Below are positions 1 through 32,000 of a stretch of DNA of 32,000 bases, one piece after another. The DNA is taken from positions 1 through 32,000 of the forward strand of contig JBHLKY010000011.1 of NCBI GenBank assembly GCA_048886185.1, in the 5' to 3' direction. The position numbers and the translations under genes are program-made. Under the pieces are notes generated by a model, which was given only the letters and a program-made list of their open reading frames with translations, did no database searches and had not been told where the DNA came from. The stretch's first letter is position 1. Each line of letters begins with the position of its first letter. Source of the DNA: Candidatus Hermodarchaeota archaeon (GTDB taxonomy: Archaea > Asgardarchaeota > Heimdallarchaeia > Hodarchaeales > Hodarchaeaceae).

Positions 1-213
1 AATATCACTCAATTAATTATCACAGGTACATTGACAGACAATTGTGTAGGTGCTACTTGCATTGGGGCCAAAGAGGTGGGTTATGAGGTCATCTTAGTTA
101 CGGATGCTCATAGTACTTTTACAGAACCAGCTCATGAAATTATTGAAGGTTGGCACAACAAACTAGAAAAGCTTGAGGTCATTTTGAAATCAACTGAAGA
201 ACTTCTTTTATGA
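1..213 (+). CDS. Isochorismatase-family cysteine hydrolase, C-terminal part (5' end outside window)
   Basis: Frame 1 is open from base 1: NITQLIITGTLTDNCVGATC...GYEVILVTDAHST. This matches the family G-x-x-T-x-x-C-V...GY-x-V-x-L-V-x-D-A motif with the catalytic Cys. Confidence 0.85.
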   Translation, partial: NITQLIITGTLTDNCVGATCIGAKEVGYEVILVTDAHSTFTEPAHEIIEGWHNKLEKLEVILKSTEELLL

Positions 214-473
214 ATGCTATAATGATTAGGAGCTAAAGGTGTTGTAATGGGCCTTTTTGAAGTAATATCAGCATTAAAATGCTCCCTGTGATAGTAATAT
301 GAATGAGGAAAGGATTCAACTCATTGAGAGTTTAATCTGATTTCATGATGCAGTTTTGCGCGAACGTTAGATAAAGTTCATACGAACGTTCACATAAGTT
401 AATGAATTTTCGAATTTATAAAAGTCGTTCTACAGGTTTATTTTCAGCTGATTTCAACGATTAGCTTAAGAAT

Positions 474-1949
474 TTATGTTTTACCAGGAATGCCTGTTGT
501 TTTTTCTGGGATAATCTGTTGTTTATATTTATAGAACATTTCCGCTAGTTCTTGTACCTGTTGTAGTATTTCTTCTGAATTTAATTTCGTAAACTGATAA
601 TCATTTATTAACAATTGACCATTTGATATTACATACTGAATTTCGTTCCCATTTGCTGCCCAAATCAAGTTCTCTACTACATTATCTAAACGTGTCGGTA
701 TTAAATTTGGTTTTGAAAGATCGACGACAATAACATCTGCTAATTTTCCTGGTTCTAACGATCCTGTATTAAATCCTAAAATTTGTGCCGGAAGAATTGT
801 TATCCGCTCGATGACATCTTGAGCAGTCATTAATGTTGCATTTTGGTGGTAGGCTTTCTGGTATTGAGCAGCCACTCGAGCTGCATTAAGAATGTTCTGA
901 TTATCAGCACTTCCTGACCCATCTGTAGAAATTGCAAATATAATCCCTTTCTCCTTAAATTTTTGAAGAGGTGGCATCCCTGAACCAAGAATCGTGTTTG
1001 CAAGGGGATTATGAACAACCTTGGTTTGGGTTTTTGCTAAGATTGTGAGATCATTTTCAGTATTATGAACTTGGTGCCCAACAAATGTTTTTTCATCGAG
1101 AAAGTCAATGGAATGGCCATATTCAACTGGAGTCATTCCATACTCTTCCGTAAACCACTTCGTTGTCGCAGGTTCTTCGCTAGAGTGAATATGAATTAAA
1201 GTATCGTGAGAACGAGCCCAAGTTTTTAAAGCTTTAAGAAGGTCTGGACCATTAGAAAAGAACTGATCTGGACCAGGGATAATTTTAATATTCGCAGTAT
1301 TTTTATATTTCTCATACAATTCGTCCAAACGATTAACCGCTATATCAGTATTATCCAGTATTTTGGGATCATAATGCCGATCTTGAGAACCAATAGCGAT
1401 CATGATTTTAGTTCCAGCGATTTGGTTGGCTTTAACGAGTTCGTCTACATGATACTTGTTGAAATTGCAGTGATGAACTAATGCTGTTGTTATTCCATAC
1501 TGTAAGTCATCTACTCGTGCTTTCAGGTAAGTGATGAAGTATGGTGACTTTCCAAAATGTTTTGTTAATCGATCTTCTTCAGTATGTAAAAATCCTGTAT
1601 AAAGATTCACCACTGAATCTAACCAAGTAGTTAGGGGAACATCTTTGGCAATTCCAATGATTGGAGATTCATGATCATGTCCATGTGCTTTGACAAACCC
1701 TGGAAGTGTCACTCCATTTATCTGGGGTATTTTATCGGGTTCACTCACCCCTGTTGTTGGTGATCCAATGATTTCTAATTGTGTACCATAAGCATCCAAA
1801 ATTTGCTGGATTTTCTGACTATCAAATTGGCCAACCTCTTTGATGTATTTTCCTTCAATGAAGACATATCCATCATTAATACGAGTTTCCCGCCCTGATG
1901 TGTCCGAAAGAGGCAAGAGGAATCTTGTTCTGATCAACTTGTACTTCAT
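474..1949 (-). CDS. Metal-dependent amidohydrolase (Atz/Trz/MtaD-like deaminase family), substrate unknown
   Basis: PGFVKAHGHDHE (HxH), HIHSSE, HNPLAN, STDG and GSLEPGKLADVIVVD motifs. Confidence 0.85.
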   Translation of the reverse strand: MKYKLIRTRFLLPLSDTSGRETRINDGYVFIEGKYIKEVGQFDSQKIQQILDAYGTQLEIIGSPTTGVSEPDKIPQINGVTLPGFVKAHGHDHESPIIGIAKDVPLTTWLDSVVNLYTGFLHTEEDRLTKHFGKSPYFITYLKARVDDLQYGITTALVHHCNFNKYHVDELVKANQIAGTKIMIAIGSQDRHYDPKILDNTDIAVNRLDELYEKYKNTANIKIIPGPDQFFSNGPDLLKALKTWARSHDTLIHIHSSEEPATTKWFTEEYGMTPVEYGHSIDFLDEKTFVGHQVHNTENDLTILAKTQTKVVHNPLANTILGSGMPPLQKFKEKGIIFAISTDGSGSADNQNILNAARVAAQYQKAYHQNATLMTAQDVIERITILPAQILGFNTGSLEPGKLADVIVVDLSKPNLIPTRLDNVVENLIWAANGNEIQYVISNGQLLINDYQFTKLNSEEILQQVQELAEMFYKYKQQIIPEKTTGIPGKT

Positions 1950-2034
1950 TTTAGCAACAACTTCAATTAAGGGCTAATTTCAGAGATATTGAATGATATT
2001 CTTCAAATAAGAAACAGAATAAAAAAGGTTGAAA

Positions 2035-2053
2035 AAGTTAGACCTTCTAACTT
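2035..2053. promoter_or_regulatory. Perfect 7-5-7 inverted repeat AAGTTAG-acctt-CTAACTT in the divergent intergenic region; candidate operator
   Basis: Read directly from the sequence; lies between the divergent amidohydrolase and dihydropyrimidinase starts. Confidence 0.45.
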
Positions 2054-2115
2054 AGGAATCAGGTAAATATTTTGTGATTAAGTAGGGATTTTCTTATTTA
2101 TTAGGTGATTATGTA

Positions 2116-3483
2116 TTGGATCTCATTATTAAGAATGGAACCCTTGTAGACACCAATGGTCACTATAAAGCAAACTTAGCTATCGCTGAAGGGAAAATCA
2201 AAGCTATCTTTCTGGGAAACAAAAATTTTCATGCAGAAAAAGTTATCGACGCTAGTAAAAAGATGGTTTTTCCAGGGATAGTTGATACTCATGTCCATTT
2301 TCAACTCCAAGATTTGGGTCAGACCATTTCAACTGATTCTTTTGCTTCTGGAACTCAAGCTGCTGCTTGTGGAGGTGTGACCACGATCATTGACTTTGCG
2401 GATCAGATTAGAGGGGAATCTCCTCTCAAAAGCTTTTATGAGCGGAAGAAGAATACTGATCCACAAGTAGCCATTGATTATAGCCTACACATCTCAAAAA
2501 CAGACATTGATTTTCTAGACGAGATACCTACCCTCATATCTGAAGGGGTAACCAGTTTCAAATTTTTTACGACTTATAGTTGGCGAAATCTGGATCTTAA
2601 TGATGTAGAACTGTTAAAATTCTTTAGTGAGGTTAGGAAAAATCGGGGAATGGTTATCGGCCACTGTGAAAATGATAGTATAGTTGTCAACTACCGAAAT
2701 ACGCTTATTCAGGAGGGAAAAACTGATCCGATTTTTCATGCTCTTTCACGACCTCATATAGCAGAGGAAGAAGCCATCCAGAGAGCAATTCTCTATGCGA
2801 AAAAAACAGGTGTTAAGCTTCATTTGGCTCACATCTCAACGAAAGAAGGCTGTGATTTGTTATCACATGCGAAAAAGCAAGGTTTAAACATAACAGGAGA
2901 GACTTGCCCGCATTATTTGCTGCTGAACGAGAAAGCCTACAAGGGATCAGAGGGTTACTTGAATCTGATGTCACCACCTCTTCGTCATGCTAAGGATCAA
3001 CAAGCATTGTTTCACCAAGTACATTCAACAGTGGATCAAATAGTAACAGATCACTGTGTATTTTCCCGTGAGAGTAAGGGGAATGGGGAATTACCTTTTC
3101 ATCAAGTCTTAAATGGAATTCCTGGGATTGAAACCTCTTTACCTCTTATGCATAATTTTCTAATTAATAAACACAAATTAACCTATCCTCAGCTAGTGTC
3201 TCTAATGTCCACCCGACCGGCACAAATATTTGGCCTTTATCCTCAAAAAGGAAGTCTAATGGTTGGAACAGATGCTGATATTGTAGTTTTTGACCCACAA
3301 ATAGAAAAAACTATTGAACCAGAACTTCTTCATCATTCTATTGACTGGAATCCTTTTACGGGGATGAGAGTTGTCGGATGGCCAGTCTTGAGTGTCTTGC
3401 GTGGACATATCCTTCAAGAGAATGGGAGCTTTATTGGTCCCCAAAACGAGGGAAAATTTCTGAAATGTTCAACACATCATTAA
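2116..3483 (+). CDS. hydA: Dihydropyrimidinase / D-hydantoinase (HydA/HyuA family)
   Basis: DTHVHF, SFKFF (carbamylated Lys), HCEN, HLAHIS, ETCPHYL, MSPPLR, TDHC and GIPGIE motifs. TTG start preceded by AGGTGA. Confidence 0.9.
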   Translation: MDLIIKNGTLVDTNGHYKANLAIAEGKIKAIFLGNKNFHAEKVIDASKKMVFPGIVDTHVHFQLQDLGQTISTDSFASGTQAAACGGVTTIIDFADQIRGESPLKSFYERKKNTDPQVAIDYSLHISKTDIDFLDEIPTLISEGVTSFKFFTTYSWRNLDLNDVELLKFFSEVRKNRGMVIGHCENDSIVVNYRNTLIQEGKTDPIFHALSRPHIAEEEAIQRAILYAKKTGVKLHLAHISTKEGCDLLSHAKKQGLNITGETCPHYLLLNEKAYKGSEGYLNLMSPPLRHAKDQQALFHQVHSTVDQIVTDHCVFSRESKGNGELPFHQVLNGIPGIETSLPLMHNFLINKHKLTYPQLVSLMSTRPAQIFGLYPQKGSLMVGTDADIVVFDPQIEKTIEPELLHHSIDWNPFTGMRVVGWPVLSVLRGHILQENGSFIGPQNEGKFLKCSTHH

Positions 3484-3518
3484 CTACGAGGTTTTTTTTG
3501 AGAAAAGTTCTGAAGACA

Positions 3519-4367
3519 TCAAAGATAAACAGGTGAGACGATAAGCTCTGGTTTATGCCATTCATAATGAACTGTTGTAGGATGTTTTGTTTGAATCTGA
3601 TAATCAGATAGGGTAGGATTAAATTCTTCAATCTTTTGAATGACATAGTTAATACTATGATTTCCTAAGTTGTTTAGTGCCACATCAACTGTGATCCAAC
3701 TCATTTTAGGAGAAAGAATCTCTCCCCATGCATGGGCTTCAACCCTTGTGCCATTATCTCTAATATAGTAACCAGTTAATCGTTTACATGGAATCCCACG
3801 CATTCGGGCCAATGTTATGAAAAGATCTGTAAATTCATCACAATCACCAATTTCACCCATAAAAGCTTGAAAGGCTCCTAATCTTTCATCTTGATTTTCA
3901 GGATGTTTAATCTTCGTTCTTACATATCGAAATGCTGTTTGTACCCATTGAGAGAGATCATCAGTCTTAAACCATGCAGATTTGGTAATTTCTTGTATTG
4001 TGGGTGACTTTGTAGGCCAATAAATGGAGTTTTCTTGATATTTTGTCCTCAGAGCTTCAGGAATGTCTGATATTTTTCCCCAATCATCTTCTATGTTAAC
4101 AAAAAATGTCTTAGGATATATGGTGACAATTCTCTCTAAGGAAATTACCCCTTTAGTATGTACTTTCTGTTGAAATAAAAAAAAGGCATTTTCTCCTTTT
4201 GTTTTTACCTTACAAAGTTGAGGATATTTGTCAATATGTACAATTTGATGATAATTAGGATAGTGAAAGAACTTTAAACGAATTGATGGCGACCCAGCTT
4301 TTGCACGATATTGCAGCTGCTCCTGATGATGTATTTTCCACCCTTGGATTTGATGGGAAATGACTAT
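3519..4367 (-). CDS. Transglutaminase-like cysteine protease domain protein (~282 aa), probable non-canonical ATA start
   Basis: Catalytic triad GDCDEF / HAW / TVD. Manual translation shows the frame open for 169 codons upstream of the track's ATG at 3860, up to TGA at 4376-4374. GAGGTG lies 7 nt before the in-frame ATA at 4367. Confidence 0.8.
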   Translation of the reverse strand: MVISHQIQGWKIHHQEQLQYRAKAGSPSIRLKFFHYPNYHQIVHIDKYPQLCKVKTKGENAFFLFQQKVHTKGVISLERIVTIYPKTFFVNIEDDWGKISDIPEALRTKYQENSIYWPTKSPTIQEITKSAWFKTDDLSQWVQTAFRYVRTKIKHPENQDERLGAFQAFMGEIGDCDEFTDLFITLARMRGIPCKRLTGYYIRDNGTRVEAHAWGEILSPKMSWITVDVALNNLGNHSINYVIQKIEEFNPTLSDYQIQTKHPTTVHYEWHKPELIVSPVYL

Positions 4368-4443
4368 CTCTCGTCACCTCTTCTATTACTTATTAAATCA
4401 GAAAAGCTTTAATAAATCTCTTTAATCTCTTAAATAGAGTTGC

Positions 4444-4947
4444 TTGGGATTGGACGGCAAAAATCAGCTAAAAACCTCTCAAGGGGTATATGTTATAGTT
4501 CTTAAAATCGTCCATCCTTATGTAATAGATACAAAAAGATTTAAATGGATTTTAAAGGCAGGGTATTATCTTTACTTCGGATCTGCTAGAGGAAAAACCT
4601 CCACTTCCTTGGAAAATCGTTTAGCCCGTCATTTCAGATTTCAAAAGAAGATTTTCTGGCATATTGACTATATTACTTCTAATTCTGATACCAAAATAAT
4701 TAATGCCTTCTACTCCGTGAAACCTGATATTACAGAGTGTTCTGCTTTTCAAGAATTCAAACAAAACTTCCAAGATGTTATAATCATTCCAAACTTCGGA
4801 TCTACTGACTGTAAATCCTATTGTGGAGGGCATTTATTTTTTCTCTCACCCAATCAAGCTGTTCTACCTTCTCTCGGTGATTACTTCAGTTCAAAAAATT
4901 GGAAAGCAAGTACTAATGAGGGAAATTCGATATCATTTTTAAATTAA
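4444..4947 (+). CDS. GIY-YIG (Uri superfamily, DUF123-type) endonuclease
   Basis: GVYVIVL...GYYLYFGSARG...RLARH...KKIFWHIDY...EC...FGSTDC..C..HLF pattern typical of archaeal DUF123/COG1833. Confidence 0.85.
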   Translation: MGLDGKNQLKTSQGVYVIVLKIVHPYVIDTKRFKWILKAGYYLYFGSARGKTSTSLENRLARHFRFQKKIFWHIDYITSNSDTKIINAFYSVKPDITECSAFQEFKQNFQDVIIIPNFGSTDCKSYCGGHLFFLSPNQAVLPSLGDYFSSKNWKASTNEGNSISFLN

Positions 4948-5069
4948 TATTTGAAGTGTAACCTAATATACTTCTTGCTTATATTTCTTAGTATTTGACT
5001 AGCTCTTGAAACTAGTGTTTAAGAGAGTCTATATATCCTGTATTCAATCAAGTGAAGAGAGGTATAATC

Positions 5070-5924
5070 TTGCCATGGCCTTTCAAGAAAAAAAAAGAGA
5101 AGAAGAAAAAGATTTTACCGGAACCACCTTCGTTTTCTAATGAAGTTGACTCATCTATTTCAACACCCCCCATGGAATCTGTTCCTCCCTCAATCAGAGG
5201 ACCACCTGTAGAATCCTCAAGAGAACTATCCCCTCCTTCCATGGGAGGAGTGCCTGTTTATGAAGGGCCACCAAGAGACCCTTCTCCCCCCCCTATCACT
5301 GGACCACCTGTTTATGAGGGACCCCCAAGAGAACCATCTCCTCATCCTTCAGAACTTCCAACTCCCCCCCCTTTCATCAGAACAGATCCTTCAGATAAAC
5401 CGATAAAATCTCAGCAACCAGTTCAAGCACAAACTCCTATATTTAATGATGATCTAGCAGAAGAAATTCATGCTGAATTACGAAAAAGGGATTTTGGATC
5501 AGGAATGAAGAAAGCTCCTGAAAGACAAGCTGTATCTGTATCGACCGAAGACCTAGCTAAGCGTCATTTACGAGATGCAAAACAAGAGTATATTGCAGCG
5601 GCTGAGAAACACCTTGAATTAAACTTTTTTGACAATGCTGCGACTAACTTTGCATGCGCAGTACTTTGCGATTTAATGGCGGAGGGATGGCAAGTAGCTC
5701 GCGAATCAATGACGAAATTGACTTCTGTAGTACCATCTGCAGTGATAGAGAACAGCTTCTTTGATAGTGTTAGATTCCTGCTTGAAGCAATTCGGACAAA
5801 GAATTATACCTTTTTTACTCGTGCTGAACGAAGTCTTCAACAAAGTATGCAACATCTCTACCCTGAAGATGCTGCGATGGTTCAAAAAGCGATAAAAATC
5901 GCACAAGAGCACTTTGGATATTGA
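5070..5924 (+). CDS. Proline-rich protein: polybasic N-terminus, Pro-rich repeats, WH2-like motif, helical SNAP/TPR-like C-terminal domain
   Basis: Long ORF. TTG at 5070 lies 6 nt after GAGGT (the track start GTG 5052 is also possible). Domain labels are by-eye similarities. Confidence 0.7.
   Translation: MPWPFKKKKEKKKKILPEPPSFSNEVDSSISTPPMESVPPSIRGPPVESSRELSPPSMGGVPVYEGPPRDPSPPPITGPPVYEGPPREPSPHPSELPTPPPFIRTDPSDKPIKSQQPVQAQTPIFNDDLAEEIHAELRKRDFGSGMKKAPERQAVSVSTEDLAKRHLRDAKQEYIAAAEKHLELNFFDNAATNFACAVLCDLMAEGWQVARESMTKLTSVVPSAVIENSFFDSVRFLLEAIRTKNYTFFTRAERSLQQSMQHLYPEDAAMVQKAIKIAQEHFGY
5199..5354 (+). repeat. Three imperfect 16-18 aa proline-rich coding repeats (GPPVES--SRELSPPSMG / GVPVYEGPPRDPSPPPIT / GPPVYEGPPREPSPHPSE)
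   Basis: DNA cctgtttatgaagggccaccaagaga at 5253 recurs as cctgtttatgagggacccccaagaga at 5307 (54-nt period). Confidence 0.8.
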
Positions 5925-5970
5925 ACGGGGCCATTTCCCTCCTTTCCCCTCATAATTCTTATCTGAGGAA

Positions 5971-6381
5971 TTATTTGGGATTTTTCTGATATTTCCTTAA
6001 CAATTCTTTACATTCTTCATTGTCTTGATATTCTAGGATGACTCCATGAGATTTCAAGAAATCTTCGGCGCCCATTATCGTTTCATTATCTGCAATGACT
6101 ACTCTAGGAATTTGGAAATAAACAATGGTTCCAGAGCACATCTGACAAGGTGAGAGAGTTGTATACAAGACTGATCTTTGATAATCTTCAGGAAGCAGTA
6201 TCCCTGCGTTCTCTATGGCATCCATTTCCGCGTGCAAGATCACACTTGCTTTTTGTTGGCGCTGATTTCTCCCTCGACCGATTATTTTTCCATCAAGAAC
6301 TAATACTGATCCAATTGGGATCCCATTTTCTTCAAAACCATGTTTAGCTTCTTGAACTGCAACTTGCATAAACTCATCCAT
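5971..6381 (-). CDS. Zinc-dependent nucleobase deaminase, fungal Fcy1-type cytosine deaminase-like
   Basis: GIPIGSVLV, HAEMDAIENAG, LYTTLSPCQMC (HxE...PCxxC) motifs. Confidence 0.85.
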   Translation of the reverse strand: MDEFMQVAVQEAKHGFEENGIPIGSVLVLDGKIIGRGRNQRQQKASVILHAEMDAIENAGILLPEDYQRSVLYTTLSPCQMCSGTIVYFQIPRVVIADNETIMGAEDFLKSHGVILEYQDNEECKELLRKYQKNPK

Positions 6382-6410
6382 TTAGTGTTCACCAAAAAAG
6401 ATACTGGGTT

Positions 6411-7463
6411 TTAGTAAATCCCACCCATGGTTAACGCCATTATAGCTTTTTGCACATGAAGTCGATTCTCAGCCACATCGTAGATACAGGATCGCGGGCC
6501 TGAGGCGACTTCATCAGTCACTTCGTGTCCCCGATCAATGGGCATCGGATGAGTGAAGATTGCATTATCAGTTAACGCCATTTTTTGAGAATCACAGATC
6601 CAAGTGGGATAGTTGAGCGCTTTATCGATTTCCTGTTGTTTTAGAAAGTCCCCATCTAGATAAGCTTCAGGACTCATCCAATGGCGAGAATAGACGACAT
6701 GGGCTCCCTCATACCCTTTGGTGAGATGGTTTGTAACTTCAAAATGAGTATTATATTCATTGCAATTCTCTTCAGTCCGCTTTAAAACCTGAGAATCCAA
6801 ATCATATCCTTCAGGAGAAGCAACGGTGACATCCATACCATAACGTGAGCCAATCAACATGGCTTCTTGAACAGAGCACCATGAACGAGCCAACGCGCCA
6901 TGACCCCAAGTAACCAATAATTTTTTCCCTTTTAAGACTCGCCAATCAGGGGGAAAGCCAATCCCTTTGTTAAACCATTCCGACCAACCCATGACATCTG
7001 CCAAACCCTGACAAGGGTGGTATTTATCATGAGCCATTGAAATGATGGGTATAGTGGACCATTTCGCGTATTCTCGAAGGAGGGCCTCACCCTCGCCATA
7101 TTCACCTACTTTATCTTCAAGTATTCGAATACCAAGACCGTGAGCATACCGAGACATTACTTGTGCAGCATCTTCAACGGTCTCTCCTGCAGTAGTTGCG
7201 GTCTTTAAGCGCATAGCTTTAGGTTCGAGAAATTGGGCATGGCCACCCAATTCTGTAGCAGCTACTTCAAAACTTTGTCTGGTACGAACACTTGGATTAT
7301 AAAAAAACATAAAGAATGTTTTATGTTGTAACAAATTTATATAGCGACGGGAAAACCGTTCCCGCTTCATTCTACCTGCTAGATCTAAAACTAAGTCTAA
7401 TTCGTACTTCTCCCAATCTTGTGTGCAAATCAGATCTCGTCCATATAAATCAGAAAATTCCAT
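6411..7463 (-). CDS. Carbamoyltransferase (ATC/OTC superfamily, YgeW/AOTC-like), paralogue 1, substrate unknown
   Basis: FYNPSVRT, HPCQ, HPMP, AENRLH motifs; no OTC DxxxSMG loop. Confidence 0.85.
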   Translation of the reverse strand: MEFSDLYGRDLICTQDWEKYELDLVLDLAGRMKRERFSRRYINLLQHKTFFMFFYNPSVRTRQSFEVAATELGGHAQFLEPKAMRLKTATTAGETVEDAAQVMSRYAHGLGIRILEDKVGEYGEGEALLREYAKWSTIPIISMAHDKYHPCQGLADVMGWSEWFNKGIGFPPDWRVLKGKKLLVTWGHGALARSWCSVQEAMLIGSRYGMDVTVASPEGYDLDSQVLKRTEENCNEYNTHFEVTNHLTKGYEGAHVVYSRHWMSPEAYLDGDFLKQQEIDKALNYPTWICDSQKMALTDNAIFTHPMPIDRGHEVTDEVASGPRSCIYDVAENRLHVQKAIMALTMGGIY

Positions 7464-7476
7464 ATTTATTCACCTT

Positions 7477-8463
7477 TTATGGTATAATTGTTGTTCCTGC
7501 TTCTCCATCGAGGGCAGCTGCGGCAAGCTCAGGTGTGGTAATCACAACTTTCTTACCTCCAGCTTTTAAAAATCTAATAGCAGCTTTTAATTTAGGCCCC
7601 ATTGAGCCTTTTAACTTTTCTCCGAAAGCTCCTTCTTCTAAGTACTTTTCAACTTCTGATATAGTCATTCTATCAATTCCCTTTTGATCAGGAGTTTTGT
7701 AATGTAGATAAACTTTATCAGTATCAGTTAAAATCGCAAAAGCTTCTGCATTAGTATTACTAGCCAGCCTTTCCCCAGCTAAGTCCTTATCTATGACTGC
7801 TTCGATTCCTGTTATTGAACCATCAGGATTCTTAATAACAGGAATCCCTCCACCTCCACTTGCAACCAGTATAAATCCTGTTTCCAATAAAACATTCACT
7901 TGATCTTTTTCGTAAATTTCTATCGGATCTGGGGAAGGAACTACACGACGGTACCCCCGCCCTGCATCTTCAATTATTGTAAACTCTGGATGATCTACTT
8001 TAATTTTATCAGCTTCCTCTTTGGTATAAAAGGGTCCAACAGGTTTGGTGGGATTTTGGAATGCAGGATCATCCCTAGAGACAACAACCTGAGTCACGAT
8101 CGTCGCAACTTTAATTTTTTTCTCAGGATCTAACCGACTTGGAGGTCCTTCTGTTACCAAGAGATTTCCGAGAATATTTTGAATAAGATACCCTATCTGT
8201 CCTTGTGTCATTGCTCCTGCAACATCCATTGTAAGCAGGGGACGATCATAGGGAGGATGGGAGCCAGCTTCCATTTGTAGCATAAGATTTCCGACTTGAG
8301 GCCCATTACCATGAGTTATTACAATTCGCCATTTCGGAATGACCTTCATGATTTGTTTTGCGGTTTCTGTGACATTTTCGATTTGTTCCTCTAGTGTTCC
8401 TCGTTGTTTCCCTTTGATCATGGCATTTCCCCCAAGTGCAATGACAACTAATGGTTTAAGCAT
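7477..8463 (-). CDS. arcC: Carbamate kinase
   Basis: ALGGNA, HGNGPQVG, PTKPVGPFY, GRGYRRVVPSP, GGGGIPV, VIDKD, GSMGPK motifs. Confidence 0.95.
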   Translation of the reverse strand: MLKPLVVIALGGNAMIKGKQRGTLEEQIENVTETAKQIMKVIPKWRIVITHGNGPQVGNLMLQMEAGSHPPYDRPLLTMDVAGAMTQGQIGYLIQNILGNLLVTEGPPSRLDPEKKIKVATIVTQVVVSRDDPAFQNPTKPVGPFYTKEEADKIKVDHPEFTIIEDAGRGYRRVVPSPDPIEIYEKDQVNVLLETGFILVASGGGGIPVIKNPDGSITGIEAVIDKDLAGERLASNTNAEAFAILTDTDKVYLHYKTPDQKGIDRMTISEVEKYLEEGAFGEKLKGSMGPKLKAAIRFLKAGGKKVVITTPELAAAALDGEAGTTIIP

Positions 8464-8676
8464 CGTAATTCCTCAATCTAACGTAGCATTTACATTTGAT
8501 AATGAAATTGAAAAACTTACTTTATTGAACATATTCAGTTAGAAAGAATCTAAACAGCTTTTTCTTGGTATTAATATTCTTTGACCAAACACTATTAAAC
8601 ACACACATAATATTTGTAAATCTCTCATTTTGAAGATTTTGAAATAATTTTATCCATCTAGGTAGGTAATATAACC

Positions 8677-9702
8677 ATGGGAAATCAAAATGAAATTACT
8701 GAACCAACTGATTTATTTAATGATGATGGATCCCTTATCCAACGTGGCTGGGCAAGAAAACCGATACTAACTTATAATAAGGAAAATATTGGGAAGAGGT
8801 GGACTAGAATTAAAGAATGGGATCATTTTTCGATTTTAAATAGACAATGTGGTATCCAGTTAACTATCGGAGATATTGGATACCTGACCCAAATGAGTTA
8901 TGTGTGGCTGGATTTTGAGAAAGAAAACAGATTTGACAAAGCAACAATGAAATTCTTAACAAAATCCAAACTACTGCCTCTTACCTCACTCGAAGATAGT
9001 TCAATCATGTTTCCAACAAAAAAATTCATTGCTACTATTTCAAAAGAAAAAGATAAACGAGTTTTAACCTTGGAAGATCCATCATTTCAAAAAAAAGGAA
9101 TCAAAGCCACAATTAAACTCGATGATGACCCGAAGATGGATAATACTGTTGTGGTTACAGGGTACAAGGAGGATCCAAGATTATTTTACTATAACCACAA
9201 GATAAATTATATGCCAGCCGAGGGAACTGTTGAAATTGGCGATAACAATTATTTCTTTGAACCAGAGACTTCATTTGGATTAATGGACTGGGGACGGGGG
9301 ATTTGGCCTTATAGAACTCATTGGTTGTGGGGATCTGCTTGTGGGATGGTTAATGAGGTACCTGTGGCATTCAATATAGGTTATGGATTTGGAGATTTAT
9401 CCACACACACTGAAAATATTGTTTTTTATGATGGGGCAGCCCATAAACTTGATGAAGTAACATTTCACAATGAGAAACGAGACCCAACGAAACCCTGGAC
9501 GTTTACTAGTAATGATGACAGATTCAAGATGGAATTGAAACCGCTAATTCCCCATCAAGAGACGCTTAATTTTGGATTTATTTCATTAAATTCTTCGTTA
9601 TTGCATGGATTTTATTCTGGTGATTTAATATTAGATAATGGTGAAAAGATTCATATTGATGAGATGCTTGGTCATGCGGAAGACATCTACTGGCGTTGGT
9701 AG
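8677..9702 (+). CDS. DUF2804-family protein
   Basis: GWARKP...RIKEWD N-terminus, YNHK, DWGRGIWPY.T.W.W, FNIGYGF, EN..FYDG..HKL pattern as remembered for DUF2804. Confidence 0.7.
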   Translation: MGNQNEITEPTDLFNDDGSLIQRGWARKPILTYNKENIGKRWTRIKEWDHFSILNRQCGIQLTIGDIGYLTQMSYVWLDFEKENRFDKATMKFLTKSKLLPLTSLEDSSIMFPTKKFIATISKEKDKRVLTLEDPSFQKKGIKATIKLDDDPKMDNTVVVTGYKEDPRLFYYNHKINYMPAEGTVEIGDNNYFFEPETSFGLMDWGRGIWPYRTHWLWGSACGMVNEVPVAFNIGYGFGDLSTHTENIVFYDGAAHKLDEVTFHNEKRDPTKPWTFTSNDDRFKMELKPLIPHQETLNFGFISLNSSLLHGFYSGDLILDNGEKIHIDEMLGHAEDIYWRW

Positions 9703-9740
9703 TTCACAGATTTTCATTAGTAATAGAGGGTGATTCTGCC

Positions 9741-9757
9741 AGGGGTGACCCCTTTTT
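9741..9757 (+). terminator. Short GC hairpin plus T-tract downstream of the DUF2804 gene
   Basis: AGGGG-TGA-CCCCT followed by TTTT. Confidence 0.35.
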
Positions 9758-9954
9758 CATTTCTAGTACCAACATGAATATCTGGTGTTCCCAGATGAGA
9801 GTAGTAAGATTGCCATAAAGATCATTCTTTTATTGCAGTGATATTTATATTAACAGGTAGGTTTCAGCACAAAGAAAATTCCTCCTCTAGCAGGTGTTTT
9901 TTTAAAGTATTTTATAGATAAGTGGAAACTCTTTAAGAAGTAAGAGATGATGTC

Positions 9955-10458
9955 ATGATTCATATTATGAGAGCCAATCCTGTACGAGATTCGCATGATA
10001 TTGCCAAATTAATTCAAATATGTCGATCAGAGAGAAAAACGGTTCTAAATGAGTATACAGTTGAAGAAGAAAGAGAATACTTAAGTAATCTTCCTCCACG
10101 AGATTCAGTATTTGTTGCACGAATTAAAGATGGCTTGTTTGCTGGTTTTGCTTCTATTAATCAGCGTTATCAGTATAGTGAACGCCTTAAACATTGCGGA
10201 GAGACTGGAACATGGGTAATGCCAGCTTTTCGTAGACAAGGAGTAGGTAAATCCTTGTGGGAAAAAGGAATATTTCCCTGGTGTCGGAAACATGATTATA
10301 AGCATTTAGGATTTTTCATAATGAGTGATAATAAAGAGGGAATAAATTTCTATGAAAGTCTTGGGTTTCATGTGTGTGGTTATCACCGAAAATTGGTTTA
10401 TGGACATGAAGGAACGTTCATAGATGCTATAGAAATGGAATTATGGCTTCAGAATTAA
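9955..10458 (+). CDS. GNAT-family N-acetyltransferase
   Basis: WVMPAFRRQGVGKSL (motif A) and N..GINFYESLGF (motif B). Confidence 0.85.
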   Translation: MIHIMRANPVRDSHDIAKLIQICRSERKTVLNEYTVEEEREYLSNLPPRDSVFVARIKDGLFAGFASINQRYQYSERLKHCGETGTWVMPAFRRQGVGKSLWEKGIFPWCRKHDYKHLGFFIMSDNKEGINFYESLGFHVCGYHRKLVYGHEGTFIDAIEMELWLQN

Positions 10459-10568
10459 GAAATTTCATTCTAATTATCAAATAAAGATTTAAACTGAAAT
10501 TTTCATGAATCAGACATCATTGATTATCAGAAATTCCAAAAAACCAGTTTTCTTTTATCTTCAGACCA

Positions 10569-11048
10569 ATGAACAAAGGAAACATAGGAGATTATAGCGT
10601 GAGTGAAAGTAAAGACAAAATTCAAGATGTATTAAAAAAAATTCAATTAGCCAAGGTTAGTAATGATTGGTCTGATATCAATTCGGAACTTATCTCCAGA
10701 AGGTTAAATTGGTATAGAAATAGAAAAAATGGTTTACTTTTTGGAACTGATGTCAAGAAAGCGTATTCGCTTTTAATTCTCGAATATCTAAAAATAGCTC
10801 CAATAGAGGCACCGATCATCTTTGAAAACGACAGTAAAATTATTTGGCGATCGTATAACTGGTGTCCAGTATTAGAAGCTTGCAAGATTGGAGGATTTGA
10901 TACTCGTGAAATATGTAAAAAAGGATGGGAGAGTTCAGCTCAATTATTAATCCAGCAAATCAATTCTAAGCTCTGTTTCACACGAAATTATTGTGCTATA
11001 CGCCCTTATACTCCTTATTGTGAGGAAATTATTGAATTAAGTGAATAG
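10569..11048 (+). CDS. Cys-rich hypothetical protein, possible metal-binding (V4R/ATC-hydrolase-like) domain; start may be GTG 10599
   Basis: ORF with CPVLEAC...REIC...RPY..YCEE. AGGAG lies 8 nt before GTG 10599. Confidence 0.6.
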   Translation: MNKGNIGDYSVSESKDKIQDVLKKIQLAKVSNDWSDINSELISRRLNWYRNRKNGLLFGTDVKKAYSLLILEYLKIAPIEAPIIFENDSKIIWRSYNWCPVLEACKIGGFDTREICKKGWESSAQLLIQQINSKLCFTRNYCAIRPYTPYCEEIIELSE

Positions 11049-11224
11049 ATAAGAATTTAAATGCCAAATATTCAATGAAAATTTTCATACTGACATGATG
11101 CTAATCATGCTGAAAATATCTAGTAGCGATGATAATTAGTCCATTTTATAGTGTCTGTTTCATTGTATGTACGATTATAATCTGAAATTAAAAAATTATA
11201 ACTGTTCACACCTTATTCTATGGA

Positions 11225-12289
11225 TTAATGCATAATACATGCCATAATACCCTTTTGTGCATGCAATCTGTTCTCGGCTTGATCGAAGATGATAGATTGA
11301 GGTCCATCAGCAACTTCATCATCAACTTCCATTCCACGGTCTTGGGGGAGACAGTGCATGTAGTACCCCCGTCCCTTCTTCGTCATATCCATTAATTCCA
11401 CTGTTGTTTTCCAATGTTTATATTTATTCATGATATCAGGCATCATTTCAGGTTTAGCAGGTCGAACACCCTCTATACCATGGGCTTCCAGAACTCCCCA
11501 GCTCTTGGGATACACGAAATCAGCATCCTGAAATGCGGCTTTCATATCACGTTCAAGAGTAAAAGTCGAACCATATTGATCACAATGATCTTCTACTTTC
11601 TTGATAATATCTGGATGGAGGTCGAATTCAGGAGGACACGCTAATGTCAGATCCATCCCAAACATAGAGGGAGCAAGGACTCCTGTTTGAGGAACTGCCA
11701 TGGGTTTTTGACCTGCAGAATATGCCCAGCTCATCACAAATTTCTTTCCTTGTAATTTGTTAAAATCATGACTACATTTCTCGTATATGGTTAAAATATC
11801 CGCCATTCCTTGGCAGGGATGATACACATCAGACTCCATATTGATGATTGGCTTCTTACTCCAATATGCAAAGTTTTCCTGGATTTTTTGGCCTTTCCCA
11901 TACATCCAGTTACACTTACTGCCGTAGATACGTATAGCAATTGCATCTCCCATTCTAGATAAAACTCGTGAAACATCAGATACCCTTTCTGTTTCATAAG
12001 CGATCTCATCTCCTGGTAATGCTGGAGTATAGATAGCTCCAGGTTGGAGAAAATGTGCATGCCCACCTAATTGTGTCATTCCTGCTTCAAATGAGTTTCG
12101 GGTTCGAAGTGAATCATTATAAAAGATCATAAAGAGAGTTCGGCCAGAGAGGATGTGTCTATGATCCTCATGAATAACAAAACGTTTTTTCAAATCAGCA
12201 CCAACAAGTAGCATGGTTTCAATTTCTTCTCGGGTAAAATCGATCATAGTGAGGAAATCTCGGCCTTTCAAGTCTTCAGTAATTACCAT
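11225..12289 (-). CDS. Carbamoyltransferase, YgeW-like, paralogue 2
   Basis: FYNDSLRT, HPCQ, KKFVMSWAYS...KPMAVPQ, FGMDLTLACP, DADFVYPKSW, HCLP. The substrate domain resembles E. coli YgeW as remembered. Start placed at ATG 12289 (track start 12349). Confidence 0.85.
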   Translation of the reverse strand: MVITEDLKGRDFLTMIDFTREEIETMLLVGADLKKRFVIHEDHRHILSGRTLFMIFYNDSLRTRNSFEAGMTQLGGHAHFLQPGAIYTPALPGDEIAYETERVSDVSRVLSRMGDAIAIRIYGSKCNWMYGKGQKIQENFAYWSKKPIINMESDVYHPCQGMADILTIYEKCSHDFNKLQGKKFVMSWAYSAGQKPMAVPQTGVLAPSMFGMDLTLACPPEFDLHPDIIKKVEDHCDQYGSTFTLERDMKAAFQDADFVYPKSWGVLEAHGIEGVRPAKPEMMPDIMNKYKHWKTTVELMDMTKKGRGYYMHCLPQDRGMEVDDEVADGPQSIIFDQAENRLHAQKGIMACIMH

Positions 12290-12556
12290 GATAATCATTC
12301 CTTTCATTAAAATGCGATAAAACTCTGAAGGAGGATTTTTTCTATTCAAAAAATGTCTAGGGGGTAGAGTTAACTCCCAGGAATATAGTTCAAATTTCTT
12401 TGTGAAAACTCGTGTCTTGTCTTAATAACCCAGAAAACGGATAATCACATAAAAGACTCTGTTATGAAAGTATCTGAATAATCTATAAATTCCGACTAAT
12501 TGACATTAAAATCCTTATAAAAATAGTTTCGTTTGAATAAGTCCAATGATGGTCTT

Positions 12557-13345
12557 TTACTGATATGCCTTGCTATCTTCGGATGCACAGCAAGCAGGGG
12601 ATGAGAAATAACCTTGCGAGACTTCGATAAGGGAGGTATCAGTTGTCCAGATTGCGTGCCAGTGATTGGTGTTCCAGTTTGAGATCGTTAAAAGGGTTTT
12701 ATTGTCAATGATAAGAAAAAAGCAGTTGCAGTGAATAACTTGAAAATTAAAAGGAATTGAATTACTTGGGAGTTTTCTGCGATAAAAACCAAGGGACACA
12801 TCTGAACCTCTTTCTTGAGCAAGAGTGATGGAATTTTCAAGAGAATAATAGACTTCTTCGTTTGGCATCATTAATATGACACTTGACATTGCTTCGTCAA
12901 TCAAACGACGAGTATGGTTAAGAATGTTGTTTTCCCCTTTTAGAATATAGGCAAGTTTTGGTGATTCTTCATGATCTTGGTAAATGGGGGTAAGTAACTC
13001 CACTAGTTTATCTATCGAAGTCATTTTGTTTAAAAATTCAGTTTTAAGAATAGTTCGTTGATTCTCCATTGCTTCATAGGGATGAATTGCAATAAATAAC
13101 TTTGGTACACCTTCTTGAATGGTGATTAATCCCTTTTTCTGAAGATTATCCATTATCCGATAGATTTTACTATCAGCAATACCTGTTTTTTCAATCAATT
13201 TACTCGCGGGAGCGGATTCAAAAGGTAATAAAGCTAAATAGGCTCTTGCTTCATTTCGAGTAAGATTTAATTTCATTAAATCATCGATGAGCTGATAGTA
13301 TGCTTGATCTGAAGTAATTGGTGAAGTATTGAGGACTTTTACCAT
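12557..13345 (-). CDS. TrmB-family transcriptional regulator with Cys-rich C-terminal sensor domain
   Basis: LNLTRNEARAYLALL...SKIYRIMDNLQKKGLI wHTH followed by a TrmB effector domain; HCNC and terminal ACC. Confidence 0.85.
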   Translation of the reverse strand: MVKVLNTSPITSDQAYYQLIDDLMKLNLTRNEARAYLALLPFESAPASKLIEKTGIADSKIYRIMDNLQKKGLITIQEGVPKLFIAIHPYEAMENQRTILKTEFLNKMTSIDKLVELLTPIYQDHEESPKLAYILKGENNILNHTRRLIDEAMSSVILMMPNEEVYYSLENSITLAQERGSDVSLGFYRRKLPSNSIPFNFQVIHCNCFFLIIDNKTLLTISNWNTNHWHAIWTTDTSLIEVSQGYFSSPACCASEDSKAYQ

Positions 13346-13363
13346 TAGCCAAGCTTCCTTTTC

Positions 13364-13395
13364 TCTACTAACCCTCGGTAGAAGAACTTTATAAA
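13364..13395. promoter_or_regulatory. Divergent promoter: inverted repeat TCTAC-N9-GTAGA (13364-13382) and palindromic TATA box TTTATAAA (13388-13395)
   Basis: Read directly between the divergent trmB and arsM starts. Confidence 0.5.
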
Positions 13396-13431
13396 CATTG
13401 TCGTATAGGCATGATATGGGTGTATAGTGTA

Positions 13432-14205
13432 ATGAGTCACTTCAAAGAAGAAGTTAAAAAGAGCTATGCCAAAGCAATAAATAAATATGTTCAACCAACA
13501 CGTCTTGAGCAATCTAGTTGTTGTTCTCCATCACCAACATCGTATAAGAGCCAAAAATCTGCACAGGATGATTGTTGTCCTTCCATAACAATCGAAACAA
13601 AACAAGAATCAACAATACCCAGTTTTGGATGTGTGGTGAACCTCGTACATAAAGCCAATATCCAAAAGGGTGATATTGTTGTAGATTTTGGCAGCGGAGC
13701 TGGTCATGACCTTTTTCAAGCTGCAGAACTTGCAGGCCCAGATGGTAGGGCGATTGGAATTGATTTTACCTCAGATATGATTACTGCTGGTTTAAAAACT
13801 GTTGCAAAGAAAGGTTATACTAATGTCGATTTCCGTCTCTCTGATATCGAAAATATCAATATATTGCCAGATAATTTTGCTGATGTTATAATCAGTAATT
13901 GTGTGATTAACCTCACTTTGGATAAAGGGGCGGTTTTCAAAGAAGCTTTCAGAATCCTCAAACCAGGTGGTCGTCTTGTCGATGCAGATATCATAGCTGC
14001 TAATGATTTACCTACTGAAATAACCCAGGATCCAGAGGCTTGGTGTTCATGTCTTGGTGGAGCATTAACAGAAACGGGATATGTTGAGAAGATCAAAGAA
14101 GCTGGTTTTAGCGAAGTAAATGTGACCATTTTTGATTCATTCGATTACATGCAGAATCAATTTCATAGTGGGATCATTGAAGCCCAAAAACCACTAATTA
14201 TTTAA
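13432..14205 (+). CDS. arsM: Arsenite S-adenosylmethionine methyltransferase (ArsM-like)
   Basis: SFGC, DFGSGAGHD (SAM motif I), GIDFTSDM, SNCVINL, CSCLGGAL, plus N-terminal CC pairs. Start placed at ATG 13432 (track start 13411). Confidence 0.8.
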   Translation: MSHFKEEVKKSYAKAINKYVQPTRLEQSSCCSPSPTSYKSQKSAQDDCCPSITIETKQESTIPSFGCVVNLVHKANIQKGDIVVDFGSGAGHDLFQAAELAGPDGRAIGIDFTSDMITAGLKTVAKKGYTNVDFRLSDIENINILPDNFADVIISNCVINLTLDKGAVFKEAFRILKPGGRLVDADIIAANDLPTEITQDPEAWCSCLGGALTETGYVEKIKEAGFSEVNVTIFDSFDYMQNQFHSGIIEAQKPLII

Positions 14206-14252
14206 TTTGATATATTTGAATGATGATTTTTCTTGATAATTGTAAGAAATCG

Positions 14253-15674
14253 TCATCCTCCTTTAAGTTTCTGCGAAACCCTCAGATATGTCTGAAAAGA
14301 TTTCACAGTCAGATTTGTCTTTAAGCTAGGCTTAGGATTATCTTCAAGGTTCAAGGTATATCCTCCCTTGTCTAGAAGGTCATTAAACGCATCTTGGGCC
14401 ATCTTGAGGATTTTAATTTCATCCAAAGTTTCGACCTGCCTATTTTTCATGATTATTTGGCCATCAACTATGACAGTATCCACATCTGACCCAAAAGCAG
14501 AGTATACTAAATGAGAGGGACAATTATGAAATGGTGTGAGGTGAGGTTTCTTAAAGTCTAATATAATGATGTCAGCTTTTTTCCCTACTTCAAGAGAGCC
14601 AATTTCTCTCTCTAACCCAAGACTTTTAGCTCCTAGAATTGTGGCCATCCGAATAATCTTCTGAGCAGGAAGTACGGTCGAGTTCTTACTTTTCATCTTA
14701 TGAAGAAATGCAGCCGTTCGCATTTCTTCTATCATATCGAGATTATTGTTACTTCCACATCCATCGGTTCCAATCCCAACAATAACGCTATTTTTCATCA
14801 GTTCAGGTATCGGAGCAACCTCATTCCCATATTTCATCATTGGAGAAGGACAGTGAGACACTGTGGTGTTTGTTTTCTTCATGATTTGCATATCCTCCTT
14901 TGTGACAAATACACAATGTGCTGCTAATACATCCTTCTCCAAGACTCCCAAATTATGTAAATGTTCAATGGATGTGCTTCCATGCTTCTCCTTCGCCATC
15001 CTCGGTTCGTTCGGCCCTTCAGCGACATGGATATGTAAACCGACATTAATTTCATTAGCTGCTTCTCGTGTTTGTTGAAGTAAAGCTGGTGAACATGTGT
15101 ATATTGAATGAGGACCTAACTTACAGGATATTCGTCCATCGACAGAATCATTCCATTCTTGAGCAAAAGCCACGCTCTCTCTGAGCTCTCGTTCTCCCTT
15201 TTCCTGGTCATTTAATTCTAATATCCCCTGGGCAAGATTCGCACGCATCCCAGCTTCTTTGACCGCACCCGCTACGCGATCCATATGCCAATACTGATCA
15301 GCAAAGCAGGTTGTTCCTGTTTTTATCATCTCCAAGCAGCCTAGAAGGGCCCCAACATAACAAGTATCAGCAGTGATATTTTTTTCAATCGACCAGATTA
15401 TTGGTAACCAGTTTATTCCAGGAACGTCGTCAGCAACACCTCTGAATAAAGTCATTGATAAGTGTGTATGAGTATTGACAAGTCCTGGCATCAAAACCAT
15501 TCCTTTTGCGTCAATCTCTCTATCAGCTGAATATTTCCGCATTTGGTTTATTGATCCTAAATCAATGATTTTATTCCCTTCAATAACTAAGGTTCCCTCT
15601 GAAATTACCTCATTCTTCTGGTTAACTGTGATGATTACTGCGTTTTTTATTAGTAGATCAGCCAAAAAAACCAC
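14253..15674 (-). CDS. MtaD/DadD-like 5'-methylthioadenosine/S-adenosylhomocysteine deaminase family amidohydrolase
   Basis: PGLVNTHTHLSMTLFRG, EMIKTGTTCFAD, GPHSIYTCS, HIHVAE, AHCV, GTDG.GSNNNLDM motifs. True start may be TTG 15665. Confidence 0.85.
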   Translation of the reverse strand: MVFLADLLIKNAVIITVNQKNEVISEGTLVIEGNKIIDLGSINQMRKYSADREIDAKGMVLMPGLVNTHTHLSMTLFRGVADDVPGINWLPIIWSIEKNITADTCYVGALLGCLEMIKTGTTCFADQYWHMDRVAGAVKEAGMRANLAQGILELNDQEKGERELRESVAFAQEWNDSVDGRISCKLGPHSIYTCSPALLQQTREAANEINVGLHIHVAEGPNEPRMAKEKHGSTSIEHLHNLGVLEKDVLAAHCVFVTKEDMQIMKKTNTTVSHCPSPMMKYGNEVAPIPELMKNSVIVGIGTDGCGSNNNLDMIEEMRTAAFLHKMKSKNSTVLPAQKIIRMATILGAKSLGLEREIGSLEVGKKADIIILDFKKPHLTPFHNCPSHLVYSAFGSDVDTVIVDGQIIMKNRQVETLDEIKILKMAQDAFNDLLDKGGYTLNLEDNPKPSLKTNLTVKSFQTYLRVSQKLKGG

Positions 15675-15796
15675 CTCAACACTTTTGTGAATGAAACAGT
15701 GTACTTTGTATTGTAGATAAATTATTCATATGTGTTTTTTGGATAGAATTACAATAGGAAATTAATTGAGGAAGTTCATATAACCAAGAGTTATCA

Positions 15797-16087
15797 ATGA
15801 AATCAAAAAAAACATCAACTCTCGTTGATGAGAAGAGAACATCCCTTAAACTATCACCTGTAACTAAGATACTTATTTTAGCATTAGTGAAAAAACATCC
15901 TGAGTCCTCTCGTTATGATTTAATGCAAAAAAAGAAGATTTTTTCCTACCATCTTTTGAGACTGAATTTAATCCTCTATCAGGCAGTGATTAACCTTAAG
16001 AGTCCCTCTAATGAACTAAAGTTCAAGATTTTCAATATAACTTCATTGTTTATGGTATTGCTTTCTTCTGGTTATTTGTGGGAGTAG
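15797..16087 (+). CDS. Hypothetical protein, doubtful; N-terminus weakly wHTH-like
   Basis: Only ORF in this gap. ILILALVKKHPESSRYDL faintly recalls PadR-like helix 1-2. Confidence 0.25.
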   Translation: MKSKKTSTLVDEKRTSLKLSPVTKILILALVKKHPESSRYDLMQKKKIFSYHLLRLNLILYQAVINLKSPSNELKFKIFNITSLFMVLLSSGYLWE

Positions 16088-16366
16088 ACATTTCCTCATT
16101 TTTCTAAAAATACTGTTATTATGAAACCTTATTTTATTATAAAGGGGTATTTATCATTATATGATTCTAATAGGATTTCATACCTATGATATCTCTTAAA
16201 TCTTCAAAAATACTCCCAATTATCTTTTTTGCCACTTTCCATTATTATAAAAATGAAAGTGTAATAAACATTAATAAAATTGTAAGATTCTTAAATCATC
16301 AAATCAAACTTTAGAGCTTATCAATCAGAATTAAAATAAATTTTATGTCTGTTATCTGGTGATTTC

Positions 16367-19300
16367 ATGAATATTTCAGTAATTAAGGATAGAGATAGCT
16401 TCGAGGGTATAATTCGTCCAATTAATACAAGTACTGACTCAAAAAAACTTGCTGATTTTTTTAATGCGATTGATGATCTATGGCCAGGTACTTGGACTCA
16501 AGGAATCAAGTATGATGAAAAACGTGCACGAGAGTTCATTGAAAAAATGAAAGCTCTTGAGTGGTTCGTTGCTTTTAACCCTCAAGAACGGTTAGTTGGG
16601 CTGTGTTCAGTTCATAAACGTATGGAAGAGCCCAATGTTTCATACATTGGTATTTTGGGTGCTCATCCTGAAGTACTAGGAAAAAAGTATGGTAAGCATC
16701 TACTCCTCACTGCAGTTGATTTTAGCGTGAAAAATGGTGATGTACGACAAGATCTAAACACTTGGCCATCAAATATGAAAGCTGTTCCCCTTTACAAGAA
16801 GATTGGCCTTCAATGGGTTCCCGACACCTCAGTATACATGCAGAACTACATTCCTGTGATCTTACAAAACTCATTCTGTAAACCATTTTTTGATAAACAT
16901 CCCCATTGGTACCTTGATCAGAAGCGGGAAATTATACAAGCTCCTGATGAACAAACCCTAGGAAAAATGAAAGTTTTTTATTATCGGTTTGAAAATGAGC
17001 AAGACTTTCTTGAAGTAATTATTGATCGCTATAGCCGATCTATCACGGGTGTTACTAGAAGTATTAATGGAGAATTAATTGGGATAACCTTACAACAGAA
17101 AGATCATGATGTCTTTGCTGGAATTGCCCAATCTATCTCTTTACTCATAAGGAATGAGTCCAATAAAGAGCTATCTGTTATTGTATCTATGGAGGGGTCT
17201 AAGGAAGTCAGTGTAAAAACTATTCAAGACATTCTGACAGTTTCCAATGGAAGCAAAATCCTTGAAAATACTTACGTCGTTGACGATATAACTTCTGACA
17301 CTGATATTCAAAGAAAAACTCCCAGTATCAAAAGCCGGATTATTATTAATGGAGAAGTCCTTACTCTAGAAGCAGGTATGAGAGTTCGTCAGGTTATTGA
17401 TATCGAGATATCTGATCATGTTTGGTGGAGACCTTCTGGAAAACAAGATATGTCACTTCACATCCAAAATAGGTCTGAAAAATCCATTGAAGGAGACTTG
17501 ACATTATGGTCCACTAATGAAATTAATATTCTTTCCCCTGTTATTCCAATTAAATTAGCTCCTGAAGAGAATATCGGTGTCATTGCTCAAATAGAAATTC
17601 CCTCGAATGATGATGACATTTTTACAAGTCTATATTGCCAAGCTAAGATGGAAACTACTAAGAGTAGAGTATTTGAACTCCCAATTTTCCTTTCTAATAA
17701 CCAAGGATTAGCAGCTGGTATTCAAGAGGACAAGAAGTGTGTTATCATCCAAAATCAATATATTCGAGGTGTTATTAAATTAGAGGGCGCGAAAGCGGAC
17801 TTTCGTACTCATGATGATACTTTAATGGGAATAGGCGTTCGTACACTTGATTATGGGCCTCCATTTGGTTTTAGTGAATTTAATCAAGTTGAATTTACAC
17901 CTAAAATAATAGAAAAAAGAAATTCTATTCAGATTAAACTTTCAAAGAGAGGACAATCGAAAAGAGAGTTATTATTTCATCGGGTTTTTGAATTAAGAGC
18001 AGGAGATCCTCATTTTGCTACATGGACGGAAGTTCAAAATTTAGGAACTATGGATGACCAAATAACTATGATCATAGAACCGCATTTCACCCATGGTATA
18101 AATATGCCTCTTGGGGAAACATATTTCGTTTTTGATAATCAGCTCATGTGTGGACCTGCTTTTTTCTGGCCTGCTGGAAAAGGAGACTTACCTGAAGGAA
18201 CTGAAAGATATGAACCTTGGATTTGTATACAAGTAGGAGATGTTGGATACTACCACATCTATGAAACACACAATACTAAAGCGGATCCTAGTCGTAGTAA
18301 ATTGTCCTCACTCGAGAAAAAGATCCATATCCCTGCTCTTTCCTCATCTAGTGGACCAAAGAGTTGGATTGGATGTGGCAACATAGAATGGAAGAGAGTT
18401 CGTGAACTAGCATATTATTTAAGTAAAAAACAGGTATTGTCTCCACTTCAGCAAAAAATTGAACCAAAGTCTTATCTTAAAATCGAAATCCCAAGAGAAA
18501 AATTGTTGATTGGAGAAAAATTTTCAGAAATTAAAATTACCCTGAAATCAATCCGCTTAATGCCTTTGAATGGTCGTTTAATCATGGAAGCACCTGAAGG
18601 ATGGACAATTACTCCCAGTGAATTCGAAATTACTAATTTAAACCTAAATAATCCGCAAGAGCATGAATGCAGATTACAATTACCAAATGACACCACCTTT
18701 GGGACTTACAAACTAAAATTTGTTATTGAGAGCAACGAAAAGAGAGAAACCAAGTATATTCGATTTTTAGTCTTTGATAGCACAAAAAAACCAGAAATAC
18801 TTGATCTTCCAAAGGAATCAGATAAGAATTTGGTTCTAGTTAAAAATGATAATCTTGAAGTTACCAGTTCAGGTGACTTTGCAGCTTGTTTAACTCAAAT
18901 AAGATATAATGGCCAAAATTATTTACTTTCTAATTTTCCAAATTACTGTCCATCTATTTTCTTTTCAAAAGATCCTGGTGGTATGGTTAATTCGATTTTT
19001 CAGAGTGAAAGTGATGATCTAGATGATCCATCCTATTTGAAAGAGAAATATTTGGTTAAGAAAATTGAATCCAATCAGTGGTCTGGAGTTGAATATTCGA
19101 CAACTCTTCATGAAATAAAGTCATTGAAGGGATTGGTTGTTAAAATCGCATACGAGATATTAGGAGGAGCCTCTAGTTTAATTCGTGTTCGAACAACAAT
19201 TCATAATCCATCTTCTACTACGTTTCAGTTCATATCACTTAGTTTATTAAGTCCAGGGGCTGATGGAAGTATAGAAAATATGGTTTCGAGATTCTCTATA

Positions 19301-19591
19301 GGCACTGATGTTACTTTTCAAGTTTCAAGGGATAATCCAGTACCTATTTTTGGTGCTGGGCCAAATAAGATGGCATATTTAACTGTAGCAAAGGATAACA
19401 ACTCCCTTTCCATCATTAAAACATCTAAAAGAACTAAACTTGTTCCACTTGATGCTGGAAAAATGATCCTTGGAGCTGGATTTCTCACTAACTGGAGCTT
19501 ACAGCCCAACCAAACTGATGAAATTCTCTACTTTGTTTCGTTAAACAGTAAAGAAGAATTTCTAAAGGATATTTCCCATATTTTTTCGTGA
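16367..19591 (+). CDS. Large (1074 aa) protein with N-terminal GNAT domain and multiple beta-sandwich domains
   Basis: GAHPEVLGKKYGKHLL and TWPSNMKAVPLYKKIG GNAT motifs; APEGWTITP Ig-like segment; no signal peptide; GGTGA SD. Confidence 0.8.
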   Translation: MNISVIKDRDSFEGIIRPINTSTDSKKLADFFNAIDDLWPGTWTQGIKYDEKRAREFIEKMKALEWFVAFNPQERLVGLCSVHKRMEEPNVSYIGILGAHPEVLGKKYGKHLLLTAVDFSVKNGDVRQDLNTWPSNMKAVPLYKKIGLQWVPDTSVYMQNYIPVILQNSFCKPFFDKHPHWYLDQKREIIQAPDEQTLGKMKVFYYRFENEQDFLEVIIDRYSRSITGVTRSINGELIGITLQQKDHDVFAGIAQSISLLIRNESNKELSVIVSMEGSKEVSVKTIQDILTVSNGSKILENTYVVDDITSDTDIQRKTPSIKSRIIINGEVLTLEAGMRVRQVIDIEISDHVWWRPSGKQDMSLHIQNRSEKSIEGDLTLWSTNEINILSPVIPIKLAPEENIGVIAQIEIPSNDDDIFTSLYCQAKMETTKSRVFELPIFLSNNQGLAAGIQEDKKCVIIQNQYIRGVIKLEGAKADFRTHDDTLMGIGVRTLDYGPPFGFSEFNQVEFTPKIIEKRNSIQIKLSKRGQSKRELLFHRVFELRAGDPHFATWTEVQNLGTMDDQITMIIEPHFTHGINMPLGETYFVFDNQLMCGPAFFWPAGKGDLPEGTERYEPWICIQVGDVGYYHIYETHNTKADPSRSKLSSLEKKIHIPALSSSSGPKSWIGCGNIEWKRVRELAYYLSKKQVLSPLQQKIEPKSYLKIEIPREKLLIGEKFSEIKITLKSIRLMPLNGRLIMEAPEGWTITPSEFEITNLNLNNPQEHECRLQLPNDTTFGTYKLKFVIESNEKRETKYIRFLVFDSTKKPEILDLPKESDKNLVLVKNDNLEVTSSGDFAACLTQIRYNGQNYLLSNFPNYCPSIFFSKDPGGMVNSIFQSESDDLDDPSYLKEKYLVKKIESNQWSGVEYSTTLHEIKSLKGLVVKIAYEILGGASSLIRVRTTIHNPSSTTFQFISLSLLSPGADGSIENMVSRFSIGTDVTFQVSRDNPVPIFGAGPNKMAYLTVAKDNNSLSIIKTSKRTKLVPLDAGKMILGAGFLTNWSLQPNQTDEILYFVSLNSKEEFLKDISHIFS

Positions 19592-19622
19592 GTACTAAGT
19601 GAAAAACTCTCAACTTGTTCTT

Positions 19623-20879
19623 TCACTTATTATTAAATATGAATTGAAGTTCAGAGATTCGAGGTAAAACTGGAGGCGGTAATGAGATCTCCTGCTGTAA
19701 AACTTTAGGATCTTTAAATCCAACTCCTGTAATTGGTATAATAACTCGATCAGACTTATCAATTTCACCTCTTTCCACTAAAATTTCAAGACCAGCAACT
19801 CCTGCAGTTCCTGAGGGTTCTCCAAATATCCCCTCATGTTGGGCTAACCATTTTTGAGTTCTGAGGATAGCTTCCTCCGATACAGTAACCGCGGTGCCAG
19901 AACTGTCGTAAATAGCAGTAAGTGCGGAGTCAGCATCCCAAGGATGAGGATCAGCGAGTCCCGCTGCTACAGTGTGTGGAGTGTGTTCCCAATCACGAAA
20001 CTCTAATGCTGGTGTTCTTTTTAAAACTCCATCGACAATCGGTGCACATTCTTCAGGTTGAACTGCAACATGATGTGGAATAGAAGTAATAAAATCCAGT
20101 TCCTCGAATTCTTTGAATCCTTTATAGGTTCCCGCTAATAATCCACCACTACCAGTTGCAAGAAGTACCCAGTCAGGTGGTTCCCAACTACATTGTTCAC
20201 AAAGCTCGAACGCAAGGCTTTTTGTCCCCTCAAACTGAAAAGGATTGAAAGGGCCAAATGATGGAGAGGGCATCCAGCCAAATCGCTCATAAGACTTTCG
20301 GAAGAGTGTAACTGATGAATCTTGCCCCTCTAATTCCTCCTTTACCCTAATAACTATAGCTCCCAAATATGCTAGTTGCGATAATTTCCCCTCGGATGTG
20401 TGTTCTGGTACAAAGACAACTACTTTTTTTCCTGCTCTCGCGCCATATGTTGCTAGTGCTGCAGCAGCATTCCCTGAGGAAGCAGCTGTAAAGACTTCAG
20501 CTTTCAGTTCTACTCCTTTTGATACCCCTATAGAAATTGGTCTATCTTTAAAACTTCCTGAAGGATTACCAGTTTCAATTTTGAAGAATAAATTCTTCAT
20601 TCCAAATTTTTCTTCTCCTATACGACTAGAAGGGATAAGAGGAGTTCCACCACATCCAAGATTAACTATATATTTATTATTCCTTATCGGAAAAAACTCA
20701 CGATATCGCCAATGAGTGAATGGTCTTTTTCCCAATACTTTTTTAGTAATTTTTTCTTTCAATTTGTCATATTTGAAGTTTATGCGTAAGCGGAACCCAC
20801 AACTACAACTTTGTGTCAAAAAAAGTTTTTCTTCCACCGATTTGCCACATTTTGGGCATTTTAGATATGGATCGTACAC
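19623..20879 (-). CDS. Threonine-synthase-like fold-type II PLP enzyme, probably non-canonical substrate
   Basis: N-terminal CxxC..CxC, GGTPLI, NPSGSFKDR (PLP Lys), SSGNAA, TGSGG, EPSG, ITGVGFKD motifs. Confidence 0.85.
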   Translation of the reverse strand: MYDPYLKCPKCGKSVEEKLFLTQSCSCGFRLRINFKYDKLKEKITKKVLGKRPFTHWRYREFFPIRNNKYIVNLGCGGTPLIPSSRIGEEKFGMKNLFFKIETGNPSGSFKDRPISIGVSKGVELKAEVFTAASSGNAAAALATYGARAGKKVVVFVPEHTSEGKLSQLAYLGAIVIRVKEELEGQDSSVTLFRKSYERFGWMPSPSFGPFNPFQFEGTKSLAFELCEQCSWEPPDWVLLATGSGGLLAGTYKGFKEFEELDFITSIPHHVAVQPEECAPIVDGVLKRTPALEFRDWEHTPHTVAAGLADPHPWDADSALTAIYDSSGTAVTVSEEAILRTQKWLAQHEGIFGEPSGTAGVAGLEILVERGEIDKSDRVIIPITGVGFKDPKVLQQEISLPPPVLPRISELQFIFNNK

Positions 20880-20917
20880 AATTGCAACCGCACTGCTTTA
20901 ATAAAATTGTAATTTTC

Positions 20918-22273
20918 TTATATTTGTCTTGCGATTCTGGGAGTAAGATCTAATCGTTCCCAAAGAGAAACCGCAGAGTCCGTTGACTGTTGGCTAACAA
21001 TAATCGCATCAAGAGATTTATGCACGCCATTTTTTACTATAGTTTTCCCATTTACTATAACATATTTGATATCTCGCCGAGAAAATGATCCATACACAAG
21101 GTGACTGTAAACATTATCCTCATGAATGGGTGTTGGTAAAAATGAGGTATCCATAATAGTGAAATCAGCAGCTTTATTCTTTTCAATTGATCCAATATGA
21201 TCCTTCAAGCCAATAGCTTGTGCGGCATTTATTGTTATCATTTGTACCACTTGAAGTGGAGTTGGTAATTGGCTAGGATTACGATGGTTCAGCTTGTGCA
21301 TGAGATAAGCAGTCCTCATATTCTCGATCGCATCATAAATAAATCCATCATTACCAACACCAATGTTTATCCCCTTTTGCAACATTTCTGGAAGTTGAGC
21401 TACTCCAACTGCGTTTAATTCATTACTTTTTGGATTATGAGCTATATTAGTTCGGGTTTGGGCTATTAGGTCGATCTCATGCTCGTTAATGTGAACAGCG
21501 TGGGCTAATGCGGTTCGTGATCCAAGGAAGCCCTCATCATAAAGTCGTTCTACTGTTCGCTTTCCATATTTCTCAAGATTATGATGAAGATCAGCTAATC
21601 CTTCTGCTGTATGAACAGTCTTAAATGAATTAGTTTCAGTGGCAAATTCTACCGTTTTGTTAATTAATTCATCTGAAACCGTAAAGGAGGCATGTAAACA
21701 GTAGATCCCATGCACCAATGTTTTCTCTGGGTCATTCTGCGAAATGAATCTTCGATTTTCCTCTAATCCTCTTATTCCTTCTTCATAGCTTCGACGCTCT
21801 GTCACTTCAAAGCATATCGCTCCTCTAATCCCCACATCTTGTGTAGCTTTCGAAATACGATCTAGTGAACCCTCAATAGAATTTGGGCCTGAATATGTAT
21901 CTAAATAAGCAGTGATACCATTTAATGCTAATTCATTCACAGCGAACAACGCAGATGTATATGCATCCTCTAAAGTGAGAGCTTCGTCCATTGTCCACCA
22001 AATTCTTTGTAAATTCTGAGTAAAATCTGTTGGTGGATCTATATGGAGAGGTGCACCTCTTAATAATGCAGAATAGAGATGAGTATGAGCACAAATAAAG
22101 CCAGGAAACACAACGAGGTTAGAACAATCGATTACAGTATCAGCTTTGTTGGGTATATTTTTACCAACCTGAATGATCTTACCGTCCTCCACTAAAATAT
22201 TTCCTTGCGAAATAACTTCATTGTTTGCATTCATGGTCACAATTAAGCCATTCTTAAGTAATAAACTTTCCAT
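20918..22273 (-). CDS. ssnA: SsnA-like amidohydrolase
   Basis: PGFICAHTHLYSALLRG, PTDF..NL..IWW..D.AL, IEGSL, CFEVTER, EEN.RF, HASFTV, HTAEG, HNPKSN, GNDG match the SsnA pattern as remembered. Confidence 0.75.
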   Translation of the reverse strand: MESLLLKNGLIVTMNANNEVISQGNILVEDGKIIQVGKNIPNKADTVIDCSNLVVFPGFICAHTHLYSALLRGAPLHIDPPTDFTQNLQRIWWTMDEALTLEDAYTSALFAVNELALNGITAYLDTYSGPNSIEGSLDRISKATQDVGIRGAICFEVTERRSYEEGIRGLEENRRFISQNDPEKTLVHGIYCLHASFTVSDELINKTVEFATETNSFKTVHTAEGLADLHHNLEKYGKRTVERLYDEGFLGSRTALAHAVHINEHEIDLIAQTRTNIAHNPKSNELNAVGVAQLPEMLQKGINIGVGNDGFIYDAIENMRTAYLMHKLNHRNPSQLPTPLQVVQMITINAAQAIGLKDHIGSIEKNKAADFTIMDTSFLPTPIHEDNVYSHLVYGSFSRRDIKYVIVNGKTIVKNGVHKSLDAIIVSQQSTDSAVSLWERLDLTPRIARQI

Positions 22274-22539
22274 TCAGCTGTCTCCTTCTATAGACGATTG
22301 GGGTACCATTTTTCTAGAGACTCTATTTTTTTTTCCCTTGGGAATCTTCAATGAGTATTGTTTATGAAATTGCCCTTTTATTGTCATAATTTAACGATAA
22401 TAAATGTGATAAGGTTTTAATTCCATATAGGTTTCCATTCGCTAAGAGTCATCAATGTTAATCTGTCTTCTCTGATTTTTTACCAAGAAGCTTAAAAGAA
22501 TCAATGAAATCTTAGCATAATAAAAACACTATAGGTAGA

Positions 22540-24027
22540 ATGAGGAACTCAATTATGAGAAAAATTAGTTTTAGGACCATATTTCTTATATTATTAATAG
22601 TTCTTCCACTGATTATTATTGGTACCGTTGAAGGAAGGATAAACAATCAAAATATTCTATTTGAATTCTCCAATAACACCCTAACAGCTTTTGATTCTCC
22701 AATGTATCTAATTAATTCAGAATATCCTAGCCATACAGACATCCCACGTACTAATTTCACTGGTACCTATAATATCACTCTATTTACTAATCCAGACAAT
22801 GCAGATGAAGTCATCTTCCGTTATCTCAAAGCAGCAGAATCTTCAATATATGTATCAATGTATACCATCAGTCGTCCTGAATTTAATAAGACTTTAATTG
22901 ATTTGAAGACTGCGAGTCCAGGTATGGATATTCAAGTGTTAATCAGCTATCGGAGGGTAGGTTCCTCTGAAAATATTGACACAGAAGCAGCTGCTCAATC
23001 ATTGGAAACTAATGGAATCCCAGTTTATACTTCAACACAAGATGATGATAAAGTAGATGGTTTCTACCATGCAAAATATTGGATCATTGATGGAAAACAT
23101 GTCTTTATTTATTCTGGAAATTGGAGTCCCCGAAGTGTAACACCTCAATTAGAACCCGGTGACAATTCTTACAGCTCATCTGAAGCAAATCGTGACATGG
23201 GAATTGCTGTACATGACGCTCCTGATATCACTTCGTTCTTTAAAGATGAAGTGTGGGATAAAGATGTAGCTGTAGCAGATCCATGGACTCCTTCAACCAT
23301 TAAAATACCCTCAAACCAACTAAATATTTTTAATCCATCACTGAAAATCATGAGTCCTGTTTTATATTATCCGACATTTGAAGCACTCAACATTAAAGAA
23401 AAAATGACATTAAGCCCAATGTTCACTCCTGATAATGCATTGGATATTCATAAATGGTGGATAGATCAAGCAAATGACTCAATTGATATTCAAAATCAAT
23501 ATATCACACAATTTGATGATTCTGTCAGTTGGAGTAATGATCCATCCCCTCTTGTCAGGTCGCTCGTTGAGGCGAATAAAAGAGGCGTCAAAATCCGTGT
23601 TCAAGTTAATGAAGATAGTGATTCGGATGATGTAACTGCTTACTTCTTAAGTAAGGGAATTGAAGTTAAATGGATGGGGAATTCTCAGACTAGTAGTGAG
23701 GGATGGTTATCAGATACTCATAACAAGCTGGTTATAATTGATGGCAAAGTAACACTGCTTTCCTCCATTAACTTTGGTGGAAATGCATTTACAAATAATC
23801 GTGAAGCAGGGATAGTTATTCAAAGTGTAACTGCTTCAGAATACTATGCATCGATTTTCAAATCAGATTGGATGGATGGCGAAATACCCCCTTCTTCCCC
23901 GTATACAGAAATTTCCACCTCAGAAGAACAAACAGGGTCGCTTGAAACACCATTCTCTTGGAGCGCGATGTTACTTGTACTGCTACTTCTACCCATCACC
24001 AGGAGGAGATCAAAGTCAAACGGATGA
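22540..24027 (+). CDS. Secreted, C-terminally membrane-anchored phospholipase D superfamily protein with two HKD motifs
   Basis: N-terminal signal/TM; HAKYWIIDG...SGNWS and HNKLVIIDG...SINF; S/T/E-rich linker followed by TPFSWSAMLLVLLLLPITRRR. Confidence 0.85.
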   Translation: MRNSIMRKISFRTIFLILLIVLPLIIIGTVEGRINNQNILFEFSNNTLTAFDSPMYLINSEYPSHTDIPRTNFTGTYNITLFTNPDNADEVIFRYLKAAESSIYVSMYTISRPEFNKTLIDLKTASPGMDIQVLISYRRVGSSENIDTEAAAQSLETNGIPVYTSTQDDDKVDGFYHAKYWIIDGKHVFIYSGNWSPRSVTPQLEPGDNSYSSSEANRDMGIAVHDAPDITSFFKDEVWDKDVAVADPWTPSTIKIPSNQLNIFNPSLKIMSPVLYYPTFEALNIKEKMTLSPMFTPDNALDIHKWWIDQANDSIDIQNQYITQFDDSVSWSNDPSPLVRSLVEANKRGVKIRVQVNEDSDSDDVTAYFLSKGIEVKWMGNSQTSSEGWLSDTHNKLVIIDGKVTLLSSINFGGNAFTNNREAGIVIQSVTASEYYASIFKSDWMDGEIPPSSPYTEISTSEEQTGSLETPFSWSAMLLVLLLLPITRRRSKSNG

Positions 24028-24254
24028 AGTTTCGACTTGCAACATGGGATGAAGGCCGTAAATTCATGAATGACATGGCCAATGTACTAAACACAGAGCT
24101 TGAAATCAGAGACGCAAGACAGGTTATCACAACGGACTCTATAGAAATTCACTTCCAGCCTGATGATCGAGGATTTTCTTTCATCACCTGTAAAATATAT
24201 GATGAGTCATTGAAACCTACACTTGAACTGTATAAATCACATTATACCAAGTAG
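24024..24254 (+). CDS. Hypothetical protein (76 aa)
   Basis: ATG overlaps the PLD stop (ATGA); globular-looking composition MKFRLATWDEGRKF... Confidence 0.6.
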   Translation: MKFRLATWDEGRKFMNDMANVLNTELEIRDARQVITTDSIEIHFQPDDRGFSFITCKIYDESLKPTLELYKSHYTK

Positions 24255-24772
24255 TATCTCCTATTCTCCCTTTTTTTGACATCAGATCTTACAACCCATA
24301 GTATAACTTAAAAATGGAATTATGAAAGTTCTTTTAATTTAGTAAATCTCAAATTAGTTTTTTCTTGAAATTAATATAAAATTCTCTACATGATGAAAAT
24401 GATATGTAAGAGTCTTTTATCAGCTAATTTTTGATCAATAGATCTATATTTTTACGTTTACTAAAAAAAATTCATATTTTACAACCAATTAGTTTCATTA
24501 TATGCAAATATTTGAAAAAAAAAGGGAAATTTTTTGTGTTCTTTCGACAAAAATTTGAGTCTTAATATTTTGTAATGAGTGACAATCCCATGGGTTAAGG
24601 CGAATTCGTGCTCTCAGAGTATGTATATCATATCTGCTAGTCACTATCTCGGGCAGTGTAAGGACGATAAAGAGAAATATTTATAAAGATGAGAAATTGA
24701 AGGTTACTTGTTCTGCTAAAAAGTAGTTCACATGCAGAACATTCTATTATCATAGAGAAAAGGTGAAAAGAA

Positions 24773-24976
24773 ATGGCAGGATTTGCATCTGCAAGAATCG
24801 AAAAAATAATCCGAAATGCTGGAGCACGACGTGTCTCTGCTGACGCCATTGACAGGCTTAATGAGATCGTAACTGATTATGGGACCAATATCGCTAAATA
24901 TGCGGTTGAAATTGCTCGTCACTCTGGCAGAAAGACAGTAAAAGAATCTGACATTAAATTGGCTGCTACTAAGTAA
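24773..24976 (+). CDS. Archaeal histone (HMf/HTkA family, tail-less)
   Basis: IIRNAGARRVSADA...IAKYAVEIARHSGRKTVKESDIKLA histone fold. Confidence 0.95.
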   Translation: MAGFASARIEKIIRNAGARRVSADAIDRLNEIVTDYGTNIAKYAVEIARHSGRKTVKESDIKLAATK

Positions 24977-24999
24977 GCTCCTCTTTAGTGTCAAAAAAC

Positions 25000-25023
25000 T
25001 TTCTCTTTTTTTTCTTTTTTTTT
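25000..25023 (+). terminator. Oligo-T archaeal terminator after the histone gene
   Basis: tttctcttttttttctttttttt tract about 25 nt after the stop. Confidence 0.55.
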
Positions 25024-25163
25024 AAAAACACAATGGAATAGTGCGTATTCTATCACTCTCACATATGATTTTCGCTCATTTAGCATATTGGAGGGGAAGA
25101 AGGTGTCAACAGCTTCCGGAAAAAATGTATTTAACATATTACAAAACAGCATTAAATGAGTTT

Positions 25164-25205
25164 AAAACTCCCTAAATTCTTACATATAGGAATTTGGGGG
25201 ATTTT
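25164..25205. promoter_or_regulatory. Long inverted repeat/hairpin upstream of the thermosome pair
   Basis: AAAACTCCCTAAATTCTTA-CATA-TAGGAATTTGGGGGATTTT: 19-bp stem with one mismatch and three G-U pairs. Confidence 0.5.
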
Positions 25206-25249
25206 GAAATATAGTTTGTTATATTAATGACAAAACGAGGTATATAATC

Positions 25250-26896
25250 ATGCAACTAGCTGGACAACCAGTAATTGTATTGAAAGAAGGAACAGAGCGC
25301 TCGCGCGGCCGAGATGCTCTCCGAAACAACATTCAGGCCGCAATCGCTGTTGCAGATTCAGTACGTAGTGCGTTAGGCCCACGCGGACTTGACAAACTAT
25401 TAGTAGATTCATTAGGAGATGTAGTAATTACTAATGATGGCGCAACAATATTAGACGAAATTGATGTCCAACACCCAGCTGCTAAACTCTTGGTTCAAGT
25501 AGCTAAGACCCAAGATCAAGAAGTGGGTGACGGTACCACTACATCAGTAATTGTTGCAGGTGAATTGCTTAAGCGAGCTGAAAAGTTACTTGATCGGAAA
25601 ATACATCCTACAGTAATCATAGCAGGCTTTAAACTAGCTTCAGATAAATGTAGTGAAATCTTAAAGAACATTGCTATAAAAATCGACCCCAACGATGAAG
25701 ATCATCTTAAAAATGTTGCTAAAACTTCCCTTAACTCTAAAGCAACGGGTGGAGCAAAGGATCTCATGGCAGAAATAGCTGTTAAAGCTACAAAGGCTGT
25801 GATGGAAGAAGGTAAAGTAGATATTGACATGATCTCAGTCATTCAAAAACAAGGGAAAGGATTACATGATTCGGAGCTAGTTGAAGGAGTGGTTATTGAC
25901 AAAGAAGTTGTTAATACTAGGATGCCCTCTTTGGTCGAAAATGCTAAAATAGCATTGATAGATTTGGCATTGGAAATTAAAAAAACAGAATTTGACGCAA
26001 AAATTCGTATCACCGATGCTTCTATGATGGATGCTTTTCTAGATCAAGAACAGAATATGATTAAAGAAATGGTTGATAAAATCCAAAAAGCAGGAGCAAA
26101 TGTAGTTCTTTGTCAGAAAGGAATCGATGATCTCGCTCAACATTTCTTAGCCAAAGAGAACATTTTGGCAGCACGACGAGTTAAGAAATCTGATATGGAG
26201 AAATTAGCTAAAGCAACAGGAGCACGGATTGTTACTAACATCAAAGATTTATCATTGGATGACTTAGGAGACGCAGGACTTGTTGAAGAAGTTCAGATTG
26301 GCGATGAAAAGCTTATTTACATTAAAGATTGTGCTAATCCCAAAAGCGTTTCTATTGTACTTCGAGGTGGCACGAAATACGTAACTGATGAAGCTGAAAG
26401 GGCATTACATGATGCTCTCTGTGTAGTCCGTGATGTTCTAGAAGATGGTTGGGCAGTCGCAGGAGCAGGTAGCCCTGAAATAGAATTGCATAAAAGTCTC
26501 AAAGAATACGCTGGTACGATCAAAGGTCGTGAACAAATGGCAGTAGACGCTTTCGCTGATGCAGTAGAAATCATTCCGAGAACACTTGCTGAGAATGCAG
26601 GTCTTGATTCAATTGATGTCTTAGTTGAGCTACGTGCAGCCCATGAAAAAGGAAATAAGAACATAGGCATAAACGTTATCTCAGGTAAGAATGTTGACGC
26701 TTTTAAGGCTGGAATCATTGAACCTCTTAGGGTTAAACGTCAAGCGCTTCGATCAGCACGAGAAGCAGCAGAATTAATCTTAAGGATTGATGATGTAATT
26801 GCCAGTAAGAGCATGGGCGAAGGCCCACCAGGAATGCCCCCAGGCGGTATGGGCGGAATGGGCGGTATGGGTGGTGGAATGCCCCCAATGATGTAG
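25250..26896 (+). CDS. thsA: Thermosome (group II chaperonin) subunit with GGM tail; alpha/beta naming by order only
   Basis: [43 protein letters not shown] motifs. Confidence 0.95.
26843..26885 (+). repeat. 9-nt coding tandem repeat encoding the GGM tail
   Basis: ggcggtatg ggcggaatg ggcggtatg ggtggtggaatg. Confidence 0.8.
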
Positions 26897-26909
26897 GAGG
26901 AAAATTAAA

Positions 26910-28538
26910 ATGACATTACAAGGTACTCCAGTATTAATTTTAAGAGAAGATACATCCCGAACTACCGGAAAAGATGCAACTACTAGTAACATAGCAGCTG
27001 CACGAGTCATATCTGAAGCAATTCGGTCAGCTCTTGGTCCTAAGGGACGAGATAAGATGCTTGTTGATAATTTTGGAGACGTTGTCATCACCAATGATGG
27101 AGCGACCATCTTAAAAGAAATTGATATTGCTCATCCCATTGGAAAGATGATGGTAGAGCTCTCTAAAATTCAGGATCAGGAAGTGGGCGATGGAACAACT
27201 ACTGTGGTTATATTAGCAGGCGAATTACTGCAGCAAGCTGCAGAATTAATAACAAGTGATAAAATCCATCCTACAATTCTCGTTGAAGGTTTCCGTGTTG
27301 CAACTGATAAAGCTGTTGAGTTCTTAGAGGAAATTGCTACTGAGATTCCTGTTGATAATGAAGCTCTTCTAATTCAACTTGTAAATACTACCATGGGATC
27401 AAAGATTGTGGCACGATCTAGCGATATGTTAGCTAAAATTGTAATTGAAGCTGTTAGGAGTATTGATCCTGGAACAGGTAAAATTGACATTGAAGATATT
27501 AAAGTTGAAAAGAAAGAAGGCGAGGATATCGAATCAACAATTCTCGTAAAAGGGATTGTTTTAGATAAGGAAGTCGTTCATGCAGGTATGCCAAAACGAT
27601 TGAAAAATCCAAAGATTGCATTAATTGCAGAGGCGTTTGAGGTTTCTAAAACAGAATTTGATTCCGAGTTAAGCATTACTGATCCCACTAAAATTCAGGA
27701 ATTCTTAGACCGTGAAGCAGGAATGCTTCAAAAGATGGTGGACAAAGTTGTTGAGTCAGGTGCCAATGTTGTTATTGCCCAAAAAGGTATTGATGATATT
27801 GCCCAACATCTTTTGGCAAAGAAAAATATTATGGCCATTCGTCGTGTCAAGAAGTCAGATATGGAAAAATTAGCAAAAGCTACAGGTGCTAAGATAGTAA
27901 GCAATATTCCAGACCTTTCTGAAAGTGATCTAGGAACGGCAGGTAAAGTTTATGAAACCAAGGTCGGTGACGATGATATGGTTTTTGTGGAAGACTGTCC
28001 TGCAGCAAAATCCGTTACAATTCTGATTCGAGGTGGAACAGAGCTTGTCGTTGATGAAGCTGAACGCTCGATTCATGATGCAATTTGTGTGGTTCGGAAC
28101 GCCATCGAGGACAAAAAAATTGTTTTTGGTGGTGGTGCCCCAGAAGCTTACGTTAGCCGTAAACTTCACAAGTTCTCTGAATCGTTAGTTGGACGTGAAC
28201 AGTTAGCTGTTCAAGCTTTCGCGAATGCATTAGAGGTTGTTCCTCGTACGCTTGCTGAAAATGCGGGCTTGGACCCAATTGATATCATTGTAGCTCTTCG
28301 AACTGAACACGAAAGTGGCAATCACAAAGCAGGTATAGACGTTTTTGAGGGTAAAGTTCGTGATATGACGAATATAATAGAACCTCTAAGAGTTAAAACT
28401 CACGCCATTACTGCAGCAAGTGAAAACGCACAAATGATACTACGAATCGATGATATCATTGCATCTAAGGCATCTGAAGGCCCCGCTGGTCCTCCAGGAG
28501 GACCTGGTGGCGACATGGGTGGCGAAGATTTCGATTAG
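26910..28538 (+). CDS. thsB: Thermosome (group II chaperonin) subunit with acidic tail; alpha/beta naming by order only
   Basis: [36 protein letters not shown] motifs; AGGAGG SD 13 nt after the upstream stop region. Confidence 0.95.
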   Translation: MTLQGTPVLILREDTSRTTGKDATTSNIAAARVISEAIRSALGPKGRDKMLVDNFGDVVITNDGATILKEIDIAHPIGKMMVELSKIQDQEVGDGTTTVVILAGELLQQAAELITSDKIHPTILVEGFRVATDKAVEFLEEIATEIPVDNEALLIQLVNTTMGSKIVARSSDMLAKIVIEAVRSIDPGTGKIDIEDIKVEKKEGEDIESTILVKGIVLDKEVVHAGMPKRLKNPKIALIAEAFEVSKTEFDSELSITDPTKIQEFLDREAGMLQKMVDKVVESGANVVIAQKGIDDIAQHLLAKKNIMAIRRVKKSDMEKLAKATGAKIVSNIPDLSESDLGTAGKVYETKVGDDDMVFVEDCPAAKSVTILIRGGTELVVDEAERSIHDAICVVRNAIEDKKIVFGGGAPEAYVSRKLHKFSESLVGREQLAVQAFANALEVVPRTLAENAGLDPIDIIVALRTEHESGNHKAGIDVFEGKVRDMTNIIEPLRVKTHAITAASENAQMILRIDDIIASKASEGPAGPPGGPGGDMGGEDFD

Positions 28539-28557
28539 CTTCTCTCTAACTCCCCCC

Positions 28558-28580
28558 TTCTTTTTTCTTCTTTATTTTTT
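28558..28580 (+). terminator. Oligo-T terminator after the thermosome pair
   Basis: ttcttttttcttctttatttttt tract. Confidence 0.5.
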
Positions 28581-28759
28581 GTCAATAAATGCTTTTTTGT
28601 TTTCTATTAGACGAGCTCTGTTTTTTAAATCTCGTTCTTTTTGCCCTTTTTCTTTCAACCAAAACAATATACATTATGAGGCGAAAAAACTCATATATCT
28701 CAATCAAATCCTTCCCATCCTGTTCACAAGAGCATTTTCTGCGCACACCCTTTTTTTAC

Positions 28760-29095
28760 ATGAGTGATTGGGCTGGTTACTTGTTGTCAAGCAAAGATAC
28801 TGATCAAAAAATACTCATTGGGCCTAAAATGCTCACTAGATTCGAGTATGCACGGATTTTGGGGGCTCGTGCTCTCCAAATTTCCATGGGAGCTCCAGTT
28901 TTAGTTTTAGAAAAAGAAGATCAAGAAGAACAAGAACAGGGTGACCCACTTTTAATTTCAGAACGCGAGATTCGCCAAGGACTACTTCCTATCTTAGTTA
29001 GAAGAACTCTACCAGATGGTAGATTCCAAGATATTCCTTTACCGTATCTTCTGAAAGAAGCTGGTCGAAAACATGGTGGGCTTTTAGCCGAATAA
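28760..29095 (+). CDS. rpo6: DNA-directed RNA polymerase subunit Rpo6 (K/omega)
   Basis: [25 protein letters not shown]...EI..G.LPI.VRR.LPDG. The start was moved to ATG 28760 because the track's upstream extension runs through the terminator. Confidence 0.92.
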
Positions 29096-29240
29096 CCGAA
29101 GCTCAAATATTCCTCTTTTTCTACTTGATTCCAAACTCTTCTATTTGAGATAAATCCTTTAAATCATAATCAGTAATAGAAGAGTTCTTTTATACTTCCT
29201 TAAAATAAAACTTTTTTATTATATAGTCGTCTAAGTAAAA

Positions 29241-29933
29241 ATGGAGGCTTGTAATATACCTGAACAAAACAACATCAAAGACCAATATAAAAAATATAGT
29301 AAAAAATTACGAAAAATCCAAGACAATGCCCTTGAAGAGGTTCAAGAACAATTAAGAGAGGGAGTTGAATCGTCATCTTCAACTAATTATCTTCCTGAAG
29401 ACTTGGCAAGTTATCTTCTCAGTTTAAAACAAGAGCTTAAATTACCAGTTTCAATCCTTCCTTCCTCGCTCTTTAAAAGACCTCTCTTTGTAGGGAGAGA
29501 AGATTTTTTCTATCGTTTAGCTTCAGAACTAATTTCTTTTGGAATTGCTTACCAAAGAGTCTACCTTACACCCATTAGATTAAGTAAGCTAGCAGAACAT
29601 TTCCATAGACACCGTCCTTGGTGGAAATGTGATATACAAGACATTGAAAAAGCCCTCGACGTTCTACTTCAGAATGGGGTAGTTCAGAAGACGCAGGAAG
29701 GATTCTTATTCGAACCATTATCAATGTCTTCTGATGTTCAAGAGTTTTTAACGATTGTATCAAAAGGTCTCAATGAATATGGAGAAATTTCTCTTTCTTC
29801 TATTCAAAAACTGGTTCCTTGGAATAGTTCAAAGATAGATAAAATCCTAGAATTATTATATTCAAATAAAATTTGCATAATTGACCGAAGTAAAGATTCA
29901 TTATTCTTTCCTGATCTAAAAACTGGCACGTGA
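29241..29933 (+). CDS. ESCRT-II Vps22/Vps36 (EAP30-domain)-like tandem winged-helix protein
   Basis: N-terminal coiled-coil, DFFYRLASELI (cf. Vps22 DFYYELGVQIV), DIEKAL.VL, and WNSSKIDKILELL...ICIID....LFFPDL C-terminal WH. Confidence 0.7.
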   Translation: MEACNIPEQNNIKDQYKKYSKKLRKIQDNALEEVQEQLREGVESSSSTNYLPEDLASYLLSLKQELKLPVSILPSSLFKRPLFVGREDFFYRLASELISFGIAYQRVYLTPIRLSKLAEHFHRHRPWWKCDIQDIEKALDVLLQNGVVQKTQEGFLFEPLSMSSDVQEFLTIVSKGLNEYGEISLSSIQKLVPWNSSKIDKILELLYSNKICIIDRSKDSLFFPDLKTGT

Positions 29934-29937
29934 AGCA

Positions 29938-30237
29938 ATGTCTTCTTTTTCGCTCCCCGAAGTAAAGGATTTCTTTGATAACAGATTGATTATTTCTTGG
30001 AACATCACACAACCTCCCCATCTTCCCCCTCTAAAAAATTTGATCATTCAAATTTCCAGTAGTCCACAGTTAACTTTTGATCCTCTTCAAGATCCCAGAT
30101 TGGAAATTACTGAACTAGATGGTAATGACTTAATTATTAATTGGGTTATCCAAAGACCAGAAGCAAGAACTGAGGTCACGATTTCGATTCAAAGCAAAAC
30201 TTTATTTGAAGAATATACTCTAATCATTTGTCCATAG
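29938..30237 (+). CDS. Hypothetical protein, predicted all-beta (Ig-like) domain
   Basis: ORF 4 nt after the Vps22-like gene; alternating beta-strand pattern (LIISWNI, LIINWVI, VTISIQ). Confidence 0.6.
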   Translation: MSSFSLPEVKDFFDNRLIISWNITQPPHLPPLKNLIIQISSSPQLTFDPLQDPRLEITELDGNDLIINWVIQRPEARTEVTISIQSKTLFEEYTLIICP

Positions 30238-30372
30238 ATTTTCTCCTATATAGAATGGACGAGGGGGAAGTCTTCTGGCAAAGTATTAAAAAATCAAACA
30301 ATGAACCTCATATCAAAGGTTATTGGCCTTCTACATCCATTAGAAAGAATATCACAAAGGATATTGAGTATT

Positions 30373-30588
30373 ATGGGAAAAGTTCGTACCTCTGCAGTTA
30401 AAATCATCTCCCGTCAAATTATTAAAGAATATAGAGACCATTTATCACCTGATTCCTTTGAACACAACAAAGATATTGTATCTAAAGTTGCTGTGGTTCA
30501 CTCCAAACGGTTTAGAAATAAGATTGCCGGGTATGTAACTCATCAAATGAAGCTACAGAAACTGAGAGAGCTATCATACGAAGATTAG
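30373..30588 (+). CDS. rps17e: 30S ribosomal protein S17e
   Basis: MGKVRT..VK...R.II..Y...FEHNK..V......SKRFRNKIAGYVTH. Start at ATG 30373. Confidence 0.95.
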   Translation: MGKVRTSAVKIISRQIIKEYRDHLSPDSFEHNKDIVSKVAVVHSKRFRNKIAGYVTHQMKLQKLRELSYED

Positions 30589-30698
30589 CCAAACATTTTT
30601 ATTTTACTTTTTCGCAATTTAAACAAAGAAATATACGCTAATTAATAGCATGATGATCGTAGAAGACTTACCTTTCAATCGCTCGGATTTGAACTATT

Positions 30699-31430
30699 AT
30701 GGTTACAATCAAATCCGGTATTCCAGGATTAGATACTCTATTTGGACAGAATGGTTTTCCAAGAGGACGTCAAATTCTTGTTACTGGCCCTCCTGGCTCT
30801 GGAAAAACCGTTTTTTGCCTACAATTCCTAATTAATGGAGCACTTAATTCAGCGGAACCTGGTGTTTTCATAAGTTTCGATGATTTACCGCGGCACATCC
30901 GTGCTGATATGATTTCTTTTGGATGGAATGTCCGACAACTTGAAGAAGAGTTTAATCCCCCTTTAATCACCTTAGTTGATGGATTTTCAGCCCGAGTTGG
31001 TCTGACAACTGATGAAAAATATACTATTAAAGCCAATGTGGATAGTTTACTCTTAGTTTTAACCGAGATTTTGGAAGAAACTGGTGCTACCCGCGTTTGT
31101 ATTGATTCTTTATCTACACTCTCAACGATTATTAAAGACCCTGCTAAAGTTCGTAAAGAAATTCTAACGATGGGAGCGATTCTAGGTGAACAAGGGTGTA
31201 CGACATTATTAACTGCTGAAACTTCCGCCATGGGTGTAGAAGAGTACTCATCTCAGGGACTTATTCGGCTAAGTTATGATGAACTCTCGACAGGAGAATT
31301 TCGCCGTGCTCTTCTTGTTCAGAAAATGAGAGGATATGCACATGAATTTTCCTGGAAAGAATTCAGAATCACTGGAGACGGATTAAAAATATTTCCAGAT
31401 AGAACTGTGGGACGTGGGCATTTTAAATGA
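30699..31430 (+). CDS. KaiC-like / RAD55-family RecA-superfamily ATPase (single domain)
   Basis: SGIPGLD, GPPGSGKT (Walker A), LQFL..GA...EPGVFIS, IDSLS, KMRG. Confidence 0.9.
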   Translation: MVTIKSGIPGLDTLFGQNGFPRGRQILVTGPPGSGKTVFCLQFLINGALNSAEPGVFISFDDLPRHIRADMISFGWNVRQLEEEFNPPLITLVDGFSARVGLTTDEKYTIKANVDSLLLVLTEILEETGATRVCIDSLSTLSTIIKDPAKVRKEILTMGAILGEQGCTTLLTAETSAMGVEEYSSQGLIRLSYDELSTGEFRRALLVQKMRGYAHEFSWKEFRITGDGLKIFPDRTVGRGHFK

Positions 31431-31603
31431 CTGATGACCTTCCTATTGGTGTATTAATAAAAATTAAAAGAACAAATGAACGCTGCGGCCAATGTAATGA
31501 ACCCTTCACCATGGAAACTTATCTTGATCCCCTTTCGGAACGACGTTCTTATCGTGTTCAGTGTAAGACTTGCAATTACACTGTTCCACTAGTTGATGAC
31601 TGA
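31427..31603 (+). CDS. Small Zn-ribbon protein (58 aa), not in the ORF track
   Basis: Manual translation MTDDLPIGVLIKIKRTNERCGQCNEPFTMETYLDPLSERRSYRVQCKTCNYTVPLVDD; two CxxC; ATGA overlap with the KaiC-like stop. Confidence 0.7.
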   Translation: MTDDLPIGVLIKIKRTNERCGQCNEPFTMETYLDPLSERRSYRVQCKTCNYTVPLVDD

Positions 31604-32000
31604 TGATTTCTCTAGAAGAAAAGCGGTTTAAGTGCCAGCAAAGTGGTCATTGCTGTTGTGACCCAAAAATCATTGTTACATTGACTTTTCGAGATCTTTT
31701 TAGATTATATAGTGCCCTTGATAACGACTTCAGGATACTACTTCAAAAAATTTCTTTCTACACATTAAAAGAATCCTCTCCCTCTCTTCAGAAACAAATG
31801 GTGCTAAAACCAATTCAAACTAGTCAAGGAACTGCAATTCCTGGGCTTAGAAAGAAGAAAGAAATATGTGTTTTTTATCATCTCCCAAATTGTATCATTT
31901 ATCCTTCGCGACCATTATCATGTAGAAATTATCCCTTGGCTTTTGTAAAGGAAGAAAAGCAATTGATTTGCACATGGGCAAAAAATTCTCAAAAAACATG
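31603..32000 (+). CDS. YkgJ-family (CxxCxxCC, Fe-S/Zn-chelating) protein, 3' end outside window; not in the ORF track
   Basis: Manual translation MISLEEKRFKCQQSGHCCC...CVFYHLPNCIIYPSRPLSCRNYP; TGATG overlap with the upstream stop. Confidence 0.8.
   Translation, partial: MISLEEKRFKCQQSGHCCCDPKIIVTLTFRDLFRLYSALDNDFRILLQKISFYTLKESSPSLQKQMVLKPIQTSQGTAIPGLRKKKEICVFYHLPNCIIYPSRPLSCRNYPLAFVKEEKQLICTWAKNSQKT

Follow-up and report, generated by a model that had tools for sequence, protein, structure and literature searches.

The 32,000-nucleotide window analysed here, taken from a contig of a Candidatus Hermodarchaeota archaeon (Asgard, Hodarchaeales), carries nine genes of interest, all of them present at the positions at which the original prediction had placed them (Table 1). 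The grouping of these genes is beyond chance: the genome encodes one carbamate kinase (CK), one SsnA-like amidohydrolase and four proteins of the carbamoyltransferase fold, of which the two outside the window are a true OTC (contig C8) and PyrB (C14), and a rough estimate puts the chance of finding five given single-copy genes within 22 kb, under uniform placement in 4.84 Mb, at ~1e-8. The proposed clustering within 22 kb holds as co-location but not as a single unit. The set is not one operon, because its members belong to at least five different transcription units, on either strand, with unrelated genes in between; these number at least nine, also on both strands, and include a transglutaminase, DUF123, a Pro-rich ORF, DUF2804, GNAT, TrmB, a methyltransferase and a 1074-aa GNAT protein. 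Only two groups look operon-like, namely CK, CT1 and the cytosine deaminase (in this order, 13 and 29 nt apart) and the SsnA-like gene with the ThrC-like gene 38 nt downstream. Genes of the pathway type are spread over the window and three other contigs of this genome.

Table 1 The nine named genes of the window, with the evidence for each assignment (profile scores are given against the profile cut-off).
Feature	Position	Strand	Evidence
AH1, divergent chlorohydrolase/deaminase-type amidohydrolase	474-1949	-	PF01979
HyuA-like dihydropyrimidinase/D-hydantoinase	2116-3483	+	TIGR02033, 410 vs 393
Yeast-type CDA-fold cytosine deaminase	5971-6381	-	PF00383
Carbamoyltransferase CT1	6411-7463	-	Motifs, own clade in tree
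Carbamate kinase (CK)	7477-8463	-	TIGR00746, 373 vs 358
Carbamoyltransferase CT2	ORF 11225-12349, likely start 12289	-	Homologues of 354 aa
MtaD/DadD-like deaminase	14253-15674	-	PRK06038, 535 vs 609
Threonine-synthase-like PLP enzyme (ThrC-like, fold-type II)	19623-20879	-	NF006050, 291 vs 303
SsnA-like amidohydrolase	20918-22273	-	NF005540, 379 bits vs 444

The idea that one of the two carbamoyltransferases is YgeW-like is contradicted by the YgeW profile, which gives 98 bits for CT1 and 157 bits for CT2 against a cut-off of 453, as well as by the tree. The top profiles are AOTC and OTC, all below their equivalog cut-offs (AOTC scores 270 against 288 for CT2, while CT1 lies under every NCBIfam cut-off). 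CT2 carries the motifs SLRT, HPCQ and HCLP and a long 120s loop; CT1 has SVRT and HPCQ, with HPMP replacing HxLP. Ordinary OTC was rejected as an identity for either protein, since both lack the DxxxSMG ornithine loop and the true OTC is encoded elsewhere (425 bits, cut-off 281). Each forms a clade of its own. That of CT2 includes Caldisericia and Bipolaricaulota proteins (56-59% identity) encoded in CT2-PALP489-CK-CT1 operons, where PALP489 denotes a 489-aa CysK/CBS-like PLP enzyme that this genome encodes on C4; the length of the CT2 homologues is also the reason for placing its likely start inside the ORF. CT1 is 75-79% identical to Anaerolineae proteins found in arrays of a YgeY-like M20 gene, CT1 and CK. 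We propose that CT2 and CT1 would each phosphorolyse one of two ureido groups, and that CK would convert the resulting carbamoyl phosphate and ADP to ATP. CK shows 41% identity to E. coli YqeA and 52% to its counterpart in a Bipolaricaulia operon, and it adjoins CT1 in all 15 same-genus genomes in which the two were located on a single contig.

Among the amidohydrolases, the SsnA-like protein has SsnA as its best NCBIfam match, followed by an MtaD-type profile at 256 bits, and is itself the best match of E. coli SsnA in the genome. It shares HxHxYSxLxRG, WWxxDxAL and NPxSNxxNAVG with SsnA and lacks IDHHAS; in the tree it falls outside the core SsnA clade, with its branching relative to the deaminases not settled. 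Homologues adjoin luciferase-type or PreA-type reductase genes in Thorarchaeota, in another Hodarchaeota lineage and in the same-genus genome G002, and we propose that the enzyme would hydrolytically open a purine-type ring after its reductive dearomatisation. The window hydantoinase is the best match of E. coli HyuA in the genome (37% identity), and it has homologues that neighbour SsnA in G028 and CK-CT-CT in G036, and one at a distance of 3.5 kb from CT1-CK-CT2 in G021. It is distinct from the allantoinase-like gene of this genome, which is located on C7, and is proposed to open the second (hydantoin or dihydropyrimidine) ring. The assignment of the cytosine deaminase was borne out, the best solved relatives being yeast cytosine deaminases (E 3e-30, 108 bits vs 70 for TadA). 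An 87%-identical protein occupies the same position in G010, with none seen there in G007. That the window deaminase gene belongs to the CK operon hints at pyrimidine bases being fed in or handled alongside. We found no support for including the other two amidohydrolases in the pathway. AH1 reaches only ~215 bits with its best NCBIfam profile, far under the cut-offs, sits on a long branch within the deaminase clade and is head-to-head with the hydantoinase gene, a pairing seen in close relatives only; its membership in the system is uncertain. The MtaD/DadD-like protein belongs to the deaminase clade, has three more paralogues in the genome, is missing at the same position in the close relative G010 and probably stands outside the system.

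The fold-type II PLP enzyme is by descent not a counterpart of YgeX but a threonine-synthase paralogue. It is not the threonine synthase itself: the true ThrC is encoded on C5 (541 bits) and keeps the arginines of both the NPxRxEG and the IRIG-type motif, whereas in the window protein both of these phosphate-binding residues are replaced. The same replacements occur in the ThrC-like genes linked to clusters in Bipolaricaulia, Chloroflexota and G028, to which the window protein is only 32-34% identical. The gene is not beside the SsnA-like gene in G002, G004, G013 and G020.

The entry enzymes, noted earlier as absent from the window, are partly encoded elsewhere in the genome. Xdh-type Mo enzymes lie on C7 (39% identity to E. 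coli XdhD) and a true YgeY on C5 (498 bits, cut-off 321), but no YgfK and no dearomatising reductase of the PreA/UacX type were found in this genome. A search of the genome with PreA-type reductases likewise returned no dihydropyrimidine dehydrogenase, and neither YgeX nor an NCS1/NCS2 nucleobase transporter was found. The only candidate for the dearomatising reductase is a luciferase-type protein (C20:32831-33856), whose gene neighbourhood is uninformative here; F420 genes (two CofE, one CofD) are present in the genome.

Although the set is scattered in this genome, the same families occur in a single operon or compact cluster in Bipolaricaulia and in other Heimdallarchaeia. The Bipolaricaulia operon consists of nine co-directional genes (binding protein, luciferase-type, SsnA, ThrC-like, M20, PALP488, CK, CT2-like and CT1-like) and is adjoined by F420 genes. 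Beyond CK, its products match those of this genome at 60% (luciferase-type, C20), 66% (PALP488, C4), 57% (CT2-like) and 45% (CT1-like), while its SsnA is 36% identical to both the window protein and E. coli SsnA. In a Caldisericia operon the order is CT2-like, PALP489, CK and CT1-like, and in Chloroflexota a YgeY-like M20 gene, CT1 (77% and 75% identity) and CK, with ThrC-like and PALP486 genes close by. Within Heimdallarchaeia, a 17-kb cluster in G028, a member of another family, encodes a fused XdhD-like protein, YgeY (60% to E. coli), a transferase, PALP487, a hydantoinase, an SsnA of the core clade, a DHO_dh+Fer4 (PreA-like) reductase, a ThrC-like enzyme and Xdh FeS/FAD and Mo subunits, and G036 groups Xdh, CK, two transferases and a hydantoinase. 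Another Hodarchaeota lineage combines Fer4, AFOR, DHO_dh/Fer4, SsnA-like (51%), amidohydrolase, CT2-like (54%) and CT1-like (50%) genes, and Thorarchaeota a nucleoside-type ABC binding protein with adenine deaminase, luciferase-type and SsnA-like genes.

Among sister species of the genus, CT1, CK and CT2 are contiguous, as in G021, with the SsnA-like gene 1-2 kb away; the latter lies ~1 kb from CT2 in G013 and G020, and a 6.4-kb stretch of G020 carries SsnA-like, a small ORF, CT2, an MFS transporter, CK and CT1. CT1, CT2 and the SsnA-like gene are each found in 16 of the 21 same-genus genomes, all three being missing from G001 and G016. The luciferase-type gene accompanies the SsnA-like gene in 13 of 16 such genomes and occurs in none of the five that lack it, while PALP489 and YgeY are also present in genomes with no CT1 or SsnA-like match at the thresholds used. 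The full 22-kb order is kept in close relatives only.

Because the same families co-localise independently in distant bacteria and archaea, we favour a catabolic function acting on nucleobases or ureides: most likely, these genes would serve the anaerobic breakdown of purine-type nucleobases with ATP recovered from carbamoyl phosphate. The original prediction of an ATP-yielding route accordingly remains the best reading, backed by the arrangements in Bipolaricaulia, Caldisericia, Chloroflexota, the other Hodarchaeota lineage and the Heimdallarchaeia genome of another family, but CK is not specific to it. Of 41 Heimdallarchaeia genomes 38 encode the kinase, among them some without CT1, CT2 or the SsnA-like gene (none of the three was found in G001 and G016). 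CarB, on the other hand, was not found in this genome (G000, 96% complete), and G007 was the sole one of the 40 relatives with any match, a partial one under the cut-off, while 14 of 14 control genomes were positive. The near-universal kinase and the missing CarB together indicate that CK has another, general role.

This general role is the basis of an alternative that we regard as unlikely, in which the system, instead of serving ATP gain, supplies carbamoyl phosphate to a lineage without a synthetase: CK would mainly work from carbamate towards carbamoyl phosphate for PyrB and OTC, or CT1 and CT2 would produce it from scavenged ureides. CT1 and CT2 would then be enzymes of anabolism or salvage. 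Such a direction of CK has been proposed for Pyrococcus. The distribution of CK and CarB fits, as do the presence of PyrB, PyrD and PyrC (C14) and of the true OTC, and CT2 adjoins a pyrB-pyrI-pyrD-pyrC block in G002 and G013. Yet CT1-CK and CT2-PALP489-CK-CT1 arrays recur with SsnA, an M20 hydrolase and a reductase, a combination sensible only for breakdown, and the published YgeW/YqeA pair is catabolic. Supply would also be compatible with purine breakdown, because ureide-derived carbamoyl phosphate could feed both ends.

It also seems improbable that the genes serve reductive pyrimidine degradation, with cytosine converted to uracil by the operon deaminase, reduced, opened by the dihydropyrimidinase to N-carbamoyl-beta-alanine and split by CT1 into beta-alanine and carbamoyl phosphate for CK. 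The cytosine deaminase as third gene of the CK-CT1 operon speaks for it, as do a dihydropyrimidinase above its equivalog cut-off 3 kb away (near CT1-CK-CT2 in G021 too) and the DHO_dh+Fer4 gene that lies beside a second hydantoinase and the SsnA-like gene in G002; the required CT1 activity, a catabolic beta-alanine transcarbamylase, has been named as hypothetical (PMC4581275) and is given as unproven by Shi et al. 2015. A ring with one ureido group, however, needs neither two transferases nor an SsnA-type enzyme, this genome lacks a PreA/PreT-type reductase, the deaminase is not kept in the G007 operon, and the neighbours of the Chloroflexota CT1 homologues, YgeY-like and ThrC-like genes, match the purine route. 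Very unlikely, in our judgement, is the absence of any common pathway, in which case housekeeping deaminases, a spare threonine synthase and an arginine-type transferase pair with CK (for an arginine/citrulline or acetylornithine route) would lie near each other by chance. The AOTC/OTC profile matches, ADI-like and arginase-like genes on C10, the many intervening genes and the narrow range of the 22-kb synteny are in its favour; the sub-cut-off transferases without an ornithine loop beside a true OTC elsewhere, the ThrC paralogue without phosphate-binding arginines, the low odds of random clustering and the repeated co-localisation in distant lineages argue against it.

We return to purine breakdown and consider it probable that the window comprises separate transcription units of an archaeal reductive urate (2,8-dioxopurine-type) degradation pathway that combines two carbamoyltransferases with a reductase of the luciferase family, which probably depends on F420. 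The biochemistry of the route in E. coli and Clostridium is published, including ATP formation by YgeW plus YqeA; Li et al. describe a luciferase-family variant in Chloroflexota, and an F420-type, twin-carbamoyltransferase variant of the pathway was published in 2025. In agreement with the original prediction, a literature search found no description of the pathway in Asgard archaea, nor of this variant for archaea. Where E. coli uses YgeW, this archaeon would employ CT1 and CT2, which are not its orthologues. In the scheme we envisage, deduced at each step from homology and from gene neighbourhoods, purine bases would yield an entry purine, oxidised or reduced by the Xdh-type Mo enzymes, and the luciferase-type candidate would dearomatise the ring reductively. 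The first ring may then be opened by the SsnA-like enzyme and the second by the HyuA-like hydantoinase, which would produce a diureido acid, for example 2,3-diureidopropionate. From its ureido groups CT2 and CT1 would release carbamoyl phosphate by phosphorolysis; YgeY may serve as a hydrolytic alternative for one of these groups. From the leftover diamino acid a PLP enzyme would form pyruvate and ammonia, the candidates being PALP489 and the ThrC paralogue. CK, encoded directly upstream of CT1, would turn carbamoyl phosphate into ATP, CO2 and NH3, and if this scheme is true, the archaeon may gain up to two ATP per purine.

All nine genes from which the original prediction had drawn an ATP-yielding purine/pyrimidine ureide fermentation (474-22273, with a YgeW-like transferase, SsnA, HyuA and a carbamate kinase) were borne out by Pfam and NCBIfam scans. 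A single operon was ruled out, as the units are set apart by nine or more unrelated genes: tight linkage is confined to the carbamate kinase (CK), a carbamoyltransferase (CT1) and a deaminase, separated by gaps of 13 and 29 nt, and to the SsnA-like and threonine-synthase-like (ThrC-like) pair, with a gap of 38 nt. No 10-mer (at most one mismatch) was common to all four regions upstream of the units (1950-2115, 8464-8676, 12290-12556 and 22274-22539; shuffled controls averaged 0.5), and none of the seven sequencing runs listed for positions 5900-12400, sediment or estuary metagenomes together with one run that has no organism on record, is recorded as an RNA run (six are DNA runs, and for the seventh the kind is not recorded). 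Synteny of the whole window is kept only in two close relatives, G010 and G007 (~85% protein identity), and it was therefore not used as evidence; sub-modules were compared instead. Other Heimdallarchaeia families possess CK without the remaining window genes. We found no support for membership of the MtaD-like deaminase and the divergent amidohydrolase AH1 in the system.

Genes of the original prediction in the window and the basis of their assignment
Feature	Position	Strand	Basis
Divergent amidohydrolase AH1	474-1949	-	Pfam/NCBIfam scan
Dihydropyrimidinase/D-hydantoinase (HyuA-like)	2116-3483	+	Score above equivalog cut-off
CDA-fold deaminase	5971-6381	-	Closest solved relatives are yeast cytosine deaminases
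Carbamoyltransferase CT1	6411-7463	-	Pfam/NCBIfam scan
Carbamate kinase CK	7477-8463	-	Score above cut-off
Carbamoyltransferase CT2	11225-12289 (ORF extends to 12349)	-	Pfam/NCBIfam scan
MtaD-like deaminase	14253-15674	-	Pfam/NCBIfam scan
Threonine-synthase-like PLP enzyme (ThrC-like)	19623-20879	-	Pfam/NCBIfam scan
SsnA-like amidohydrolase	20918-22273	-	Pfam/NCBIfam scan

Several other genes lie among these units. A 290-residue ORF that adjoins the CK operon (5052-5924) has no Pfam or NCBIfam match and is 37-58% identical to its counterparts in sister species, while a 1074-residue protein (16367-19591; 84% identical in G010), in which only an N-terminal GNAT domain is recognised, is placed between a methyltransferase and the ThrC-like gene. 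A TrmB regulator and a SAM methyltransferase are arranged head-to-head at 12557-14205; in two more distant members of the genus, G001 and G016, this pair directly adjoins CK without CT1 or CT2, so the transferases and the DUF2804 and GNAT genes were either inserted or lost between them.

The individual assignments proved to be of uneven strength. The HyuA-like protein, called as HyuA/dihydropyrimidinase in the original prediction, scores 410 bits against TIGR02033 (cut-off 393) and shares 37% identity with E. coli HyuA across 463 aligned positions, and the carbamate kinase call is likewise upheld by 373 bits against TIGR00746 (cut-off 358) and 41% identity to E. coli YqeA. The SsnA-like protein is the best match of E. 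coli SsnA in the genome, and SsnA is its best family (379 bits for NF005540, cut-off 444; 357 for TIGR03314, cut-off 455.5; next family 256 bits). It shares the motifs HxHxYSxLxRG, WWxxDxAL and NPxSNxxNAVG, with DTYSGP replacing the DHHASP of SsnA. In the tree, however, the core SsnA clade (E. coli, the Heimdallarchaeia genome G028 and Bipolaricaulia; support 100/99) excludes it, and it falls in a poorly resolved Asgard group between SsnA (IPR017700) and deaminases. Its neighbours here are the ThrC-like gene and a PLD gene, with no dearomatising reductase (YgfK, UacX or luciferase-type) beside it; its homologues do adjoin a reductase in Thorarchaeota (luciferase-type) and in another Hodarchaeota lineage and the same-genus G002 (DHO_dh+Fer4).

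The PLP enzyme of the window is not a counterpart of YgeX by descent: it scores 18.6 bits against TIGR03528 (cut-off 532), and YgeX was not found anywhere in the 96%-complete genome, where the best TIGR03528 score is 44.6 bits and E. coli YgeX gave no tblastn match. Threonine synthase was also rejected as its identity. The score for NF006050 (291) lies under the cut-off of 303, that for TIGR00260 (173) is slightly over 167, and both arginines of the true ThrC motifs, which in Thermus ThrC structures bind the phosphate of the O-phosphohomoserine site, are replaced. The true ThrC (541 bits) is on contig C5, and the window enzyme is a paralogue; the ThrC-like genes associated with the clusters in bacteria and in G028 have lost these arginines as well.

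Both carbamoyltransferases contain PF02729 and PF00185 and belong to the transcarbamylase superfamily, with the motifs SVRT, HPCQ and HPMP (a variant of HxLP) in CT1 and SLRT, HPCQ and HCLP in CT2. The description of a YgeW-like transferase did not hold: against cut-offs of 453 (NF005538) and 500 (TIGR03316), CT1 reaches 98 and 97.5 bits and CT2 157 and 149 bits, and the alignment shows that YgeW's extended 240s loop and additional C-terminal helices are missing from both. Maximum-likelihood analysis places CT1 and CT2 in two distinct clades with good support, both of which contain bacterial as well as Asgard proteins, and E. coli YgeW groups not with them but with the transferases of G028 and G036, from another Heimdallarchaeia family; built without AOTC, SOTC, PTC and UGTC references, the tree leaves their deep placement within the knotted group provisional. 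Ornithine carbamoyltransferase was rejected, given the missing DxxxSMG loop and scores of 193.5 (CT1) and 222 bits (CT2) against the TIGR00658 cut-off of 281; the true OTC (425 bits) is on contig C8 and PyrB on C14. Among solved structures the nearest are those of Xanthomonas AOTC and Pyrococcus OTC rather than YgeW, and the best NCBIfam matches are AOTC and OTC, both under their cut-offs; AOTCase (PDB 3kzc) is the top match of CT2 in both comparisons and for CT1 shares first place with P. furiosus OTC. The two proteins resemble AOTCase and the knotted group (Shi et al. 2015, PMC4581275) in their SxRT and HPxQ motifs, long 120s loop and lack of an SMG loop, but differ in their scores (226 bits for CT1 and 270 for CT2, cut-off 288), in the HPMP that replaces HxLP in CT1, and in their genomic partners, which are CK, SsnA-type and PLP enzymes instead of arginine biosynthesis genes, in a genome that has its own OTC. 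CT1 is 75-79% identical to Anaerolineae proteins and the adjoining CK only 44-48% identical to theirs, a disparity that suggests horizontal transfer and points to a fairly recent exchange of CT1, in either direction, between Chloroflexota and this Hodarchaeales genus. The nearest non-Asgard relatives of CT2 (56-59%) belong to Caldisericia and Bipolaricaulota.

The window occupies positions 1-32000 of contig C11. A search of the rest of the assembly (4.84 Mb in 75 contigs) for homologues of XdhD, YgfK, YgeY and DPD and for nucleobase transporters was successful in part. Two Xdh gene sets are present on contig C7, together with an allantoinase-like gene, and a true YgeY that scores above the curated cut-off is on C5. 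The E. coli YgfK query gave only GltD-like partial tblastn matches and no full YgfK, PreA/UacX-type reductase queries (from G028, G002 and the Hodarchaeota locus L044) matched only PyrD, and no member of the transporter families NCS2 (PF00860) and NCS1 (PF02133) turned up in this genome, which is 96% complete. Within the genus YgeY does not follow CT1 and the SsnA-like gene, being present in G001 and G016, and was therefore not counted as evidence. Two further genes became relevant only through comparison across genomes: a luciferase-type (PF00296) candidate reductase on C20 (32831-33856) and a CysK/CBS-like PLP enzyme of 489 residues, PALP489, on C4. Their neighbourhoods, like that of YgeY, are uninformative here. 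CofE and CofD are present, which makes the use of F420 plausible. PALP489 (C4:125543-127009; L054:10544-12013) has no NCBIfam match at the threshold used; its copies in Bipolaricaulia, Caldisericia, Chloroflexota and Heimdallarchaeia share 58-66% identity and lie within carbamoyltransferase-CK operons, and it occurs in 75 of 201 sampled Asgard genomes. We regard it as a candidate for the terminal lyase of the pathway.

The bacterial relatives of these genes are found in compact arrangements. In Bipolaricaulia, nine co-directional genes encode a binding protein, a luciferase-type enzyme, SsnA, a ThrC-like enzyme, an M20 hydrolase, a 488-residue relative of PALP489, CK, and CT2-like and CT1-like transferases; F420 genes adjoin the operon, and each of its enzyme families has a homologue in the Hodarchaeales genome, five of them within the window. 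The Caldisericia operon has the order CT2-like, PALP489, CK, CT1-like, a minimal module that, by analogy, fits the conversion of a diureido acid into two carbamoyl phosphates and a diamino acid that PALP489 would deaminate. In Anaerolineae, CT1 is part of YgeY-like M20 - CT1 - CK arrays, with ThrC-like and 486-residue PLP genes nearby.

Among Asgard archaea, the conservation expected across Heimdallarchaeia is confined to close relatives for the 22-kb stretch as a whole and extends further for its sub-modules. CT1, CK and CT2 are contiguous in G021, and in G020 the SsnA-like gene, CT2, an MFS transporter, CK and CT1 lie within 6.4 kb. The complete genome G028, from another family, has a compact 17-kb cluster resembling the urate pathway (L051, G028:C1:2928000-2945999) of a fused XdhD-like protein, a YgeY 60% identical to that of E. 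coli, a transferase, a 487-residue PLP enzyme, a hydantoinase, a core-clade SsnA, DHO_dh+Fer4, a ThrC-like enzyme and more Xdh subunits. The fused Fe-S/Mo protein of this locus is 881 residues long, and a PQQ/beta-propeller protein is also encoded there. Within the genus, CT1, CT2 and the SsnA-like gene each occur in 16 of 21 genomes, with G001 and G016 lacking all three, and of the 16 genomes with the SsnA-like gene 13 carry the luciferase-type gene, against none of the five without it; as related genomes are not independent samples, these counts are consistent with a functional link and are not statistics. The luciferase-type gene lies ~2 kb from PALP489 in three of these species (G002, G013 and G020), and on a Thorarchaeota contig it is linked to a nucleoside-type binding protein, an adenine deaminase and an SsnA-like gene. 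Another Hodarchaeota lineage combines Fer4-AFOR-DHO_dh/Fer4 with an SsnA-like gene, an amidohydrolase and CT2-like and CT1-like transferases. On a Hodarchaeota contig (L044, 1-17332), the SsnA-like gene and both transferase homologues are beside two tungsten-type aldehyde:ferredoxin oxidoreductases, Fer4, DHO_dh+Fer4 and two ThiS-like genes, which may represent a ferredoxin-linked entry module replacing Xdh.

The reference for these genes is the reductive uric-acid or 2,8-dioxopurine pathway established biochemically in E. coli and Clostridium (Li et al. 2025, PMC12507026; Liu et al. 2025, 10.1101/2025.04.24.650524), in which XdhD reduces urate to 2,8-dioxopurine, YgfK (or UacX) and SsnA reduce and open the ring, HyuA yields 2,3-diureidopropionate, YgeW phosphorolyses one ureido group, YqeA converts carbamoyl phosphate to ATP, and YgeY and YgeX complete the conversion to pyruvate. 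Modelled on this route by analogy, the archaeal flow would differ in four respects. The luciferase-type enzyme, probably F420-dependent, would act as the dearomatising reductase in place of the missing YgfK/UacX; the SsnA-like and HyuA-like enzymes would open the rings; two carbamoyltransferases of clades other than YgeW, CT2 and CT1, would each remove one ureido group; and CK would form ATP from the carbamoyl phosphate. In addition, the ThrC paralogue and PALP489 are the candidate stand-ins for YgeX, and the SsnA-like enzyme lies outside the core clade, in an archaeal host with the genes spread over four contigs. What is shared with xdhD-ygfM, ygfK, ssnA, hyuA, ygeW, yqeA, ygeY and ygeX is the logic of a Mo hydroxylase, reductive dearomatisation, SsnA/HyuA-type opening, phosphorolysis by a transferase and ATP from CK, with HyuA-like, CK and YgeY proteins above curated cut-offs and an Xdh that is at best 39% identical to XdhD (E. 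coli query search). Xdh, SsnA-like, HyuA-like, CT1, CT2, CK and YgeY are thus all present, and the reductase and terminal lyase have only non-orthologous candidates. A second parallel is the Chloroflexota SsnA-cluster variant, with a PF00296 luciferase (F420) enzyme instead of YgfK/UacX (Li et al. 2025, PMC12507026). The close Anaerolineae relatives of CT1 and their M20 - CT - CK arrays are points of likeness, but here the luciferase-type gene does not adjoin the SsnA-like gene. From sequence, we lean towards a variant of reductive purine-type degradation with ATP formation through CK as the general function. Of the original prediction, the route from nucleobases or ureides to ATP is thus supported by recurring gene neighbourhoods, while homology to YgeW and YgeX and organisation as a single unit are not.

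A pyrimidine route is also conceivable, with CT1 phosphorolysing N-carbamoyl-beta-alanine, an activity listed as unproven by Shi et al. (PMC4581275). It is favoured by the cytosine deaminase gene of the CK operon and by the dihydropyrimidinase gene close by, but the PreA-type reductase is missing from the genome and two transferases would be superfluous. The coupling of a phosphorolytic carbamoyltransferase (catabolic OTC or PTC) to carbamate kinase for ATP likewise recalls the arginine and agmatine deiminase pathways; the CK operon, however, has no deiminase, CT1 and CT2 are without the ornithine and putrescine motifs, and agmatine deiminase (PF04371) was not found in the 96%-complete genome. 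At a separate locus on contig C10 (110850-113940; L034:6852-9941), the gene for a short, 309-residue arginine-deiminase-like protein adjoins genes for an arginase-like ureohydrolase and a polysaccharide-deacetylase-like protein; combined with the true OTC and CK, this locus could allow ATP to be made from arginine.

Alongside its predicted part in purine-type degradation, CK, which 38 of the 41 Heimdallarchaeia genomes encode, must also play a general role, since PyrB and OTC need carbamoyl phosphate and the large subunit of carbamoyl-phosphate synthetase (CarB, TIGR01369) is barely found: it was not detected in this genome and, among 40 others, was seen only in G007 as a partial match under the cut-off, with 14 of 14 control genomes matched. 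This general role is possibly anabolic. Carbamate kinase or catabolic transferases may be the source of carbamoyl phosphate in the class, and the carbamoyl phosphate released from ureides may go into biosynthesis in addition to ATP. In two sister species (L048, G013:C73; L052, G002:C93) CT2 directly adjoins a pyrB-pyrI-pyrD(-pyrK)-pyrC block, an arrangement suggestive of a connection between carbamoyl phosphate from ureides and the synthesis of pyrimidines.

Neither of the two pathway papers (PMC12507026; 10.1101/2025.04.24.650524) mentions archaea. The luciferase-family Chloroflexota variant appears in Li et al. 2025 (PMC12507026) as a single neighbourhood-network remark without further study, which contains nothing on twin transferases, the 489-residue PLP enzyme, ThrC-like genes or archaea. 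Our literature search found no published description of the route in Asgard archaea or of an archaeal SsnA/dioxopurine/yanthine context. The Hodarchaeales genome adds a new Asgard case, in dispersed form, to an unstudied variant of a known pathway, and the twin-transferase/F420 variant itself appears to be unpublished. It recurs in Bipolaricaulota, Caldisericota, Chloroflexota and Asgard archaea together with the strongly conserved 489-residue PLP enzyme, with a biochemistry that is predicted.

In current debate Hodarchaeales figure as the archaea most closely related to eukaryotes, and cultures now exist. One 2025 preprint reports that they are without de novo purine synthesis and proposes a lifestyle on scavenged DNA, and in another from the same year, which describes the first cultures, xanthine dehydrogenase is interpreted as a urate-making antioxidant device. 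A route from purines to ATP would explain the fate of the bases from scavenged nucleic acids, would give Xdh a catabolic role and would add a source of substrate-level ATP to models of Asgard physiology. In its most far-reaching form, which we put forward tentatively and consider rather doubtful, Hodarchaeales would ferment the purines of scavenged nucleic acids by an F420-linked reductive route in which the twin transferases harvest both ureido groups, for two ATP per purine, and the same carbamoyl phosphate would feed the synthesis of pyrimidines and arginine, as carbamoyl-phosphate synthetase is missing throughout the class. If this were true, the Xdh genes, to which recent work assigns the production of urate as an antioxidant, would encode the entry step of an energy-yielding pathway.

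Follow-up and report, generated by a model that had tools for sequence, protein, structure and literature searches.

A described system to which the locus analyzed here can be compared is the central region of CAP/Srv2 (PP1-WH2-PP2), in which proline-rich sequence adjoins a short amphipathic helix, followed by a long linker and an LKKT-like tetrapeptide. In mouse CAP1, the WH2 motif places L256 and I260 in the helix and 270-LKHV-273 in the tetrapeptide, with a spacing of 10 residues between helix and tetrapeptide (PMC5951797); in WIP, this spacing is 6 residues (PMC7407642). For Asgard archaea, the only actin-contacting WH2-like motif reported in the literature that we found is that of the gelsolins: in the two-domain forms, the variant LKKT motifs LRRV, LKHV/LRRT and LVDV/LKDV, located between the domains, contact actin (PMC9433394; bioRxiv 10.1101/2025.11.30.690169). 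A Heimdall profilin binds the VASP peptide PPPAPPLP with a KD of 0.3-3.3 mM (PMC8410842). Asgard archaea have actin, profilin and gelsolins, and the same literature describes neither a nucleation or elongation factor for them nor a natural ligand of the polyproline site of Asgard profilin.

The window, i.e., the entire 32,000-nucleotide stretch of a Hodarchaeales genome that was analyzed, contains a protein-coding gene at nucleotides 5070-5924 of the forward strand (284 codons followed by a TGA stop codon, as indicated by the open reading frame list and the translation). The sequence-only reading of this DNA described only the first 155 residues of the product; the gene is real, and the open reading frame continues to position 5924, into a helical domain. 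Translation likely starts at the TTG codon at position 5070, read as Met, because the orthologs and the database copy of the same protein (P0002, 284 amino acids) begin with MPWPF; an upstream GTG at position 5052 was rejected as the start on the same grounds. The choice of TTG over GTG is further supported by a Shine-Dalgarno-like GAGGT on the same strand (5059..5063), 6 nucleotides before the TTG. A TATATAT stretch (5030..5036, forward strand), about 35 nucleotides before the start codon, is a possible archaeal TATA box; both elements were recognized from the nucleotide sequence only. Direct reading of the 284 residues reveals no signal peptide and no hydrophobic segment. The immediate neighbors of the gene are metabolic (DUF123, deaminase, carbamoyltransferase and carbamate kinase) and indicate no partner, and no cytoskeleton genes were found in the neighborhoods of the family members examined.

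The N-terminal tip of the protein, (M)PWPFKKKKEKKKK (5070..5111, forward strand), is aromatic and polybasic, with the family consensus MP[WF]xxF-K5-7 and a mean conservation, expressed as the fraction of the commonest residue, of 0.71. The MARCKS effector domain and the basic region of N-WASP are polybasic/aromatic membrane-binding patches, and the tip resembles them by analogy only, in that a disordered protein ends in 5-7 lysines with Trp/Phe on either side; no such patch is known to bind archaeal lipids. The tip probably anchors the protein to an anionic surface by electrostatic attraction. In the second paralog encoded in the same genome, the basic tip is much weaker, so that membrane anchoring may not be general in the family. 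Nucleic acid would be an equally possible ligand of a polybasic patch, which counts against the membrane-scaffold explanation developed below.

The tip is followed by a disordered proline-rich arm with x-GPP-[RV] repeats (residues 15-122; 5112..5435, forward strand), delineated by composition, model and alignment. It contains a conserved short motif, LPEPPSF (5115..5135, forward strand; family consensus LPxPPS[FL]), two prolines of which, P19 and P20, hardly vary among 45 sequences, the paralog group included; the motif occurs only once among the open reading frames of the genome and is conceivably a ligand of the EVH1 or WW type. Residues 15-126 include 33 prolines out of 112 residues (29%) and three x-x-GPP-x-x repeats, with a longest proline run of 3. 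In the AlphaFold model, the arm has pLDDT values of 50-73, and residues 1-120 contain no secondary structure. The arm evolves fast (commonest-residue fraction 0.46 and gap fraction 0.21 in 29 homologs), and its length and repeat number differ among orthologs; the 48 stored family proteins contain 0 to 6 copies of GPP[RKVAQ] and longest proline runs of 1-5. Profilin ligands typically present an uninterrupted or near-uninterrupted run of about 5 or more prolines, compared to 3 in the window protein, in which weaker profilin-binding motifs may nevertheless exist; runs of 5, with the consensus LPPPPPF, are found in 13 of the 48 proteins. An aromatic/polybasic start followed by proline-rich repeats, as previously claimed for this locus, is thus present, and this architecture is kept across the family.

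The arm leads into a conserved island (residues 123-152; 5436..5525, forward strand), defined by alignment and model, that consists of PIFNDD, an amphipathic helix and FGS-x-MKKA-P. The segment highlighted in the sequence-only reading, DLAEEIHAELRKRDFGSGMKKAPER, corresponds to residues 128-152 and lies at nucleotides 5451-5525, exactly as given there. In the 29 homologs, the island has no gaps, invariant I, E, L, F and K residues, and a mean commonest-residue fraction of 0.73, compared to 0.75 in the folded domain and 0.46 in the proline arm. The segment is therefore conserved like the folded domain, the opposite of the lack of conservation in orthologs that the sequence-only reading had named as speaking against its proposal. 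The helix is predicted for residues 127-139 (5448-5486), with I133 and L137 invariant in the 29 homologs and a hydrophobic residue at position 129. Its pLDDT is 69-79 in the full model and drops to 58-65 in the shortened model, so that docking of the helix on the domain is not predicted with confidence; the helix is probably free, with the reservation that low confidence is no proof of being free. A MIM1-type ESCRT-III helix was considered for this segment and set aside because the MIM1 spacing, judged by eye, does not fit.

The LKKT-like tetrapeptide downstream of the helix, MKKA (5505..5516, forward strand), varies in the alignment of the family. In most of the close orthologs, it has the form M-K-K-[AVTPI], with variants such as MRKV, MEKT and MTKT; in the next group of relatives, it becomes L-[EAV]-K-[AT]; and in the paralog group, it is LQDT, LRNI, LEAV or LETI. 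The second paralog of the same genome has LETI, so that the basic pair is gone. In this region, family-wide conservation is limited to the hydrophobic residue that starts the tetrapeptide and to the Pro that comes after it; these, together with the helix and FGS, persist in the paralog and in distant relatives where the basic pair is lost.

Residues 159-284 (5544..5921, forward strand) are predicted to form a domain of six long helices of the helical-repeat type (TPR-like, Get4/SNAP-like). This bundle of 126 residues has a pLDDT of about 98 in both the full and the shortened model, and its mean commonest-residue fraction of 0.75 is that of the 29 homologs. Its fold neighbors in VIA-align comparisons are all TPR-type adaptors, namely the C-terminal half of Sec17/alpha-SNAP (residues 172-290; Z 12.1, 118 residues, rmsd 3.4), gamma-SNAP (Z 11.8), TRC35/Get4 (7ru9; Z 10.2, 94 residues, rmsd 2.4, 24% identity; C-terminal half only), Rpn (Z 10.1) and Get4 in 3lpz (Z 8.9; C-terminal half only), although Z values of 10-12 are within the range reached by helical repeats without homology. 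With about 120 residues in six helices that form a right-handed TPR-type repeat, the domain, as modeled, resembles the C-terminal half of Get4/TRC35 and that of alpha/gamma-SNAP. It represents only half of the fold of these proteins, which in SNAP is a twisted sheet of helical hairpins followed by a C-terminal bundle, and they carry neither a basic tip nor a proline arm. Sequence profiles give matches below the cut-offs in distant relatives: Pfam GET4 (PF04190) in three short members (best E 0.002, 18.3 bits compared to a cut-off of 30) and Pfam SNAP (PF14938) in one member (E 0.0046). In the window protein, neither model yields a match at E ≤ 10; GET4 has none in the genome either, and SNAP matches 40 other TPR stretches of the genome, not the window gene. 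The nearest clusters in a protein-language-model search consist of archaeal SNAP/TPR proteins (scores 0.84-0.88), a lead only, and a search with residues 1-160 gave no usable match. A Foldseek search of the PDB with the full and shortened models retrieved nothing at E ≤ 0.001, a shape search of the ESM Atlas only generic TPR entries (TM about 0.4), and a profile of residues 118-284 run against the PDB only chance-level matches and designed helical proteins, with no SNAP or Get4 chains. Two other assignments were examined in this region and rejected. In the case of tandem MIT, the matches cover only half of the domain with Z values of about 7-8.4, below those of SNAP and Get4; an RPEL motif, considered by eye at residues 150-167, is contradicted by the lack of RP and of a Pfam match and by the position of these residues in the first helix of the bundle.

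The family comprises about 50 relatives in total, all unannotated, including 29 close homologs; 22 representatives at 50% identity were identified among 1.84 billion proteins. It was found in all 20 genomes sampled from the same genus, mostly with two paralogs each, and in none of the 2 genomes of the sister family or the 55 genomes of five other families of the class. Elsewhere in the phylum, there are 7 weak matches, and the family is rare in other Asgard archaea. Three short relatives of one family (L043-L045) consist of the helix and the domain, without the basic tip or the proline arm, although the helix region aligns poorly in distant relatives and the family profile reaches the helix in only one of the three short forms (L043). 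Because the pair of helix and domain occurs on its own in such short proteins from other Asgard lineages, it looks like the ancestral unit, and the basic tip and the proline arm, both nearly confined to this genus, seem to have been added later. A proline stretch is also present in two distant relatives, and a search for longer forms in which the domain is fused retrieved one protein of 334 residues with an uninformative N-terminus. A comparable small, unannotated family of Asgard proteins, also encoded in this genome (G000:C8:44423-45007), combines a coiled coil, a variable proline arm and a conserved amphipathic helix. There, however, the helical head comes first, the helix forms the very C-terminus and finishes with Trp and acidic residues, the proline motifs are longer (GLPPLPG, LPTPPAP) and the distribution is wider (18 of 18 genomes of the genus and 2 of 2 of the sister family); no sequence similarity between the two families is apparent by eye.

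Altogether, the window protein is tentatively interpreted, with a probability of about 0.45, as a cytoplasmic, membrane-proximal scaffold or adaptor with a Get4/SNAP-like TPR-type domain, essentially restricted to one Hodarchaeales genus. In the arrangement that we infer, including the membrane attachment, the docking roles and all partners, the aromatic/polybasic tip would keep the protein, through electrostatic contacts, at an anionic surface, for which the inner membrane face is the most plausible candidate. The fast-evolving disordered arm would serve as a spacer and, by virtue of its conserved proline motifs (LPxPPS[FL], x-GPP-R repeats and, in the consensus, LPPPPPF), offer multivalent docking to a proline-recognizing partner. 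The island of 25-30 residues, comprising the amphipathic helix and an extended FGS-x-[LM]-x-x-x-P, would act as a free docking motif, and the TPR-type domain, whose fold most resembles the C-terminal half of Get4/TRC35 and that of alpha/gamma-SNAP, as the protein-binding core. That the helix and the domain seem to be the older unit suggests that the helix serves the function of the domain, possibly as a site of partner hand-over or through regulated self-docking, rather than being an actin-monomer-binding WH2.

The same domain could instead belong to a Get4/SNAP-type cofactor that docks an ATPase or a client, with the tip placing the complex at the membrane; the candidate ATPases would be a Get3/ArsA tail-anchor targeting factor or an AAA+ protein such as Cdc48 or Vps4, and the helix would be Get5-like or client-like. 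This explanation is unlikely. Sec17/alpha-SNAP, gamma-SNAP and Get4/TRC35 are indeed the best whole-domain fold matches, the sub-threshold GET4 and SNAP hits in distant members and the nearest language-model clusters point in the same direction, the genome encodes a Get3/ArsA-type ATPase, and the paralog lies tail-to-tail with a gene for an Arf-family GTPase both here and in a more distant relative, which hints at membrane traffic. Convergent neighbors, however, are weak evidence, the Z values are unremarkable for helical repeats, the window protein itself escapes both Pfam models, and the similarity covers C-terminal halves only, which in the case of Get4 is not the part that binds Get3. Moreover, there is no ATPase gene nearby in the loci examined, and nothing in the data points to SNARE, NSF, Get3 or Get5 as partners of the window protein. 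Polybasic tails bind lipids and nucleic acids with equal ease, and this general affinity is compatible with a protein of nucleic acid metabolism or ribosome biogenesis in which the lysine-rich tip would bind RNA or DNA and the domain would recruit a processing factor. The paralog group is divergently paired with a cluster encoding CYTH, an RsmB/F methyltransferase and a UPF0113/Nip7-like protein in three loci of differing relatedness, but it is the paralog with a weak basic tip that has these neighbors, and the neighborhood of the window gene itself is unrelated. Furthermore, no RNA-binding domain was found in Pfam profile searches of the protein and the family, and a basic run with adjacent aromatic residues, together with a proline arm of this length, would be more expected in a membrane-proximal scaffold; this is the least probable of the explanations considered.

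The sequence-only reading had instead proposed an actin regulator with a WH2-like element resembling the long-linker WH2 of CAP. Under this explanation, the tip would tether the protein to the membrane, the arm would recruit profilin-actin, and the helix with MKKA would be a CAP-type WH2 bound in the barbed-face cleft of actin, making the protein an actin-assembly or monomer-delivery factor; we consider this unlikely, and slightly less probable than the Get4/SNAP-type cofactor. What stands of the proposal is the helix, its spacing and its conservation. A WH2 contains an amphipathic helix of 9-10 residues in three turns with a conserved hydrophobic face (PMC7407642), and the predicted helix 127-139 agrees with this description; it is conserved and probably free, and most of the close orthologs have a hydrophobic-basic-basic-small motif after it. 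The CAP motif invoked is real, the helix hydrophobics are four residues apart in both proteins (I133/L137 here, L256/I260 in mouse), and the 9 residues from L137 to M146 fall within the known WH2 range, between the 6 of WIP (PMC7407642) and the 10 of CAP1 (PMC5951797), closer to the latter, which keeps the WH2 idea alive. The context fits as well: the WH2 of CAP is also flanked by profilin-binding polyproline (PMC5951797), variant LKKT-like motifs contact actin in Asgard gelsolins (PMC9433394), a Heimdall profilin weakly binds a polyproline peptide of VASP (PMC8410842), and the genome encodes one eukaryote-like actin, several gelsolin-domain proteins and a profilin-like protein of 122 residues (24.2 bits compared to a cut-off of 25). 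The structure of a closely related Hodarchaeales actin, HC1, has been solved (9wc4). What gained no support is the membership in the WH2 class. WH2 profiles yielded no match at E ≤ 10 in the protein, in the isolated 41-residue segment or in either of two sets of 45 and 47 family members, and WH2 (PF02205) none in the six-frame translation of the genome (26 candidates scored); thymosin (PF01290) produced one match among the family members, at chance level (E 0.59). These models are short and insensitive, so that the lack of a match makes WH2 membership less likely while still allowing a WH2-like function. A profile of the segment compared to the PDB gave chance-level matches that included no WH2- or thymosin-bearing chain. 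The signature tetrapeptide is defined as Leu, two basic residues and Thr or Val (PMC9433394, PMC7407642), whereas the window copy, MKKA, has Met and Ala at the outer positions, in contrast to LKHV/LKKV of CAP. The basic pair is lost in the paralog and in deeper relatives, whereas the invariant FGS and the Pro, which have no counterpart in CAP or other WH2 motifs, are kept. Loose motifs of this kind are common in the proteome: [LM][KR][KR][AVT] occurs 409 times in 377 of the 2,680 long open reading frames (14%), in 169 of them after a periodic hydrophobic stretch, so the bare LKKT-like pattern is not above chance, whereas the conserved element is. In addition, the helix accompanies the helical domain in proteins that lack the proline arm, the longest proline run of the window copy falls short of a typical profilin ligand, and the family is confined to one genus whereas actin, profilin and gelsolin are widespread. 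The protein also differs from CAP in the absence of the helical-folded domain and the CARP domain and in the TPR-like domain that follows; in Asgard gelsolins, the motif extends a cleft-filling gelsolin domain, whereas here, there is no gelsolin domain and a free helix would bind the cleft. Overall, the evidence leans against a genuine WH2. Actin binding by the window protein would be a minority possibility, and there is a similarly slim chance that the island is an independently evolved or very divergent CAP-type WH2 that would take part in a membrane-tethered hand-over of profilin-actin or actin monomers to Hodarchaeales filaments.

With respect to the actin regulators and profilin ligands not yet described in Asgard archaea, the window protein is a concrete, conserved candidate that relies on short linear motifs carried by a disordered arm, a design that is typical of eukaryotic signaling and cytoskeletal scaffolds and unusual in prokaryotes. 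Because the family is found in one genus, its bearing on the ancestor of eukaryotes is limited. If the helix does bind actin, regulation of the WH2/polyproline type would predate eukaryotes, and a true WH2 would make this protein the first free-standing WH2/proline-rich actin-assembly factor in archaea, none having been reported in the literature found. If the helix does not bind actin, the case would caution that LKKT-like strings occur too often for WH2 motifs to be called by eye, and the family would represent a lineage-specific TPR-type adaptor that gained a basic tip and a proline arm.

The finding is carried in its entirety by a single forward-strand ORF that starts with TTG at 5070 and encodes 284 residues followed by a TGA stop codon at 5922-5924, in a window of low GC content (33-42%). 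The alternative GTG start at 5052 was set aside because the database copy of the protein (P0002; 284 aa, 99% identical) and nearly all orthologs begin with MPWPF or MPFGPF, and GAGGT is located 6 nt 5' of the TTG. All sequence strings quoted in the sequence-only reading are present at their positions in the translation. The polybasic tip is encoded by nt 5070-5111 and the segment DLAEEIHAELRKRDFGSGMKKAPER by nt 5451-5525; proline accounts for 29% of residues 15-126, with a longest run of three. The protein extends beyond residue ~155, where the earlier description ended, into a helical domain of 126 residues.

The gene is real and conserved. Among 5.8 billion proteins, a word-indexed search retrieves 29 homologs (E 1e-47 to 1e-184), all unnamed or "hypothetical"; when 1.84 billion cluster representatives are searched exhaustively with HMMER, residues 112-284 match only 22. 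The named database entries of the family derive from Heimdall/Hodarchaeota metagenome assemblies; no Pfam family matches the window protein, and a literature search found no description of the gene or family. Four conserved parts are apparent in the alignments: the tip (MP[WF]xxF, a run of five to seven lysines and LPxPPS[FL]); a proline-rich stretch that varies between members, carrying 0-6 copies of GPP[RKVAQ] and, in the consensus, NLPPPPPF; an island at residues 123-152, P-[LI]-F-[DN]-D-x-[LI]-x-x-E-I-H-x-E-L-R-x-x-x-F-G-S-x-M-K-K-x-P-E-R; and the helical domain, which contains KHLELNFYDNAA, ACAILC and LYPED. Among 29 close sequences, the mean fraction of the commonest residue is 0.71 in the tip, 0.46 in the proline arm, 0.73 in the island and 0.75 in the domain, so that the island is a conserved element within a fast-evolving disordered region. 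The segment singled out previously is thus kept in orthologs almost as well as the folded domain.

In a six-frame search of 300 genomes of the phylum with the family profile, the family is present in all 20 other genomes sampled from the genus, usually in two copies, with no match in the two genomes of the sister family (80-85% complete) or in 55 genomes from five other families labeled as the same class. The second match in the genome of the window is a paralog on contig C36. Seven genomes from other families give weak matches (E 1e-13 to 1e-17, with one at 4e-6). Three of these weakly matching relatives (L043-L045), all from one family, are short proteins of about 165-180 aa as read, made up of a helix at the N-terminus (EEILIELSKKLEEMRRGEKILSP in L043) and the helical domain, with neither basic tip nor proline arm. 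L041 is likewise short but has a different N-terminus, L042 is longer, with LKKM at the end of its helix and a proline stretch after it, and L040 (P0050) is longer with an additional N-terminal part. Homology of the island helix to the helix of the short relatives is only suggested at this distance, because, of the three, only L043 is covered by the family profile in this region.

In the AlphaFold2 model built with 45 sequences, residues 1-126 have no secondary structure (pLDDT 50-73), a helix forms at 127-139 (block-mean pLDDT 69-79) and a bundle at 159-284 reaches a pLDDT of about 98. A model of residues 118-284 (47 sequences) retains the bundle, but the pLDDT of the helix drops to 58-65, so that the helix is not confidently placed on the domain; its behavior in these models is that of a docking motif that folds conditionally. 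An exhaustive structural comparison with 48,161 PDB representatives places the C-terminal half of Sec17/alpha-SNAP on top (Z 12.1, 118 aa, rmsd 3.4), followed by gamma-SNAP (Z 11.8), TRC35/Get4 (Z 10.2, 94 aa, rmsd 2.4, 24% identity) and a proteasome lid subunit (Z 10.1), values that helical repeats attain without homology; MIT and Tom20 domains align to just half of the domain (Z about 7-8.6). Foldseek and Atlas shape searches with the models returned nothing significant, and the SNAP and GET4 models did not pick up the window gene in the six-frame genome search. Below the Pfam threshold, GET4 matches three distant short members (E 0.002) and SNAP one member (E 0.0046); the language-model neighbors, archaeal SNAP/TPR clusters (scores 0.84-0.88), are a lead only. 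The domain appears to be of the TPR type, Get4/SNAP-like by fold, a likeness of fold and not proven family membership.

The sequence-only reading took the island for a WH2-like segment and the protein for a candidate membrane-tethered profilin-actin recruiting factor. WH2 combines a 9-10-residue helix that binds in the barbed-face cleft with a subsequent LKK(T/V) (PMC7407642). Its signature is leucine, two basic residues, then threonine or valine, and Asgard gelsolins contact actin through the variants LRRV, LKHV and LVDV (PMC9433394); in mouse CAP1, the corresponding positions are L256, I260 and 270-LKHV-273 (PMC5951797). The conserved amphipathic helix of the island, with I133 and L137 four residues apart, resembles this arrangement, as does the tetrapeptide, which is of the hydrophobic-basic-basic-small type in most close orthologs. 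CAP does have a long-linker WH2 flanked by polyproline: the helix-to-tetrapeptide spacing is 10 residues in mouse CAP1 (PMC5951797), against 9 here, which is more than in WIP (6). However, the window tetrapeptide, MKKA, has M and A at both defining ends, and the basic pair is not kept outside the first orthologous group: LEKA, LAKA or LVKA takes its place in the next group, and LQDT, LRNI or LEAV (LETI in this genome) in the paralogous group. Family-wide conservation covers the helix, F-G-S, a single hydrophobic position and a proline, features that lack a WH2 counterpart, and proteins devoid of the proline arm appear to pair this helix with the helical domain.

Profile searches point the same way. 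The Pfam WH2 model is silent on the protein, the isolated segment, the sets of 45 and 47 family members and, at E<=10, the whole genome; the single thymosin match among family members (E 0.59) is noise, and when 177,635 PDB sequences are searched with a profile of the segment, none of the matches at E<=10 is a WH2 or thymosin chain. The bare pattern [LM][KR][KR][AVT] is common, being present in 377 of the 2,680 long ORFs of the genome, in 169 of them after a periodic hydrophobic stretch. None of the tests run supports the WH2/actin reading and the conservation pattern weakens it; that the segment is a WH2 of an actin-binding protein appears quite unlikely.

The genome encodes one actin (380 aa, 442 bits against Pfam Actin), very close to the solved "HC1 actin", and a profilin-like protein (122 aa) that scores 24.2 bits, just below the Pfam cut-off of 25. 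The gelsolin model matches at six places, four of them above the cut-off in three ORFs. Two of these ORFs, G000:C22:66001-67161 (+), with two domains, and G000:C6:206334-207287 (+), also contain proline-rich stretches, so that in this genome such stretches accompany established actin-binding modules. A Heimdall profilin has weak affinity for a VASP peptide (KD 0.3-3.3 mM), its natural ligands being unknown (PMC8410842). Because proline runs reach only three residues in the window copy and five in 13 of 48 family proteins examined, the window protein is a possible but not strong candidate for a profilin ligand. Neither a hydrophobic segment nor a lipobox follows the basic tip, for which peripheral electrostatic membrane binding would be the natural inference; the tip of the paralog is much less basic.

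Other proline-rich proteins are encoded in the same genome. A 195-aa protein with no Pfam match (G000:C8:44423-45007 (+), L052:2024-2608), from a different Asgard family found in 18 of 18 genomes of the genus and both genomes of the sister family, starts with a conserved head of ~55 aa that is helical (DDFFGDDESQNV...). LPTPPAP and GLPPLPG are conserved within its otherwise variable, proline-rich center, and the 26 aa of the C-terminus, SPMSLKAQMNMELKEAFARIKKGW plus an acidic end, are near-invariant; its convergent neighbor is a Get3/ArsA-type ATPase. With longer proline motifs than the window protein and a Trp-acidic tail, it looks the more obvious polyproline candidate by architecture alone, and is equally unproven. 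Three reverse-strand ORFs without Pfam matches, G000:C8:82821-84530 and G000:C8:85106-86782 (L053; 570 and 559 aa) and G000:C16:49557-51389 (L054; 611 aa), have hydrophobic, apparently membrane-spanning N-terminal stretches; at the other end, a tail rich in proline and containing PPPPP runs leads into a short amphipathic helix that is conserved (…STSIAELRGEMLKEL… and …DKLKKMLLDELDKY). A proline stretch followed by a short helix thus recurs in several unrelated-looking proteins of this genome.

The window gene is preceded on the same strand by a DUF123 gene and faces genes for a cytidine deaminase-like protein, a carbamoyltransferase and a carbamate kinase. Relatives at 40-57% identity keep the same arrangement, which says nothing about function. 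The latter three genes are clustered downstream in one orientation on the reverse strand (5971-8463 (-)), and this cluster is syntenic in relatives. A separate ORF at 3519-3860 (-), only 113 aa long, aligns with profile positions 52-107, in the C-terminal part of the transglutaminase-core model, and may be truncated or mis-started; at its place, the relatives L004 and L005 have a transglutaminase-like gene of 266-276 aa. The paralog (G000:C36:9415-10107 (+), L039:3004-3711; E 4e-73 to the family profile), with LETI where the window copy has MKKA, belongs to a group that is divergent from a CYTH - RsmB/F - UPF0113 cluster and, in two loci, tail-to-tail with an Arf-family GTPase. On its own contig it sits between the two, 18 nt from the convergent GTPase gene, an arrangement repeated in the more distant relative L007.

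Altogether, the most economical reading is that this family is a genus-restricted scaffold. Its ancestral unit would have been the helix together with the Get4/SNAP-like TPR domain, which would then have acquired the basic tip and the motif-bearing proline arm.

Follow-up and report, generated by a model that had tools for sequence, protein, structure and literature searches.

The window analyzed here is a 32,000-nt stretch of DNA from an archaeon of the Hodarchaeales. On the minus strand, a carbamate kinase gene (arcC), a carbamoyltransferase gene (CT1) and a deaminase gene are found in the same orientation, and the open reading frames are separated by gaps of 13 nt (7464–7476) and 29 nt (6382–6410), which bears out the gene order and spacing described in an earlier note on this DNA. 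The name carbamoyltransferase 1 used in that note is apt, as the window carries a second transferase gene, CT2. These genes and others of the window are listed in Table 1.

Table 1. Genes of the window, with position, strand and best-scoring models.
Gene	Position	Strand	Properties
Carbamate kinase, arcC	7477–8463	−	328 aa; TIGR00746 373 bits (cut-off 358.25)
CT1 carbamoyltransferase	6411–7463	−	350 aa; PF02729 (OTCace_N) 125 bits, PF00185 (OTCace) 111 bits
FCY1-like CDA-fold deaminase	5971–6381	−	136 aa; PF00383; last gene of the operon
CT2, CT1 paralogue	11225–12349	−	OTCace domains
ThrC-like fold-type-II PLP enzyme	19623–20879	−	PALP domain; NF006050 291 (cut-off 303)
SsnA-like amidohydrolase	20918–22273	−	Best models NF005540 379 (cut-off 444), TIGR03314 357 (cut-off 455)
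HyuA/dihydropyrimidinase-family cyclic amidohydrolase	2116–3483	+	TIGR02033 410 bits (cut-off 393)
ATZ/TRZ/SsnA-superfamily amidohydrolase	474–1949	−	PF01979 148 bits

The arcC product, which would turn carbamoyl phosphate and ADP into ATP, is the only match in the genome to E. coli YqeA and to the bacterial kinase. The statement that no arginine deiminase accompanies it holds for the window and for the genome, where no protein scores above 92 bits with the arcA model (cut-off 489). Agmatine deiminase (PF04371) is likewise not found in the genome, which is 96% complete. The arginine and agmatine deiminase routes were dropped, as neither deiminase is found.

CT1 belongs to the transcarbamylase superfamily by both of its OTCace domains and by its SVRT and HPCQ motifs. 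The translation contains the other motifs that had been named for it, FTHPMPIDRG, WGHGALARSWCS / VTWGHGALARSWCSV and VVYSRHWMS, and the differences from YgeW are real: in the multiple alignment E. coli YgeW has MTWAYSPSYGKPLSVPQ, VYPKSW and HCLP at these places. The same alignment gives SMAhDkyHPCQ, tWghgal-aRSWcSVQE, VVYsR.WM and HPMP as the conserved motifs of the CT1 clade. HPMP is the form taken in CT1 by the HxLP motif, and the Leu to Met change is conserved throughout the clade. Members of the clade are 60–89% identical across Hodarchaeales, Chloroflexota, Acidobacteriota, Caldisericota and PVC bacteria.

CT1 scores below every NCBIfam cut-off: 226 against 288 for the N-acetylornithine carbamoyltransferase (AOTC) model NF003384, 193.5 against 280.85 for the ornithine carbamoyltransferase (OTC) model TIGR00658, 182 against 500 for the PTC model TIGR04384 and 97.5 against 500 for the YgeW model TIGR03316. 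The residues that define AOTC and the OTC motifs DxxxSMG and HCLP (PMC4581275) are also altered. The 240's region of CT1 reads VVYSRHWMSPEAY and lacks DxxxSMG, and HPMP replaces HCLP. AOTC positions Glu92, Asn185 and Lys302 align with Val, Ser and Glu in CT1, Glu144 with Ala and Lys252 with Arg, while AOTC Trp77 falls in an insertion found only in AOTC and the 80's-loop Trp is absent from CT1. The motifs characteristic of YgeW differ and the YgeW-specific insertions are absent; for PTC, there is the low model score together with a genome that has no agmatine deiminase.

An ordinary ornithine or N-acetylornithine carbamoyltransferase, acting in arginine synthesis or citrulline fermentation, is what the database names of CT1 relatives (OTC or AOTC) would imply, and among solved structures the highest-scoring relatives are P. 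furiosus OTC and Xanthomonas AOTC at ~181 bits each. The AF2 model of CT1 (pLDDT 93.6) gives Xanthomonas AOTCase as the top structural match by Foldseek, with a TM of 0.85–0.90 and 34% identity. The knotted transcarbamylases (AOTC, SOTC and YTC) have an extended 120's loop and a proline-rich loop through which the C-terminus threads. CT1 has the extended 120's loop and also a loop as long as the proline-rich loop of AOTC; it aligns with AOTC here without gaps, and the alignment to P. furiosus OTC has gaps of 9 and 6 residues. The CT1 counterpart of the AOTC knot loop (GHGALARS) contains no proline. Against an arginine-related role are the curated cut-offs, all of which are missed, the altered OTC and AOTC signatures, the position of the gene beside carbamate kinase and not in an arg cluster, the absence of arginine deiminase from the genome search and the presence elsewhere in the genome of a canonical OTC (C8 protein, 424.6 against 280.85). 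Such a role has very little to recommend it.

The tree sets the CT1 sequences apart from OTC and YgeW in a clade of their own (SH-aLRT support 100%); CT1, CT2 and YgeW form one broad group with 92% support. The tree carries no AOTC, SOTC or PTC references, and placement relative to those families is given by the curated HMM cut-offs and signature residues. The earlier note had made its reading depend on placement, and CT1 is found outside the OTC clade in the tree and below the cut-offs of the AOTC and PTC models. The missed cut-offs, the altered signature residues and the separate canonical OTC agree with its proposal that CT1 acts on a ureide other than citrulline. At the level of sequence, the view that CT1 does not act on citrulline, acetylcitrulline or carbamoylputrescine is supported, and CT1 very likely works in catabolism as a ureide phosphorylase, coupled with the adjoining carbamate kinase.

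CT1 is one half of a conserved pair, which the earlier reading took alone. CT2 orthologues adjoin CT1 in at least 46 of the 80 CT1 loci surveyed, which come from at least six phyla. By alignment, the YgeW motifs SWAYS..KP.AVPQ, VYPKSW and HCLP are common to CT2 and E. coli YgeW and are not those of CT1. CT2 reaches 270 against 288 with the AOTC model and about 149–157 bits with the YgeW model, which is below the cut-off of 500 but above the 98 bits of CT1. Its motifs make CT2 a candidate 2,3-diureidopropanoate carbamoyltransferase, which would carry out the step equivalent to that of YgeW.

The tight co-distribution of the two genes, usually adjacent, would also fit a hetero-oligomeric transcarbamylase with active sites shared at the interface, in which CT1 would have no independent substrate; transcarbamylase active sites do borrow residues from the neighboring subunit (PMC4581275). 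However, the carbamoyl-phosphate site of CT1 is complete (SVRTR, HPCQ and the Arg of AENRLH), PVC genomes carry CT1 without CT2, and in the window 3.8 kb separates the two genes, which belong to different transcription units. A shared enzyme of this kind is improbable.

The deaminase gene next to CT1 has yeast cytosine deaminase as its best PDB relative (108 bits), residues 4–131 aligning with residues 14–144 of the 158-aa yeast chain. Identity of this CDA-fold gene as a guanine deaminase was dropped, since the B. subtilis guanine deaminase gives 42 bits against 108 for the yeast enzyme. The ThrC-like protein displays the motif NPFQFEGTKS where the Aquifex and Thermus ThrC have NP(Y/H)R(I/L)EGQKT. 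The bacterial homologues in the module have M, T or L at the phosphate-binding Arg of ThrC, and the other ThrC paralogue of this genome (C5) retains the Arg. Identity as a true threonine synthase was dropped on the absence of this residue. The window protein is 33–35% identical to the bacterial module gene, and on this sequence comparison orthology is uncertain. A ThrC-like gene follows CT1/arcC in 23 of the 80 loci. YgeX, the diaminopropionate ammonia-lyase, has no match in the genome, and the ThrC-like enzyme is a candidate stand-in for it.

The SsnA-like gene is situated 38 nt upstream of the ThrC-like gene. Both E. coli SsnA and a true bacterial SsnA have its product as their best match in the genome, at 30% identity (186 bits) and 35% identity (245 bits) respectively, and it is a candidate for the opening of the reduced purine ring. 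The HyuA-like protein is the genome's best match to E. coli HyuA (37% identity, 257 bits), and its gene is kept near arcC–CT1 in eight Hodarchaeales loci. It is a candidate hydantoin-ring opener that would yield 2,3-diureidopropanoate. The remaining amidohydrolase gene is divergently paired with the HyuA-like gene and the pair is kept in seven loci (L002, L004–L007, L010 and L047). Its best NCBIfam models are of the chlorohydrolase/deaminase type at ~215 bits, far below the cut-offs, and its product may deaminate nucleobases or hydrolyse a ring.

The lower module of the 2,8-dioxopurine pathway is represented in the window by the kinase adjoining CT1 and the SsnA-like and HyuA-family genes. The genome also carries an XdhD-like Mo enzyme (39% identity) and a true YgeY (498 against 321) on other contigs. 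The genome yielded no reductase of the YgfK or UacX type, and the SsnA-like protein reaches 379 bits where the equivalog cut-off is 444. The purine pathway in this genome is thus incomplete or scattered.

More complete arrangements are found in the bacterial relatives, where neighborhood genes were annotated by BLAST against the window, E. coli and L083 proteins. Carbamate kinase adjoins CT1 in 54 of the 80 loci, and these two together with CT2 and a ThrC-like PLP gene make up the conserved module. In Thermoanaerobaculaceae, the module is clustered with true SsnA (533 against 444), true YgeY (442 against 321), a HyuA-like gene and a PreT/PreA-like reductase, and locus L083 holds the kinase, SsnA, HyuA and YgeY in one cluster. 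Neighborhoods of the ygfK–ssnA, xdh–ssnA and hyuA–ssnA types occur in CT1-bearing genomes. True SsnA marks the reductive uric-acid (2,8-dioxopurine) pathway; of 42 bacterial genomes with CT1, 37 carry it and three more have a protein just under the cut-off. In the same set, the HyuA family is above cut-off in 24 genomes, YgeY is found in 27, YgeW in one and YgeX above cut-off in none, with YgeX-like sequences only in four PVC genomes. These counts come from related, incomplete MAGs chosen by CT1 similarity. In an even sample of 201 Chloroflexota genomes, all seven that are CT1-positive are among the 42 that are SsnA-positive (hypergeometric P ~1e-5, from genomes that are not independent); six of the seven have CT2, and true YgeW is found in none of the 201. 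The eight Caldisericota show no YgeY, and no candidate for decarbamoylation was found there besides CT1 and CT2. Horizontal transfer from bacteria appears to be the source of the archaeal genes.

This context bears on the energy-conserving pyrimidine catabolism that the earlier note had put forward. In that scheme cytosine would be converted to uracil and then dihydrouracil, which would be opened by the HyuA/dihydropyrimidinase-family enzyme; CT1 would be a phosphorylase of beta-ureidopropionate (N-carbamoyl-beta-alanine), and CT1 and the kinase together would give ATP and beta-alanine. The cytosine-deaminase-like gene beside CT1 hints at pyrimidines in this particular operon, a TIGR02033 dihydropyrimidinase-family gene is 3 kb off, and a catabolic beta-alanine transcarbamylase has been hypothesized but never found (PMC4581275). 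However, a homologue of the deaminase is found, besides the window, in only two (L004 and L006) of 14 Hodarchaeales/Heimdall loci, the bacterial loci all lack it, and the gene is accessory, outside of the conserved module. TIGR02033 (IPR011778) is equally the family by which HyuA is defined (PMC12507026). CT1 orthologues are accompanied by the YgeW-like paralogue CT2, a fold-type-II PLP enzyme, true SsnA, YgeY and HyuA; SsnA, YgeY, CT2 and the PLP enzyme have no part in pyrimidine reduction, and the second transferase would be without obvious use. A search of the genome for a PreA/PydA-type dihydropyrimidine dehydrogenase gave none. Both the pyrimidine scheme and the beta-ureidopropionate activity are therefore unlikely, and the earlier proposal is not upheld. 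Of the two substrates suggested with it, albizziin (2-amino-3-ureidopropanoate) is a reported intermediate of the purine pathway and is retained, but beta-ureidopropionate is not; nothing found here ties CT1 to beta-alanine.

The reading preferred here, with a probability of roughly 0.6, is that CT1 serves the reductive uric-acid (SsnA-type) purine route as a catabolic ureide:phosphate carbamoyltransferase and is not an enzyme of arginine or pyrimidine metabolism. The bacterial-type gene set of this Asgard archaeon would probably serve to obtain ATP from the ureido groups left by anaerobic purine (uric acid) breakdown. The purine would be reduced, and the SsnA-like and HyuA-like amidohydrolases would open both rings to give 2,3-diureidopropanoate. 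The YgeW-like CT2 would phosphorolyse one ureido group and CT1 the remaining one, on albizziin or 3-amino-2-ureidopropanoate, leaving 2,3-diaminopropionate. Each carbamoyl phosphate would be turned into ATP by the adjoining carbamate kinase, and the diaminopropionate would be removed by the ThrC-like PLP enzyme or by another enzyme. YgeW and YqeA are known to make ATP from 2,3-diureidopropanoate, and phosphate-dependent cleavage of this compound has been shown so far only for E. coli YgeW (PMC12507026; bioRxiv 10.1101/2025.04.24.650524).

Judged from gene context, the substrate of CT1 is probably the mono-ureido product left by CT2, that is, albizziin or its 2-ureido isomer. We infer the order CT2 then CT1 from the YgeW loops shared by CT2; a yield of two ATP per purine, the second from the CT1 step, would go with it. 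In E. coli, YgeY is the hydrolase for the second ureido group. YgeY is present in the 27 CT1-bearing genomes noted above and in the genome studied here, so that a phosphorolytic second step would be redundant there, or else CT1 does something else.

One such alternative keeps the pathway but changes the step. CT1 could attack 2,3-diureidopropanoate and CT2 take the mono-ureido product, or one of the pair could remove the exocyclic ureido group of ureidomethyl-hydantoin or 5-ureido-dihydrouracil before ring opening. In L021/L081 and L032, CT1 lies beside a YgeY-type M20 hydrolase with no CT2 nearby, an arrangement that resembles the E. coli pairing of YgeW with YgeY, and four PVC genomes have CT1, the kinase and the PLP enzyme without CT2. 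Even for YgeW, there is still dispute over which ureido group is cleaved first (PMC12990295). However, the YgeW-type acceptor loops sit in CT2 and not in CT1, and in one genome (G006) CT1 and CT2 share a contig, 25 kb apart. Of the PVC genomes with CT1 alone, one was resolved, and its true YgeW–YgeY pair suggests a role for CT1 alongside YgeW and not in its place. A different step for CT1 within the pathway is the less favored possibility, though a more serious one than the pyrimidine scheme.

A stronger form of the preferred reading, somewhat short of an even chance, is that CT1 represents a new activity, a mono-ureido-diaminopropionate phosphorylase acting on albizziin or 3-amino-2-ureidopropanoate. 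Together with CT2 it would remove both ureido groups of 2,3-diureidopropanoate by phosphorolysis and so give two ATP per ring system in anaerobic purine breakdown, where one has been shown for E. coli. This fully energy-conserving variant would be widespread in environmental bacteria and gained horizontally by one Asgard lineage, the Hodarchaeales.

To our knowledge, the first description of the reductive uric-acid pathway dates from 2025, and it concerned gut bacteria alone. One commentary confines the pathway to anaerobic bacteria and regards as unresolved which of the two ureido groups is cleaved first (PMC12990295). A variant with two separate transferases, often with no YgeY, would be a natural experiment on the cleavage order. 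Hundreds of database entries call these proteins OTC or AOTC, and their annotation would be corrected. The predicted metabolism of a lineage within the Hodarchaeales, the Asgard group often placed closest to eukaryotes, would gain purine fermentation as a bacterial acquisition.

Similarities of CT1 with known systems are partial in each case. As with YgeW/YqeA, a transferase gene lies beside a carbamate kinase gene, the genomes carry SsnA, HyuA, YgeY and XdhD-type genes, and the chemistry is presumed to be ureido phosphorolysis on a diaminopropionate skeleton with a gain of ATP. However, CT1 has 350 aa against 396 aa for YgeW and lacks the inserted 240's-loop helices, and it shows WGHGALARSW, YSRHW and HPMP where YgeW shows WAYSPSYGKP, YPKSW and HCLP. 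CT1 is also paired with CT2, and the carrier genomes almost never have YgeW or YgeX. The closest solved structure, the Xanthomonas campestris AOTCase (PDB 3kzc, 3kzk), aligns over the full length of CT1 and shares SxRT and HPCQ, but CT1 has a shorter 80's loop, HPMP for HCLP and an adjoining carbamate kinase. The arginine deiminase pathway (ArcB and ArcC) likewise converts a ureide and phosphate to carbamoyl phosphate and then ATP, with arcC and a transferase in the operon; unlike it, the CT1 operon has no deiminase and no antiporter, and the real OTC is elsewhere in the genome. The hypothetical beta-alanine transcarbamylase (PMC4581275) would be a kinase-coupled transferase acting on the product of a cyclic amidohydrolase, as CT1 would be, but the context of the CT1 orthologues is of the purine type, with SsnA, YgeY, a second transferase and a fold-type-II PLP enzyme.

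Three minus strand open reading frames, separated by gaps of 13 and 29 nt, encode a carbamate kinase, an atypical carbamoyltransferase (CT1) and a small deaminase. The operon and the three transferase motifs claimed in the earlier note are all present. In the window's own genome (G000, 96% complete) there is one carbamate kinase gene only, and neither an arginine deiminase (best score 92 bits vs. a cut-off of 489) nor an agmatine deiminase is found, which upholds the claimed lack of an arginine deiminase. The 92 bit hit, a distant arginine deiminase relative unlinked to carbamate kinase, is probably another amidinotransferase-fold enzyme. The window also encodes an EAP30/Vps-like protein, thermosome subunits, ribosomal protein S17e and RpoK, and in a relative search the closest CT1 relatives carry the labels Hodarchaeales or Heimdallarchaeota. 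Thus the window is of Asgard archaeal origin.

Coordinates of the features discussed (window positions unless a contig of G000 or another handle is given; L089 to L092 are loci of G000, G090 and G102 are Chloroflexota genomes)
Feature	Position	Strand	Remarks
ATZ/TRZ-type amidohydrolase	474-1949	-	divergent pair with HyuA-family gene
HyuA/dihydropyrimidinase-family gene	2116-3483	+	TIGR02033 410 vs. 393
Transglutaminase-core ORF	3519-3860	-	113 aa
CDA-fold deaminase, cytosine-deaminase-like	5971-6381	-	136 aa; best solved relative yeast cytosine deaminase, 108 bits
CT1	6411-7463	-	both transcarbamylase domains; HPMP, WGHGALARSWCS, YSRHW
Carbamate kinase	7477-8463	-	TIGR00746 373 vs. equivalog cut-off 358
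CT2, second transcarbamylase	11225-12349	-	
ThrC-like PLP gene	19623-20879	-	38 nt downstream of SsnA-like gene
SsnA-like gene	20918-22273	-	379 bits vs. cut-off 444
Arginine deiminase relative	G000:C10:111653-112549		335 aa open frame
YgeY	G000:C5:54363-55559 (L089:8364-9560)		498 bits vs. cut-off 321
Diaminobutyrate-type class-III aminotransferase	L089:9575-10957		TIGR00709 402.8 vs. 401.6
Second ThrC paralogue	G000:C5:88817-89938		phosphate-binding Arg retained
CysK-like PLP protein, 490 aa	G000:C4:125564-127021 (L090:8544-10013)		56% identical to L083:6081-7556
XdhD-like three-subunit molybdoenzyme	G000:C7:80206-83830 (L091:9195-12829)		39% identity to E. coli XdhD; below family cut-offs
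Second site listed with XDH/allantoinase genes	G000:C7:100852-102234 (L092:10852-12234)		
Short transcarbamylases	G090:C106:5167-6099; G102:C1:110145-111071		336-342 aa

The deaminase aligns only to residues 14–144 of the 158 aa yeast cytosine deaminase and ends short of the yeast C-terminal segment; its substrate may be other than cytosine. CDA-fold guanine deaminase, at 42 bits, was rejected as the nearer relative. Related Hodarchaeales loci have homologues of the transglutaminase-core reading frame in the corresponding place, ~270–285 aa long, so the G000 copy may be truncated or frameshifted.

CT1 falls below every curated cut-off for ornithine (OTC, 193.5 bits vs. 281), N-acetylornithine (AOTC, 226 vs. 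288) and putrescine (PTC, 182 vs. 500) carbamoyltransferases and for YgeW (97.5 vs. 500). Among solved structures it is equidistant to P. furiosus OTC and Xanthomonas AOTC (both ~181 bits, ~34% identity). The residues defining AOTC and OTC (PMC4581275) were read off a CT1–AOTC sequence alignment. Glu92, Asn185 and Lys302, which discriminate AOTC and the N-succinylornithine enzyme SOTC (PMC4581275), correspond in CT1 to Val, Ser and Glu; Ala and Arg stand at the acceptor-binding positions Glu144 and Lys252 of AOTC, and the 80's loop, besides being shorter, has no Trp77. DxxxSMG, the ornithine loop of OTC, is not present, and HCLP is replaced by HPMP. An AF2 model of CT1 from 40 relatives (pLDDT 93.6) superposes best on AOTCase (TM 0.85–0.90). 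CT1 has an extended 120's loop, as in knotted transcarbamylases, and a loop that matches their proline-rich loop in length but contains no proline. A canonical OTC (TIGR00658 425 bits) is found on a different contig of G000, which also encodes a PyrB-like ATCase. CT1 is thus rejected as a member of the four families, and there is good support for the activity predicted in the earlier note, phosphorolysis of a ureide that is not citrulline.

A protein search shows thousands of CT1 relatives, the best 120 of which are 72–87% identical and come from Asgard archaea and Chloroflexota. In a maximum-likelihood tree CT1 forms a single clade with a long stem (SH-aLRT 100), apart from OTC, YgeW and CT2; CT1, CT2 and YgeW group together, apart from OTC (support 92). 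Archaeal CT1 is represented in the tree by eight sequences, which cluster together with 100% support and are nested in bacterial, mostly Chloroflexota, sequences. Of 21 genomes in the archaeon's genus-level group, 16 carry CT1; the 59 genomes searched in other families of its class gave none. Nesting and distribution together indicate that the archaeal CT1 was acquired from bacteria.

The neighbourhood census covers 80 genomic loci of Hodarchaeales/Heimdall MAGs, Chloroflexota, Acidobacteriota (Thermoanaerobaculales), Caldisericota, PVC-group bacteria and others. Carbamate kinase adjoins CT1 in 54 of the 80, a CT2 orthologue in at least 46 and a ThrC-like PLP gene in 23, with many loci stopping at contig edges. 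Less frequent are a GntR/UTRA regulator (11 loci), a YgeY-type M20 hydrolase (~10) and, beside M20 and CT2 genes, the CysK-like 490 aa PLP protein (~9 bacterial loci), for which no family model gives a score over cut-off. Many Chloroflexota carry a Flavin_Reduct (PF01613) gene of ~190 aa between CT2 and CT1 (loci L015, L021-L023, L027, L028, L031, L033, L035-L037, L044, L070). In L083, a Thermoanaerobaculaceae contig, the module lies in one cluster with a true SsnA (533 vs. 444), a true YgeY (442 vs. 321), a HyuA-like hydantoinase and a fused PreT/PreA-like reductase.

These cluster-mates are enzymes of the reductive uric-acid pathway published in 2025. That route starts with reduction of urate, to 2,8-dioxopurine and beyond; ring opening by SsnA and HyuA then gives 2,3-diureidopropanoate. 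One of its ureido groups is phosphorolysed by YgeW, with ATP formed via the kinase YqeA, the second is hydrolysed by YgeY, and YgeX turns diaminopropionate into pyruvate (PMC12507026; bioRxiv 10.1101/2025.04.24.650524; commentary, PMC12990295). The diureide has been prepared from ureidomethyl-hydantoin by means of HyuA (PMC12507026). Genome-wide counts were made in 42 CT1-bearing bacterial genomes. Over cut-off are SsnA in 37 (3 more at 403–431 bits), YgeY in 27, the HyuA family in 24, YgeW in 1 and YgeX in 0. A YgeX-like gene (479–505 bits vs. 532) is found in four PVC genomes, whose CT1 loci also lack CT2. All 8 CT1-bearing Caldisericota genomes have SsnA and a CT2-kinase-CT1-PLP cluster, and none has YgeW, YgeY or YgeX over cut-off; CT1 and CT2 are therefore the only candidates found there for ureido removal. 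Among 201 evenly sampled Chloroflexota genomes, 42 have SsnA-type genes and 7 have CT1; each of these 7 is SsnA-positive, and 6 carry CT2. In 3 of 4 CT1-bearing genomes checked (G006, G027, G036), SsnA adjoins ygfK, a HyuA-like gene or genes for xdh subunits. As the genomes are related and incomplete, all these counts are indicative and do not amount to a formal test. Two CT1-less Chloroflexota display a further short transcarbamylase that scores ~240 bits against the YgeW model and is encoded no more than 8 kb from an SsnA-type gene; it may be another variant of the transferase step.

The earlier note had proposed two CT1 substrates, of which albizziin agrees with this purine context and beta-ureidopropionate does not. 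A pyrimidine route through the latter is quite improbable: its sole hint is the cytosine-deaminase-like gene by CT1, but outside this window that gene is found in only 2 related loci, the dihydropyrimidinase-family gene fits HyuA just as well, and CT1's conserved partners have no place in pyrimidine reduction.

In a family-level alignment the acceptor-side motifs of YgeW are found in CT2 and not in CT1. CT2 reads MSWAYSps.hKPrAVPQ vs. MTWAYSPSYGKPLSVPQ in YgeW and VYPKaW vs. VYPKSW, both share HCLP, and the YgeW model gives 157 bits for CT2 vs. 98 for CT1. CT1 carries a conserved set of its own (isMAhDkyHPCQ, tWghgal-aRSWcSVQE, VVYsR.WM, HPMP). The mono-ureide left by YgeW is albizziin in one of the two 2025 papers and 3-amino-2-ureidopropanoate in the other (PMC12507026; bioRxiv 10.1101/2025.04.24.650524). 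The simplest reading of the motifs is that CT2 would act first, on 2,3-diureidopropanoate as in the YgeW step, and that CT1 would phosphorolyse the remaining mono-ureide, whichever of the two it is. This second step would replace or parallel YgeY hydrolysis and save a second carbamoyl phosphate. A canonical ygeW-ygeY pair is found in one PVC genome that has CT1 but no CT2, in line with this reading. It is possible that the two steps are swapped, that a transferase acts on the exocyclic ureido group while the hydantoin ring is still closed, or that CT1 and CT2 form a hetero-oligomer.

YgeX has no match in G000, and the ThrC-like protein is therefore a candidate for diaminopropionate disposal. 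It lacks the phosphate-binding Arg (NPFQFEG vs. NPYRIEG and NPHRLEG of Aquifex and Thermus ThrC), as do its bacterial module homologues. A true YgeY is encoded in G000, and its gene is convergent with the adjacent diaminobutyrate-type aminotransferase gene, whose product may offer another fate for diaminopropionate in this YgeX-less genome. The CysK-like protein of G000 has its counterpart in the L083 purine cluster. Near the XdhD-like set lie a further set of XDH genes and an amidohydrolase of the allantoinase family (TIGR03178 364 vs. 358), together possibly upstream purine steps. A YgfK- or UacX-type reductase is not found in G000, so the upper pathway in the archaeon is incompletely accounted for.

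The CT1/CT2 module is real, and its biochemical role is predicted from conserved motifs and gene context. The two 2025 papers take any PF00185 protein near SsnA as 'YgeW' (PMC12507026); they neither separate the CT1, CT2 and YgeW clades nor suggest two phosphorolytic steps (PMC12507026; bioRxiv 10.1101/2025.04.24.650524), and a literature search on these points gave nothing beyond them. Three points are new here: the presence of the module in Hodarchaeales, together with evidence that it was transferred; the genome-level statistics for CT1 and the pathway genes; and the sequence motifs, which point to CT2, and not CT1, as the YgeW-like partner.

Follow-up and report, generated by a model that had tools for sequence, protein, structure and literature searches.

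The window examined here, by which we mean the whole stretch of 32,000 nucleotides that was analysed, comes from a Candidatus Hermodarchaeota archaeon and contains a gene for a threonine synthase (ThrC)-like PLP enzyme, referred to here as ThrCL. The gene occupies positions 19623–20879, including the stop codon, on the minus strand and encodes 418 aa from a GTG start. An earlier note on this DNA had given these coordinates without a strand, and they are correct; the minus-strand ORF is intact. Translation from the GTG yields the N-terminus VYDPYLKCPKCG, in agreement with the MYDPxLxCPKC of the orthologs. As called publicly (P0002, 404 aa), the gene begins 14 codons later, so the first cysteine pair of a zinc ribbon is missing from the product. 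In the full-length protein this N-terminal zinc ribbon is made up of Cys8, Cys11, Cys25 and Cys27 and is followed by the ThrC fold. Public databases label the gene "threonine synthase".

On its predicted gene content, the window is a ureide/purine-catabolic island. The gene upstream of ThrCL, on the same strand, encodes an SsnA-like TRZ/ATZ amidohydrolase of 451 aa (20918–22273, minus strand) and ends exactly 38 nt before the ThrCL start, the spacing that had been reported in the earlier note. The SsnA models are the best for this ORF but it scores under their cut-offs (NF005540, 379 against 444; TIGR03314, 357 against 455.5). A second TRZ/ATZ amidohydrolase, which is MtaD/DadD-like and 473 aa long, is at 14253–15674 on the minus strand; paralogs of this kind adjoin the SsnA-like gene at the loci L052-55, L075 and L076. 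There are two carbamoyltransferase paralogs. The AOTCase/YgeW-like paralog 2 (11225–12349, minus strand, 374 aa) has an ortholog with 48% identity in a gene array of a Desulfurococcales MAG (L103, described below), and paralog 1 (6411–7463, minus strand, 350 aa) has one there with 40% identity. Paralog 1 is directly downstream of, and on the same strand as, a carbamate kinase of 328 aa (7477–8463, minus strand; TIGR00746 (arcC), 373 against a cut-off of 358), which also has its ortholog in L103. Downstream of paralog 1 is a small CDA-fold deaminase of 136 aa (5971–6381, minus strand), homologs of which, in the same BLAST cluster, immediately follow ThrCL in some Thor-like genomes. The remaining genes of the island are a HyuA-like D-hydantoinase/dihydropyrimidinase of 455 aa (2116–3483, plus strand; TIGR02033, 410 against 393) and a third TRZ/ATZ-family amidohydrolase of 491 aa (474–1949, minus strand). 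The island genes match the SsnA, HyuA, YgeW and YqeA roles of the reductive uric-acid pathway. No xanthine-dehydrogenase gene is present within the island of this window, and no ortholog of the PreA/UacX-like reductase was found in the source genome (best match, 27% identity). YgfK-like and XdhD-like genes are present elsewhere in the source genome, under the cut-offs.

ThrCL contains one PALP domain (Pfam, 228 bits). The NCBIfam threonine-synthase models are its best but marginal matches. TIGR00260 is narrowly passed (173 against a cut-off of 167.1), the score on NF006050 (PRK08197) is below the cut-off (291 against 303), and the remaining ThrC models place the protein far under theirs. ThrCL is not a member of the YgeX/DpaL family (NF006058, 37 bits; cut-off 276), nor of the cysteate synthase family (TIGR03844, 53.7 bits; cut-off 324.9). 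An AlphaFold2 model was built on 25 orthologs (pLDDT 92, pTM 0.92). Its top Foldseek matches in the PDB are ThrC structures, with target-normalised TM-scores (TMt) of 0.84–0.86, the next best are fold-type II dehydratases and racemases, and CapA2 (9k3c) is also among the matches. From this model, ThrCL is predicted to have the fold-type II PLP fold with the domain arrangement of ThrC. Its likeness to ThrC (EC 4.2.3.1; 1uim, 2zsj, 6cgq) includes the same fold, 29–34% identity in the Foldseek alignments and the lysine of SFKDR, and the N-terminal zinc ribbon is shared with ThrC of the PRK08197 type.

ThrCL was aligned by phmmer to four solved ThrC structures (2zsj, 1uim, 6cgq and 2d1f), which come from Aquifex, Thermus, Bacillus and Mycobacterium. 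The PLP Schiff-base lysine, Lys111 in SGSFKDRP (codon 20547–20549, minus strand), is retained. Both peptides that had been quoted earlier were found, SFGPFNPFQFEGTKS at residues 207–221 and TVAAGLADPHP at 303–313, and it is true, as the earlier note had said, that both ThrC arginines are replaced. Gln215 (codon 20235–20237, minus strand) lies opposite the Arg of ThrC NPxRxEGQKT, and Ala309-Asp310 (codons 19950–19955, minus strand) lies opposite the Arg-Ile of AIRIGNP. The same alignments reveal further changes from ThrC to ThrCL, namely NSVN to GPFN, STGNT to SSGNA and GNAGN to GSGGL, and in the GPFN region the loop is 2–3 residues longer than that of ThrC. We take both arginines, of NPxRxEG and AIRIGNP, to be ligands of the O-phosphohomoserine phosphate, the Arg of NPxRxEG(Q/K)K(T/S) presumably being the substrate-phosphate binder in the Thermus ThrC structures. 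The NS of NSVNP and the GNAGN loop are likewise assumed to be phosphate and PLP-phosphate contacts in ThrC. Many ThrC-annotated clades of the family tree keep the first Arg and do not have the second. The Arg of AIRIGNP is the weaker criterion for ThrC, because it is also absent from several of the clades annotated as such.

The replacements are a fixed feature of the orthogroup. About 120 close homologs of ThrCL, with 43–80% identity, all contain SFGP[FY]N-x-[FYHW]-Q-[FY]-EG-[TN]-K-[ST] and T-x-A-x-G-L-A-D-[PL]-[HFY]-P. The residues Lys111, Gln215, Asp310, Trp314 and Asp315 are invariant in a set of 25 diverse members, and residue 309 may be A, E, S, I or L. The orthogroup is found in Asgard archaea, Korarchaeota, Theionarchaea, Desulfurococcales, a Sulfolobales MAG and Thermogladius. 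The ThrCL sequences form one clade in a tree of 159 family representatives, apart from the PRK08197 type and from canonical ThrC, in which both sites have Arg. Since the substitutions are fixed in about 120 orthologs and across archaeal phyla, they are not due to chance. ThrCL is not alone in its lack of the arginines, because many other clades of the wider superfamily are also arginine-less. Decay of ThrCL as a pseudogene was considered and is ruled out by the intact frame, the fixed substitutions and the 43–80% identity over many lineages.

Is there, then, another gene for threonine synthase in the same genome? The earlier note had suggested a search for a second thrC, and there is one. A PRK08197-type paralog of 395 aa (L002:1318–2505; G000:C5) scores 541 bits on PRK08197 and keeps both arginines, and paralogs of this type with both arginines are also carried by the genomes G075 and G239. 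In G011 and G029 the sole other ThrC-family gene is a paralog of about 500 aa whose PLP lysine has given way to another residue, and the ThrCL orthologs of these two genomes exceed the PRK08197 cut-off. No ThrB over the cut-off was found in the five genomes checked, including the source genome, so O-phosphohomoserine may not be made in those five. The suggestion that the gene does not encode a threonine synthase is thus supported by the replacement and fixation of the phosphate-site residues and by the arginine-bearing paralog. ThrCL is very probably not a threonine synthase.

The association with the SsnA-like gene recurs in other genomes, and three separate lineages show the linkage. The two genes are directly adjacent in nine genomes, all of the closest clade (at least 75% identity). 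In the Asgard family f17, ThrCL is about 7 kb from the SsnA-like gene in 12 of 14 genomes, and at the four f17 loci that were examined (L052-L055) that stretch also holds two carbamoyltransferases and two amidohydrolases. The Desulfurococcales MAG (WAKQ01000002.1) contains six co-directional genes (L103:3787–11266) in the order carbamoyltransferase, carbamoyltransferase, carbamate kinase, SsnA-like amidohydrolase, PreA/UacX-like reductase and ThrCL. The Pfam-matched genes on either side of this array are unrelated housekeeping genes, and there is no hydantoinase within it. The PreA/UacX-like reductase adjoins the SsnA-like gene in L103 and in three Asgard families (L075, L076 and L080). In the largest group, the Thor-like family f11, ThrCL and the SsnA-like gene are unlinked, for example 1.8 Mb apart in G239. 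The f11 neighbours of ThrCL are CYTH, RsmB-like and PUA genes and, sometimes, the same small CDA-fold deaminase as in the window.

The distribution of the two genes was compared in 301 sampled Asgard genomes, with orthologs counted at E 1e-100 or better; the ThrCL count also took in three fragments of the gene at 50% identity or more. Both genes are present in 90 genomes and neither was found in 186. ThrCL is present and the SsnA-like gene was not found in 17, which include members of families f4 and f27, and the reverse is the case in 8. The genes share the families f1, f5, f11, f17 and f22, and in family f19 the SsnA-like gene is present only in the one genome with ThrCL. These counts overstate the support, because related genomes are not independent, and they describe a pattern rather than provide a test. 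The pattern recurs across several families and two phyla. Among the five Thermoproteota genomes with ThrCL, three have an SsnA-like ortholog, and in one of those without it ThrCL is split into two ORFs.

YgeX, the PLP enzyme encoded with SsnA in bacteria, was not found over its cut-off in the source genome (best match, 72 bits against 276), in any of the 98 SsnA-like-bearing genomes of the 301 Asgard set, or in any of the five ThrCL-bearing Thermoproteota genomes. Nine Asgard genomes do have YgeX over the cut-off; the SsnA-like gene is in none of the nine, and ThrCL is in one (G288). The proposal of the earlier note that ThrCL may replace YgeX thus gains support from context: YgeX was not found, ThrCL co-occurs with the SsnA-like gene, and the genes form the L103 array.

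In bacteria it is established experimentally that YgeX converts the final 2,3-diaminopropionate of the reductive uric-acid pathway to pyruvate (PMC12507026; bioRxiv 10.1101/2025.04.24.650524). We consider an archaeal variant of this reductive uric-acid (2,8-dioxopurine) pathway to be the probable setting of ThrCL. Since it keeps company with genes for purine breakdown without oxygen, ThrCL would most likely provide the last step of that pathway. The purine ring would be reduced by the PreA/UacX-like reductase, and the rings would then be opened by the SsnA-like amidohydrolase with the hydantoinase. Both ureido groups would be removed by phosphorolysis by the two carbamoyltransferases, and the carbamoyl phosphate would be converted to ATP by the carbamate kinase. 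ThrCL would take the remaining C3 amino acid, which would most likely be 2,3-diaminopropionate. The retention of two carbamoyltransferases and a carbamate kinase with ThrCL suggests that both ureido groups leave as carbamoyl phosphate, with diaminopropionate left over.

On the enzyme itself, the ThrC phosphate pocket would have been rebuilt through the changes of Arg to Gln215, Arg-Ile to Ala309-Asp310, NS to GP and GNAGN to GSGGL, and on the proposed reading threonine would therefore no longer be made. The substrate would form an external aldimine on Lys111-PLP, the beta substituent would be eliminated, and aminoacrylate would be released and hydrolysed to pyruvate and ammonia; Gln215 or Asp310 may bind the amino or ureido group. 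From the comparative analysis, we put at about even the chance that ThrCL is the terminal PLP lyase that turns diaminopropionate into pyruvate and ammonia in place of YgeX. The wider reading is that a ThrC-family clade of Asgard archaea, Korarchaeota, Theionarchaea and Thermoproteota has been converted to the last, pyruvate-forming enzyme of a purine fermentation without oxygen, with both ureido groups harvested as ATP. This is tentative, and falls slightly short of an even chance.

Comparison with known systems sets these proposals in context. ThrCL would be the functional counterpart of YgeX/DpaL of E. coli and Clostridium, which likewise belongs to the fold-type II PLP enzymes and has its gene in the company of those for SsnA, carbamoyltransferase and carbamate kinase. 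This is a likeness of role and not of family, as the two are not homologous at family level and differ in domain arrangement, and ThrCL has the zinc ribbon. Unlike ThrC, ThrCL has catabolic genes for neighbours and shares its genome with an arginine-bearing paralog. Cysteate synthase (Methanosarcinales, TIGR03844; CapA-type) provides a precedent, being an enzyme of the ThrC fold that has been put to another reaction. The C. difficile-type uricolytic cluster consists of XdhD, UacX, SsnA, HyuA, UacY, YgeY and YgeX. Its UacX-SsnA pair (PMC12507026) resembles the DHO_dh-family reductase that adjoins the SsnA-type amidohydrolase at archaeal loci elsewhere, and the window's island shares the hydantoinase; in both systems ureido groups would be removed and a C3 amino acid left. 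In contrast to the C. difficile cluster, the window and L103 have two carbamoyltransferases and a carbamate kinase in place of the YgeY and UacY hydrolases and ThrCL in place of YgeX, and the archaeal SsnA-like protein is under the SsnA cut-offs.

Several observations weaken these readings. The unlinked genes of family f11, the genomes with ThrCL and without the SsnA-like gene, and the YgeX of G288 count against the pathway, as do the source genome without a PreA/UacX-like ortholog to which ring reduction could be assigned and the L103 array without a hydantoinase. To our knowledge, ThrC-family enzymes act on L-amino acids. The intermediates of the bacterial pathway are reported to be (R)-configured (bioRxiv 10.1101/2025.04.24.650524), and YgeX accepts both isomers; this counts against diaminopropionate as the substrate of a ThrC scaffold.

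The main alternative to the deamination of diaminopropionate, although an unlikely one, is that ThrCL belongs to the same pathway and takes a ureido-amino acid whose alpha-amino group is free, albizziin (3-ureidoalanine) for example, from which it would eliminate or replace the ureido group. All of the linkage evidence fits this equally well, and albizziin is a real intermediate of the pathway (PMC12507026). Its side chain is about as long as that of O-phosphohomoserine, and the former gamma-phosphate pocket, which from the alignment now has Gln and Asp, could hydrogen-bond the ureido group. However, the two carbamoyltransferases and the carbamate kinase are kept with ThrCL in the window, in the f17 loci and in L103, and the elimination of urea would cost one ATP.

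A role outside purine breakdown is distinctly less probable. ThrCL might be a biosynthetic beta- or gamma-replacement enzyme of sulfur or non-protein amino-acid metabolism, for example one that works with a CysK-like PLP enzyme of 490 aa on a non-phosphorylated hydroxy, acyl or amino substrate. The CysK-like gene is directly upstream of ThrCL in L041-43, L058 and L106. In addition, families f4 and f27 have ThrCL in genomes where the SsnA-like gene was not found, and there are many arginine-less, Asp-bearing ThrC-like clades without an assigned function. However, the operon and co-occurrence evidence links ThrCL to catabolic genes, and the CysK-like gene is distributed differently from ThrCL, being present in 26 of the 29 f3 genomes, in which neither ThrCL nor the SsnA-like gene was found, and in none of the 19 f17 genomes, in which both were. 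On these differing distributions the CysK-like protein was rejected as an obligate partner of ThrCL in Asgard archaea.

We regard it as very doubtful that ThrCL is a general dehydratase of serine, threonine or another small amino acid, in a neighbourhood that serves general amino-acid fermentation. Amino-acid fermentation is ascribed to Asgard archaea, and the dehydratases and racemases that rank next after ThrC in the structural comparison would suit such an activity. However, this would leave the specific co-occurrence with the SsnA-like gene and the six-gene L103 array unexplained, and the source genome already has IlvA/dehydratase-like PALP genes. There is only a slight chance that ThrCL is still a threonine synthase in which other residues bind the O-phosphohomoserine phosphate. 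It is kept as a small rival because G011 and G029 lack an arginine-bearing paralog and no ThrB was found in five genomes, and the narrow pass on TIGR00260 (173 against 167) and the PRK08197 scores of the G011 and G029 orthologs, beside a paralog without the PLP lysine, speak for it; at least four pocket segments unlike those of ThrC, with their changes fixed, the arginine-bearing paralog in the source genome and others, the same lack of ThrB in the five genomes and the catabolic company of ThrCL speak against it.

The two 2025 papers on the bacterial pathway (PMC12507026; bioRxiv 10.1101/2025.04.24.650524) make no mention of threonine synthase or archaea, a literature search on ssnA, archaea and purine found nothing relevant, and no publication of the present reading of ThrCL was found. 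If the reading with ThrCL as the last enzyme of purine fermentation is true, every named public record seen for the orthogroup is misannotated, as "threonine synthase" or with a generic PLP-enzyme label, and metabolic reconstructions would show threonine biosynthesis in organisms that may lack it. The reductive uric-acid pathway, which was worked out only in 2025 and in gut bacteria, would extend to archaea, with a non-orthologous replacement for its last enzyme and, at two carbamoyl phosphates per purine, the suggestion of a higher ATP yield. Purines could then serve as a source of carbon, nitrogen and energy for members of several Asgard families and of some further archaeal phyla. Asgard archaea are the closest archaeal relatives of eukaryotes. 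The enzyme chemistry would be one not yet described for the ThrC fold, and ThrCL would be a natural example of a ThrC scaffold that has lost its phosphate pocket and gained a new substrate, with Gln215, Asp310, Trp314 and Asp315 as the fixed residues. As a bacterial parallel that speaks for the reading, Ca. Ribeiella danica (L146) has a different, likewise arginine-less ThrC-like gene, its neighbours being SsnA, an XdhD-like enzyme, a PreA-like reductase, a carbamoyltransferase and an M20 peptidase.

The start codon of ThrCL, the ThrC-like PLP enzyme in which the phosphate-site arginines are replaced, differs between our gene model and the public gene call. The latter (P0002, 404 aa) sets the start 14 codons inside the ORF, which omits positions 20838–20879 of the window and deprives the N-terminal zinc ribbon of Cys8 and Cys11. 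The N-termini of the orthologs agree with the GTG at position 20879 as the start of ThrCL. Convergent with ThrCL is a gene on the forward strand (16367–19591) for a 1074-aa protein, the only recognisable domain of which is an N-terminal GNAT domain; among the closest relatives, several (L010, L012 and L014) retain it next to ThrCL. In one Desulfurococcales MAG (G305; L117:5685–7120), ThrCL is broken into two ORFs of 316 and 156 aa, and an ortholog of the SsnA-like amidohydrolase gene is absent from this genome. This could reflect co-loss of the two genes or an assembly error.

The ThrC family also includes a clade of paralogs of about 490–505 aa in which the lysine that forms the PLP Schiff base is replaced by I, L, N or R, within the motif SF[ILNR]DRG. 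These are present at loci L089–L092 and L098 (genomes G029, G011, G075, G239 and G025), and are represented by P0178, P0191, P0214, P0227, P0229, P0248, P0263, P0265 and P0270. These ThrC-like proteins are probably non-catalytic or PLP-independent. Such a paralog is the sole ThrC-family gene besides ThrCL in G011 and G029.

Another PLP protein, CysK/CBS-like and of 490 aa (G000:C4:125543–127012, in the genome of the window; L041:1624–3102; L106), retains 57–72% identity, mostly 62–72%, between Asgard classes, and its gene is present in 118 of the 301 Asgard genomes. In some lineages ThrCL is directly downstream of this gene, but the two are not co-distributed (CysK/CBS-like gene in 26/29 genomes of Asgard family f3 and 0/19 of family f17).

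In most of the loci L068–L074, L078 and L079 of the Thor-like family f11, the SsnA-like gene is preceded by a gene for a HEAT-like protein of about 495 aa, and the recurring set comprises DUF362, proteins of about 170 and 290 aa, the HEAT-like protein and the SsnA-like protein, with an Amidohydro_2 protein nearby. In the f17 loci (L052–L055), two TRZ/ATZ amidohydrolase genes flank a gene for a small SAMP1/MoaD-like protein (L052:15759–16109, with equivalents in L053–L055, L075 and L076). A bacterial cluster, that of Ca. Ribeiella danica (L146; JADKFS010000001.1), combines SsnA, a fused XdhD-like Mo-hydroxylase, a PreA-like reductase, a carbamoyltransferase and an M20 peptidase; it is adjoined by a CysK-like gene and an arginine-less ThrC-like gene from a clade other than that of ThrCL.

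L075, L103 and L104 have aldehyde:ferredoxin oxidoreductase genes in the vicinity of ThrC-like or SsnA-like genes, and in L075 and L076 genes of this type have the SAMP1/MoaD-like gene among or beside them. The genome of the window has at least 13 paralogs of this oxidoreductase, on contigs C4, C5, C9, C10, C12, C13, C14, C15, C18 and C27.
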